Shown: one piece after another, positions 1 to 64,000 of the stretch
How positions within the stretch are numbered: position 1 is the first letter of the stretch
Layout: every line of letters starts with the position of its first letter
Assembly (NCBI RefSeq): GCF_006345805.1
Contig: NC_043000.1
Location: 144,708,001 to 144,772,000, forward strand
Origin: Octopus sinensis
Lineage: Eukaryota
Direction: 5' to 3'
Length of the DNA stretch: 64,000 nucleotides
Program-made: the position numbers and the translations under genes
The notes under the pieces: model-generated
What the model saw: only the letters and a program-made list of their open reading frames with translations
Database searches by the model: none
What the model was told of the DNA's origin: nothing

Positions 1-445
1 ATTCTTTTATTGAACGTTGATATGTTCTTGTCTTCTTCTTGGGATCTCTATTATATAAGGACTTCAACCCACATGGATATACCCTGGATGGCACCTAAAA
101 CCCTACACTCATGAATATACGCAGGATTCACGCAATGCCTCGTTATTGTGTTTTGGGGGTTTCTATAACTTCAGGCTGTTGAACTATGAAATTTTATGTC
201 CCTTTATTTTCTCTCTTTCCATCTCCTTATTCTTTTACTCCGTTCCTCTATGTTATCATCTTATAGATATATACCATTTTCATTTTCCGCATTTTCCCCC
301 AATTTGTCTCTGATGACGGAATACTCCATGCTCAAGTATATTCCCAAAACAGCTGCAACATTTTGAATTTCTTCCTGTAATAGTACTGCATATCACTTGA
401 GATGTTTGCCTTGCCTTAATGTTTGACGTCCTGTTTAAAAATTAT
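1..445 (+). mobile_element. 3' end of a decayed Penelope-like element (ORF tail plus 3' UTR with HHR)
   Basis: About 85-130 reads WMAPKTLHS*IY, resembling the PLE GIY-YIG C-terminal WIxxLKTLxPxGLN motif. A pyrimidine-rich UTR, a hammerhead-like motif and a (TA)n end follow. Confidence 0.45.
305..360 (+). ncRNA. Degenerate type-I hammerhead ribozyme
   Basis: tgtct-CTGATGA(310-316), stem II ggaata/tattcc, then AAAAC-agctg-CA in place of GAAAC-agctg-TA. Palindromic CAGCTG in helix III. Core G12 and U16.1 appear mutated. Confidence 0.6.
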
Positions 446-460
446 AAATATATATATATA

Positions 461-582
461 TCACGTGATCACGTAACCGACCAGGCCATCAGATGTTGCT
501 ACACATCGCTGGTCACAATGCGTTTGCATTGTTTTAGCCTTCGAACGACGCCACCCCGCTGGCTAAGCGAGCAGGCCAATAA

Positions 583-587
<5 letters not shown>
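461..587 (+). mobile_element. Short GC-rich retroelement 3' terminal fragment inserted in (TA)n
   Basis: GC-rich island between TA tracts, with hairpin acaatgc-gttt-gcattgt and an A-rich (aata)n tail. Family not identified. Confidence 0.45.
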
Positions 588-634
<47 letters not shown>

Positions 635-647
635 ATGTTTGTATATA

Positions 648-692
<45 letters not shown>
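588..692. repeat. (TA)n microsatellite
   Basis: Direct reading; one of dozens of TA tracts in the window. Confidence 0.95.
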
Positions 693-694
<2 letters not shown>

Positions 695-1626
695 AATGAT
701 AGCTATATGTGAAAGAGAGGCATATGTATTCTACTCCAGCTCTGTTAATTCTTGAATCGCATCTGGATAATATTTATATCTGATATAGGTGCCAGGCCAT
801 AAATAATTTTACACATACACCCATACACATACACAAACATGCACATATATCTGCGCATGTGTTTGCATGTCCATACACGCATACACACGCCCGCACACCT
901 GATGAACACACACACGCGATCAGAAGAGCATGCACACAAACAAACGCAGTCATGCTCACGTATTTACGTACATACAAGCAAGTGTGCGTGAGACGTTTTC
1001 TTCTTCATTATTTAACTAACTTTCGACGGCTATTGTTATACTATCTTACGTTTAAGTTCCCTCAAATCAATGATGAATATAATACGAGAACAAACATGAA
1101 ACTAACGAAAACCAAAAAATGCAATATTTCCTTCAATTTACAGTAAGGTTTCTATACGAAGATTTTTCGGCTTATATGGGTCGTTGATAAAAAGATATCT
1201 TTTTATTCCATTAGTCTGTGTTTGTAATGTTTTTGTATGGTTTGCTTCTTGATTCTTCCATTTCAATTCAATATATATTGTATTTTCTCCTATATAGCCA
1301 TTAGGTATGGATTTAGATGATACCGTTATTCCTTGATAGCATAATAAATTTTAGAAAAAAACATCAGAAATGTCTATTTTTATATAAAATAAAATATGAA
1401 TGTAAGAAACAGAATTCTTCCAATGCAGACCGTATGTATTCACTGTAATACACGAGTTATCATCATCTTGAATACACGTACACATTTATTTTGATGTATC
1501 ATGATGTAGATTTAGATAAGTATTACACATTGAAGCACTATCACACGTAGATATCTACCTACAAGCATGCGTTATGTATATATATATACATATATATATA
1601 ATATATATATATATATACATATATAT

Positions 1627-1713
<87 letters not shown>

Positions 1714-1871
1714 CATATATATATATATAATTTGTAAGTGAGTATGTACATATGTGTTCATGAATATATTTGTGTTTGTGTGTATTTGTAAATGTGTATG
1801 CGCGCCCGTGTGTATGAATATATTTATATATATGTATGTGTATGTATATATATATATAATATATATATATA

Positions 1872-1935
1872 GTTAATCCAAACATGAAAACACAAAGAAA
1901 AAACACAACAACGCCTGGAAGTGGAACAAATATAG
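1872..1935 (-). mobile_element. Terminal fragment of the HHR-bearing repeat family also at 59110-59292 and 18840-19000
   Basis: taatccaaacatgaaaacacaaa...aacaaatata matches taatccaaacaagaaaacacaaa...aacaaatata at 59111; both abut (TA)n. Confidence 0.65.
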
Positions 1936-2452
1936 TCGCAGGCTAGAACCTTTTATTAAGTGGACTATATATTTCACCCAGCTGGCTGGAACGGCCGTTC
2001 GCATGAGGGTTACACATTTTGACATTTTAGTGGACCAGAGCAACGTCAGATGAAGTATTTTGCAGGAGATCAAATACATCAAGCGTGGCTGAGTTAACAT
2101 CGGTTCAACAACGTTACAACTGAACGTCTTTTCAATGCACGTAATCTGTAAAATTTCATTTGACCGTTTCTGTTTGTATCCTATGAATCCATCTTTGACA
2201 CATCGGTAAGGTTTGGTATAAAGTCAAACAGTATAATATATAACCCACAAATTAATAGAAAATTAAGAACTTTCAATCTTCCGCGCGTAATGCTTTATTT
2301 TATTAATCTTGAATATTGATCGAACCACATTTGGTCGATTATCGTTCAACAGAAATTGAGAAATGGACAACGATATCTTATTCTTCAAGTCGAAACACAT
2401 TGCATTGTGAGGTAGCTTTTACAAATTATTCTGAAATATATACATACATATA

Positions 2453-2491
<39 letters not shown>

Positions 2492-3149
2492 TATATATAG
2501 CATATATTCCATTCTTCCTTGAACGAGCTTGCACATGAAAATCTTTCTAGTTAAAATTCTGCATACCAGTTGCTAGGAAGCTGACATCAATGGACGCACT
2601 TCCCATCAACAGGTCTATTGTGCACCACTCAATATAAGTAACTAGGTTAGCTAGTAAGCCGGGCCTCATATACACATAAACCTATGTATTTAGAAATATA
2701 AATATGTTTGCGTGTGTGGACATATATATACACCAGCGTATATATATACATATTGATGTGTGCTTGTGTGTGCGTGCGCATGTGCGCGTGTGCTCGTGTT
2801 CGTAGAAAGGAGAGGTTTATTTCGACGCAGGAAAGTATATATAGGAGTTGGTTTGGGACTTACAAATGCACCCGAGTTCTAGAACTAATAGTAGAATTTT
2901 AGACTATTAAGAAATTTATTTGAATATCATACTGGTCTCAACAATGCCTTAACTTTTCTTTTGAATTGTACAAATAACAAAGATGAAAAGAATTTGAAGA
3001 GAAAATTCAGTGATACATGATTTTAAAAGATCATGTTTATTCAAATTCAAATATTCAATAAATTTCAGTCTAACAAAAAATAATACAGTTCAAGTTTTAG
3101 ATGAGATTCATGACAATAACACCTGATTGAGAATATGTAGGTTTCAAAG

Positions 3150-3736
3150 AAATTCTTAATACGATGAAATTAAAGAAAAAGAAAAATACGATGGAAGTTT
3201 TAAAAAAATGAAACAAAAAGATTTTCTACAACTTCTGTCGTAGTACATGAAGGAAATGTTTTTGGCTTTGGTTTTGCTCGTGAGAACCTGAACTGCTTTA
3301 AGCTGAAATTGCTTTGTATATATATGCTTTACGGTATTGGTCAAGAGCTGAATGATGTAATTTGTTTTTGTCCACCTGTGGCTAAATATCTATTTGTCTG
3401 TCTACCTGAAAATGTTTACCAACTTTTTTGATCACTTGTTTTCGTCCGATAGAGGTCCAGTGCTCTGGTTGCTTGATTTTTTGCAAACGTATTTTGAATA
3501 TCAATGTAATGGTCATTTGTTGCCTGTTACTTGTCCAGTATTCTGGTTAGTGTTTTTGATTCGTCTCCCTGAGATTTCCGGCTTGGATTCAATTGTGCAG
3601 ATTTTTCTTGTCAGCTCAAATGGTATATTATTCCCGTGTAACTTGAAAGGAATATAAGAGCAGATTGTGCTTTGATTCTATTTGTTATATATCAGTTTCA
3701 ATATTCCTGTCTATTTTTCAGATTAATATGTCCTCA

Positions 3737-3738
<2 letters not shown>
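3150..3738 (-). mobile_element. Decayed Penelope-like element fragment (RT thumb to GIY-YIG)
   Basis: Minus strand gives DILI*KIDRNIETDI and NIPFELTRKICTIES, matching PLE motifs FLDILI..IxTDIYYK and NIPxxLARRICTI. Many stops and frameshifts. Confidence 0.65.
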
Positions 3739-3775
<37 letters not shown>

Positions 3776-3869
3776 TTTTGGATTTAGAATACTTATAATG
3801 TATTCTTTTGTTTTATGTAGTTGAGGATTTTCGTCAATTATTTTCCGAAAAAGGTAATAATTCGATTTT

Positions 3870-5915
3870 CTCTATACATCCAGTTTTTCACACCAAACCG
3901 AAAAACGATAAACCATGTTCAGCCTCACTGAAATTGAAATAAAACTGACGGAGTATCGACTTAAATTGATACCATTTCCAAAACCTGGCACAACGGATTT
4001 TATATAAGATAGGGATTTTACAGAAAATTTCTTCTACGCGAATTCCTCTAAAAGAAACTCGAGAAAGATTCATCACTTATGGTAAGCATAGCGAAATTTA
4101 AGATTCCACTGAACAGGAATTGGCACTTGGAGGAATACATAATGCGTTCGTCAACAAGCCCTATAATAACAATATTATAAAATGCAGTGGAATATCCACA
4201 GAAAGGTTCCTGTGTAGTCATACAGAAATTATAGAGAAACGCTTTTAAACAGGTAATGACCAGCAAATATCACAAACCAATGCAGATATAAAAAAAGAAA
4301 ACTGACTAAATTAGTAAATTAATGGACAAATTAGGAAATAACTTCACGAAAACTTTAGGCGCTTGCTTACTTACCGAAAGAGCTAACGATTTGGATTATT
4401 TTATTAATTCTGTGGTAAATACAAATACCTCTTATTGATTTCCAAATGTCTATAAAACAAAAGTGAATAACAGCTTAACCGCATACATCATATGCGAAAG
4501 TTTCGAAGTTATGTTCAATTGTTGCTGGGCGAGGATCTAGCACACTAAGATATAGCTATTTACTTCACCTAAGTTTGAATCTAATATGCAAATCATGCCC
4601 AGTTTTTCAGAAATGACTCTGACTTCTTTAACTATCTTCCGTAGAGAGCAGATTAACAGACTGCCATGGCTAGATTTCACGCAACCAATCTTTAAACAAA
4701 GATTGCATAAGGATTAAGATTAGAAGCAATAGAACTCTATATAATCAAATACTTATAGAATAATCAGGAGGGATTCTCGAAAGAGCTTATACGTGAAATT
4801 GTGTTTGGTGCTAGAAATCAACTAGTTCTTCTATGATAACCTGTATTGCCTACAAATACAGAATATGGTTAAGAGAGCAAAACTTGCGACACTAATAATG
4901 TGATTCCTGGAAGAAAACTTGTCTGGAAAAAGTTTTGATAAACATTTTCAATCCTATTCAGTAGAGAACTCTTGGATGACGACTTCAGATTTTGGCAGAA
5001 AGTAAGGCGAGTATTGCAAGATTCCTTAAATTAATAATCAGTATTTATGAATCGATCCATTTCACTTTGGAAATTAAAGAAAGATAACTTCCTTTCTGGA
5101 CATTCTGATAATTGAAGGAAATGAGATAGTCATAACCGAACTCTAGTACAAGGATACAATGACACACCAAAATTTTCGCCACCTTTTCAACACAAAGAGG
5201 GACATATCATTCTATATGGCATGATATATATTGTAAATACTTACACACACAAGTAGACGACAGACAAGACTAGGATCACTTTGAAGCGAAAATACTACCA
5301 AAACATAATAACACATGCCATAAGCAAAGAAAAAGAATTATTAAGCTCTAGCTTACAGAGACACACCTAAACGTATGGTGAAAACAATGATACTAATATT
5401 CTATTTGTTGCTACAGATAATCCTAGGAACCACATCATGTTACATTCCGCAAAACCTAACCTTACAATTCTAGATCAATCATCGAATATCAGACAAATAA
5501 TCAAAGATTCACAAATTATCAACGGTGGGAAAAACAGCCACTGACTCCGAAGAGACTCACGACAAAAGTGAGATTCATATCAAAGAAAACAATAATGTAG
5601 TTAAGAGACTGTGAAGAATCTAGTGTTGGTGCGTGGGAATTATTTAATGAAAGAATAAATGAAATGTTCAAGAATGAGAAGGAAATAAGTGTGAATGCAT
5701 GCATGAATTGCAAAAGAAAGCGGTCTATGTGCTGCATCACATGGCCACATTAAAAGCGGAATTTTATCGAGAAAAAGAAACGAAAACAACCAACAGTGTG
5801 AGTACAAAAACAGGAAATTAAAGGTTCATTACATACACATGTTCCTTTTAGTAAACGTCTAGACCTTTGTGCAATTGGAAAATTCAAAATTCTCCGTTTA
5901 TGTATTTGTTCTGCA
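3870..5915 (+). mobile_element. Near full-length decayed Penelope-like element (RT plus GIY-YIG pseudogene)
   Basis: Ordered degenerate motifs: KGSCVVI; DSDFFNYLP; FHATNL*TKI..LEAIE; FFYDNLYCLQ; LDDDFRFW (catalytic DD); SIHFTLE..LPFLDIL; FVATDNPRN; HVPFSKRLDLCAIGKFKI. The last two parallel the PLE at 39.3 kb. Confidence 0.8.
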
Positions 5916-6107
5916 TGATTCCTGATGTGAAAGCTGTTGAAACAGATTTCTTGGTGTGGTGTTCGACATTGAGAAATAGTGGTATTCCCACTCTCTGTAC
6001 AACGTTCCTTCTGCAGAAAGAAAGGCTATATAGTCTCTAAGTAATCATATTATATAATATGTCTATGATGATTTAACAATATGTAGTTAATATTTCATGG
6101 AGAAAAA

Positions 6108-6302
6108 TGGTGACCTGGCAGAATTATTTCTAAGCCGAATAAACGCTTAGCTGGATTTCGTTCATCTTTACGCTCTGAGTTCAATTTCCACCGAGTTCGA
6201 CTGTGATATTCATCCTTACGGGGCCCAGAAAATAAGTACCAGTGAAATCAACTTACTTGCTCCCCCAAGTTTTCATGTCGAGTCCCTATAGCAGGAAAAA
6301 TA
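6108..6302 (+). mobile_element. Degenerate SINE (family B, as at 38192)
   Basis: ggtgacctggcagaa...ctgagttcaatttccaccgagttcgac...aataagtaccagt aligns by eye with 38192-38424. Confidence 0.7.
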
Positions 6303-7017
6303 TTTCATGGATACGTTAGTATAAAACGAATCGAACTCTTTACCTGTATTACACAGTTTAAATTAATTATGTAATATTCACTTTCGGATAATAAATATAA
6401 CTACACAGGGATAACTGTACACAGGACACTTAACGCAACGCCATCAGAGAGACAAACACGAATATAAATAAATATTGATTATCGACCTAGGATTGAAGAG
6501 AGCTCGTTCTCTGTGACCGATATATCAACAATACCCTTAACGAGACCAAAATCGGCACAAAGGTTATCCATAATGTGCTAAATAACCTTCAGTAACACGA
6601 AATGAAGTATTTTCTTAAATACCGACTCTCATGCTTCAAGAAATCGGGAGTATCAAGCTGCTATTTTCAGGGCAACACCAATGAAGCTAGGCCGCACGCC
6701 TACATCCACTCTTAAGAATAACTCTTGTGACTTGAATAGCGCAAGGGATTCAAGTACACTCGCACGCACACACACACATATGTATATACATATATTTGTC
6801 TGTCTGTTGGACAATCTCACTTTATATATCTCTCTCTATCTCCACCATTCTCTGTCTATTTCTCTGTATATAAATACAATTACATGTGTATGTGTATAGA
6901 ATTGTATATACATACGGATATGTATATGTACATATGTATATATATATATATGTAGATATGTGGATAGAAATATACATGTATATATATATGTATATATATA
7001 TATATTATATATATATA

Positions 7018-7065
<48 letters not shown>

Positions 7066-7206
7066 ATATTAAATTAAAGGAATTTGGCAAGAATAACTTT
7101 CGCCTGTTTATCAAAAACATGACACTTTGAGTTTTTTTAATGAAGAGTTGGGCCTGTTCGGTGATTAATATTTAACAGCTGCGGTATTATAACTGTGTTA
7201 TATATG

Positions 7207-7293
<87 letters not shown>

Positions 7294-7294
7294 C

Positions 7295-7798
7295 CATGTG
7301 ACAATTATTCGGTTGCCATACTAAGACATCGATTTTCGTAAGTCGGGGTGGAAAACAGCTCCGGCATCTCCTCAGTTATCGAGGCAATAAAAAATATTAT
7401 GAAAATAACCGTTAAACAAAGGGAATTCACTATGTAATTGACTGTTATTTTAGACAAGAGAGTATGAGTGGGCATATGCATATAGGCACATGTACGTGGG
7501 TTTCCGTGCTCACATGTGTACGTATGTACATGTGCGCTTACGCGATTGCTATCAGCTTTTTGTTACTTTTTTTACTTCCTTATTTGTTTACTTTCTCCCC
7601 TTCGGTTTTGTCCCCTAAATTAACGGTCATTCTAATAGATATTTTGACTTAGTAACGGTCAATTACAAAGTAATTTGATTTTGTTTAACGGTCATTTTGA
7701 TAACATTTTTTTATTGCCTGGATAAATGACGAGAGCATTTTACCGCCCCGACATCCGAAACTCGGAGTTTTATTATGCCAACCGAATTATATTACAGA
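7295..7798. mobile_element. MITE or non-autonomous DNA transposon with ~150 bp imperfect TIRs
   Basis: Left end attcggttgccata...gtcggggtgg...aggcaataaaaaat...accgttaaacaaa...gtaattgac is the reverse complement of right end gtcaattac...tttgtttaacggt...ttttattgcct...ccgccccgac...tatgccaaccgaat. No ORF inside. Confidence 0.8.
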
Positions 7799-7879
7799 TA
7801 AATTCCTCTATTTACATGATATCGAGGTATCGTTCATTCTTTTGTTGTCTTACCATTACTATTCATATATATATATATA

Positions 7880-7922
<43 letters not shown>

Positions 7923-7960
7923 ATACAGATATATACGTATGTGTATACATATATATATAT

Positions 7961-8001
<41 letters not shown>

Positions 8002-11000
8002 TATACCTATATAGGCTATACAATAGCTGTTCATATATAGTCTTATACACAGGAGTATATGCACAAAAAAACATGCGCATATGATAGTTAACTATTGTGT
8101 TTTATTACAGTAATAGAATGCACAGATTCAATGATTCAATTACACTTCCAAACTGATTGCATTATAGCTAATCTTCTTACAGCATCGCTTTAACAAGACA
8201 CAGAAACTTAATAATGTTTAAGTTCTTATTGCTTTGTTTAAATAGTTTTTGCGAATCTAACTTTTCATAATCGCAGTTCTCTTTGCCATCACTGCTTACT
8301 CAGTTCACGCCTTGATATTTCAATGTAGTCTTTAATTTTTCATCATATTCTCTGGTTTTGAGACATATGTTTATTTATTTATATCTTTACATATTAAGCA
8401 TATTATTTAGCAATATTTCATTATAGTTGATGACATAATTCTTAGTTTTAAGGTAATATGTATAGCCGCTTTCAGTTACCACGGAATTACAACCCGCTGC
8501 AATACATTCGCATTTAATCCTTGCATCACAATAACGAATTTACGTTGAATTGTTAGGCATAACATGCTTTTACAAACATCCCTGGGACAGGGAGAGGGTA
8601 GTTCAAAACAAATAGTTGAAGACAGAAAGAAAAATGGCATTAGCAGAATTAAAAGATAAGCAATACTGCAAAATAGGGCTGCAGTCATCAAACTATGAGA
8701 TGGAAAAGATATCATAGCTCGATAACGAGAGATAACGAAAGCTGCCCTCTCATTAGCAACCCAAAAGCTCGCCTTCACAGTTTTTTTCTGAATCAACACT
8801 AAATATTTCACTTTCATTCACGAGTTCTTCTTAATATACTTATGTATACAGCTGATGCAGCATTATCTTAAGCAATGAAACAATTTTCATTCACCTATTT
8901 TACGTGCTGCTGTCATTATCGCGTCTCGGGTTTGATCCTTCTAACTACATATGCAAAAAGAGATCCGTTTTATCACTATATTTTGTGATTTCTTTCCATT
9001 TTGCTTTCTCTCCTCATTCTTTCATTCACTCTGTATTTTTTCTTCTTGTTTTGTATTCTATTTTCGTTACCCTATCACCTCCCATCTTTTGTCCCTCATT
9101 CTGTCAATCCCATTTCCCTCTACAACATTTCTCGTCACCTGTTTGTTAATCTTCACTCTCCTGCGAGTTACGTATTTTCTATTTCTTATATCAAATTGCT
9201 TTTGGTCCTATATTGTCAACTTGTTTGCAAGTTTTTTTTTTATCGCTTATAATTATATAATCAAGGAAAATATAGGGAATTATATATTTAGCTTTTCCAA
9301 ATGTATAGATTTGGAAAAGCTAAATTTATGATTCCCTATAGCATACTGATTTTTACATTCAATTTTGTCTACTTTATTGAAAAATTTAATTAGTCAAATC
9401 CCTTCCAGAAATTCTCGCGTTAATCCAATTACGTGTTAAAATTTCACAGCTGATTTACCACATACTGTTGTTGTACAGATCTTCTGATATTTAGTATAAT
9501 ACAAAAATGGTAAGGAACATCTCTATATGATTACGCACGTGTTTGCGTGTACGTATGTCTGTGTGCGCACGCGCGTGCGCGCGTGTGTGTGTGTGTATGT
9601 GTGTTTGTGCGTGCGCCTGTGTTTACATTTACACCTTCCTTCAGAGATTGTAATAGTAAGCTGACATCTCTTTGAAATTCTCATTTACCACATAAATTCA
9701 TTTTTCTTCATCACTATACATGGATGGGAGAATTGTCAGGTTTGTTCCAGATCTAAAAAATATGTGTTTAACCTCACTTATATTGTCTATCCATCTACGT
9801 AAATACCGATTGGCCGCAGCGAACACGGGCTCTTTAATATATATCTGATATTCTGCAACATGTCATATGTATTTGTTGGAAATCCTCAAACATGACAATG
9901 TATTTATTGGAAATTCTCAAAATATACAGCAATAATTTTAAGTGATCTGATGAGAAGTCTGTTTGTAACCTTATTCACTAATTTGCTAGTTATTGTGCGG
10001 ATGTTCACGAGTTTTGTACGAGCAAATCAAAGTATAAATTTCTGAAATGATTCCTTTAGCTATTGAAACAACCGTAACATTTAATAAAGTTATGTAATAC
10101 CATTATCTTTCCTAGTTTTAAACTATACATAAATTGTGCGGAAAAACTAAGTACATAAATGTCGATTTACATACCGTAATTCAAGTATTCATATTACATT
10201 CCAAGTGAATTCTATCGGCAAATTATTTCATGATCTCATATTTTTATAAGAGGAATTCTTAACAACATGAAGAAGTTGAAAATAGATTATAAGCTTCTTA
10301 ACTCAAATATCCTTTTATTTATTCCTTTTATCTTTTGAATAAAATGGACAAATTTTGTTCCTACTACTATGCAATAGAATTTAATATTTCCATTTATCCA
10401 TGTATATCGCTGAAGTATTCGATTTTCATAATGGAATCATTTCTGATTATATATTAAAGTAATACTCTATATTATCTAACAAATTTTCGAAGTTCTTCCA
10501 ACTCCATTTCTTTATGCCCTAATTTTCACAAGGTAACTTACATGCAATATGTTATTAAAATTATTTACACAGTCGTTGGAAACATTATATTCAGGACTAT
10601 TCGAATGAACTAGATATGTACTGCTATACTGATTGTTTACTCAGAAGTTATAATAGAAAGTATTAAATAGACACAAAATTCTAGCGCAACACACGATAAT
10701 CATTGGTTTCTGAAGAATATATTTGCTTACGCAGATAATGTACTTATTAATGTTATTGCATGAAGCAGGAGCAATAAGAAGCGTGCACCTTTTCAAGGGA
10801 AGCTGTATTTACTAACACTTACAACCCTTCTTAGCACATGAAAATATCCATGAAATTAGCTGCATTATCAGGAAATATTTATATTATTACCAAAAACATA
10901 TTTTTTACGAATTTCTGAAAAACTCGATTTCCATCATTTATGTATATTTGAATATTATTCTAGCATAAAATATTCATAAATGTAAACGAGACAAATGAAA

Positions 11001-11362
11001 ACAAACGTTATGTAGAACACATTCTAAATTACTTTTATCTCACATTATTTATTATCCAACCTTCAACTGGAGTATACTTATGAAAATACTTCTACTCATA
11101 ATTATGATAGTAAGTACGTTTCTAAAATATCAGATTATATATTTCAAAAATATTTATTGCAATGATTAATACACATTTCTCTGTGGTATGGAGTAAATAA
11201 TCTTGAATTTTACAGTATACAAGCAAGGTAGACATGATGAAGTATGGTGCGTTTATACCAGATAAACAAGGAAAGAATACGTGAAGTTAGTTTTCCTTTA
11301 ACGCACTAAAATATGCGCATGGATTCAGCTCACTTCTTTCTCAGCCGAAAGTGGTGTATATA

Positions 11363-11447
<85 letters not shown>

Positions 11448-11449
11448 TA

Positions 11450-11963
11450 CGAGCAAAACGCCCCCCGTCCAATGGACGGTACTGAGTTGTCAAACATTCA
11501 AGCCAAATTTTCTCAAGACCATCTTATAGGCCTCCCCTTTGAGAAACACTGATTTAACTTAAATTTGAGACACCGGCAAAAGAAGAAATAAAGAAAAATT
11601 ATTTTATTCACACAAATATGCAACCGAAGAGTTTAAAGTACCAGTAATGATAAGGCTGTTAACCGGGAGAACAGACACATGGGTTAAACAGTAAGTTTGG
11701 CAGGAAAGAAACGTGACTTTCAGCAGTACAAAAATAACAAAAAATGGAAGGTGCAGTTATATACAGGTTGACGGAAGAAAAGCAGGACAAAAACGGCCTT
11801 ATCGATCGTATTCTCACCTGGAATCAAGTTTTGTAATTCTTTCAAGACTTATACAGGCCTGATACCGTCGGTATCTACATATCAAATTTGAGCGCAATCG
11901 GATGGAGGATGCCCGAGATCCTAGAAGACACACACACTGACAGACAGAATGGATTTTATATGA
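11450..11963 (-). mobile_element. Non-autonomous Helitron-like element
   Basis: Minus strand starts TC then tctgtctgtc repeats, and ends with hairpin ccgtcc-att-ggacgg about 15 nt before a CTAG-like end (CTCG). No TIR or TSD; inserted in (TA)n. Confidence 0.65.
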
Positions 11964-13140
11964 TATATATATGCTGTAATTTATAATCAACTCACTTATA
12001 TCAACAGATATTTTACAAATTTGAACAATGCTTTTGAAGGAAATGTTAGACTATGCAGTGTATGCTTCCTGAGTGTTTAAAGTTAGAATATTCTTGCTAA
12101 TTTACAAATACGGGATATGTGACATATATAATGTTAAGGTATAAAATCTTAATGAGCTATGAAAATTTGAATTGGATATCCAAATGTAATGATTAATGCC
12201 CTCGCTCTCTTTTGCACGATATATATCAGTATTTACGCCTGTGAACTCTTGTGTATATATACAAGCATATATGTGCGTATGTGTACGTGCGTATGTATGT
12301 GTCTAAATATATTTGCATACCAATCCTTTAAAATAAAGGTGTTTCGGTGCATGAAAATATTTCATCTTTACACTGTATGAGAATGTCAAGTGAATATATT
12401 TAATTTAAACCATATTTCAATTCAACAGCACAAGCAGAATTGCTTGTAGCACAGCTATCGACTATCACTTTTCTTAATTGCATATATCAAATACGATAGT
12501 CCGATTAGAAGAGATGTCATCTGCAAGTTAATATAACCAATAAATAATATTCCATTCGGCGTACTTCTTATATAGTCTATTTCGTTCATTGAAATAATAC
12601 TAAATAGACTTCAAATATTCAGATGCTGAGTAAATATCTCGAAGTAGTATATTATAAAAAGGTGATTTACTGAAACTAAGAATAAAAAGCTATTTAATTA
12701 ACAACACCTACTTAAATACTGAAAACTATGTGTTATTTTTATGTGGTAACTTATGTATGCCTCTGTTGGTCAAGCTATATATACACATGGAACATACAGC
12801 ACAGGTAAAATAGCATAGTCATGTAATCTTAACTAAAAAATATGATTGATATCTCAGAGAAATCCGCTCGACAGTAAGCTTTCCTGAAAAATGACCCCAT
12901 CGGTTTCTCAACGAAAACATAAGTACCTCCCTTAACCTTGCTTTTTTCGGTAGACAAATTCTTTTTATAATATTGGGCTTAGTACAAATCAAAATTTTCC
13001 AAATACGCTACGTATCTGTCAACCATGCAAGCATAGAGTAATTTAGAATGTTTCCCGCTTTACGCTTCCGTGGAGAGAGCAAATGATCATTTTCAGTTAC
13101 GAGCTTAAGAACAAGAAAGGACAACTATATATTTATTGTA

Positions 13141-13308
13141 CTTTTACTTTTACTTGTTTCAGTCATTTGACTGCGGCCATGCTGGAGCACCGCCTTTAGT
13201 CGAGCAAATCGACCCCAGGACTTATACTTATTCTTTGTAAGCCTAGTACTTATTTTATCGGTCTCTGTTGCTGAACCGCTAAGTTACGGGGGACACAAAC
13301 ACAGACAC

Positions 13309-13382
<74 letters not shown>

Positions 13383-13503
13383 TATATATATATATATATA
13401 TACGACGGGTTTCTTTCAGTTTCCGCCTACCAAATACACTCACAAGTCTGAACCCGGAACCATGTAGTTGGTAAGCAAGCTATTTGCCACACAGCCACTT
13501 CTG
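13141..13503 (-). mobile_element. tRNA-derived SINE family A with internal deletion
   Basis: Reverse complement of 59582-59993 (ggcggtgctccagcatggccgcagtcaaatgactgaaacaagtaaaag tail; internal CA/TA microsatellite). Confidence 0.9.
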
Positions 13504-13609
13504 TATATATTATTATATATTATCAAGATAATCATTGATAATCATCAGTGATTTGTTCCCCTGAACAATTCGTTCGGTTTTGAAAACTGTTCATTCACAA
13601 CAGTATTCG

Positions 13610-14005
13610 TTTCTATTCTAGGCAGAAGGCCCAACATTTTGGGGGAGTGGGCAATCGATTACATCTACCCCAGTACGCAAATGGTACTTAATTTATCAAC
13701 CCCGAAAAAATAAAAAGCAAAGTCGACCTCGGTGGAATTGGAAATTCAGAACGTAAAGACAGATAAAATACTTATTTCTGTACTACCCACAAAGGGGTAA
13801 ACACAGAGAGGACATACACGGACAGACAGACGGATTAAACCGATTATATCGACCCCAGTTCGTAACTGGTACTTATTTAATCGAACCCGAAAGGATGAAA
13901 GGCAAAGTCGACCTCGGCGGAATTTGAACTCAGAACGTAACGGCAGACGAAATAACGCTAATCATTTCGCCCGGCGTGCTAACGTTTCTGCCAGCTCCCC
14001 GCCTT
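13610..14005 (-). mobile_element. SINE family B, long form with internally repeated module
   Basis: Matches 38192-38424. The module aaagtcgacctcgg(t/c)ggaatt...cagaacgtaa occurs twice (about 13720 and 13905). Confidence 0.9.
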
Positions 14006-14415
14006 CAATCACAACCGTATTACTATTTTGCAGATATTTAATATGTTCCTGTAACCTATGAGCTAGAAATCTATCGGTCGATGTCGTTCACGTTCACTTT
14101 TTTCCCAGACATATCACTTGGATTTATATGGATATAAATCATTTGTGTTTCGAACTTGGATAAAGACACTGTGCAAGTCATACACTAGTCTGTTCTGGGC
14201 TTCTGTAATAATCAGTTTTATCCTTACCGATAACTTCTTTTCAACCATAAATTATGAAAAGTCAGAACTGAAATGTCGGTATTGACGTCATTCATTGAAA
14301 GAAATGCATACAAAGTATGCAGTATAATTTAATCTCTATCAATCATTCAGTCAATTAATCAATCCATCAATCAGTCAGTTTCACCTCTCCCGTTCTCTCG
14401 CCCTCTCCCTCTCTC

Positions 14416-14489
<74 letters not shown>

Positions 14490-14588
14490 CGTTTGTGTGT
14501 GTGTGTGCGTTGTGTGTTTGTGTGTGTGTGTGTGCATATATATATATGTACATATATATATATATATACATGTACATACATATATATG

Positions 14589-15057
14589 TAAAAGCAAATA
14601 AATGGCACAACGAAGTACCGATATTTACTGGAAAATAGCGAACGTAATAAATACGATGCTAATGTATAGCTTCACTGCTTATGTACTAGCAAAAATGCGT
14701 GTGTGCAACAAACTTGAAAAAAATTGTCTTACCTCCAGGGAGAACATCTGAAAGATGAAATACCTAGAAAGGGATAACGTGGTACCGGTTTCAGATTTAT
14801 CAAGATATGTCTGCCCACATATATTTGATTTATCTTCATCAGCCAACATATACCTCGACAACATTTCAAATGTTGCCACATTCATGCCAATACACACGAC
14901 TGAAAGCCAAAACATTGACAGAACGAGAACACCGAAGAAGTTTCAATAAAAATAGTAATATCGGTACATCGTTGTGCCATTTATTTGCTTTTATGTATAA
15001 TTTTCCCTCACGGGCTATTCTTTACTGGAAAGCAATACTCTCGTATTGCATTACTAC
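14589..15057. mobile_element. PLE-derived terminal cassette with inverted duplication and internal HHR, flanked by (TA)n
   Basis: Arms 14589-14629 and 14954-14993 are reverse complements. HHR on the minus strand inside; the right arm continues about 60 nt to the TA tract. Confidence 0.7.
14780..14845 (-). ncRNA. Type-I hammerhead ribozyme, intact catalytic core
   Basis: Minus strand: tgg-CTGATGA-agat aa atcaa atatatgt gggcag acatat c ttgat aa atct-GAAA-ccgg-TA-cca. Stem I tgg/cca, extended stem II, palindromic helix III ACCGGT, GUA triplet. Predicted cut between 14783 and 14782. Confidence 0.85.
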
Positions 15058-15095
<38 letters not shown>

Positions 15096-15141
15096 GTACA
15101 TATATATATATATGTATACATATATATGTATATATATATAT

Positions 15142-15193
<52 letters not shown>

Positions 15194-15894
15194 GGTATTA
15201 CCATCTGTCTCTAAATACGTGTCTGTGTGAGTGTCCGTGTGCATCTTCCAAGGTAGCTGATTACATGTACACCGAACCGAAAGAACAATATCCATCCATG
15301 ACCTTTTGAACTTCTCAGATATGCAGAAGAATAGACATACTATGTCCTCATAGGGATAATGTCAAAATTATTTCAGGGAAAATAACATCGAGCCATATCT
15401 TATTAGTATAACCAGGAATGTTCAAAAGAGCTTAAAGTAAACTATGTTAACCGCTTTGTGGATGCTTCTCCGAATATTGGAAATAATATTATCCGCTTTT
15501 TCAAATTTCTTTTGCGTTTGCATTTACATAAAGCTTCTCACATTAACCCATAGCGTTACACCTCTTTTCAGAGAGTACTTTTACTAATTCCACCACGCCG
15601 TCTGAGAATTTATGCCCTCGAAACCAAAATTTAGACGGGAAACTAAACAAAAGAATAGCTATCCTCTAAGCACACGCACTTACTTAATAACCAGTAAAAT
15701 TTTCAAGATTCCTCTTTTGTTTATTCTTATGTGATGTTGTCACCAAAACGATTTCAATTATAAGAATTTTGTTTGAGAACTTTGGCACAATTAGCTCTAT
15801 CTAAAAGCGATTGTTCGGATCGTGTGTATATTGTTATCGATTAGACATACAACTGCAGCGATAAGCATATTCAGATATTCAGTGATAAAAATAA

Positions 15895-17000
15895 ATATGT
15901 CTGCACAAATGATATGTACCACTTTGTGTGAAATGATTTTTCGCAGTTTAAACTTTAATTAATTTTTGAAATAAAGCGTTTATTCATCAAAGTATATCAC
16001 ATGATATATTATGATTCAATACACTTATACTATTTCGCTGGTTTAGACGCAAAATCTACTCGCACCCGTTTTAAGTCTCACCCTCATTATTGAAACTCTG
16101 ACCGTGCGGAAACGTAGCTTGGTTTGGAAAAGGCGGTAATCTGATGATGCAAGGTCTGGACCGTAGCTAAACTGCAGCAACACTTCCAGCCCTCAGTTTC
16201 CACGAGATTGCATTAGAGCATATGGGCAGCACCTGCTGGGGCATTGTCAAGCTGTAAAAACGCGCGTCTTCGGTTGATCAATGCTGGGTAGCGAACTTTC
16301 AAAACATAATACATACCCTGCCGTTGTTCAACATAACGTTTAGCGTTTACACTGTTTGGTGCAAGCTCAAAGTGCAACACCTAATCAAAATTTCACCAAA
16401 CACACAACATGGCTTTTACATCAAATCCCACTTGTTTTACAGCAGTTCCTGAAGCTTGGCCGGAACGAAACTACCGATTCCTCATATTAGGATTACGAAA
16501 CAGAATCCATTTTATATCTTCAGTTGCAATAGGAAACCAAGAATGGACATCTCACGGATTTGCCAGAAGCTGTTTGCAAATGTTTACACGTCGTCGAAAT
16601 TAATCATTGGTCAGTTCATAAGGAGCTCTCTGTAGCGTGTAGTCAACAAATTGAACTGATTGAAATGTCCATTATGATGCTTTGCGAAAGACCAAGTTTG
16701 GCTGGCAATGTGATAGAACTTGTGCTTCGGTGTAAGTCAGGCATTTGAAGCACTACCTCATCTTCGAGACGCGAAGACACTGACAATATTTTGTCTTTGG
16801 TCTGGTATAACCTTCCTTTAAAACTGAGCCAGTTTTGTGTCATACGTTAGTTGACATTTCCTGAGCTTTCTGCATCATTAATGTCCTTTGCCGCTGCCTT
16901 TGCACTCAGCTCTATTTACCACAAGTAGAGAGAAATGACTCTAATTGCATATTTTTTCGCCACACATCATAAAAGCTGTAAGATAAAAAATAAGAAAATA
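15895..17000 (-). mobile_element. Decayed mariner (Tc1/mariner) transposase
   Basis: Minus strand: SAKAAAKDINDAE, ATEDIKWILFRNP (DEKW-like), CVW*NF, RYPALINRRRAFLQLDNAP, PDLASSDYRLFQ (YSPDLAPSDY-like). Stops and frameshifts. Confidence 0.85.
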
Positions 17001-17952
17001 ATGCTTATCTGCTATATGTGAAGATAAATAATTAGAAGATAAATAATTCAGTGGTGTGTGTGTGTAGGTATGTATGTGTGTGTATGTTTGTATGTGTGTT
17101 TGTGTGTTTGCTTGCTTGTGTGTGTATGTATGTGTGAGTGTATGTGCAGTTTTCAATATTGACGCAATAAAATTATAGCCAAGATAACGGAAAACCTTAG
17201 TGAATTTCGTTTGTGATGACGTTATAGTAGTATCGAAAGTTAATGTAGATTTATTTAAGCGCTTCACACATCCTTTGTTAATATAACTGTGTCTAACCGA
17301 TTAAGCAGGGATTTAACAGAAATAAGAATGGCAGATGAAACCATGCTTATCGACAGCTTGTTTGTTGTTTTACTTTAGCTTTGTAGCTTTCCATAAACTT
17401 GCACGCACACTCACGTTATGATCTCTTCATCAGTTGCATAAATACCGAGACATTGAGCAGAAAGAGTATCGAGGTTATCCTTGTGTGAGATATTTTCTGA
17501 CATGTTATAACTTACTAGCATTGAATTTGGTTGCAAATTGCTGAATAAATAAATTTTCTTATCAATTGCTGGTATTGGCCCTTATCAAGTATTTCACATT
17601 ATTTCAGTCTACTTTATGCAATGTTTCAACAGAACGGAGCTATGGATATTCCAATGGAACAATTGCCCATCCTGAATCAAATCTTGAAACCTTGGTCTTT
17701 AAGATTGGACTTGAAATCGATAGATCTCATGTAAAGGCTTCAAAATATTTTCTTTTGTCATTTCTCAATTACGATTAGAGCAAGAAGCGCAACGGAAGCA
17801 GTATATCTACACGAAATAAGCGTACAGGTAACTATTAAGAAAAAACGAAATTTCAGCTTAATTTGTATATATGTATGCATGGGACCTGTGTATAATTATA
17901 TATAAATACAAATACACACAACACACAGAGGGTGTCATATGTATATATAAAT

Positions 17953-17994
<42 letters not shown>

Positions 17995-18095
17995 TGTGTG
18001 TGTGTGTGTGTGTGTGTATGTGTGTGTGTGCTTATATATATGAATGTATGCATATTTTTTCCATGTGTACAAATAACGAGGAAAAAATAAATATA

Positions 18096-18170
18096 TTGCT
18101 CGACTAAAAGGCGGTGCTCCAGCAAGGCCGCAGTCAAACGACTAAAACAAGTATAAGTATAAAAAGAGTA
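18096..18170 (+). mobile_element. SINE family A 3' fragment
   Basis: ttgctcgactaaaaggcggtgctccagcaaggccgcagtcaaacgactaaaacaagta matches the tail of the 59582 copy. Confidence 0.85.
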
Positions 18171-18420
18171 TTTACCAGGGTAGCAAAAATTCACATATGT
18201 GCCAGAGATATTACAGCTTACATAAAAAAGGTAGAAATTCAAGGGTTAAGCGACTTGTTTTTGTATTACCTGGATAAATCAAGAAATGGAGTCAAACGCA
18301 GGTGTTATTCAAATCATGTATACTTACAACAAATGTTTTTTAAAAAAAACATTGAGATTATTCCAGAGGGAATTAAAATGATGTAAAACAATAATATCAT
18401 GTCGTTAGGGAAAAAGGAAG
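18171..18420 (-). mobile_element. Older copy of the terminal repeat family at 28091-28343
   Basis: Shares ttaccagggtagcaaaa, aaaggtagaaa and aatggagt..aacgcaggtgttattcaaat with 28157-28300. Confidence 0.7.
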
Positions 18421-18839
18421 AACAAAACAGATCACTAAATAGACCCTTCAGGTTACCTGTCAAACATCGTACCACTGACCAAATGTGAAGAAGCATGCGA
18501 CTACAAAAAGACCACCACTTGTGTTACCATAGCTGCTGAATTCTTCCTACAGCATTAGCATACACAAAGAACACTCACACATACACATATAAATAGTTAA
18601 TACCACACGCAACACAGACACATGCACACACAGAGAAACCTCCATTCGCATACACGCGTACTCAATTAATGCCACACACGCGAATACACACACAAACACA
18701 CCCATGCTATTGCACATGCGCAAACACGCAATGAGAAATACACACAAATACATCTGTTTTTACACTCCACTGTCTTAAGAAGTACATTTTTCTTCGTCCA
18801 TTCCCTTCCGGTCATTTAAAAATATAAATAAATGTGGAT

Positions 18840-19000
18840 TGTTGGCGATTTTTTTCTTCCGTCTTCATTTTCTCATGGACTATCTTCTGTCTCTTGTTTC
18901 TGAAGAGGACTTTCCTCGAAACGTAAAACATATTTTCCTGAACGATTTCCCTGAACGACTTTGAATACTTTGTACGTACTATGTCCTCACGTTGTTAATT
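18840..19000 (+). mobile_element. HHR-bearing short repeat (same family as 59110-59292)
   Basis: gttggcgattttttt..gtcttc...gtttctgaaga...ctcgaaacgtaaaac...gtcctcacgttgt aligns with the reverse complement of 59110-59292; ends at (TA)n. Confidence 0.75.
18896..18929 (+). ncRNA. Minimal hammerhead ribozyme motif, stem II partly decayed
   Basis: gttt-CTGAAGA-ggactttcctc-GAAA-cg-TA-aaac. Stem I gttt/aaac, loopless palindromic helix III ACGT, GUA triplet. Confidence 0.65.
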
Positions 19001-19013
19001 ATATATATATATA

Positions 19014-19110
<97 letters not shown>

Positions 19111-19197
19111 TTGTGTGTGTCTGCGTGTATGTCTGTCTGTATATATATGTTATATATATATATATATATATGAGGCGATATATGTATGTATGTACAT

Positions 19198-19249
<52 letters not shown>

Positions 19250-19264
19250 ATAATATATATATAT

Positions 19265-19410
19265 ATAAGTAAGGAAAATTTTTTTTAAAAATGCAGAATT
19301 TCTCATTGTATTAAAATTTTCTTTCATTTGAGCATTCTGCATTTAAAAAAAAAGTTTTCCTTACTTATCATTTCTCCACGTGCGGTCAACACAACCCCAC
19401 CATTTATTGA

Positions 19411-19412
<2 letters not shown>
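19265..19412. repeat. Fold-back cassette between (TA)n tracts
   Basis: ataagtaaggaaaatttttttt..aatgcagaat.tca (19265-19305) pairs with tga.cattctgcattt..aaaaaagttttccttacttat (19329-19368). The right arm continues about 45 nt. Confidence 0.85.
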
Positions 19413-19451
<39 letters not shown>

Positions 19452-19861
19452 TATATATATGGGGCGATCCAACGAAGCTACACGAAGAAGATAGCCTCTG
19501 TGCAGCATATAAGCTATTGGGAAAGACTCAATACTGATGCTATATTCCACTCACTGAATCGAGTACGCTGTGAATGTCCACCATCTGAACGAACCAAGTT
19601 TCTCCAAAGGCGAAATATATAACTAAATTGAATATTCACATTAAAATTAGCTGCAACCAGATAAGAATATAAAAGGAACTTATACGTATTTTATTCCTTC
19701 ATTAAACATTAGTGGGTTTTTTTTTCTGCTAACTCAGTTTCGCTTATTGCAAATTGCCTTGGACATGGATAGAGATATGGTCCTTAAATACTTGAGTACT
19801 TAACATGTCGATGACTACAACAGCAACAAAAATTACTACTACTGCTACATCTACTTATATA

Positions 19862-19883
19862 AATGATAACGATGATGATGATG

Positions 19884-19982
<99 letters not shown>

Positions 19983-20008
19983 GTTATTATTATTATTATT
20001 ATTATTTT
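19862..20008. repeat. (GAT/AAT)n directly abutting (ATT)n, forming a palindromic trinucleotide tract
   Basis: Strand switch at about 19920 (aataataa|ttattatt). Confidence 0.9.
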
Positions 20009-20175
20009 TATTTCAAATTGTGAATTGCTTCTTTCCAAGGCCAAGGTCAGCGGCCTCACTGATTGTTAGTTGTGATAAACACATCTGAACTCTGCTGACC
20101 GCAAGGATGTGAAGCTCCTTTTGTTTCCTAATGTCACAGGTATGCGAAGTTCCATTGTTGATCTCAATCTCAACA
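20009..20175 (-). mobile_element. Possible non-LTR retrotransposon 3' end with (AAT)n tail
   Basis: GC-richer segment whose minus strand ends in aaataaaaataataat; weak resemblance (ELHIL) to the GTAHILR-type C-terminus of R4-clade ORFs. Confidence 0.3.
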
Positions 20176-20204
20176 TGTGCTGAGACTATTTACACACATG
20201 TGAA

Positions 20205-22885
20205 ATACGGTGGAGTGAAAAAGGTACGTTTTACACAGAATTTCACAATATATTTTCAAGAGTATATATTTTTTGCGAAATCCTTTATAAACAAATGTGT
20301 CAAAATCTGAAGCTCTTAAATTTACATCTTCAAGATATGCAACCCACTTAAAATTGTGAATAATTAGCCTAAAATCAATTTATAACGCCTTTGCCGTTCC
20401 TCATTTTATTTTTTACATTCATTTTTACGAATCGATTTTCGTTTGCGAAATCCCTTAAAAATAAGTGTTAAAATCTTAAGCTCTAAAATTTATACCTTCA
20501 AGCTCGACAACGAACATGAAATTTCGAAATTATATGAAATAAATAGACTTTTCGACTTTTTTTCATTTGATATTTTTTATACGATGTCACTGAATAAATG
20601 CGAAACATGAGGTCTAGATGACACACGCATCAAAACAAAAGTTACGTTGAAACCAATTTATGATACTTGACAAATTTTGATGATAAAAGTAATTAATATT
20701 TCCAGTTTGTTCGAAATAATTCCATGTAACTGAATAATACAAATCATTGTAGGGCATTCCTTTTCGTTCCAGTAATAAAGACAATTAATCTTTTTACGTA
20801 GACGAGAATTAACTACTCACACTCAAATGAAGAATGAAAATTTTGGAAATTTTTTAAGCGACATAATGCTAATTGATTGTAATGTTCAAAATAGCTAAAA
20901 CTAAATAATTTTAATTGACTATTGCTGTAATTGATTATTGTAAGACGTTGAAAATGCGCCATTTTACCGGGGTTACTAAATGCCATTTGGAATGAACATT
21001 TCCCTTCAGAAATAAACCGATGGATATGAAGAAGGTATTTTTGATCAGTGCTGCGATAGTGTATGTCTACTGATGGTAAGTCTATTGGAATCTGCTACAA
21101 TTTCACAACACTTAGTATTTCACATCGCTCTGCAATCGGCCCAAGAAGTCTACGAGGCCCGGTAGTTTTTCCTTCGAGAAAGTTAAGAAGATGACGTGCG
21201 TGGAGCTGATACACACACAAACACAATGGCTTCTTCAATTTATCCCCCAAAAGTTTTATGGTATCTCTTATTAGTCCCGTATTGACTGCAGTACAATCGC
21301 AAACTACAGCTATCCTGTGTTTGCTTACTATCTCATTGTTTTCTATATAATTCATCAGACCAACGGAAATGGCTTTTGCAGAACCTGTTTTAACAGCAGA
21401 GTGATCAAGATAGCGAGACCTAGGTTCTTCTATCAATGCAATGGGTTCTTATTGAATTGTTTTCTTACGAAATGTCTTTCCCATTTGTTCACTTATGAGA
21501 GCTGTGCCCCTACTTCCATCAACATACATGGCAGACAACGGTTTATGTGGCCTACCTTCCTGCTGCATTGATTTACGTTTTGTGGATCAATCCCACTTTA
21601 ACTTCGATGTGGCTATAACACAATAGGTTTCACCAGATGTACTTGCCGTTAAGTCACTGATGACCGAACTTATAAGAGCAGAAGCACGGTCTGATATACC
21701 GATGTGGTCACAGGGCGAAGCTAGTTCTGTGAGTTTCATTCGTTTTATTGGTGTTTTTGAATTTACGCTTTTGCTGACGTCTTTTCGTTTCATCGAAATG
21801 GAATTGGAAAAACTTCATCTTCGCCTGTGGATCCATTTCTAGATTCACTGCTTGATGAAAACGCTTCAATTCAGGCTCCTTTGCTGACGTAGAAGGGCAA
21901 CCGTGATCTGACTGATTCTTTCGAATCTGAACGTTCTGTTTCGATACTGCTTCATCTATTCCGCCAATGATCATTTTTCGATTTGTCCGTTGATCTAGTA
22001 AAAATTCTTGTTCTCGCCGTGGGACTTTTTTGTCACTACTACAACTGCAGTTTTTAACGGAGTTGCACTTGCAACAGGAAATGTCAAATAAATATTGTGT
22101 TTAAGCATATTACACTTTGCTTAAAACGATGGAACACTTTTAAATATTTCTTACAGATTTCAGTAATGATTTTTACTTTAGAGAAACTTTAAAGATTTTC
22201 GGTTTATCTGACTCAATCGTAACACAAGAGAGGGATGCTTTTTGCCAAAGAAGAATGATCTTTTCTGCTACAATCTTGAAAATTTGTTTAATTGAAGGAT
22301 CTTTCTACACTACATAATTTTCTTTTTCCCGTTCAATTAAAACGCCCCTTTTAGCACGTCCTTATAAGTTGGCAAAACTCGCTCATTAAGATCACATTGA
22401 GTACCAAATATTAGGCATTCAATATGATGCGTTATTGGCTTATCAGTCATCAATAAATATAAACAACACTAACTTTAACACGAACATTAATTTTAATACA
22501 ATGGCTTAAAGTCCATATACAAAGCAGAACACTTCATGCACGTACGATGAAAGTTCACACGCGACGACCTTTGACCCGGAACTGAAGAGAATTTCACACT
22601 CTCGTTCGCTCAATGCAAAACATCAAGATTTAGTCAATTCTATCGAAACTTCTTATGTAATCCCTTAACGATACTATATTTACTGTTTTGCAGTCTTCTA
22701 TGAAGAAATCATTATCCGTTACGACTTATAATATATGGAATCCAAACTTCGATCAAAAATAGCGATTTGCAAAATGTTCAGTTGCGTTGCGGAGCCTCAT
22801 AAAATATTTAACAGCTATATTTATGATTATTTCAAGTACAAGACAAAGGTCGAAACTACACAACATTTAAAAATACCACAGAGTA
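20205..22885 (-). mobile_element. Decayed DNA transposon, hAT-like (hATx/hATm-type) transposase
   Basis: Minus strand: VLPTYKDVL; WQKASL; FDISCCKC..NCSC..KKVP..EQEFLLDQRTNRKMIIGGID; CDHIGISDRASALI; IEEPRSRYLDH; VCDCTAVNTG..KPLCLCVYQLH..LEGKTTGP. About 80 bp subterminal direct repeats near 20270 and 20440. Ends and subfamily uncertain. Confidence 0.7.
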
Positions 22886-24197
22886 GTATGAGAAAAGATG
22901 GCAGACTTAAATAAATAACGATAAAACTGTCACCATGGCAAGAAATGTTACACACGATAATGCACATCAAGTTCTTCCTGGTGGTAACAACGATGAGCAA
23001 GGGTGGAATGGCAAAGTTATAGTAAGTCTAAGTGTATTAACGGTGCGGTTGACAATAGTGGCAATGACATCAACCGTCCGTACATCGTCCACACAAGTCT
23101 CAATACTAATAATTTTAATATAGAAAAAATATGTCTTACGAGGCAAAGAGTAAAACTACAACACTACACCAAATCGCTGATTCATGATTAATATGGAAGC
23201 GCATCCCCCAGGATAGAACTAGCCTGAGGTCGAAAAGTCATTCACTGGCACAAACGTTTCTCTGTACAAGAACCTGGATCGAGAGTCAACCTGAGCACGT
23301 TAAATGCTGCTTAAGATTGAAACACATTTATATATGTTTTCTGAGCTGCAGAGTTTTACCGTTTTGTTTTGAAAACCTCTAACAGCAGTAGCAGCAGCAA
23401 CATTATCAACAGACCTTTGTGATTTGGGCAGCAATTTTCAGGGGAGCAATGTCGGAGTGCTTCCATTGTATTCTATTTTACAGTCCTTGAGATGATAATT
23501 GGATAGCTTGCTAATAGGATTTAACCTCGGAAGTTAAATGAAGTGAACAAATAATAATTTTCCCGAGGCTATAATGACTCTGCAAGCACACTAGTTTTAA
23601 TAATAGTTTCTTAGTTAGGAACAAGCCGAGAATTTTGGTATGAAATTGGTAGGAAATACCATAAAACCCAGTATTTCATTAACACATAATTTTATCGATC
23701 CCGAGATGAAGAAATATGTAGATGACTGCAGTCGTATGCGAATTAAGTATATTAGAAATCGTTACTTAATACTGGAAAGTAGTTTGTCTAACGCTCTCTC
23801 GATTTTGACATTTCACTGCTTTTGCCAATCCATTGAAAATGCCATGTTACCGTTGTAATAATAAAATGAAAAGTGACAGTTGTAAAATAGGTTATAAATA
23901 TAAATCCAGTGATATCTTAAAAATGCTTTCAGTTGAAATAATAGTGCAGTAATGAAGCACTGTAATATAATTACATCATGAGTTAATCAACTTCTGTAAT
24001 TACTATCTTCCAAGGTGATTAATTAATACCTGCTCTGGCTATTCTAGTTTTAAGTTAGTGTTTTTTAAAACATTGATGTATCTTTTCTTCATTCATATAG
24101 TCATTATTTCTCTCTTCGTTTTTTTTCTTTTTCACATTCCCAATTAATTTCGGTCGTTTTATTATCTTAATTCATCATTCGAAATGCTGTTTATTGC

Positions 24198-24253
24198 GAT
24201 TATTATTATTATCATTCTTCTTCTTCTTATTATTATTATTATTATCATTATTA

Positions 24254-24313
<60 letters not shown>

Positions 24314-24372
24314 GTATTGTTGTTGTTGTTGTTGTTGTTGTTGTTATTATTATTGTTATTATTATTGATATT
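24198..24372. repeat. Compound (ATT)n/(GTT)n microsatellite
   Basis: Direct reading. Confidence 0.95.
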
Positions 24373-24437
24373 GTTCCTTGAACGAGCATCTTCATTCTAC
24401 GTTTAATTCTCTATTAAATTGTTTAAGTGTGTGAGTG

Positions 24438-24510
<73 letters not shown>

Positions 24511-25999
24511 TTATAAATATATACATTTAAATACATGTATATATACATTCATATATATATATATATACATACACAAACATATATATATATATATATGTAT
24601 GTGTGTATTCATATATTTCCATATGCCTTTGTATGTAGGTATGCCTACACATATGCCTTTATATGTATGAACATATGTATATAGATATGTGTGTAGGCAT
24701 TATGTACAACGGTGAGAAAATTTACTACCCATCTTGGCAGCATTATATGACTGGAATTGTGATGATATTAGTGTATAATTAGTATAATGAAGAATGACAG
24801 ACGTAAGAACTATAATCCGGTAAATATTAGAAATCAAATATGTTATGAATCACATTTTCAGGAATTGATATGAAACATAAAATCACAGTGCTTTTCCAGT
24901 AAATAAAAGTAAGAAGCTGCTAGTTTTCGCTTAAGTCAGCGTTGTTCATATACCAAAGTTCCTATGTGACGCCGATGTAATTCATGAAGCATAAAGAATT
25001 TCTCGATGTAAATATTTGAAGTAAGATAATATATAAATTAACAAGCTTTCTAAATGCTTTATTCCCTTTCACACAGCCGGTCTCTATACATCTGCGTTTG
25101 AAATTTATCAATGCTAGAGATCTCACCGGACGTAGTCACTATAATCAAGATAATATCTTCAACGATCTGCAATAAACACTAATATGCTTCTTCAAAGTTA
25201 AGTATACATATAAGCGTTAGAGATTATGTATCCTATAGTCGGCAACGAATAGCATCCAACGGCATATGAAGTAGAGAGAAATGACATCGACAGGTAATTA
25301 TTGGTCAACATTGGTAGCTGTGCCTCCAATAGTTGCTGAAAATAATGTAATTACATATATTTTCCCACAATATGAATACAATAATACATTGTTACGTGTG
25401 AATCACTTTAGTGTTATATAAAACGCTTCATATGCGTTTAATAAAAATAAAAGCGCTCACATAGATTATAGCCACCAGCTCACGTAGTCCATAATTTCAT
25501 GTTGTATGTAATGCTATATGATAAATTGTAGGAAAATACTTTTAGTGATATTGCACACTATATTTTCAAAATTCTTGTATCAGGAGAGAAGACAGAGCAT
25601 ATGACATATAGTAGGATCCCTAAGACTGATGGCCGGGAGAGGAAGGCATCTTGAAACCTTTCCGAACTGAAAAGTCTCCAGCAAAAGCACCTAAATTGCT
25701 GGTTGGAAATTAATCTAGCCACCCAAGTGCGCCATAATGGGATATGAACTTAGAAAACGAAAAACAAGGACATATAGAGTAGGGAATCCAGTTGGGCGTT
25801 TTTGCTGTTCTATGAATTGAACACCTCGGATTGAATCGTTTTTCTATCGATGGCAAAATGATTAAAGGCTGAGTTGAAATTGAAGAGCGTAAAGAAACGA
25901 AAGAATCACACCATATTTTCTGTTTGACACTCCACAGATTCTCTTAAGCTGTATCTCAATGTATTCTACGGTCTACAGTTTTATACCAGAAACGTTCAT

Positions 26000-27110
26000 A
26001 TGATTTATTTAATGGTAGTGTAGAGAAAATTATTCTTTCAAAAGAAAAAATAATATAAGCATTGCTTTTGTGAAGGTCGAGAGTCGATTTTACAATTCTG
26101 AATGAATTACTGCTGACAGGGGTTTCCGAAGTGTTCTGGAGACAGAATATAATGCATTCGTGTAAAATACCCAACGCAGTGATTCAGAGCGTATAATGAA
26201 GAAAGGCATATGGCATTCATATGGATAAAATCAAGAAAGAGGGACCAGCTGCACTCTTGTTCTTGTGGTAGATCATCCACCCAATTTCTAACAGTGGCTT
26301 CACACCTCTTCAGTGGAAAAGGGCATGATTTTCCACTTCTGGAAAGATAGATGTTCTCACCACAGCTACAACAACTTTACGGTCATACTTTCCTTTCAAA
26401 AGATAGAAAGATATTTGTCAGAGTCGTTCCGAATAGAGTGCGAAATTGTGTAATTTTCTGCTTGGCTTATAGCGACCGGAGCGTCTAGAAACCACGCCAA
26501 ATAGTTCAACGACTGACAGCATTTCTCTCCAAATACTGACCGAATGCAAATGGAGCTTCCGGCCGGAGATGCTCGGAGCTTATGTCGACCACTGCAAAGC
26601 ACTTCTCACTTGACAGAAGTGTTGTTCTATGACTGAAACCGATACTTCCCGACTGACTGGGCTGATTGTAGCCTTGCAAACCGGAACAGTTAGCGCAGCT
26701 CGGATTTGGAGCTGAACATCTGATTGTTTCCAGTTATATTTGGGGTCAGTCAGAATTGCGTTTTGGTTCCATTCTTTTCAACATCTGCACGATCTTGGCA
26801 CTTGCCAGAATGGCGGATTGACCTAGATGTGCAGCACGCATTGATAAAATTAGATTTACTCACCTGAATTTTGTTGATGACGCACTCATTCTTGCTCCGT
26901 GTCCGGATGCCGATATCTGAGCATGCGGGTGAATCTCGTGTTTTCGGATCTCTCGTATATACTTCCATTCTTGCTCTATATTTGCGAGACTTAGATACTG
27001 TGCGAAGCCCGTAGGAGAAACAAACCCACTAATTTTCTCCACATGCGTTAAAATTGAAGAGGACTCCATATTCGGATCAATCTAGATTACATGCGAATCG
27101 TTCCATCCAT
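26000..27110 (+). mobile_element. Decayed RTE-clade LINE reverse transcriptase fragment
   Basis: Plus strand: KAYGI..IKKEGPA; RPERLETTPNSSTTDSI (RPEQSGFTPxRSTxD); AYVDHCKA; LIVALQTGTVSAAR; FTHLNFVDDALILA (catalytic F/YADD). Confidence 0.8.
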
Positions 27111-27529
27111 CAGAGACAGAAATAATATCCCTGGCCAAAATTGTGGTAAGGAATTCCTAATTTCAAAGTAAAACGTTGTACTAAATGCAGTAAGCCACAA
27201 ATTCAATTACGTGTCATACGCGTTTCTATCGTCCACAGATATAATGCAGTTTTACTTTCCCTTCAAACAGAAAGTGAAGCATTTATTATTAAGTAGCTAT
27301 TATATGACAGAAACCTGAAAAGAAGCAGAATAAATATGTGAGCACGAAAAATGAAGTGGGTGTGTGAGAGGTGAATATAGAAAACAGGGGACATAAAATA
27401 TGAAAGAAGGAGAGTAAACCTAAACTCCAGGAAGAGATTAACTATATGTTATTCAGCTATTCACTTAGGTGCGAACAACGTGCGGTACTTCAGGTGAAAG
27501 GTAAGAGATATAAATTATATAAAGTCAGT

Positions 27530-27700
27530 GCCCTGCGCACGTAAGCGAAAGCAGGGTAATGTAATCACTCGTTTTTCTGTCTGTGTGTACGCCAAATTAC
27601 TGGAAAACAGCTGAACAGATTTTCACCATATTTGACAGACTTTCTCATTTGATAAGTGACTGAATATGATGAAAATTTGGTTTTATTATCTTCAAACATA
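27530..27700 (+). mobile_element. Helentron-associated (DINE-1/HINE-like) non-autonomous element fragment
   Basis: Short hairpin ccctgc...gcaggg, then taatgtaatc, tctgtctgt repeats and gattttcaccatatttg; this layout is typical of the class. Confidence 0.4.
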
Positions 27701-27711
27701 ATAAATGCATA

Positions 27712-27772
<61 letters not shown>

Positions 27773-27775
27773 CAC

Positions 27776-28051
27776 TTGCAGCGTAGAAGGTGTTTATAAG
27801 CTATTTAAGAAACACACAAAACCGTTAGATTCATTTCAACGTTTAAATTTAATTGGTCAAAATATTTTCGTCGCTTTGAGACCGCGACCTGTTCACTGAA
27901 AATATGTTGACAAATTAAATTTAAATGTTGAAGTGACTCTAACGGTTTTGTGTGTTTCTTAAATGGCTTATAAACACCTTCCACTCTGCAATCGTTTTCG
28001 TTCCAGCACACGAGCTCAGATAAAGTCACTCGATATACAAGTATATCTCCG

Positions 28052-28055
<4 letters not shown>
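27776..28055. repeat. Long fold-back cassette (~93 bp arms) between (TA)n tracts
   Basis: 27776-27869 and 27898-27991 are near-perfect reverse complements around a 28 nt spacer. The right arm continues about 60 nt. Confidence 0.95.
27856..27899 (-). ncRNA. Variant hammerhead ribozyme (G3:C8 covariant core)
   Basis: Minus strand: tca-GTGAACA-g-gtcgc-ggtctcaaa-gcgac-GAAA-atat-TT-tga. Stem II 5 bp, palindromic helix III AAATATTT, stem I tca/tga. Confidence 0.6.
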
Positions 28056-28090
<35 letters not shown>

Positions 28091-28113
<23 letters not shown>

Positions 28114-28343
28114 GAATGGATGAATTATCCTTTGTTTACCGTTATCATGGAAAATTCAATAAACAGTTACCAGGGTAGCAAAATTCACGCAAGTAACACG
28201 GATGAAGCGACCTATTCAAAGGTAGAAACTCCGGGTTAATATGCAGTAATTTGTGTAGTATAAGTAAATAAATGGAGTTGAACGCAGGTGTTATTCAAAT
28301 TCTTTTACATCTGCGTTCAACTCCATTTATCTATTTACTTATA
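28091..28343. repeat. Fold-back cassette between (TA)n tracts
   Basis: tataagtaaataaatggagttgaacgcaggtgt (28259-28291) pairs with acatctgcgttcaactccatttat(ctat)ttacttata (28307-28343). The long arm extends to the left. Confidence 0.9.
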
Positions 28344-28350
28344 TATATAC

Positions 28351-28417
<67 letters not shown>

Positions 28418-29279
28418 CATATATATATATACATATATATATATACATATAAATATATATATACATATATATATATATACAAATATATATATACATATAT
28501 ATATATATATATGACTGTGTGTGTGTGTATGCATGTGTGTACGTACAGTGATGGAGTGGAGGCCTTCGTTCATTTACGACTTAACTTAATTTCACCGGTG
28601 TGTAAATACCTCTACTGTGGTTGTTTAACAAAAATATAAGAAAATTTAAATCGACCTTACAAACTTCCCGATAAGCAAATGCTCACATTATTTATATCCT
28701 GCAATGAACTACAGTTTGTTCCATTCACCTGCCATCATTGAAAGACGTTCAATGTATTCCCTGCAATATTTTCTATAAGTATTTCATTTGGTTCACTTAC
28801 CCTTTCATATGAATCGAGCCTCGTCTGCTTTTGTGTAGATCGTCAGTACCTACGCGTGTAGGCACGTGTGGGTACTTGCATACATACATAAATACATACA
28901 TAGACATGAGACTATGTTCGCGTGTGCACTCGGTCTGCTTAAGAGGTTGTTGTGTCCAGCATATGTGCAGCTTCTTTTAGTTTTCGTATTTTCCAGTGGT
29001 GTTTTATGTGTATTAATTCCCACAGGAATAGTTTATTGTTTTCTTATACTATCCCTGAAGATAATATCCCTTTAGTCATATCACTTTAGTTATCGTACTC
29101 ACTCACATACTTATTTATTTGTTTATTTACTTGTCTAAATTTAATTTAATTTAATCTGGTTTGAATGATATTTTGCTCTCGTACTTACACATAGTGGCCA
29201 GGGTTTTTTATCCATTAAATTTTTAATTTATTAATTTACTTATTAATGTATCTGCTTTTTGTGTTATCTGTTAACCATC

Positions 29280-30262
29280 AACGAACCGGAATCGTGTCAT
29301 AGTTTTCAAAAATATAGCTGACCAATTAGGTTGCACGACTGACCATAACCACTGCACATAAGGTTTCAGGGACTTGTTTATCGAAAACATAACGAACACG
29401 AACACCGTACTTTGGTCACCACCTGGTGCCATACTCTCTTTAGTACCAACTGACATCCTACATATAAACTTCTATTTCTGAAACACGGATCATACTTTCA
29501 AACCATACTTTCACACTCACCACTGTAAACACAAACATAACGTGTATTTGTGTGTAAACAAAATACGAATCACTGCCTAAAGTTACCCTTCCTAAAAATC
29601 TCACTCTTAGAACGAATATATCTACCTAGCCACCACGAAACAAAATAACATGAATCTTTGAAGGTAACACTCGAAGTCTATGACGTATTTATCTTTCGTA
29701 TACGTAATCCATTTTCCTAAATTTAATTCCTCTTCCTTCTATTCTTCTTATGCCCTCTTCAATAAGAAAAATATACTGTACCTATTAGTAACTGACCCTT
29801 TTATGTATCGGCTCTCCTAACCATTTAGACCCCTGATGAAGCCTAGAGGCACACTCAAAATTCAAACTCTATCTACCCATCCCTACAGAACACTGAAGAC
29901 ATCGAGCTAGTTTGGAGGGTATCGTTGCCTCTTGGCAGAAACGGCTGTAAGGAACACAACGTTTTTAATATTTTACTCTTTTATGTATAACTACTATATA
30001 TTTGTGTAGCATACAGTCTTTGCATGTGTATGTATTCTTAATATATAATTCTTAATGTCATTTTTATATCTCCTCCATTTTTTTTAGCCGTACAAATTAA
30101 GGGTACACTACTTTTTATCCCCACCTATATATCACACTTCGATTGCGAAATTACCACGCAGTAACCAGCACTTGGGTATTAATAATTGGGCACACTACCA
30201 GCAGTATATTGGATAGGTACTCTCCCTTATTTGGCTGGCATTCCAACATCTAACTCACGGAA
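29280..30262 (+). mobile_element. Probable PLE 3' remnant carrying an HHR
   Basis: Weak GIY-YIG linker-like residues, pyrimidine-rich UTR, HHR at 29830, and a terminus running into (CA)n/(TA)n. Confidence 0.5.
29830..29952 (+). ncRNA. Type-I hammerhead ribozyme with greatly extended stem II
   Basis: CTGATGA (29833-29839), gcctagaggca pairing with tgcctcttggc, GAAA (29938-29941), cggctg, TA, agg. GUA triplet; stem I is weak, with one mismatch at the closing pair. Confidence 0.75.
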
Positions 30263-30289
30263 ATACATACATACACACACACACACACG

Positions 30290-30330
<41 letters not shown>

Positions 30331-31877
30331 GATATTATATTGTATTGATGATATATAAACGAAATTTATTTCTTATTCATATTTCTTGCGAGTATTGTAT
30401 ATGAGAAGCACAAATGAATGCATTTGCTCGTCAGTTTCTTAATCTAATCTTCATATTAAATATCATCGTCATTCTCTGAGGGAAAATTTTGCAATACACT
30501 ACCCTTTTCGTAGAAAAACAAACAAAAATTGTTTATTGTTTTAGGCTGGTCTAGTAAAATAGCAAAAACGGTTAGCTGAAAACTCTAGAGTTTCTGCAGT
30601 AAGAGCATAGCAACTCCTTAAGTAAACAAAATTGAATAACATTCGTGCAAGTTAGAGTCCTAAAAAATTGTAAAAATTATATTTCGTTTCTCCATTTTTT
30701 TCGTCTTGAGAGGTACTTTTCGTAAAGTTCTTCTTTCATTCACACTCCCTTCATTTCATAGGCAATATAGAATTATGTTGCAAATGTTTAAGTTGGTTAT
30801 TATGCGACAAAAACCAGCTGCAAGTTGTAGAAATATTCACGAAAATGATTAATAAATGTGTGGTCCATAAAATGCTACGTTAATTAAAAATAAAGAATAT
30901 TGTATTCTAATTAGAGTAATGATAGTGAGAGATCAAGACATTATCTGTTATATGTTTTACATTTTTTTTCTGTGCAAAATATTTCGGTGTTATTTGTCTA
31001 AATCTATTAATTTAGAAAATTGTTAATTGTTCATTCATGTTTCACAAATGGACTCAATAGGGTACCATACAATAATGAGAACGAATGTAATAATGAATAT
31101 AATAAAAAGCTACAGTTCGCTAAATTTTCTGTTTTCCTCGTTTCAGTATATTAGAATGAGTGTAGTATAGATTAAGTGATAGCATGATACTAAAAGATAT
31201 TACATTTTCATCAAGTTAGTGCCATGAAATAGAATAAATAATGTGTCTGTGCGGGCATGCATGGATGTGTACGTGTGTTTACGATATACTACGTTATACT
31301 ATATTATATTATTTCATATTATATTATATCATATTATATTATGGTGTATCTCATGGTCATAATCTATTTTGAACTTTGCCAGGTTCTTAATAGTGCAACC
31401 CATAGAGTAAATGACACTTGTCTGACTATAGAGAAATGTCGACTTGAACAGGAGTGGTAGAAATGCGTATTCTTTTAATGATTAAAATTACAGCTAAAAG
31501 ATCAATTTCGGTACGTTTATATATTTATATTGCAAGATTCTAATTTCCTCTTCAGAATTGAAAGCATGTACTTAAGCTCTGTTTTTGCCATTCGTGAACA
31601 ACCATACAACAACCTTTCTTTAGTTTACTAATGAAAATGGTTATATGGAATATCCACCTGTTTATAAAATTCGGGGTGTTTTCCGTCGTAAAGGTAGAAA
31701 CGTGTCGGAGTGTGAAGAGGCGTTTTGTTGAGTGTTTTATGAGTCCGTTCATGGATCTGATAAATAGTTATTACCGGCTCAATATTTGTCAAATCTTTAC
31801 TGCATTATTGCGAATGACTTGGCAATAATGTTGGTGTAGGTGCTTTCCAATGGCTGGATATACGCCTGTAAATATCT

Positions 31878-32109
31878 GTTTCTTTATTGCCCACAAGGGG
31901 CTAAACATAGAAGGGAGAAACAAGGACAGACAAACGGATTAAGTCGATTACATCGACCCCAGTGCGTAACTGGTACTTAATATATCGACCCCGAAAGGAT
32001 GAAAGGCAAAGTCGACCTCGGCAGAATTTGAACTCAGAACGCAACGACAGACGCAATACCGCTAAGCATTCCGCTCGGTGTGCTAACGTTTCTGCCAGCT
32101 CGCCGCCTT
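31878..32109 (-). mobile_element. SINE family B
   Basis: Reverse complement of 38192-38424. Confidence 0.92.
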
Positions 32110-33701
32110 TAAATATCTATTTAATTGTTGATGCTTTCCGCGCAGTTATATATTGATGTGTGTGTTTTTATCGAAGGACTTTTGATATATATGGCTAAGG
32201 AACTTCGATTTTTGTCAGCTGCTTCAGTGGAATTTCTTTCTTTCATATCGGCATAAATATTGCATGCAGCTTATATCCCTTTAAAGCTGACACATTTTCT
32301 TTTAAAAATTAATATCCAAGTATATGTATATTTTGTTTGCGTTCCTTTATAGGCATATTATTATAGTTCAGTGTTTGTAATGCGATAATATTTGTGCTCA
32401 AAGGTTGATTATACTTAATTACGAAATTTTAAAATACGGCTAATGAGTAAGTTCATATTAAGGTGTATATTACAGTTAATAGCTTATATAACATTCCTCA
32501 AATGTTTAAATTAGACAACTCAAGTACTCCTTAGATTTATAATTAGGCTGTTAGAGTGTTTACTCATTATTTCTATATTCTACATCTATATGTTTGTCTG
32601 CGTGATAAATGAATGCAGCTTGTATTTATTAGAGGTGTTTCTTCAGGAAATGATCAATATCTATTACGATTCTTATCTTACGTTCATTCTTCATTGTGAT
32701 TAATTTTTGCAATTATCTCGAAACGAATTTTAGCTCCAATACATATACGTTTATATAGGTACTAGCGTATATGTGTGTGTGTTCAGATATCTAAATATTT
32801 GTAAACGAATCATGAATCCTTTTTCAAAGACGATTTTCTGTGTTGGAACATGAATAGTGATCTTAGAATAGATATATGACTACCAACAATTTGGGGGTAA
32901 TTATATTCACTAAATGTGAAATGAAACAATGGTATACACACATGTTTAATCAACCTACGTATGTTAAAAACAAACACACATGTAGTTTCCTATGAAGAAA
33001 ATCTTGTATAAAGTATTTGTAAGTTTGTTAAGAAGCATTGAATACGATTAAATCCTAGGCCTTATTTACCTTGTTTAATATCAATGAAGTGCGTAATTTC
33101 ATGATGCATTGATATAAATTCCATTTTTTCTCTTCATCAACCATGTAGAACAATTCACATTGTTTCTTTATATAAAATTCCATATTTACTACGCCAAACT
33201 TTTATACTTTCAAGCATATTTCTCCTACATTTCATGTGATTATGAAGTTAGATATACATTTACAACAATGACTAAAATATGAAGAAAAGACATTCTTTCT
33301 TTATAATAGGTACATTAACAACATCTTCCAAAACATTATCTTTCTTATCGGTGATATATTATTGATTATTTTCATTCAGTGGTATACATTTAGTGATTTT
33401 CGTTTTCTTAGATTTTTGATTTATTACCATATAAGAAATATCAGTTCAATTCATCTCTCTATAAATCTGTTTCCGTTTCAGTTTATCTTTTAATCTATGA
33501 GTCTAAATGTGAAGATAAATATAGGTTGGAGACGTTTTGAGAATTACACACACAAACACATACCTACATGCATATACATATGTGTGTGTACCTGCGTATG
33601 GATGCGTTTGTAGATGTGTGTACGTGTGTATCGTTGCTTATTAAAATGCTGTTACGCAGATTTTGCCTTGCCAATGAAAAGTACTTAATCAATAAATATT
33701 T

Positions 33702-33738
<37 letters not shown>

Positions 33739-34989
33739 ACATAATATAATATATTCTGGTATAGTATTATGTGTGTGTATATATACTACTGTGATAAAAT
33801 TACCGCCTTCATGATAGCTGGGGACAACCCCAAGAAACTTTTCTAAGATGATAAATTAAAAAATAGCAGCATTCACTTAAAGAGTTATTATTTACACATA
33901 TGATGAGTGAGATTGAAGTCACTTCCAATTAAATCGAACAAAATATGTTACATTGATGGCGATTTAAAAAGTATCTAGAGGCACTAAATTCGAACAGTAT
34001 TAATGCCAAGCGCAAAAATAATCAACTAAACAGAAATAGAATTATGCGTGAAAGATACATATACAAAATATCGTTAAACTTACTAAAGGGTTTTCTTCAC
34101 CGAAGCCAATTCTTTAGTCCTTATTGTAGTCATTTCAGTTATACATTTGTGGTGTAGGAAATATTTCTTTAAATATTTACCAATCTTCTCTAATTAAAAA
34201 TATGATAAATCCACTGCAATATTCCAATATATTTAGAACATTTTTGACCGCTAAAGCGCTCCCTCAATTAATACAGTATATTGGTTTTCTCCCTACGGAT
34301 GCACTAATGTATTAAGATCCTTAAATCAGTGTGCTTACATATACGTATAGGATCTACTTCCATAGAGTAACACAGGTTCACACTATACAAAAGAGATGCT
34401 ATTATGTTCTGATTGTTTGAATACATCGCATGGGAATTCCCTAATTCATGTGGAGAAAAGATCATTTATACGTAACTGTATGTTTTAAGATAAACACGTG
34501 ATGAAATTCTTTTATTACAAACGATTTTTTTAAATGACACTTTAAAAAATGTATTTGAAAACAAATATATATTGAGACTAAGTTAACTGATTTTCCTTGC
34601 ACGTTCATAATATTCTAAACGCAAAATTGTTTTACAATTATGGAAAATCTCTATGTGAAAGAGAGTTGTGAATTTTCATTGAGTAGATTTGGTATTCAGT
34701 TCCTATCGGAGTAATGGCAACGTACATATCAATATATTCTCCTGTGGCAAAATATGTAAAGTTACCATATCTACCACGAGCGTCTCTCCGGCGGATATTC
34801 AGACAGGAGTTTGTGGCCATTTAGCCTTCTTGTATTGGAAATAGTGAAGACAAATAAGGCTGGGCATATTCAATGCCGTGACTGCGTTGTGCTGGATTAC
34901 CGTTTGGTCGAAATAAAGATATGGCATCAATGGAGATTTTTTTCTTTACTGAAACTGCAGTGAATTTGCGTTTAGAAGTTAACATTTTT

Positions 34990-35960
34990 GTCATCCCATA
35001 AACAGTGCGGTTTTTTCAAACGCATGAAAGACGGAGGAAGACGAGATATTCGACCGCCATGGTATCACAATAAAACCAGGTAGGAATTATACTTTGTCCT
35101 TAAGGTTAGTGAAAGTTTTGAGGATTGCAGTTTGATTTTGACAGTTATTTTTTCAAAGCTATAAGAGAAGTGACAAAGGAGCATATTCAGCATATCTTGC
35201 TTTATGAATCCAATAAAAGAAAGTATATTAATGCAGTATATGGCGATCTGACAATAAGTGTGAGCCAGTGTAGCGGTGATTTCAGAAATAACAGCCACAA
35301 ATTACAGCCTAGATGACGAGTCTCGTCCTGGAAGATCTGTAGAGCTGAACGAGAACGTCCTGAAAACCCTGGTAGAACAAAATCCCATCGTAACTGTTAA
35401 GGAACTAGCAGAGAAGCTTGGATTTGGTCATTCAATCATTCATGAACACTTGTGTGCCATCGGAAAAGACAACAAATTGGGCCAATAGGTACCTCACAAA
35501 CTTTCAGAGGCTAATCACGTGGAGTTAGTGAATGTGAGCTCTTCTTTGCTGCCACGTCTCACGAGCGAACATTTTGGGGTCGAATAGTGATTGGTGACAA
35601 GAAATGAGTTCTCTATAAAGTGTGAAGCACCCAAGAGAGTGAGTAGGGAAAGGCAAAACACCAGCATACCAGGCTAAAGAAGGCCTTCACCTACCGAAGG
35701 AATTGATATCTGTTTGGTGGGATATGAAAGGCTTAGTCCACTTTGAACATTACAATCCAAACAAAACGATAACAAAGGAAATCTACTGCGAGAAGCTTGG
35801 GCGGCTTAAGTCAGCACTGTCGCTTCAAGATGAAAGGTGTTCTTCCATCAGGATAACGCCCGGCCACATGCAGCGAGGATGGCATTCGAAAAGCTGCAGC
35901 AGTTTGAGAATTATACCCCACCCACCATGTTCACCTGGCATTGTCCCATGCTAGCCACAG
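34990..35960 (+). mobile_element. Decayed mariner transposon
   Basis: KEHIQHILLYE; LDDESRPGRS (GRP-like); GQ*VPHKL (WVPHEL); RIVIGDKK*VLY; SVWWDMKG; FHQDNARPH; PHPPCSPGIVP (YSPDLAP). Confidence 0.92.
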
Positions 35961-36669
35961 CATTTGTTCCATTCCCTTCGTGCTCTCGTCATTCTCATCC
36001 ATGTGGCTCCTTATATCATTCAAAACAGTGATTAGGATTTCCAGCTATTTCAAGTTTTGCAAGCCCTTAATGGAGCCTGTTTCCTCATGTAGGTAGAAAA
36101 GTCGAATGAATGAAGATGTCCAGGATGTTCAAGATTGCGTGTGAATGCGTATATGTATATATATATATATATAAATGTCTGTGTGTGTATATGTGTTTAT
36201 GCGCATGCGAGCGCCCACGTGTGTGCATGTGTGTACGTGTATGTATGTTTGTGGATGTGTGTATATGTACCTATGTACTTGTGTGTATGTGTATATGTAT
36301 GCGTATGTGTGTGCGCATGTGTGCATGTGAATGTTTTTGTACGTGTGGGGAGATGTGCTACGATTTGACTGCTTGTGTGTGTTTGTTCCTATGTGGTTGT
36401 TTATACATGCGAATACCGTACATGGAGGCAGTATTAAGGGTGTGGGAGGTGCACAGGGCCATGCAGATTCATAACTACCTAATCCAACCTGCAACTTCTG
36501 AGAGTCTACCAGCTGCCCTCTTGGAGGTTCCTGCTTCTCCGATGGCATCATAAGGCACTTATGTGTGTATGTCAGCCAATGATTTCGAGTGAAGATTAAT
36601 ATAGCAAATACACTCGCATACATGCAAGGACAGAGATAATTCCACTTCTCTCTCTCGTTTGCTCTGAAG

Positions 36670-36900
36670 CCTCGGTGACTTCCGATATAACACGGTCAAC
36701 ATCGAATAGACCATCAATGAGAGGGCGCCACCTCATTCCCCTGGCGCCTGTAATCGCCAGCTCTGCCTCCGCGATAGTATACACGTTCTCTACCGACCTG
36801 CAATATCCATCAACAGGAAATACAAACTGCCCCCTTGCTATTATCAGAGGTATGCCCTCTGGCGAACTTCAGACCACAGGCCGCCGACATGCTCTGTTAG
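36670..36900 (+). mobile_element. Possible C-terminal fragment of a PLE ORF
   Basis: NIE*TINERAPPHSPGACNRQLCLRDSIHVLYRPAISINRKYKLPPC resembles the IxWxI..AxPY..CxLCLxEK..LNxRxEL..C terminus of some invertebrate PLEs. Confidence 0.45.
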
Positions 36901-37567
36901 CATCATATGCTCCCATGCAATGGCACACTCGTTATATCGATGTGAACTAAATATGAATAAATGGTAGAGACATGTCGCAAAAATACACAGTACACATCAC
37001 CAACAACAGATTTCGTAATATATCATAATTATTTTCGACTAAGCGTATCTATAAATTTATTTGTTCAGCTAAAGCCCATTAATTATAAACTCAAGAACGA
37101 TACGCTTTGAACGCCAAATCATGTTGTAAATAAATGCAATGAAGAGTAGAACAAAACTGGGAGATAAGACCGCATATTTTAATTTAGAAATAGAGTGACG
37201 TGAATTGTAATATAATAAGAAGAAGAATATATGTACCAAGATTTCAAAACAGGGCTAGAACGGAATATTCCTTACATTGTACTATTGACTTTCTCTTTGT
37301 AAAACAGCAAAATTTTAATTACATCTGATAAGGTAAAAGGGCAGCATTGTTTTGAGATGTTGTTTTCGAATGTTATTTTCGAAAAGGTCATGATAGGAGA
37401 GGACAGAAACATAATTACATACCGGGTTAGCAGTACCAATAACGAGTAAACGTAATTATATTTGCGTATATATATGGGTATATATATATATATATATATA
37501 TATAGTATATACATATATATATATGTATATTAAATATAAATATATGATATATATATATATATATTAA

Positions 37568-37600
<33 letters not shown>

Positions 37601-37787
37601 TTAAATATATATATATATAAATATTGAATATATATATATATGTCTGTGTATATATTTATGTATCATAGAAATACACACAGGCACACACGTATACGCATAC
37701 ATGGCACACATACAGAGACATACATATATATAAATATATCTTGGGTATTTATGCATATAAGTACATATATTTGTACACATATATGAA

Positions 37788-37824
<37 letters not shown>

Positions 37825-38033
37825 ATAGATGGACAGAGAGAGTGAGAGATATAGATTGATACATAGACTGATAGATATGTAGATAGATAGATATTTAGAC
37901 AGATAGATAGATATATGCTTACAGAGTATTGGTGGGCATATAAATTATATGTCACGAAATCAACCTTTGCAGTGGCTCACTTTTCATTGTAAATTACAAA
38001 AACGCACTGATATTTTTATATATATACAGACAT

Positions 38034-38081
<48 letters not shown>

Positions 38082-38090
38082 GGGTGGCGG

Positions 38091-38127
<37 letters not shown>

Positions 38128-38191
38128 TGGTGTGCGATCGTACGCGTTTGTCTATGTATATATGTGTGTGCATATATATATATATATATTC

Positions 38192-38419
38192 AAGGCGGCG
38201 AGCTGGCAGAAACGTTAGCACGCCGGGCGAAATGCGTAGCCGTATTTCGTCTGCCGTTACGTTCTGAGTTCAAATTCCGCCGAGGTCGACTTTGCCTTTC
38301 ATCCTTTCGGGGTCGATAAATTAAGTACCAGTTACGCACTGGTGTCGATGTAATCGACTTAATCCGTTTGTCTGTCCTTGTTTATCCCCTCTGTGTTTAG
38401 CCCCTTGTGGGTAGTAAAG

Positions 38420-38424
<5 letters not shown>
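38192..38424 (+). mobile_element. SINE family B, well-preserved copy in (TA)n
   Basis: aaggcggcgagctggcagaaacgttagc (A-box-like) and gagttcaaattcc (B-box-like); multiple copies in the window. Confidence 0.92.
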
Positions 38425-38482
<58 letters not shown>

Positions 38483-38507
38483 GGTATATATACACATATA
38501 TATATGC

Positions 38508-38556
<49 letters not shown>

Positions 38557-38886
38557 TGTATGTACATATGTTTGTACGTAAAATTGTATATAACTCTGTA
38601 TTACATAAATTCCTTACTTTTTTTTCTGACAAACTTAGATGTGGATATATAATATGCGGAACTATTTTCCTCCGATTCCCGTTTTTTGAAATCTAAAGGT
38701 TATCGGGGATATTGCTGCTATTGTCCTTGGAGAACGCATTAGCTATACATCAGGCGATTGTTAAATATAAAAGGAAAGGGTGATTCTGAAGTACAACGAA
38801 ATTCACAAACATAATACTATACATATACACATGCATGCATACATACGTGTATGATAGTGTATTTATGTGCGTGTATGCGTGCTATC

Positions 38887-38936
<50 letters not shown>

Positions 38937-39262
38937 TCCTGTCTATCTTTATATGTCTATTTATATGTATATACGTGGCAATCTATCTTATATTTAATAA
39001 CACATATATATTCTTTATGAATTTGCACCTATTCATACGTAGTGGCTTGTAGTAGGTAAATTGTTCCCCTTGGCATTTGGAATTATCGCAAACTTGAATT
39101 AAGTTGTGTAACAACAACTGCATATCTTACAAATTGCAATATATATGTTGGGGCGCGTGTATGTCTATGTACTTATGCATGCCTGTATATATGTATTTAT
39201 GTATATACAGTGTATCTTTTATCTACTTGTTGCTGTCTCCACGTGCTGATGTGGCACTGCTC

Positions 39263-39295
<33 letters not shown>

Positions 39296-39296
<1 letters not shown>

Positions 39297-40312
39297 ACAC
39301 ACAACCCCAGAAACAGTGAGGCATTCAACACTATTGTTCAAACTCTCCCTTTACAAACTAGAGATCCAAAAATGAACGACATCCTGAAAACACACAAACT
39401 CTTCAAATGCAAAAAACAAGACAAATCGCTTAAGAGACTACTAACAAATGCGAAGCTTTACAAAAACACCACGAAACCAACGGTTGAAAAATGTGGACGC
39501 CCGAACTGTGGAACCTGCCCCAACCTGCTTGAAGGCTCGGATTTCCTTTTCAAACAAGGACAGCGTTTCACAATTAAAACTAGTTTCACCTGTGCCTCTG
39601 AGATCCTAATTTATGTAATAACCTGCTCGGGTTGCGGTCATCAGTACATTAACTTTGAGAAAGAGAATCACTCTGCATAAGGAGCAAATCCGTTTCCCGC
39701 AATACAGACAAATTCCTCTTAGTGAACACATAGAAAAATGTGCAGGTAACATCAAACAAAATTTCACAGTCTTCCCTTTCTACCAGTGCAAAGTCGCAAT
39801 CTCTCAACTAGAACGCTTATATAAAGAAACTTTTTTCATTGAAAAATACAAAACACGTCTTAATATGCACGCTATACCAACTTTTATATTTTTACATATT
39901 ACATCACTGTACATTAATCCCCTACTAAACTAGGTCTTTTTTTAAAACCTGTCTCTTTTATGTACACATATTTATTCCCCACCCAAAACCTGAACACTTA
40001 TCCCCCTTACACACAACAATAACAATAATAACAACCAATTACCTCCCTTTATTTGTCTACTTGTAAAGTCATTCATTCGTGAATTTCATCACACACAACA
40101 TGGACCAAATTTCTTCTTAAGAAAAAATATATATTCATATAAATTAAACATTATATCATGTATAACGATAGCGAAACCGGTCGATATATTAAAACCTATA
40201 TTAAAACCATGTAAGTGTGCGTATTTTCCTTTTTTAATTTCTTATATACATTACAACCCAGCACGTTGGGATAACCGAAATCCCTCTTTTCTGTTACTAC
40301 TACTACTACTAT
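39296..40312 (+). mobile_element. 5'-truncated Penelope-like element (Neptune-type linker plus GIY-YIG endonuclease) inserted in (TA)n
   Basis: TTHNPRN; KCGRPNCGTC (Cys linker); FTCASEILIYVITCSGCGHQYI; LRKRITLHKEQI; SEHIEKC; RLYKETFFIEKYKTRLN. Frameshift at about 39650; 3' UTR carries a half HHR. Confidence 0.9.
40161..40182 (+). ncRNA. 3' half of a hammerhead ribozyme
   Basis: tat-aacg-ata-gc-GAAA-ccgg-TC (palindromic ACCGGT, GUC triplet). The CTGANGA half is absent. Confidence 0.5.
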
Positions 40313-40368
40313 ATATGTATATATATATATATATATATGTATATGTATATGTATATATATGTATATAT

Positions 40369-40432
<64 letters not shown>

Positions 40433-41389
40433 CATACATGCATACATACATGCATACATCTATATAAGAGGGGTATTCTCAGTTTCCCTCTACAAAATCC
40501 CCTGAGAAGCCCTTGGTCAGTCTGAAGCTATTGTAGAAGGCAGTGAACGAGTTTTCCACACCAGGATGCGTTGCTTTCTATTTGAATATTGATGAAGAAT
40601 TAGGGACATTCCATGTTATCGTTTGTGTATCTACTGTACAATTTTTTCCATTTATCATGTAACGGAACGCAATGCAAGGGGGCTTTTATGTGACTGTCTC
40701 TAGCAATTCCTTTTTTCCTGTTTCTCCTTTCGTCTCTTTCATTTCTCTCTCTCTCTCGCCATCTTCTATTTCTAACCTTTGTTCTTTCTCTTCCTTTTTC
40801 CCTCTACATCCTTTTTTCTCTCTGATTCTCTCTCTCTGCCTCAGTTTCACTGTCTTTCTTCTCTGCTTGCTGCTGACACTTGACCCGTGTCCAGCCTTTC
40901 TGTCTACCGGGTGGCGTAGCTGACCGCTCCTAAATTCCTTGTGTCCCACCGCTCCACGTCTTGCTTTTCGTTGTTTTTGTAATAATTTAAGATTTCCCTG
41001 TAAGCGTTACCTACCATCCGTTTTCTTTTGGCCCTGAGGCCATATTCTGTTCGATTCTTATTTCATTTTTGTCCTTCATCCATCCTCTTAAATTACTACT
41101 TTTGTGGGCGCCGCCAACATGGGAGGCCTCTCAGTCTAACTATTAATGGAGTGAAACTGAATAATAACATCTGGTTCATAACTGATGAAGAATTTGGGAT
41201 CTTCTGTGTCTGTCTCTCCTCATGTTGTGCACTCAATATACGTTCTTCGGTTCACTTCTGCATTCATTATATCCTTTTACTTTTCGTTTGTGTATTTACT
41301 ATACATTTTGCACGCATATATTAGACAATATACCGGACTCTGGCTTTTATTTACAGCTATGCATGTGTGTGTGTGTGTCTGTGTGTGTG

Positions 41390-41518
41390 TACGACTGGCT
41401 TTAGTCAGTTTCCATGTACGAAACCCTCTCACAAGGCTTTGGTCGGCCCGAGGATAGGGTAGAAGACACTTGCCTAAGGTGCCACAGTTGGGGGTGAACC
41501 CGAAACCATGTGGTCAAC
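41390..41518 (-). mobile_element. SINE family A fragment
   Basis: ctcacaaggctttggtcggcccgagg.atag..gaagacacttgcctaaggtgccac matches the 56218-56624 copy. Confidence 0.85.
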
Positions 41519-42256
41519 AGATAAATAAATAGCATTGAACATATTATTGTTAATAACCCTGCGTTAACAACTGCTTCTGAGAAGAGGACTAGTACTAATT
41601 CTTTAACTATGAGTACCGCATACATGTGAAAAAATGCCTTTGTAATTTCAAAAACAAAATTAACATTTCTTTAGAAAATCCTTGTTTGAGGATGCAGTGT
41701 ATCAATGTAAGGTCATTAGTGATGATCTACGTACTATTACCTAGGTACGTCTGCTATAATTAGGAAATTTGGATCACAAAATCCCTCTCATTCATTTAAG
41801 TATAGAAGAAAAAGTAATTCTCCTAATCTTAGTAAATGCATTTGGTGTTTCAATGAGCGAAAAATGAATTATTGCTTTATGTGGTCTGTTATTAGATACG
41901 TTCCATCGTAAAATACAGGTAATCTTAAACGTGATAATTTCCTGGAGGAATTATATAATTATTTCTAGATTAGTATTACTAGATAATAAAAGTAATTTTA
42001 CATTCAAATCTTCTCATTAATATGGAAGAACATTTAAGTATTTTAATACTAAATAACACGTTAATTATAATTTCTTTTCCTCTAATGTAATATGCCTAAT
42101 ATTTCTAGAAATATTTCAGCATATTTAAAATGTCGAAAACTAATTGTCTTAAGTAGAATCCTTATGTTAATTGTTTTGCACTTTCGTTATCTACTGATGT
42201 CATCACAAGTTAAATGATAAAGTAGGTTTTCTTAGGGTATTGGATGTTTTCTGAAC

Positions 42257-42342
<86 letters not shown>

Positions 42343-43402
42343 TTATCTTTATGCCATGATCTTTCCGTGGAATAAGTTTACAAATGCGGGGAAAAAAAGG
42401 AAATAATAAATATAAGGAAAGAAAAGAAAATTGGGTGGGTATGGGTCACATACCCTGGAATAGAGAAATATGTTGTTTGAGTTTGGATCAGAAAAGAGAA
42501 ACAAAAGAGAAAATCTGGTTATCATGACACAAGCAAGATTCCTTGACATCGGAAACAGATTGCATTCTCGCACAACACAAATATGAAATTGACGATGTAC
42601 TGGTAGTTAAATGGCACATACTGTAGGACATCACATTAGTAGCACGATTCAACAATGATAATCATTTCCTAAAAGCTCAGATCTTTTCGGTAAAATCGGA
42701 GATAAAACGGCTCTGCACATCTCAATGATGAATCAACGCGTCAATATCTTTCTTGGCGAACAATTTTCAGGAAACTTTTAAGAGGGAAATTTAGAGTCCA
42801 CTTGAAGTCCTCTATAGACTGGAAAAATTGATGCTGGCTGCAGAGGAAAGGAAAAGTTTTAAAATATGCAAAATATAGCTTGCATTCATACGTTAACCTT
42901 TATAAACCATCAGCGAAATTGATCTCCTGCGTCATAATTGTTTTACGATTCAGTCGTTCTCTGAATGAGAGTAAAAAATACTGCTTCAATAGAAAGGTGA
43001 ACACATTTCGTCCCATAAACTTTTTTGTCACTTCTATAAGCTGTTTACAACGTTCACTGACACCAGACTATCGAAATAAGTTCACGATTAATATACGAGA
43101 AATCAAGCAGATTTCCATAGGAAATACATTACGATAAATCACATACACACTATAACACACAACAGTGTGACATAATATATTTTCCTGTGTATCTCCTTTG
43201 CTGATTATGAACAGACTTTGATAGCGTCGTTAAATCTGTAGAAATATAAAGTGTCACGATACAATGCATTGAAATGATCAGTGATTTGAAATATTGATGC
43301 ACAACAGAGATAGCTCTGCTGTCATCACCAGTAATTTCTGTTCCACAGTGAAAAGCAGCATTGAAACATTGTTTCGAGAGGTGTATATATATATATATAT
43401 AT

Positions 43403-43738
43403 ATGGCTCAGTGGTTAGAGCGTCGAGCTTACGATCGTGAGGTTGTGAGCTCGAATCCCGGACCGGGCTGCGTGTTGTGTTCTCGAGCAAGGCACTTTAT
43501 TTCACGTTGCTCCAGTTCACTCAGCTGTAGAAATGAGTTGCGACGTCACTGGTGCCAAGCTGTATCGACCTTTGTTTTTCCCTTCGATAACACTGGTGGC
43601 GTGGAGAGGGGAGGCTGGTATGCATGGGCGACTGCTGGCCTTCCATAAAAACAACCTTGCCCAGACTTGTGTCTAGGAGGGTAACTTTCTAGGTGCAATC
43701 CCATGGTCATTCATGACCGAAGGGGGTCTTTACCCTTT
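43403..43738 (+). mobile_element. tRNA-derived SINE (family C1)
   Basis: A box tggctcagtggttagagc and B box gagctcgaatccc; core gcactttatttcacgttgctccagttcactcagctg. Confidence 0.88.
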
Positions 43739-43772
43739 ATATATATATGGGTTCCATTTGTTAAGCATTGTG

Positions 43773-43816
<44 letters not shown>

Positions 43817-44194
43817 CACGAAATCCTACTTCAGTGCTTCGGACAGAAGATAATTTATCTACATGTTCTTCATGTTTAGGGTGTATATGATGCTTTGTTA
43901 TTGCATGTGTCCTTAAATTATACGACAAAATATATGAATACACGCAGATGCGCCCGGCTTGTTTATGTAGACGTATATATTAATTTGTGATCATACATGA
44001 ACGTGTGTACGATGCAGTATACCTGTGAATGCGTATGGTTCGTCGTTATCTTCACAGAATGTACACGGTTGTGTGGGAGAATCTATTATATTTTCATATC
44101 CACATAGTTGTATATGCCTGTTACATCGCTTCCAATTGTTGGCCCCTGTAATTTTTATATTTTCCGTACGAAGACCAGCTTTATTAAGGCTGCA

Positions 44195-44432
44195 AATATT
44201 GCAGTAAATATAAGTGACCCGTCGGCATCTTCACTATCTCGTCCGGCAGCTTATTCCACGGATCCGCAACCCGGACGAAGAAAGCCCCTCTCCTTCGATG
44301 AAATCATTGCAGATAGAGCTTTTCGGAGTGACCCCGCAGCCGACGCTCTTGAGCAGGAGAGAAGAACAGCTCTTTCGAGAGGTTACACTTTCCGCTTATG
44401 ATGTTGTGAGCAAGAATGAGATCACCACGGCG
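44195..44432 (-). mobile_element. CR1-clade LINE 3' fragment
   Basis: Minus strand: RRGDLILAHNIISG..ELFF..RLRGHSEKL..AFFVRVADPWNKLPDEIV, the typical CR1 ORF2 C-terminus. Confidence 0.85.
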
Positions 44433-46427
44433 TGACGTTTTTATATTGTCATGATGGTTTACATTTAGATCAGACCAGCGTTAATAATGTATACCAGCAA
44501 CATGTGTGTGTTTGTGTGTGTGTGTGTGTGTCATTAGGTATGTATTATCAATGTATTATATATACATGTAGATATTACGCTCAATGAACCACGTATTAGT
44601 GCCATTCTCGTAAAAGTACATATTTTCATTTATCGTGGCACACTTTAAAATATAACTCATCATCTTTGATATGGCATTCGTCGACATTTACCAGCATCTG
44701 TATAATTACGGTGATAGTGATTATTTGGAATGATTCGTATCAGTAATAACCTCTTCAGCATTAAATATGAACAAAACTTCTGTCGCTTCTAACGTCGCTG
44801 TTATCACCTTTACCTTGTTTTTGGCCTCCACCAACACTGCTATAGTCGTCGCCTCCACTCTCATTTCCACCAACACCACCGCCGTTGTCTTTCAATTGTC
44901 TTTTGTTGACTCTTATATATTAGAGTTGAAGACAATCTATTACATTCGAAATCAAACCAAGATGACATTATGGGAAACACACATGACACTAACCGGATAT
45001 GGTTACGTTTATGCTAGGAGTCTTTTCAATTGTTTCCAACCATCAACCAACTCTAGTGAATTATATTCGCTATTTGAACTATCTAGTGGATTTCGCATTG
45101 TCTTGTTTCTCTGCCTTTATAATTTTTATTCTTCTTTTAATTTTTGTTTACTTTATATTTGTAATATGGTTTACTATCAATTGGTTTAATTTCCTTATCC
45201 ATTAACTAACTAACATTTTATATGAGAATGTATTATCAATCTTTCAGTTAACAATAGACATTGACAAAATGATACTTGAGTGAGTGTCGTTAATTTATTT
45301 AAACAAATTCTATGCTGAAATTGTCTCGTAATAGTGTTACTAAGAAAGTTGCTGCTAATGTTCTAGCATAACTGGTAACTCCCACTGAGATAAAGTCTGA
45401 AGGATAAAACTACAATACAATTCGTTTTAGATGATTAAATCGGATAACCTATTCCTTAAATTTTATAAAAGTTGAAATCATTTCATTTCCCTTCCATAGA
45501 AATACTGAAAGTTTGCACAATGTAAACCCAAAACAATGTCTGTTTTGCATTGCTAGTGATTGTTTTAATAAGTGATACTAAATATAATATTATTCTAAAC
45601 AATTCTCTTATTATAATTGCTTGAGAAACAGCCATCATATTAGATGAAAATGTATGCACTATTTCCAGAATTTATCTTCCAAATATATAACATAAATTTA
45701 CATGCAATTAAATTAAGGAATTTGGAAATAAATTAGATGTGAATAAGGATGGGAAAAAAAAAATATGCATCAAATATTATTTTAGGGAAATAATATTTAT
45801 TTGTCTAAAAGTCGTAAAAGTCGTGCGAAATGGATATTGTATGACAGCTATATAATAATTAATTTTGCTATTAATTACTCAGTCAAATACAATTACGAGA
45901 AGCGTTAAATTAAAAAACAAATAATGTTTCCTGTTATTTCTACTTCATATCAAGCCTGGAAGTTTAGTTTTAATGTGCCAAGACGTAAGCTAAACTAATA
46001 TAATCAGCGTTCCACCTGCTGAGAACATTTAAGATTACAAAGTCTGATTAGGAAAATAGTCTGAACATGTGGTGAGCTTTCAGATTTCACTATGAATTCT
46101 GGGAATATTGCAATTTATGGCTATATTCTGGAACATAATAAACATTAGGAATCGATACGGTTATATGGGCATGTATCATGCACATATATGTTTACTTTTG
46201 AAACAAAGTTAATCTCAAATGTAAGACACTATAACCTGAATGACAGATTGAAGTCATATGATGCTATCTGCTTCTCAGTGTCATGCCCAACACCACAGTC
46301 AGAAGTGATTGTGCTTGTCTATATGTGAATATTCCTATAAATATATATATATATGTGTGTGTGTGTACAGATAGATAGATAGATAGATAATATATATTTA
46401 TATATATATATATATATATAAGCTCGT

Positions 46428-47503
46428 TTAGTATGACATTTGTAGAAAAGAAAAAAAGTTTGCCAATATTTTATAAATACAATAAATAGTTTTATTCATA
46501 AATGTATGCACTATGTTGTCAATACCCTTTTGACGTTTCACCGGTAGCTGGTCCAGCCTGGAACTGTAAGAGCCTGGCAATCTAGAGTCAAAAATATTTT
46601 GGAAGGGCTGTTTTACAGCATCGCCGCAATTATTTTTCCTATGAAATGTCATTTTTGCAATGTGTAGTCTGCTGTTGTCTTGCAATAAAATAGGAATCGA
46701 TCTGCTAACTAATCTTGTTTTTTTTTGTAAGCTTCTGCATCATTTTGTCCAGTTGGCTGCAGTATACTTCGGCCGTGATTGATGAGCCAGTTGTAATGAA
46801 ATCATAATGGATCACAACAGACCACCAGACACACACATCAGCTTTTTTGATGAAGTTTGTTTTTTGGACTGTGTTTTGGAGGCTCGTCTTTGTCCAACCA
46901 TTTTGCTGAACGGTTAACGTAGTATTGGATCTATTTCTCATCACATGTTACAATTCGATTCAAAAATTATTCATTTGTGTGACGAGAAATCCACGTTTCC
47001 AAACATTGCTGTTTCTGATTTGCAGTGAGTTCATGTGGAACCAGATTATCCAAATTTTTCACTTTACCGATTTGAAATTGGTGGTTGAACATTGTTCGCC
47101 TGTTAACATCAAACAACAATGATAATTGACGGGCACTTTACGATGGATCTTACTCAAGGATGGCTTTCAGTTCGTCATGAAACACCTTTGTTTCTGGTCG
47201 TCCGCATTGCTCATTTTTGAAGTCAAAGTTGCCATTACGAAATTTTGCATACGAATGTGATACTGTTTGCTCTCTAATAACATTAGAATGAAATACTCCA
47301 TTAATATTCCGAGCTGCCTGCGATGCTGTATTTCCAAGAAAGAAACCATATTTCAAAATTGTACGAATTCGAGTTTATCCAACTATAAACAAGAATACCA
47401 AAGAAGAAAAAAAAAATTATAAATAATCTATACAGAGCAAAATGAGTAGCTGTCACAATTTACCATATATCTTACTACAAATTTCATAGTTGACGACCTA
47501 ATA
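46428..47503 (-). mobile_element. Decayed mariner transposon
   Basis: KYGFFLGNTASQAARNIN..FRNGNFDFKNEQCGRPE; VPHEL; DEK*I; VWWS; LQDNSRLH. TIR-like end tattaggtcgtcaactatgaaatttg at about 47478-47503 (minus). Confidence 0.9.
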
Positions 47504-50500
47504 TATATTTAACTATATATACATTTATCCATACACACATATATTTATCGATATGTACACACACACGCACATATATATATATATATATGCATTTATTTTC
47601 TCATTTCTATACGTATATATATCCAGATATAATGTTGGTAATATTATGCTCACTAATCTTAGGATGGAATATTTGATGATGAAAATCGCTTCATCCAAAT
47701 AGTAAGAAAATGTTCTTCATCGATATTTTATGTATGGAGAGCATACTCTTTTGTGACAAAAAATTTCTTGAAACATCATTTTGTATGGGTACAAGTGCAA
47801 TAAAACATATATTACATACAAGAAGGAGTAATTAGATCGTTGTATTACTAAAGTTTAATTTGAAATTGTGCCACAGTAGTAAAAGTTTTCATCCTGATCC
47901 TTAGGTGAATACCTTAATTATAGGGTGTATAGATCATTTTCATCAGGTTAATCTATACTTTCCGTCCTTTTTAACTATGTGTAGCATTTATATATTAGCA
48001 TTTATAATATAATAAGTTCATTACAATTATTAAGGAATTCATCCCGATGGAATTATCGAAATCGTTTTCACTAGGATTACAATCGTCAACTTTAAAGTCG
48101 ATTATACTTGTTTATTTATAAATCTATATTCTTTTTTAGTTGAACAAAATTTCTGCTTGTTGAGTTGTTCCGCAACCCGAAGTCTGACTTCCTAATCTAC
48201 GTTTCAAACCCTGTTATTTCCCACACCACGTCTTGGTGTATGAATTCTGCATCGCATTTTATAAATAATATATAACATTCTTATAAGTTACGCCTAATCA
48301 ATTTCAAAACGTAAACTGTATATGTGTGTGGGGGGAAGAGCCTTTTTATATGCCCGTGTATGTGTGTATGTGTGCGTATGCATAGAGGCAATATTTTGAA
48401 CACTAATTGTCCATATTCACACGCTGTGTTGAGAAGTATCTACATTTTGTTAGTTTACCTTACAGATTTCATGCTGTTTTGCCTTTATAAAAATAATAGT
48501 TAGCTCACGAACATAAACAATTATTTGAAGAAGATGCGTATATTTTGACTAATTCTATAACTTTAAAATGGGCCAGCCACAAAATCATCCCACAAATAAC
48601 GGTGTCTCATATCAATATAGAGTGTTTGTAAAATATTTCGTCACAAAGACTCGAAGAAACATAACCCATAATCCCCTCACACATTTGTATATACATTATT
48701 ATATTTGAAAATACGCGTATCAGTGCGCATGTTTGTCTAAATATAGAAGAATTAATACGAAGGAGTGCATAATAAAGGGTACTACAACATAGGTAAATTC
48801 CCCACGTTCAAAACATAATATTCATATAGTTCCTTCAAATTTCTTTTATTGTTTCTGTTTTGATATAGAGATCGTACACATGACCAAATGTCAATGATAT
48901 GAATATCGGTACGTTCCTCCAGAACTGTAGCAAAACCAATCCTGCATGAAAATCAAAATCTTGTGTTGAGAAAGTACTTCAGTAAAAAGATTTTCTCGAA
49001 AGAAAGGACCAAGAATCGTGGCGAATACAGGATATTTGCAATGGGACAAATATTGGAGATGATTGAAAGAGATCGAGAATACTACTCAACTAAATGGCAC
49101 ATATAAAGCTATCATGCAATCATTTAAATTAAGTGAATTGAAATTGCATTCAACTATATTTACTAGAATAAACTTGTACTCTTGGAAGATACTTCTGAAT
49201 TAATTGGTAAAATGTTGCCCTCTTATATCTATATAAACCGCATCATATACATAGCATCATTTGACAAGAGACTGAATCAATAATGTAAACATACATATTG
49301 CTACGGATACTGGGTCTGATATAAAGTAAATATAGATTGGAACAGTAATAAGAAATTGAGGATTCTTCAGGTAATTTGACTCTTCGTGCAATTACTTAAT
49401 TATTTCTACGTAAATATGTCCAAATTTTTAATTTGAAAAGCGGCTAAAGAACCCATACTAATTTAATATTACTTCTCACTTCAATTCTTTCAACGCCTTC
49501 ACAAAAGCACCATGCCTACACTTTTGTATATATTTGTTTTCAATCTCTTCTCGTCGTATTTATAGCTAGCCATAATTATTACTTCTTCGTCTCTAATATT
49601 ATTTCTGACTAATGAATAGTCATGTCTATGAACATTGAAGTATACCAATGAATAAACTATAATACAATAAAGTGTTCATTTCAGGTGAAGCACTGCAATG
49701 TGTATAGATATGGCAATAAATTCAATACTAGTAGAAGCATTTATTTTAAACACTAATATAATGAAAGCAATAGATGTGTCAGTAAAATTAGAACTATGGC
49801 GCTAAATATCATTTTCTAATATTGTCTGTGAAATGTGATTTAAACATTGAGTATTGTTGCAAAAAATATTTAGAAGAAATAATATATGAACTACGTATAT
49901 ATGAGAGTAAACATTAAACCTATTTAGAAAATAATGAGATAGATGGAGATGAAACGAAAGAACTTGAAAAATCAAAAGTCAACAGTCTAGACAATGATTT
50001 ATGAAATACGAACTTCCTTGATAAATGTCAAAAGATAGCGTAAAAAATTAAGCTGAGATAAAATCATATTCTGACTGTTACAAAAGTATATTTACCATAG
50101 CATATGCATTCGTGTACACATACGTAGGCACATACATACATGCATACATACACAATCACATATATGTATGTTTGTAGGTGTGTGCGTGTGTGTTCAAGTA
50201 CATATATGTATGTCCGAACGCTTTTATGATTGCGTGTTACTGCTTGATCAACTTACTGTAGGGAAATGAAGTAAAAATATCCAAATCCAGAGAAGGGATA
50301 CGAGTGATATTTACAGTTCTTGGGATACAAAAGCAGCTACTTAAGCGTTGCGTAGGTATCTAAATGTACAGTCGAGAACAAATCAATAGCTTAGTAGCTT
50401 CAAAACGTCAAGTTCAGAAAAATTGTCTCCCTTGAAGAAACAAGTATGAATGTTAAAAGCCAATGCAAGCGAATTAACATCAAAGACATTGTAACATATA

Positions 50501-50517
50501 TATGTATGTATGTATGC

Positions 50518-50560
<43 letters not shown>

Positions 50561-50562
<2 letters not shown>

Positions 50563-50712
50563 TTCACCAAAAATTTAGATTCAAATGAATATGGTACTTA
50601 ATTTAGATGCTCCAGAATTCTGTATGGTGCTATCCATATAAATCCGTGGGGTGAGTATAATCAAAATAAGCAACAACAGTAACTCCGGAGTTATTCTTGT
50701 TGCTTATTTTGA

Positions 50713-50714
<2 letters not shown>
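50561..50714. repeat. Cassette ending in a 52 bp loopless palindrome, between (TA)n tracts
   Basis: tcaaaataagcaacaacagtaactcc|ggagttattcttgttgcttattttga (50661-50712), 24 of 26 positions complementary. Confidence 0.9.
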
Positions 50715-50755
<41 letters not shown>

Positions 50756-51657
50756 TATGTACGCGGTCTCGTATAAACACTCTACCGTATATACAGAAAG
50801 CCATATCACACACACATACATATGCCAATGAAAATTCAATTGTTTTTTTCCGATATTTATTTAAGTATTTATTCAATCTGCACAGTGATGTTAATTGTGT
50901 TATGTATTTTGACTTTCGAGTTCAAATTGCACCAGTGTACATTTACTGTATCGACCTTTTGAGTCCAAAACTACGCTTACTGCTACACACTTCTTTGACA
51001 GAACTCATATTTTTTTTCTTTTTAATAACACGAAATATAATTATACCTGACGATAATTTCTATTTCAATTTAATTTTAATTTTCATCATTTCCATTTACT
51101 TTATTGTCGCTTCCGCTGTCTACATACTTCGTTAGTTCGTAATTCAATAAGGTAAGAATGCATAATAATTTCATTTCTGTAAATAAATATAATTTGTTTG
51201 ATTGGCAGAAAACACAGGGGAACCACTGTCTACTGTATGACACAATCATCTTGCAAAATACAGCTGAAGAAATTCCAAAATTTTCCCAGAAATCTAAATG
51301 TAAACCAAAAAAAATTCTAAATTCCTGTGGTATATACAAGGCAAGAGAATGTCATAGCATGCTGGAGCGTTATAAAATATATTTTGCAGTTATTAAAATT
51401 ATATTATTCAACGAAAATTTTTAATTATGTTTTGTTTCTCAAATTTTGAAGAGGGAAAAATAATCAATGAGTTTCTGATAATAAAATATAACAGAAAATA
51501 TCTTTTAATTCTTTTTTTCATGTAATTATGAATTTATACTAAAATGGAAACAAAAATCCAATGAAAATCATTGAAAATCAGTAGAAAAACAACTTGGAAA
51601 CAAAGAGCAATATTCTAACAGTATCAAACACATCTCTCTTAATACTCTGCTACTTTA

Positions 51658-51857
51658 AAGCGGCGAGCTAGCGGAAACGTTAGCACGCCGGGCCGTATTT
51701 TGTCTGTCGTTACATACTGAGTTCAAATTCCGCAGATGTAGACTTTGCATTTCGTCCTTTCGGAGTCGATAAATTAAGTCTCATTTGCGCACTAGGGTCG
51801 ATTTAATCGAATAGCTCTTCCCAAAACATTTCAGACCTTGTACCTAGAGTAGAAAAT
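51658..51857 (+). mobile_element. SINE family B (short form)
   Basis: gcggcgagctagcggaaacgttagcacgccggg...gagttcaaattccg...gtcgataaattaagt. Confidence 0.85.
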
Positions 51858-52088
51858 AAAATAAAATAAAATAATATTTTTCCACTATAATGAAGGAAAT
51901 GCATACGGCATGATATAATGTTCAACAGACGGTGTTAATATACATCTCGGAAATCATAAACCTCTTTGTTTAGGTGATAGACTCATGAAGAATGATACAG
52001 AGATGAGTAAAATTCAAAGGAAATGCATCTGTGAGAAGTACAAGTAATCAATAATTAAGATGAGGAGATTCAATGAATATTATATATG

Positions 52089-52125
<37 letters not shown>

Positions 52126-52139
52126 ATTTATATATATAA

Positions 52140-52195
<56 letters not shown>

Positions 52196-52208
52196 TATAT
52201 ATATAATT

Positions 52209-52523
52209 GAGGGCGCGTGGCTTAGTGGTTAGGGCATTCGGCTCATGATCGTAAGGTTGTTGAGTTCGATTCCCGGCGACGCGTTGTGCCTTGACACACA
52301 CTTTATTTCACGTTGCTCAGTCCACTCAGCTGGCAAAAATGAGTTGTACGTGTATTTCAAAGGGTCAGCCTTGTCACTCTCTGTGTCACGCTGATTACCC
52401 CGAGAACTACGTTATACGGATACACGTGTCTGTGGATGCTCAGCCCTTTGACGTTAATTTCACGAGCAAGCTGTTCCGTGATCGTATCAGCTGGGACCCT
52501 CGTCGTCTTAACCGGCGGAGTCT
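52209..52523 (+). mobile_element. tRNA-derived SINE (family C2)
   Basis: A box tggcttagtggttaggg, B box gagttcgattccc. Core shared with 43403; 3' tail shared with 57394. Confidence 0.88.
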
Positions 52524-52981
52524 TTAATATATATATATATAACAGTGTAGGTGTATGTGACACACAAAGAGCAAGACAGTGCTTGTCTATCGACACAAGA
52601 ACGATATGGTGTATAAGACTTTCGAAATTAATGAAGCACAACATAATGTTTATATGTGTCCAACACATTCAATTCCCAGGTTAAATGTATATTGATGCAT
52701 GCAGGCAACCCATACACATATACACATACATGGATACATGGATCATATGTGATTGCCAAAGAACCCAAACGAAGAAATTCACGTGCAGAGGCATGTTCAC
52801 TCGCATGCACAAACGCGTGTTTGTGGACGCGGATGGGTAGGATCGGTGGGTAAATAAATACATTTAGGAGTATTTATTCGGTAGAAAATGTATTAAATAT
52901 ATGCCATGTTCCATAGAGACTCAAAACAGCATATCCTTTCTGCGTATCTCTCTCACCAGGCGTATATATATATATATATAT

Positions 52982-53027
<46 letters not shown>

Positions 53028-53056
53028 TAATATATATATATATATATATATATATA

Positions 53057-53413
53057 CGTAGTTATTAGAAGGTTTGGAATTAATGTACAATATTTTATAT
53101 TAGAAGAATTGAGGTACTCAGAAATTCGGATGGTTTTATATTTGCATATATTTATTTGTATATCACATGTTTGTATACATCATAAAACTTATATCACATA
53201 TCATATATCATATATCATATAATAGAGCTTTCGTCTATTGGTCAAAATTTATCCAGAGGAACTTAGTTCAATTTGAAAACTCGACCAGACTGGACAAAAG
53301 CGCTAATATATTTTACATGATATAAGTTATATGATGTATAAAAACAGGCAATATACAAATAAATATCTGTAAATATAAAATCATCCGAATTTCTGAGTAC
53401 CTCGTTTATTCTA

Positions 53414-53416
<3 letters not shown>
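53057..53416. repeat. Fold-back cassette (>100 bp arms) with two inverted HHR 3' halves
   Basis: 53098-53197 pairs with about 53318-53416. Inner arms 53221-53243 and 53283-53307 read GACGAAAGCTCTA (minus) and GACAAAAGCGCTA (plus). Confidence 0.85.
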
Positions 53417-53465
<49 letters not shown>

Positions 53466-53808
53466 GTGTGTGGTAAGTAGCTTGCTAACCACCACACGGT
53501 TGCGGGTTCAGTCCCACTGCGTGGCATCTTGGGCAAGTGTCTTCTGCTATAGCCCCGGGCCGACCAATGCCTTGTGAGTGGATTTGGTAGACGGAAACTG
53601 AAAGAAGCCTGTCGTATATATGTATATATATGTATATGTGTGTGTGTTTGTGTGTCTGTGTTTGTCCCTCTAGCATTGCTTGACAACCGATGCTGCTGTG
53701 TTTAGGTCCGCGTCACTTAGCGGTTCGGCAAAAAAAAGAGACCGATAGAATATGTACTAAAAAAAGGTGGTGCTCCAGCATGGCCGCAGTCAAATGACTG
53801 AAACAAGT

Positions 53809-53822
<14 letters not shown>
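53466..53822 (+). mobile_element. SINE family A (5'-clipped, internal deletion)
   Basis: Aligns with 59582-59993. Confidence 0.92.
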
Positions 53823-53845
<23 letters not shown>

Positions 53846-54272
53846 TGTAAATAAGATTGACAAGAGGGACTCCGGCTAGACAGTTACTTTTTAATCACTA
53901 CACTTGTTCCCATTTATATATGCGTGTGCATGCGTGTGTGTGTGTTTTACATAATTAATGCAGACGCAAACTTCATTTTAGATGTTATTGCGCGAATTCC
54001 TAATATATAACATTGTCGCATATCTACCCTTAGTCTGTATGAGTAACGTGGCAGTTGCGCACCCGCGCAATTGATGTGGTGCAAGTATTGATGATAGTGA
54101 GCAATAATGATGTGACGACGGTGCCAGTGATGCTGATCATATTCATGTTGTTCACGCCGTGCGACATACACTTCAAATAAGTGTGCGTGTATGTACCTGT
54201 GATTCATGGGTGTGTGTATGAAGCATAAATGTACGTGCGTATATGTATGTATATATATACATAATATATATA

Positions 54273-54313
<41 letters not shown>

Positions 54314-55109
54314 TTATATACACATGTGTGTGCATGTACAATATATATATATATATATATACACCTGTGTGTGCATGTACAATGTGTATATTTATATATA
54401 TTTATATATATATATATGTTGTCGGCAAACAATTATTTCGTCAATGATGATGACGGTAAAATAATCAATGATCACGATTCATTTTCTTTGTGAGAAATAT
54501 AAACCTGGATTCGAAAATAGGTAACTCCCATTTAAATTCCTGCAACAGCAGCTATTGATTGTTCTTATCACGGATAAAAGCTGACAAGATTGGCCAGTAT
54601 TTTTGAACTGAAGATTATGATAAGAGGAACTTCAAGGATGATTATAAAAATTTATCAGTAATTTTATGACACATTCTTTAACTTTAATAGCATGCGAGAA
54701 ATAAAGTCATTCACACATAAGTATACATTACACAATACGCACAATAACACATCAATGGAATTCCAGGAATCTAAGCAGCTTAGTTTTAAATCATTATTGC
54801 AGTAAATTTTTGTTTGTATAATTTTTATATATTCTTTTTTTTATCCTTGTTATCTTCAAACACAAAAGGACTAAATTCAATTATATGGTGCTCACAACAC
54901 ACACGTCGTTTCACATACACGCATACACGTCTAATGCAAACTCACATATATACGAGCACACGCACAGGCACACACATATAGAGATGTAGTTTTATATATG
55001 TTGTATACTTACGTGCATTTGGAGGTGCATGTGAATGTAATTCACACACACGCAGGCACAAACGCAACCACTCACACACATACGTGTCTGTCTGTGTGCT
55101 TCTGTGTAA

Positions 55110-55113
<4 letters not shown>

Positions 55114-55162
<49 letters not shown>

Positions 55163-55339
55163 ATATATATATATATAATATATGTATATATACAAATATG
55201 TAATATATATATACATATATATATAAAATATATATATAATATATGTATATGTATATATATATATGTATATATGTATATATATATACATGTATATATATAT
55301 GTATATATATATAAATGTATATATATATATATGTATTTA

Positions 55340-55371
<32 letters not shown>

Positions 55372-55449
55372 CATGTATATATATAGTATATATATATAAA
55401 TGTATATATATATATATGTATTTATATATATATATATATATATATATAG

Positions 55450-55484
<35 letters not shown>

Positions 55485-55485
55485 T
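55114..55485. repeat. Long degenerate (TA)n microsatellite
   Basis: Direct reading; includes a repeated higher-order unit atatataaatgtatatatatatatatgtattt. Confidence 0.95.
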
Positions 55486-56217
55486 TAATCATATGCAATA
55501 ATATACTAGGAAGAGATGTTGAAAGAGAGAAAGAGAAATTCAGAGAAAAGTACGTTCAAACTTAATTGTCAATTTAGATTCATATCAATAATAACTAGAA
55601 GTTTTGTATTCACATAATTTTGTATATTATTTTTATATCTGTTTTGTTTGTTTTCCTGTATCACAATGGCACATTTATTCCTTGGGTAATATAAAATCGC
55701 GCTAGATGATTTCACAAAGACATCCCTCCAGTAAATGCTAATGTATACTTCGAGTAACATTTGAAGCAGTGTACAATAGAGGTGCAAAATGTACTTCTCT
55801 CAAATGCATATGGAATTTGGTAGCAACTATTTATGAATGAACCAACTCATTCACTTCACCTGGTGATTTATATATAAGCGAGAACCTACATTTTGCAAAC
55901 GGTTTTCATGGTCTTCAGTTTCGGTATTCACTCCAATTTTCGAAACTCTATAATGTGTTACACAAATTTGTTTTTAATCAACTGGCCGTCTGCTTTATGA
56001 AGAATATCATGCATTCAGTTAGCTGCACCATGCCCATACATATTCCGACATGATGTATTTAATTGCATGGTGTTATGTACATATCTCGATGTTGCATAGT
56101 CTATTGACTTTTTCGCTCGTTCGTGTTTGTAAAAACGTACAAAATATTTATATTATTGTTGTTCTTTAGATAAATTGTTCCAAACAGTTAGTACCAATGA
56201 AGCAGGTGGTTGGGAGA

Positions 56218-56624
56218 CTCTCTTTACTTTCTCTTTACTCTTTTACTTGTTTCAGTCATTTGACTGCGGCCATGCTGGAGCACCGCCTTTAATCGAGCAA
56301 CTCGACCCCGGGACTTATTCTTTGTAAGCCCAGTACTTATTCTATCATTCTCTTTTGCCGAACTGCTAAGTGACGGGGACATAAACACACCAGCATCGGT
56401 TGTCAGGCAATGCTAGGGGGACAAACACAAACATACACGCACACATATATATATACATATATACGACGAGCTTCTTTCAGTTTCCGTCTACCAAATCCAC
56501 TCACAAGGCTTTGGTCGGCCCGAGGCTATAGTAGAAGACACTTGTCCAAGGTGCCACGCAGTGGGACCGAAACCGTAACCATGTGGTTGGTAAACAAGCT
56601 ACGTACGACACAGCCACTCCTGCG
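56218..56624 (-). mobile_element. SINE family A, full length
   Basis: Reverse complement of 59582-59993. Confidence 0.95.
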
Positions 56625-57393
56625 AACGTTGGACAATATCCCGATTTTATATTTAGTTATAGTAATCTACTCTCTGAACTCAAAATCTACCGCGGTCAAC
56701 TTTTTCCTTTCATCTAACCAGTGTAAATCAAAGAATTTAACAATGAGTGAATCAATGGAGTCGACTTTCCTCCTTGACCTAATTTCAGATCTTCGTTTTA
56801 CGTTATTAACCTTCAATATGATGGCAGTGACTTTCTCAAATATGATAAACGTGACAGGCTAGAACCTCTGTTTAATTTGCTTTCTGAATAGAAAATTTGC
56901 AAAGGTGACATATATTCTTTTATCTTTTCATGGGTCATAAAATGAAAAATCAGGTGAGTAGCATTCCCAATGTTTTCTTATATATTTTTTCTATAATTTA
57001 TGTCATGTTTCCTTCATTATCATTTGTTGTATAACACACTGGATAGACTATAGTATGAAATATGTTCCCTTTTATTCTCTTTGTATTTCATACCACGATA
57101 ATAAATAAAAGGTATTAGACAAATATATTGGCCTCGGTATCACATGCTATTCAGCCTCTTTAAAAATCTGGTATCCTAAGCCTAGATTTCTAAAACCACT
57201 ATCATTGTAACTTAGACGTTGCTGTATTGATGGCGTTCTATGCGTGACATCAGCGTATCTCTTTTACTGTGTATCTGTTGCGTCTAAAATGATGCACTAC
57301 GTTTAATGCACATATGTTTTCTCGTATTCTCTGTGAGTTGTGTATCTCAATTAGATTTTTTCGTTAGTGTTCTAAAGATCTCACAAGCACAGT

Positions 57394-57761
57394 GGAGGCG
57401 CAGTGAAGTAGTGGTTAGGGCAGCGGACTCGCGGTCATAGGATTGTGGTTTCAATTCCCAAATCGGACGTTGTGAGTGTTTATTGAGCGAAACGCCTATA
57501 TCCCCACGAGACAGGGTGGTGATGGCGAACCCTGCTGAATTCTTTCACCAGAACTTTCACTCTTTCTTCCTGTTTCTATTATACCTGTGTTTCAAAGGGC
57601 CAGCCTTGTCACACACTGTGTCACGCCGAATCTCCCCGAGAACTACGTTAAGGGTACACGTGTTTGTGGAGTCCTCAGTCACTTACACGTTAATTTCACG
57701 AGCAAGCTGTTCCGTTGATCAGATCACCTGGAACCCTCGTCGTCGAAAGCAAAGGAGTGCC
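57394..57761 (+). mobile_element. tRNA-derived SINE (family C3)
   Basis: tRNA-like head agtggttagggcagcggactcgcggtc..ggtttcaattccc; 3' tail tttcaaagggccagccttgtcac...accctcgtcgtc shared with 52209. Confidence 0.85.
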
Positions 57762-57809
57762 ACGTCACAAGCACAGACCTCTTTAACATCACTTGTGCTC
57801 TTCTTACAG

Positions 57810-59035
57810 TATCACCATACATATACCAACATGAAGTATTCAATTGCATGGCGTTTTCTACATATATGGGCGATGTCTAGACTATGTACTTTTTCGCTCC
57901 TTCATGGTTTAAAAACGAACTAAATATTTTTGTTATTGTTGCTCTATAGTTCCTATTGTTTGTGAATAATGCAACTGTTGAATATATGGTGGATTTATGT
58001 TGGCCTCTGTTTACTCATTGTTTATGATTATCAGTTTTACTATACCTATCTTTGTTCTGTGTTAGCAGGAATTTAATGAACCTCTCCCATTGCTAGACAG
58101 GTATTGTATTAATTTTTAAATCTTTCCCCATTCCCCGCCAACTTTATCATTATTACTTGCAAATGCAATCTGGATTTTTTCCATCCATATTGATATTATT
58201 GTACTCAAGGCTTTGTATATCGTGGCTGCACATCTAATAGTTTTAATGTGCCTTCGGCTTCAGATGTCTTTCATTTGTGGGAAATAATATACCTGTTTCT
58301 TTGATAAATTCTCTACCGCTTCAAGTGCTCCCAGCCAATTCATAATTAATGCCGCCAGGCAAGCACTACATAAGGGATTCAATTTACTCATATAATTAGG
58401 AATCCATGATTCCTAGTGCTTTGCAATTATTTTGGTTTTGTTTATTACCTAACTCTTAAATTGTCAGAACTATTCTCAGTTGTTCAAATACTGTATTTGC
58501 TCCTTCAAAGATTCCAGTCCATGGCAATCTATTTGCTATGCAATTGATGTTGACTCTGCTTTTATTTATAATTAATTGTACCCAATTTTGGAACCCATTT
58601 TGAGTTAGGATCGAATTATTTGCTATATCCAAAAAACCAACATCGTTTATAAAACGATGACATTTTTGGGTATAGCTTGGATAAATACATTATTCTGTTT
58701 CTGTGTGTATTTCGTTTGGTATTTCTTATTCTCTCGTTCAATCACATCTCGTCTAATAATTTACCTTCGCGGTAATTGTTTTAATTCTTTCGTTTTCTAT
58801 TTTGGAAACGTTCCCATATTTTGTAAATATTGTAACTGTCGAATACATGAGTTGATTTATTTCGGTCTCTGCTTGTTCGTGGTTTATGATTATCAATTTT
58901 ACTCTACATATTTTTGTTCTGTGTTATCAGGATTTAATAAACGTCTACTAATGTTAGGTAGTATATTAATTTTGAAATCATTCCCCATTCCCCCAACCCA
59001 ATTTATCTCTATTACTTGCAAAAGCAAGCTTTTGA
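57810..59035 (-). mobile_element. Highly decayed non-LTR RT remnant, possibly R4/Dong clade, with internal duplication
   Basis: Minus strand: KQNNVF; KALGI..IPNY; YYFPQMKD..IKTIRCAATIYKALSTII (PK..YRPITCLxTIYK-like). 57950-58180 is a diverged repeat of 58810-59030. Confidence 0.45.
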
Positions 59036-59109
59036 TATGACAGTCTCATACATACATAGATTCTTCCGCACACATGTTTATATAGACATATATATATATA
59101 TATATATAT

Positions 59110-59292
59110 TTAATCCAAACAAGAAAACACAAAACAGCACAACGCGAGGACGTGAAACAAATATAATATTATTGGACGCTCAGGAAAGAAGGGAAGAAGG
59201 AGGGTTTAACGTTTCGAGCGGAGCTCTTCGTCGGAAACATAGGAGAAGGAAAGATCCCGAGAAGGGAAGACAGAGGAAAAAAATCGCCAACG
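59110..59292 (-). mobile_element. HHR-bearing short repeat between (TA)n and (GATA)n
   Basis: Homologous to 18840-19000 and 1872-1935. Confidence 0.8.
59204..59238 (-). ncRNA. Minimal hammerhead ribozyme variant (U4C)
   Basis: Minus strand: gttt-CCGACGA-a-gagc-tcc-gctc-GAAA-cg-TT-aaac. Stems I and II are perfect; helix III is the palindrome AACGTT; GUU triplet. Confidence 0.7.
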
Positions 59293-59344
59293 ATAGATAG
59301 ATAGATAGATAGATAGATATATAGATAGATAGATATAGATATAA

Positions 59345-59401
<57 letters not shown>

Positions 59402-59581
59402 GTACACACACACAGACACATTCCAGGTTGTTTTTCTGCACCTCAGAGTCAAAACGCATTATAATATGCTTCACTGACAGATAGTACTTGCTACGATTTC
59501 TTGACTAGTATACCTTATATATACACGCTAGATGTATTCTTTTCTTATTTTTCCTTAGTGAAATATTTATTTTCTTGTGGT

Positions 59582-59993
59582 AGGCGCAGGAGTGGCTGTG
59601 TGGTAAGTAGCTTGCTAACCAACGACATGGTACCGGGTTCAGTCCCACTGCGTGGCATCTTGGGCAAGTGTCTTCTACTATAGCCTCGGGCCGACCAATG
59701 CCTTGTGAGTGGATTTGGTAGACGGAAACTGAAAGAAGCCTGTCGTATATATGTATATATATATATGTATGTGTGTATGTTTGTGTGTCTGTGTTTGTGC
59801 CCCTAGCATTGCTTGACAACCGATGCTGGTGTGTTTACGTCCCCGTCACTTAGCGGTTCGGCAAAAAGAGACCGATAGAATAAGTACTGGGCTTACAAAG
59901 AATAAGTCCCGGGGTCAATTTGCTCGACTAAAGGCGGTGCTCCAGCATGGCCGCAGTCAAATGACTGAAACTAGTAAAAGAAAAAAAGAAAAG
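59582..59993 (+). mobile_element. tRNA-derived SINE family A, full length
   Basis: A box tggctgtgtggtaag, B box gggttcagtccc, internal TA/TG microsatellite, A-rich tail; at least six copies or fragments in the window. Confidence 0.95.
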
Positions 59994-60556
59994 TGCTAAA
60001 TCTTCATGGCTTGTAAATCTCACTTTCACGCACATAGAATTAAGACGACGAATACTGTTTATAAACCAATTATTGATCAGTAGTCCATAAATTTTTAACA
60101 GGCTTCAATTCATACAATAATTTCCAGATAGATTTATTGTGATTGAACCGTTACTGTATTTTGCCACTCATTCCTTAATAATCTCGTATGTGTTTCGATT
60201 ATCTTCAGGCATTCTTATTACATATACTTTCATATTATTTTACTTTCTGTTATTCATGAGTCACACAGTGTTATCACTTTATGTGCCTCTATAATGTTGT
60301 GGAAATAGTTTCATATAACTTATTGTTATGACTGAACAGAACACGTTTTTGAAAACATATTTTGTTCGCAACGATTTTTAAAACGATTATTACAACGCCT
60401 TTCATACCCAGAATATCTTTCCTTTAATATATGTCTTTGAATATTATCGTTTTGTGCAATCGCTTGCATGTGATATTTATTCGTTTCTATATTGCGAAGT
60501 TACCTTAGGTGATTCCGATGCTGTTTTCCATTTGCATACTTTATTGCTTTTTCACT

Positions 60557-60570
60557 CTTTATTATTATTA

Positions 60571-60625
<55 letters not shown>

Positions 60626-60642
60626 CATTATTATCATTATTA

Positions 60643-60676
<34 letters not shown>

Positions 60677-60736
60677 CATTATCATTACTATTATTACTAT
60701 CATCATCATCATCATTATTATTATTATTATTATTAA

Positions 60737-60767
<31 letters not shown>

Positions 60768-60797
60768 ATTATTATTATTTATTATTATTATTATTAT
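60557..60797. repeat. (ATT/ATC)n microsatellite
   Basis: Direct reading. Confidence 0.95.
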
Positions 60798-60799
60798 AA

Positions 60800-60983
60800 C
60801 AGGCAGCGATCTGACAGAATCGTTAGCACACTGGACCAAAAGGCTTAGCGGCATTTTGTTTGGTTTCCGTTCTGAGTTTACATTCCGGGAACGGTAAACT
60901 AAGTACCAGTTGATCACTGCGGCAATATAATCCGCTAAACTTCTTCTACAAAATTTCAGGCCTTGTACTTATAGTAGAAAGGA
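60800..60983 (+). mobile_element. Degenerate SINE family B
   Basis: aggcagcgatctgacagaatcgttagcac...cgttctgagtt...taagtaccagttga. Confidence 0.75.
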
Positions 60984-61499
60984 ATGAGTTAGTTGGCAAC
61001 AGATGCCAATATGGAATATTTATGAGAAAATATCTCTCCTCAATATCTGAAGTAGACAAAACACACTGCTTGGATATGTAGAATCATTACTTTCATTCCC
61101 TGAATTGTATATTTCTTTACATTTAATAACGTGTCATTCGTCGTACTTTGAGACAATTTGCACAAATTACAAATGAAAACAAGAAGTATGCATTTTTTGT
61201 AAACTAATCAAAGTATTCATATAAACGTAAACTTAAGTAAACATAATAAAAACACACACAAACAAAATCGCACAAACATATAGATGTGTTGGTATCACAA
61301 TATAAGTAATGAATTACTTATATTACGACGTCGATGTAAACAACGTGAAATTGAGATGAAGTACGTCGGCAAACATACAAACCTTACGCAAAAAAGACAA
61401 AATATATGGTAGGGAATTGTTATTGCTCCTCCATGTTTGAGAAGAACCGAGACACGGAAGGAACTGTTGCAACGCTGTGTTACGATTTCACCTTTCCAG

Positions 61500-61670
61500 A
61501 GAAACATATTTGAAAGCATAGTACAAAAAATACCCCTACCTACATGTGGAGTGATACTTGTATACCTTCAAATAATTATTGTTATAAGGGATTTCAGTCA
61601 CCGTTACAACCATTAACCAAAGTAAATCAAAAGGGAATTTCAACCTGCTTTTCAAGACCGAGACAGAATG
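61500..61670 (+). other. Candidate spliced exon of an unidentified host gene
   Basis: Acceptor-like tttcacctttccag at 61499, consensus donor ATG|gtaagt at 61670/61671, and an open frame from ATG 61544 to the donor (42 codons). No recognisable homology. Confidence 0.25.
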
Positions 61671-63507
61671 GTAAGTGGAAATTATATACGATACATTTAT
61701 TTATCGATTCCTGCATCAAATTATGGGGCAAATTTGTGGGGACATTAGTTTGGTATCAACCCTGATCTTTCAGATTTGTAAATCTATATTACACGTGTGG
61801 TAAGTGAAGAATCGATAAAACACTGTAGGTAGCTAGATGAGTCAGCATGCATTTCTATCTCCCTATGACAGCTCAAAACCACGGAAATATTGTAAATACT
61901 ACCTCTATTATATGCACTGAAACAAAAACTATGACAGTAAAGTTGCATGATAAAAGGGCGAGCGCTTATACTGTTATGCAGGAAGAATAAATTCATTGTT
62001 TTCTATCGCAAGAGTAGACGACCGGTGCAATAGAGACGACAGGTGAAGGAGTCGATATTTTAGCGGTGGTAGGGGAGAGAGGATTTGAGGATGAGAGACA
62101 CACATAACAGAACGGGTACTAGCAAATCTGTGACAACGACAATACACAAAAGCAGCAGCTCATTCATTGTCTCAAAAGGGCAGTTTGATCTTAGATAAAA
62201 GTTCCTTGCTGTCTTTATGGTAGCATTTTTTCCTTTCCATTAAAAAGCACTCTGAGTATAATAAAACAGAGACCATCATAACATTTGTTTAAATTTAAAT
62301 TTCTATTTTAAAGTGTGATCGAAGAAATATCTAAAGTTGTCTAAAGCATTCTACTATGTTTCGAAATCAATATTATGTTTAATTTCATGTTTGGTGTTGT
62401 GATCCCGAAATTGTAGAGTTATAGATAAAATGGTATTTAGTTGCGTCAATTTTCAGTTAGGTTTTCAAAGATGTCGAGATCAATGATCCCAAATTTCACT
62501 GCTTATTTCTAACTCGCTAACCAAAAATAAAAATATATCATATACTTATCAATTAAAATTATCAGAAATTTCATTAGGGTGTTTACGATATTGAATTGCA
62601 TGACCGGCAATGTAAAGGGTCAGACGTATAACATACCTGTATAGGTTTTCAGCTCAAGTAAGGCACAATCTGGTTTGAGCTTCATATACCGAGGAAGATG
62701 ATAATTTTAACTATTATTGCACTGATTAAACTGTCGTAATTTCCCAGCAATTTTGCAGTTATATGCGTTTAAAAGTTGATAAATTCTTTATTAACACTAT
62801 TTCTAATGTGCGCCATTTTGTCAGTTTTCATAATGGCTCTCAGCTATATGTGACTCTTCCTATGGTAAACATAATGGCATATTCTATCTGGTTTTCTTTT
62901 AAATATATATTAAATACTATCATGTAAGAAGAAGGCTGGACACATTTTAATAAACAATTAGTTGTTTACCATTTTCGAAGATATTCTGCAATAAAAAGCA
63001 CTCTTTCTCCGCCAAAAGAAGTTAAGCTTTGAAGCTTATCTCTTTCTAAGGAAACTTGTGTAGGCCTATATTAACACAGATATACCATCCATGTTGATGG
63101 TCGCACATAACTTGTGCTAATAAAAATAATTTACTTTGTTGAACTATGGACCCTCTCTGGGGAATAAATCTCTAGAAATGTTTAAGTTCAACCTAGAAAC
63201 TATATCTTAATAGAACTAAAACATATTGTATTGTGTAATAGGAATGATAGGTCAATAACTTTTACGATGTTATTTTGACTACCCTGTTTTATATCAATCG
63301 TATTGAGAGCATTTGATTTTTGAATATCTGCATGTCATCAATATTCGTAAAATTTAATACTGAGACAAATGCAGTAAGTTACTGTTCCTATATTTAGTAA
63401 TATATCTATGAGTTAATTTCAAAAGTTACTTTCAGAATAATTTCGTGTAAGCATGTAACAAACATTTTATAAAGAGGCACGCAATAATTCTCTCCTATTT
63501 TACCTCT

Positions 63508-63838
63508 TGATAATAATAATGATGATAATAATGATGATGATAATGATGATGATAATGATGAGGATAATGATGATCATGATGATGATGATGATGATAATGA
63601 TAATGATGATAATGATGATGATGCTAATGATGATGATTATAATGATGATGATAATAATGGTGATGATAATGATGATGATAATGATGATGATAATGATGAT
63701 GATAACGATGATGATAATGATGATAATGATGATGATAATGATGATAATGATAATGATGATGATAATGATGATGATGATAATGATGATGATGATGATGATG
63801 ATAATGATGATGATAATGATGATGATGATGATGATGAT
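63508..63838. repeat. Compound (GAT/AAT)n microsatellite
   Basis: Direct reading. Confidence 0.95.
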
Positions 63839-63839
63839 A

Positions 63840-63945
63840 TGGCACACTAGGCATAACATCAATACGAACTTCCTACCTGTTGCCTCTTGAGGTGTCTGGG
63901 TGAGACTTGGTGCCAACATGTACAAATATAAAGCAAAAGTCAAAC

Positions 63946-64000
<55 letters not shown>
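63840..64000 (+). mobile_element. Non-LTR retrotransposon 3' UTR fragment followed by (AAT)n, R4/Dong-like
   Basis: About 110 nt unique island embedded in trinucleotide repeats and ending directly in (AAT)n. Dong-type elements are known to target TAA repeats; the family call is an inference. Confidence 0.4.

Follow-up and report, generated by a model that had tools for sequence, protein, structure and literature searches.

Two-armed PLE insertions at (TA)n tracts of Octopus sinensis nearly always pair two fixed sites in two sampled families and probably arise by priming of both target strands

In our study, six cassettes lying in a 64,000-nucleotide stretch of Octopus sinensis DNA (NC_043000.1, positions 144,708,001 to 144,772,000, called the window here) have been identified as short two-armed insertions from six families of Penelope-like elements (PLEs), and as such they are ordinary PLE insertions. 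The geometry of the arms points to two priming events, and the best explanation of the cassettes, which we consider probable, is that both strands of the target prime their own cDNA, one from a site A and the other from a site B, and that the two cDNAs are joined head to head. The layout itself, with a tailed end, an inverted, 5'-truncated, tail-less copy and a (TA)n target, is already published for PLEs. The formation of tandem and inverted PLE insertions is given as an open problem in the available text of PMC8557442, and with each family present in this genome in hundreds to thousands of young copies, the arm geometry has become countable.

Masked self-BLAST together with the sequence has confirmed inverted arms at all six places of the window for which the original prediction had proposed cassettes of one layout, without shared sequence and in a TA-rich setting. 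Every cassette is bordered by TA-rich microsatellite (on the right side of cassette 6, (CA)n and then TA), and the self-comparison of the window gave no cross-matches between cassettes. All six are real; a seventh had been missed, and the start of cassette 4 is corrected from 28091 to ~28111. The proposed short and long arms were found as inverted arms of unequal length, but cassettes 1, 3 and 6 carry unique sequence on both arms, and the shorter arm of cassette 1 is the tailed one (100 nt vs 368 nt). A strict detector, which overlooked cassettes 2 and 6 and the seventh, found fold-backs in 4 of 40 TA-bounded stretches of the window and in 0 of 800 shuffled ones. In the element coordinates given below, 0 is the tailed end (site A) and site B is the outer end of the tail-less arm; the arms of cassette 1 were mapped on a natural tandem copy (L058).

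7292..7862, strand unassigned: seventh cassette, missed earlier; inverted arm 7296-7462, longer arm 7460-7862 with a tail of ~72 nt
14592..14959, minus strand: cassette 1 (F1), tail-less arm from B, element -66 to -434; contains the full hammerhead-like motif
14770..14855, minus strand: F1 type I minimal hammerhead-like motif; core CUGAUGA at 14842-14836, long stem II, GAA, palindromic stem III (sequence and fold)
14957..15056, plus strand: cassette 1, tailed arm to site A, -100 to 0; tail ~63 nt
19265..19299, minus strand: cassette 2 (F2), tail-less arm from B, -45 to -80
19297..19413, plus strand: cassette 2, tailed arm, -117 to 0; the 3' end of a 4.6-kb RT + GIY-YIG PLE (L224)
27771..27899, minus strand: cassette 3 (F3), tail-less arm from B, -55 to -184; G3-C8 hammerhead-like motif at 27853-27899
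27898..28051, plus strand: cassette 3, tailed arm, -154 to 0; begins at the GAAA of the motif
28111..28308, minus strand: cassette 4 (F4, Hydra-like PLE), tailed arm, 0 to -198; begins 4 nt 3' of the predicted cut
28307..28339, plus strand: cassette 4, tail-less arm to B, -181 to about -148
39294..40310, plus strand: 5'-truncated PLE copy flanked on both sides by (TA)n; its GIY-YIG-like region is frameshifted
50560..50688, minus strand: cassette 5 (F5), tailed arm, 0 to -129; begins at a CCGG palindrome, 8 nt beyond the predicted cut on its 3' side
50685..50712, plus strand: cassette 5, tail-less arm to B, -129 to -101
53063..53239, minus strand: cassette 6 (F6), tailed arm, 0 to -164; begins in stem II of a degenerate hammerhead-like motif
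53239..53416, plus strand: cassette 6, tail-less arm, -212 to -36; degenerate motif at ~53273-53310

Each of the six cassettes was found to be a single copy of its own high-copy family, with 1,348-2,572 first-look candidates per family, in line with the mass production originally proposed, and most of the family copies here are terminal-repeat-only stumps. The seventh belongs to a separate family (3,099 first-look candidates) and is grouped with the others by layout alone. Four of the six families (F2, F4, F5 and F6) extend upstream into PLE coding sequence, either GIY-YIG or RT with GIY-YIG, which bears out the idea of mini-insertions from several TA-targeting PLE families. In the 4.6-kb F2 parent, RVT_1 is matched at E 2e-8, above the Pfam cut-off, and the element shares the cassette layout, since an inverted arm from B, 16 nt long, sits at the 5' end; the F2 repeat flanks its ORF on both sides as a pseudo-LTR, seen in F2 only, and site A lies ~30 nt upstream of the start codon of the downstream ORF. 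GIY-YIG is weak in another F2 copy, L223 (E 6e-4, below cut-off). The copy at 39294..40310 has ~75% DNA identity to the F2 parent across 240 nt and gave no Pfam match by itself.

For F4, the RT and EN of two copies (L482, L102) were recognised by motif and tblastn, and the F4 parents gave no Pfam match. Their translations show DKT, no CCHH, and CxxC and CxH around E and N, which are Hydra-clade traits in the available text of PMC8557442 and make F4 Hydra-like by motifs; neither the CxCX5C linker nor RWK could be made out in L482, in which stops and a repeat interrupt this region. F5 is linked to its parent through two copies with EN-like sequence only (L472, L479) and F6 through one copy (L475) with RT and EN by motif and tblastn and RVT_1 at E 5e-6, below cut-off, the Pfam support for both being weak or absent. 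The CX4CX2C linker of F6, also present in the 39294 copy, and its CCHH-type residues make the family Neptune-like, again by motifs and as far as the available text of PMC8557442 goes. F1 is a tandem non-coding unit of 434 nt (period ~430 nt) with a hammerhead in each, two units being present in L058. No coding parents of F1 and F3 were found among the fetched loci. RT or EN matches beside three loci (L036, L149, L165) were set aside as unrelated neighbours, by orientation or distance.

A minimal hammerhead-like motif was found in all six families by motif and hand pairing, degenerate in F6 and ambiguous in register in F2, and the three cassettes predicted to hold such sequence do so by motif: complete on the minus strand in cassette 1, a G3-C8 variant with the 5' strand of stem I reduced to 3 nt in cassette 3, and degenerate in cassette 6. 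In F1 the cut is predicted after GUA, at 14783/14782, and the core is conserved in 22 of 24 copies; stems II of F1, F4 and F5 are 40-60 nt, and the tailed arm of cassette 2 ends before reaching the U3-A8 hammerhead-like motif of F2. With a limit of E<=10, Rfam gave no hammerhead in either cassette 1 or cassette 3, and it gave none in the window among the matches listed (150 of 223), the scans otherwise giving chance miRNA-like matches only; a hand motif scan gave none in the seventh family. Features that the motifs here have in common with retrozyme and minimal PLE hammerheads are a palindromic stem III, an additional base following A9 and U3-A8 cores, as given in the available portions of bioRxiv 10.64898/2026.07.22.740005 and of Cervera and de la Pena 2014 (PMC4209133). 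From its sequence, F1 resembles the animal non-LTR retrozymes known from such sources, with tandem non-coding units and a type I hammerhead in each, whereas its 434-nt unit is inserted in a two-armed PLE layout. The G3-C8 core of F3 was not met in the available text of these two papers, nor by keyword in that of PMC3088659, and may have been described before.

The arm geometry was counted in end-anchored samples of F4 and F5 only, with junctions taken as BLAST ends, precise to a few bases. An inverted arm adjoins the tailed arm in 40 of 70 F5 and 38 of 69 F4 tail-anchored copies, ~40-45% of copies being without one, and its outer end lies at B in 39/40 and 32/38 cases respectively and at A in 1. 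Site A is thus paired with site B in 71 of the 78 two-armed insertions of the two families, and with another A in one. The B-anchored samples (30 loci per family) gave a partner at A in 13, at B in 0, elsewhere in 1 and none in 16 for F5, and the corresponding figures for F4 were 13, 2, 6 and 9, the two B/B cases being one insertion counted twice. The outer ends of six F4 copies per sample fit neither site. Sites A and B both end in TA-like letters, so that B could mark where the endonuclease cuts and not where synthesis starts.

The junctions between the arms differ from copy to copy, a few identical ones being shared by two loci (L302/L303), and overlaps of 1-9 nt are present at 34/71. A fixed layout of F3 and F5 in whole-cassette searches proved to be a ranking bias and was gone in arm-only and end-anchored samples. 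The arms share no sequence in 15 of the 71 A/B insertions (5/39 F5, 10/32 F4), and the tail-less arm extends beyond the tailed one on the 5' side by more than 10 nt in 34 (14/39 F5, 20/32 F4; at 30 nt, 8/39 and 18/32). Both arms carry the same subfamily alleles in 24/32 (10.0 expected) and 19/31 (8.3 expected) cases in two sampled families. Symmetric junctions are in excess in F5 (14/39 vs 3.7 by permutation; J1-J2 rank correlation 0.41) and not in F4 (3/32, p 0.25). The excess in F5 is what a snap-back would give and was counted against dual priming.

Junctions had been expected often at the ribozyme, which is clear for F5, clustering at the predicted cut (p ~7e-6, replicate 0.006), but not significant for F4 (p 0.18, 0.09), while the F3 pile-up lies ~22 nt upstream of the hammerhead core. 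Copies without an inverted arm stop at the same hot spots (-201 to -205 in F3, -131 to -134 in F5), for which reason these look like template ends.

Taken as a mechanism, priming of both strands would begin with nicking of both strands of (TA)n or AT-rich DNA. One cDNA would start at the fixed site A and give the tailed end, and the other at the fixed upstream site B and give the tail-less end; one RNA or one source locus would serve both, as suggested by the shared alleles and symmetric junctions. Synthesis would stop at the 5' end of the RNA, perhaps the ribozyme cut in F5 and a transcript start or splice site in F3, and the two cDNAs would be joined head to head via short microhomology or a few added bases. 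More tentatively, and somewhat short of an even chance, the process may be a programmed twin priming, in which one protein dimer and one RNA prime two strands at A and B, so that tail, inverted copy and hairpin stumps are products of one reaction; both cDNAs could then run out at a common 5' end of the RNA, for one family or more the hammerhead cut, which would hint at ribozyme cleavage in the germ line.

Snap-back or template switch, originally proposed as the general route, has a single cDNA or antisense template doubling back on itself, frequently at the ribozyme, and being copied, after which the endonuclease trims the product at B; it is close to the self-priming idea in the available text of PMC3846280. 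Besides the symmetric F5 junctions, it agrees with the alleles common to both arms, with inverted arms ending where many tailed arms do (7/14 F3, 5/12 F2), with junctions at short palindromes such as CCGG of cassette 5, and with cassettes 2, 4 and 5. However, a single snap-back cDNA can yield neither arms without overlap nor unique sequence on each arm, as in cassettes 1, 3 and 6, and is excluded for these insertions; the arm-less copies stopping at the same hot spots also speak against it. The counts argue against self-priming as the general route, which we regard as unlikely, and it may explain part of the symmetric subset.

The target sites bear on a further reading, of low probability and largely refuted, in which two one-armed insertions of the same family lie side by side in one (TA)n tract or a two-armed master is amplified whole. 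Copies with a single arm are frequent for A as well as for B, identical junctions recur at two loci in a few cases, and the best 29 matches of cassette 3 keep its overall layout, although the ranking favours that layout. On the other hand, no TA separates the two arms, which meet 5' to 5' in every case and nearly always as A plus B, a single target duplication spans the entire two-armed unit, and the junctions are diverse between copies. The duplications are 11-16 nt long; those of at least 10 nt were found in 14/15 non-TA F3 copies vs 3/210 crossed pairs. TA follows site A in 60/69 F4 copies against a background of 8.9%.

TA-targeting MITEs, or non-autonomous DNA transposons of another kind that end in terminal inverted repeats, would also be short, non-coding and of high copy number with inverted ends and TA flanks, but here length and inner boundary are not fixed, the ends are unequal by a fixed tail, the sequence is continuous with RT/GIY-YIG coding and carries hammerhead-like motifs and 11-16-nt duplications; variable 5' truncation and retroelement parents rule out this identity, as had been anticipated, and leave it very improbable. 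TA tracts can pair with themselves and are difficult to sequence, the sole point for fold-back artefacts of assembly at (TA)n tracts, the least probable reading and one already disfavoured in the original prediction: the arms differ by 1.7-5.6%, private alleles are shared in 5/52 (F4, F5), fixed ends are family-specific and accompanied by target duplications, and similar joints occur in short-read contigs of several runs, none of those listed bridging the exact window junctions.

Priming of both strands can be compared with known systems. Insertions of EN+ PLEs (Craig et al. 2021, PMC8557442; Arkhipova et al. 2013, PMC3846280) show, in the available text, 5' truncation, an adjacent inverted 5'-truncated copy, a tail at one end, a terminal-repeat hammerhead, (TA)n bias and target duplications of ~10 nt, all of which the cassettes share. 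Tails are 36-148 nt across the families here vs 30-40 in the published elements, and the predominance of terminal-repeat-only stumps is unlike them; no description of A/B pairing or of arms without overlap was found in these portions of the two papers. In vitro, both strands are cleaved and extended by PAc, the anole Poseidon (Frangieh et al. 2024, PMC11167929), which counts in favour of dual priming; it is a predicted dimer, takes an AT-rich target and starts at two fixed internal sites, one on either side of the tail; the same start-site use on both strands is reported, and inverted insertions are not discussed, by keyword, in the available text. The likeness lies in the AT-rich target and the two fixed sites bounding the tail, whereas the arms of one insertion here nearly always use different sites. 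The resulting prediction is sharp, one arm from A and the other from B, and the published PAc assay is able to test it. In LINE-1 twin priming, reportedly described by Ostertag and Kazazian in 2001, two target ends prime two cDNAs and their joining by microhomology gives a 5' inversion; here, by comparison, the second site is fixed per family and near the first, and the arms often overlap and give hairpins. A twin-priming model for PLE inversions was not found by title or abstract and may have been stated earlier. The stumps supply many hairpin loci, a putative source of small RNA, and these occur at one per 7-29 kb in three samples by the strict, TA-biased detector.

Self-comparison of the window, with microsatellites masked, showed inverted arms at all six places named in the original prediction and found no match between any two of these cassettes, in agreement with the claim that they have no common sequence. 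The same comparison showed a further inverted pair at 7304-7790. A strict detector reported fold-backs in 4 of 40 TA-bounded window stretches as compared to 0 of 800 shuffled stretches. In every cassette (C1-C6, of families F1-F6) one arm ends at a fixed tailed end (site A, position 0, negative positions running 5' into the element), the inverted arm ends at a fixed tail-less end (site B) and the 5' ends are joined; this second fixed end is present in every family.

Arm 5' limits, site B and predicted ribozyme cut, relative to site A
C1 (F1): A arm -100, B arm -434; site B about -63; predicted cut -256
C2 (F2): A arm -117, B arm -80; site B -45 to -52; predicted cut -145
C3 (F3): A arm -154, B arm -184; site B -52 to -63; predicted cut -144
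C4 (F4): A arm -198, B arm -181; site B -148; predicted cut -202
C5 (F5): A arm -129, B arm -129; site B -96 to -101; predicted cut -137
C6 (F6): A arm -164, B arm -212; site B -36 or about -75; predicted cut -147
7292-7862: seventh cassette, two-armed, TA-bounded, of an older family with about 80% identity to other copies; tail about 72 nt

An inverted 5'-truncated copy, a one-sided tail and a microsatellite bias are described for Penelope-like elements (PLEs) in PMC8557442 and PMC3846280, and the two-armed layout itself is already known. The cassettes are a real, known kind of structure; the families are new, and the insertion mechanism is argued from counts.

For F5, exact end patterns (30-32 letters) occurred 262 (tail) and 552 times; for F4 the counts were 212 (tail) and 136. 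The reversed control had none. The first 70 tail matches of each family in genome order were sampled, four F5 matches and one F4 match being left out because they were neighbouring repeats or the copy in the window itself; L303 was dropped as a duplicate junction, giving 70 F5 and 69 F4 loci. An inverted arm adjoined the tail in 40/70 and 38/69 of them, with its outer end at B in 39, at A in one and elsewhere in none for F5, and at B in 32, at A in none and elsewhere in six for F4. In the B-anchored samples of 30 loci each (including one tandemly duplicated F5 pair and four F4 loci that recur from the tail-anchored sample), the F5 partners ended at A in 13, at B in none and elsewhere in one, with no partner in 16; the F4 values were 13, two (one insertion), six and nine. 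The A/A and B/B shares together came to <0.1, against 1 expected under free choice of end.

Most likely, both target strands are nicked and two cDNAs are primed, one from A and one from B. An endonuclease would nick an AT-rich target on both strands; each target end would then prime its own cDNA, and both cDNAs would stop early or at the RNA 5' end and be joined via 1-9-nt microhomology or a few added bases. A 1-9-nt overlap was found at the junction in 34 of 71 A/B insertions. Since the ORF of the F2 locus L224 starts right after site A, initiation in the 5' repeat would give repeat-only stumps. Twin priming, in which two target ends prime two cDNAs, is known for LINE-1. In vitro support comes from PAc, an anole PLE protein, which cleaves and extends both strands and is predicted to dimerize; its cDNA starts at two sites bounding the tail, without strand difference in the data described in PMC11167929, whereas the arms of the present cassettes end at different sites, A and B.

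The original prediction, in which one cDNA folds back and is copied, does not hold where the arms have no common sequence (15/71) or where the B arm runs >10 nt further 5' than the A arm (34/71; 26 at 30 nt), as one cDNA cannot template both arms there. On the other hand, symmetric junctions were in excess in F5 (14/39, against 3.7 by permutation), which counts against two primings; they can be accounted for by two cDNAs that reach the same RNA end as well as by fold-back of a single cDNA. In F4 they numbered 3/32 (p 0.25). PMC3846280 proposes self-priming on an antisense template instead. In arms overlapping by at least 30 nt, inherited minor alleles were common to both arms in 24/32 cases for F5 (expected 10.0), 19/31 for F4 (expected 8.3), 5/7 for F3 and 8/10 for F2, and few private alleles were; this is compatible with a single RNA or a single source locus, or with subfamilies that were active one after another. 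The same allele pattern rules out assembly artefacts, against which arm mismatches had already been cited.

Clustering of junctions at the ribozyme, also predicted, was found in part. The C3 and C6 junctions lie inside the motif, those of C4 and C5 a short distance 3' of the cut, and those of C1 and C2 away from it. In F5, 21/109 arm ends were no more than 10 nt away from the predicted cut, a rate 3.7 times that of the 100-nt neighbours (p 7e-6). Against the stretch from B to the cut alone, a comparison chosen afterwards, the ratio was 2.2 (p 0.02). The B-anchored replicate, from which one duplicate and four ends at the limit of the search pattern were excluded, gave p 0.006. In F4 the clustering was not significant (p 0.18 and 0.09, duplicates left out). 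In the similarity-ranked samples, 5/23 tailed and 5/12 inverted F2 arms ended between -137 and -143, a stretch immediately 3' of the cut that coincides with an AT palindrome. For F3, 10/28 tailed and 7/14 inverted arms ended between -201 and -205, some 22 nt upstream of the core, where the site may resemble a splice acceptor or initiator. As arm ends in F4 and F5 also increase just past B and short palindromes adjoin the predicted cuts, cleavage in vivo by the candidate F5 ribozyme is only suggested.

By motif and pairing, all six families carry a candidate hammerhead with core, stem II, GAA, stem I and a palindromic stem III differing in sequence from family to family; Rfam searches detected no hammerhead for cassettes 1 and 3 at E<=10, nor any among 150 of 223 rows for the window. 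Counted as motif occurrences in partly overlapping retrieved loci, the core is CUGAUGA in F1 (22/24), F4 (58/74) and F5 (74/78), U3-A8 in F2 (22/22) and F6 (28/30, in two forms, with degenerate stems), and G3-C8 in F3 (38/46). Palindromic stem III and U3-A8 cores, as in F2 and F6, are described in PMC4209133, along with an extra base after A9. The F3 motif (window 27853-27899, minus; L185) has the G3/C8 swap; its A9 is followed by an additional G, and its cut triplet is UUU. Stems II of F1, F4 and F5 (L102, L192, window 14770-14855) span 40-60 nt, far exceeding usual minimal hammerheads, and arm ends are scarce within them. A hand motif scan of the seventh cassette found no hammerhead.

TA flanking above background, also anticipated, was observed after site A in 60/69 F4 copies (background 8.9%); the F5 count is biased, its search pattern itself holding three TA letters. 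F3 insertions also occur outside TA, with duplications of at least 10 nt in 14/15 such copies against 3/210 crossed pairs.

F2 forms the 3' end of an element of 4.6 kb. Its copy L224 has, in order, (TA)n, an inverted arm of 16 nt, a terminal repeat, the ORF, a second terminal repeat and (TA)n, with RVT_1 (Pfam, E 2e-8); the sister copy L223 has GIY-YIG (E 6e-4, below the Pfam cut-off). F4 continues into an RT and GIY-YIG-like region, not recognized by Pfam, which has DKT, CxxC and CxH and lacks CCHH, all traits listed for the Hydra clade of PLEs in PMC8557442 (section 11). An (AAT)n run ahead of the endonuclease in the F4 ORF (L482:7500-7780) resembles the asparagine-rich inserts of rotifer Penelopes. 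One F6 copy (L475) is continuous with RT and EN; its 3' region (L475:7100-8300) consists of internal repeats containing (CA)n. Two F5 copies are continuous with an EN-like stretch, and an F5 subfamily (L411, L420, L424) has different upstream sequence from about -323. F1 consists of non-coding units, each about 434 nt long, that occur in tandem; at L058, L059 and L032 the 434-nt hammerhead unit forms tandem and inverted, retrozyme-like arrays, with a small stem-loop immediately before site A. No F3 parent was found among the retrieved loci. The window also holds a truncated PLE copy:

39294-40310: 5'-truncated, with GIY-YIG-like region and CX4CX2C linker, (TA)n tract on either side; a GAA, palindrome and GUC remnant lies near its 3' end

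Each cassette is a single copy of a large family. Genome-wide (2.72 Gb), first-look candidates numbered 1,596 (F1), 1,409 (F2), 2,572 (F3), 2,264 (F4), 1,348 (F5), 1,998 (F6) and 3,099 (the seventh cassette's family), 40 being scored for each of F1-F6.

Elsewhere in the window, a near-perfect 70-nt hairpin without bounding TA tracts lies at 9271-9340. Two SINE-like dispersed repeats occur, one at 13156-13503, 53473-53808, 56245-56624 and 59585-59975 and the other at 13766-14008, 31870-32112 and 38192-38421, and decayed transposase-like reading frames were recognized by eye at 21095-22100 (minus), 35643-35954 and 46428-46739.

Follow-up and report, generated by a model that had tools for sequence, protein, structure and literature searches.

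Hammerhead ribozymes of Penelope-like elements (PLEs) have been described as a minimal type-I class, which includes a variant with U3-A8 in place of the usual 3-8 pair (Cervera and de la Pena 2014, PMC4209133), and these minimal forms cleave slowly (PMC4209133). By our count, the 56 representatives published there comprise 53 with C3, three with U3 and none with G3; A9 is invariant among them, and U17 occurs in 24, in one case, from Crassostrea, as part of a UUU triplet. The pair between positions 3 and 8 is part of the active fold, and the natural covariation named for it is U3-A8 (Perreault et al. 2011, PMC3088659). The reversed pair is known from the laboratory as the partly rescuing double mutant C3G/G8C (PMC8495972; PMC11167929), which was also applied to a PLE hammerhead that needs protein (Frangieh et al. 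2024, PMC11167929), and G3-C8 is reported, with no data shown, to be more active with G17 than with C17 (PMC3884650). The Anolis PLE enzyme cuts both strands and extends them, and it uses two internal start sites (PMC11167929); PLE insertions have also been described in which copies are inverted and one end carries a tail (PMC8557442). No report of a natural G3-C8 hammerhead was found in the passages of literature searched, a coverage that stops short of Lunse et al., Przybilski and Hammann 2007 and the Terminon paper; the available parts of PMC6765202, PMC6155905, PMC11014351, PMC2377424 and one 2026 preprint hold nothing on a G3-C8 core.

The window, i.e., the whole 64 kb stretch of Octopus sinensis DNA analysed here, carries a hammerhead-type motif of the type-I minimal form on the minus strand at 27853–27899. 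As the original prediction had proposed, the core reads GUGAACA, with G at position 3 and C at position 8 (Table 1). These two positions apart, every core letter of the window copy matches the canonical C3 U4 G5 A6 N7 G8 A9 and G12 A13 A14 A15.1. With G and C in place of C3 and G8, the motif counts as a variant and not as a canonical type-I minimal member. A relaxed hammerhead scan of both strands of the window returned this motif as its sole match; an Rfam scan of the window gave no match at the gathering threshold. Stem I had been expected to pair gtca with tgac, and the family stem I is indeed TTTGTCA/TGACAAA, 7 bp long. Two other details of the prediction did not hold. The minus-strand ATATTT at 27865-27860 makes N17 a U and the triplet UUU, which had been called unusual; U17 is common among the published representatives and the Crassostrea one has the same triplet (PMC4209133). 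The “216 bp” given for the hairpin is the whole span of the self-match (27776-27991) and not a number of base pairs.

Table 1. Features of the hammerhead locus and its flanks, in window coordinates.
Feature	Position	Strand	Remarks
Core GUGAACA (G3 U4 G5 A6 A7 C8 A9)	27890..27896	-	Sequence reading; G3 = 27896
Extra G between core and stem II	27889..27889	-	Sequence reading
Stem II, 5 bp, G10.1-C11.1 closing pair, 9-nt loop	27870..27888	-	GTCGC (27888-27884) with GCGAC (27874-27870)
G12 A13 A14 A15.1 (GAAA)	27866..27869	-	
Self-complementary AAUAUU (helix III) and U17	27860..27866	-	U17 at 27860, predicted cut site
Stem I 5′ strand remnant, 3 of 7 family nt	27897..27899	-	Junction with inverted arm here
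Stem I 3′ strand, one change from family sequence	27853..27859	-	TGAC at 27859-27856
Left arm: 5′-truncated pLTR piece with hammerhead, ending at the short 3′ end	27771..27899	-	
Right arm: second, inverted pLTR piece, from G12 to the long 3′ end	27898..28055	+	
First 31 codons of element ORF	27963..28055	+	Frame runs into RT-endonuclease protein in longer copies
“Tail” of about 60 nt, on one arm only	27997..28055	+	
(TA)n microsatellite, left flank	27709..27771	.	
(TA)n microsatellite, right flank	28054..28110	.	

Genome counts indicate that the motif is not a chance resemblance: a core pattern in which positions 3, 7 and 8 were left free has 5,519 exact matches and a 27-mer from the arm has 3,929, against none for the reversed-pattern control of either. 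Among the first 100 of the 5,519 core-pattern matches, 93 are G3/C8, two G3/U8, two G3/G8, two C3/C8 and one U3/C8; none is C3-G8. G3/C8 is likewise found in 58 of 65 arms that were picked with the 27-mer, which lies outside the ribozyme, and that extend upstream of stem I. The search patterns favour well-kept copies, and copies inside one family are not independent cases; with these limits, both samples bear out the expectation that GTGAACA is conserved across copies. In the 30 copies nearest the window the core is kept in 20, lost to the junction in five and hit by a point change in five. Within the window's family, designated family A, variants present in at least 10% of copies affect one of 39 core and stem positions (an A-to-G change leaving a U-G pair), four of eight positions in loop II, three of eight in the 5′ flank and four of 44 in the 3′ flank. 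The loop II sequence is not the same across subfamilies, and its length differs between them by one base. Copies that have 95-98% amino acid identity and long open frames carry the motif intact. A G3-G8 core was found in five of 19 loci at the start of the ORF (about three independent, two of the five with a damaged stem II); the ORF-linked family A loci L169, L173, L177, L179 and L181 have such cores, which might represent an older lineage, a stage on the way to the swap, or the outcome of decay.

The hammerhead is a component of the pLTR of a Penelope-like retrotransposon that encodes a reverse transcriptase (RT), a Zn-finger linker and a GIY-YIG domain. The arm continues in frame into the RT-endonuclease ORF, and at two loci (L113 and L114; linker and YVDD read in the L114 translation) an ORF lying about 1 kb upstream of the hammerhead encodes the YVDD motif, the Cx3CxxC linker and the GIY-YIG domain. 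Both membership of the family and linkage to an RT and GIY-YIG ORF on either side are thereby observed directly. One locus, L242, has a hammerhead on either side of the ORF region, with G3 at 3065 and 7426, defining a 4,361-nt unit; its coding region begins 62 nt past the predicted cut site and is in two frames in this copy. The GIY-YIG domain (PF01541) scores above cutoff in the element ORF (E 3.3e-5), and RVT_1 appears below cutoff only, in family B only (see below). A homologue of the element protein is named as an RT-domain protein, the best named homologue being from Octopus vulgaris. Open frames reach 1,042 codons in copies at 95-98% amino acid identity. The Cx3CxxC linker points to the Neptune or Nematis clades, as judged from their description (PMC8557442). 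Copies in the sample stand alone or head to head and derive from a coding element; the head-to-tail tandem arrays of a noncoding unit that mark non-LTR retrozymes were not seen among them.

The window contains remnants of other elements. The segments at 39357-39933 (+) and 40160-40195 are the GIY-YIG end of a different, abundant Penelope-like family with 150 scored matches. Its 3′ region has a GAAA followed by a palindromic CCGG, resembling the 3′ half of a minimal hammerhead; a scan of 20 of its loci found no 5′ hammerhead core. The remnant at 39357-39933 was rejected as a partner of the motif, the arm being matched by none of its 20 loci. The frames at 21095-22100 (-) and 35643-35954 (-) resemble what we take to be DNA-transposon remnants, the second presumably mariner-like.

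A protein search with the element's protein identified two sister families. Family B, at 52-54% amino acid identity, has the core CTGATGC; when the first 100 of its 2,399 matches are read, 97 are C3-G8. Family C has the core TTGAAAA, with U3-A8 in 19 of 20 matches. In a quick tree search with 48 rows, A, B and C share one branch (SH-aLRT 100), A standing beside B+C. Three related families thus present three Watson-Crick pairs at 3:8. Because the relatives carry C3-G8 and U3-A8 at the equivalent positions, the G3/C8 swap is compensatory, as had been predicted; with three lineages this amounts to two changes at 3:8, and the thousands of copies do not add independent cases. An alignment of 11 motifs (10 distinct rows, two family C rows being misaligned at the 3′ end) has the 3:8 pair and stem II paired in all 10 distinct rows, with double-sided changes at six pairs involving 3:8, two stem II pairs, stem I and helix III. 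The share of aligned cells that are paired is 82.9%, versus 26.8-42.4% in slid-partner controls; in shuffle tests of the alignment, two of five measures were not exceeded (150/500 and 500/500). Read by eye, stem I of family C is CTA/TAG. Position 9 is C in the hammerhead of family B, both in the 100 listed matches, where the pattern itself fixed this letter, and in all of the ORF-linked copies that were read (e.g., L148 7364-7411). Set beside the A9 of all 56 published representatives, this is a second unusual core variant, and it hints at relaxed catalysis in the group formed by the three families. A covariance model search over 38 sequence sources produced no further family at E < 0.001, and a metagenome scan for homologues returned two short loci, neither with a usable 3′ region. 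Hammerhead-like motifs with the canonical CUGANGA core occur at L157 near 4701 (+) and L242 near 7946 (+), and apparently belong to other PLE families.

Family A has the parts of a minimal hammerhead: an open, 7-bp stem I on either side of the core, a stem II closed by G10.1-C11.1 and preceded by a single extra base, A15.1-U16.1, U17 and a short palindromic helix III. In folding predictions an intact copy forms stem I with a probability of 0.47-1.0 and stem II with a probability of 0.84-1.0. In the window copy the pairing probability of stem I is 0.0, four bases of its 5′ strand having been lost at the junction and its 3′ strand being captured by the inverted arm; the window copy is therefore predicted to be dead. 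The AAUAUU duplex alone is worth -0.2 kcal/mol, and a two-copy cofold gave swapped stems, not the double-hammerhead form. The dimer idea fits the self-complementary AAUAUU of helix III, through which two hammerheads might pair, each completing the helix of the other. U17 would make G3 tolerable, as G3 could not be trapped by a C17; the reported preference of G3-C8 for G17 over C17 (PMC3884650) suggests that U17 may have eased the swap.

The two arms of the inverted repeat (27771-27869 and 27898-27996) are 99 nt each, 90% complementary and 28 nt apart. The original prediction placed the restart of the inverted arm at GAAAATAT and the duplication junction at the ribozyme; the restart is where it was said to be (27898, plus strand), and the junction is not fixed there, as it varies between copies. 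In 50 head-to-head pairs the 5′ ends of the arms are spread over the whole unit. The 3′ ends occupy either of two positions separated by about 60 nt, with one long and one short end in 47 of the 50 pairs (95 loci); there are thus two alternative 3′ ends, one per arm. Four junctions lie exactly at the cut site (L007, L025, L107 and L209) and are explained by the 7-nt repeat in stem I. A flanking duplication of at least 8 nt was seen in 20 of the 47 pairs with a crude scan, the remainder being mostly in (TA)n; the left-flank (TA)n of the window copy is likely its insertion target. Most copies hold no more than 150-220 nt from the transcript 5′ end. The window hairpin is an ordinary head-to-head insertion product. 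We propose that it arose from two cDNAs joined end to end. In this scheme, the element protein would nick both strands of an AT-rich target, and two cDNAs would be primed from two internal sites downstream of the cut site, at distances of about 90 and 150 nt, by a twin priming with one start site per strand. Both cDNAs would copy uncleaved RNA toward its capped 5′ end before being joined.

Two further repeat structures were noted. Adjoining the hammerhead locus, the window has a short inverted repeat at 28226-28339 (gtaaataaatggagttgaacgcag / ctgcgttcaactccatttatctatttac), probably another head-to-head repeat insertion. Elsewhere in the genome, loci L111-L112 (G000:C1:72549500-72568500) consist of tandem repeats of a roughly 4-kb unit comprising family A arms and a LINE fragment, and look like a segmental tandem duplication.

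The 5′ ends of copies bear no footprint of cleavage. None of 93 arms picked with the 27-mer outside the motif starts at the predicted cut site, and two start within 3 nt of it, which rules out cleavage-defined 5′ ends. As many as 72 of the 93 extend upstream of G3: 16 continue upstream, 44 start 19-29 nt before G3 (with a peak of 17 at -23) and 12 start closer to G3. Eleven begin inside the motif and eight further down than the cut site. The template of nearly all sampled copies was uncleaved RNA. An ATG lies 21 nt before G3, and 91 arms reach it, 63 of them without genomic upstream sequence. The AG preceding this ATG is retained in 34 of the 63, and in 25 of these 34 the next letter is a G in place of the genomic C, with unrelated sequence beyond it (binomial p 6.5e-13 at 17% G, a few of the rows being near-duplicates). 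The extra G is likely a copied cap, which would put the transcription start 23 nt upstream of G3. LINE-1 offers a precedent for a cap copied as an extra G; our literature search on cap copying found no report. A branch-point-like ACTAAC, a pyrimidine run and a CAG stand just upstream of the motif at L243 (about 4790-4820) and L114 (about 770-800, minus strand), and this splice-acceptor-like stretch overlaps the inferred transcription start. The arm is present in contigs of eight runs guessed to be RNA, from which its starts, ends and strand are not readable, and the same contigs contain no GT..AG joint ending at the acceptor-like stretch. Because the copies have a single extra letter in common and these contigs showed no splice joint, a very short spliced first exon is disfavoured as the source of the 5′ pile-up.

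The interpretation that we favour, with a probability of roughly 0.6, is that G3-C8 represents a natural compensatory core swap in a PLE pLTR hammerhead, one that would allow slow self-cleavage assisted by dimer formation or by protein, the window copy being a predicted-dead by-product of head-to-head insertion. Judging from the pattern of substitutions, the self-cutting fold is likely kept by selection. The wider claim, that this would be the first natural G3-C8 hammerhead, active as a dimer or with the element protein, in an octopus retrotransposon group that has tried out three Watson-Crick pairs at the catalytic 3-8 position, and that its copies record capped, uncleaved mRNA, twin priming and the cap as an extra G, is offered tentatively, at somewhat under even odds. 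The fold might instead be retained for some function besides cutting, for example as a binding or folding element for the PLE's own protein near the starts of reverse transcription, with cleavage nil or irrelevant. We consider this unlikely, at about one chance in four, while noting that nearly all sampled copies were templated by uncleaved RNA, that catalytic mutations left in vitro insertion by the Anolis element unchanged and no Anolis reads ended at the cut site (PMC11167929), that other PLE clades thrive without hammerheads (PMC8557442), and that family B has C9. What speaks against it is that the 3-8 pair belongs to the active fold (PMC3088659) and has been kept through two double changes along with U4 G5 A6, GAAA and U16.1, as selection on catalysis predicts.

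The possibility that G3 and C8 arose independently by decay and became fixed in a master element whose ribozyme had already died, their pairing being coincidental, appears improbable. All three families have a Watson-Crick pair at 3:8, the variation between family A subfamilies avoids core and stems while loop II changes in both sequence and length, and young copies keep the motif; against these observations stand the single origin seen for G3-C8 and the G3-G8 cores at ORF-linked loci and in two of the first 100 pattern matches. Less probable still is a MITE-like or otherwise structural hairpin that looks like a hammerhead by accident, or a motif whose letters are held by a small reading frame. 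Thousands of copies with 99-nt inverted arms would suit the former and the ATG 21 nt upstream of G3 the latter. Each arm turns out, though, to be a truncated copy of a single RT-linked sequence; junctions vary, the ends are unequal, and linkage to the RT-endonuclease ORF largely refutes the MITE-like notion. A small frame over the motif was rejected because the one-base difference in loop II between subfamilies would shift any frame, and the long ORF begins downstream of the motif.

Evidence for the 3-8 pair has so far come from crystal structures, laboratory double mutants and the U3-A8 change found in nature; adding a natural reversed pair, with C-G and U-A in the sister families, would complete the comparative proof. 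Searches based on CUGANGA would be shown to miss whole high-copy families. Families A, B and C would supply three matched natural ribozymes for asking whether PLE hammerheads are selected for cutting, and the 5′ pile-up with its extra G, together with the rule of one long and one short end, leads to testable predictions on the integration of the element.

Set against the described PLE hammerheads (PMC4209133), the octopus motif shares the pLTR position, the extra base between positions 9 and 10.1, G10.1-C11.1, a short palindromic helix III, the frequent U17 and the occurrence of opposite-strand pairs, and the core of family C, UUGAAAA, is that of S. mansoni(4). It departs from them in having G3-C8, a G as the extra base where the consensus is H, and a stem I of 7 bp. 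With the natural U3-A8 variants (PMC3088659; PMC4209133) it has in common covariation at the 3-8 pair, and it differs in that the pair is reversed and that three pair types occur among related elements. The octopus copies resemble Neptune and Nematis PLEs (Craig et al. 2021, PMC8557442) in their C-terminal GIY-YIG, CX2-5CxxC linker, (TA)n targets, inverted truncated copy at the 5′ end and tail at one end, but, unlike those elements, they are mostly 150-220 nt transcript 5′ ends. The Poseidon element of Anolis (PMC11167929) shares the layout, in which the hammerhead lies close to where the ORF begins and there are two internal start sites and a tail, the latter about 60 nt in the octopus family compared to the 30-40 bp described. 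The core letters of the Poseidon double mutant are the same as those of family A; G3/C8 was engineered in the former, whereas in the octopus it is the natural state of a high-copy family.
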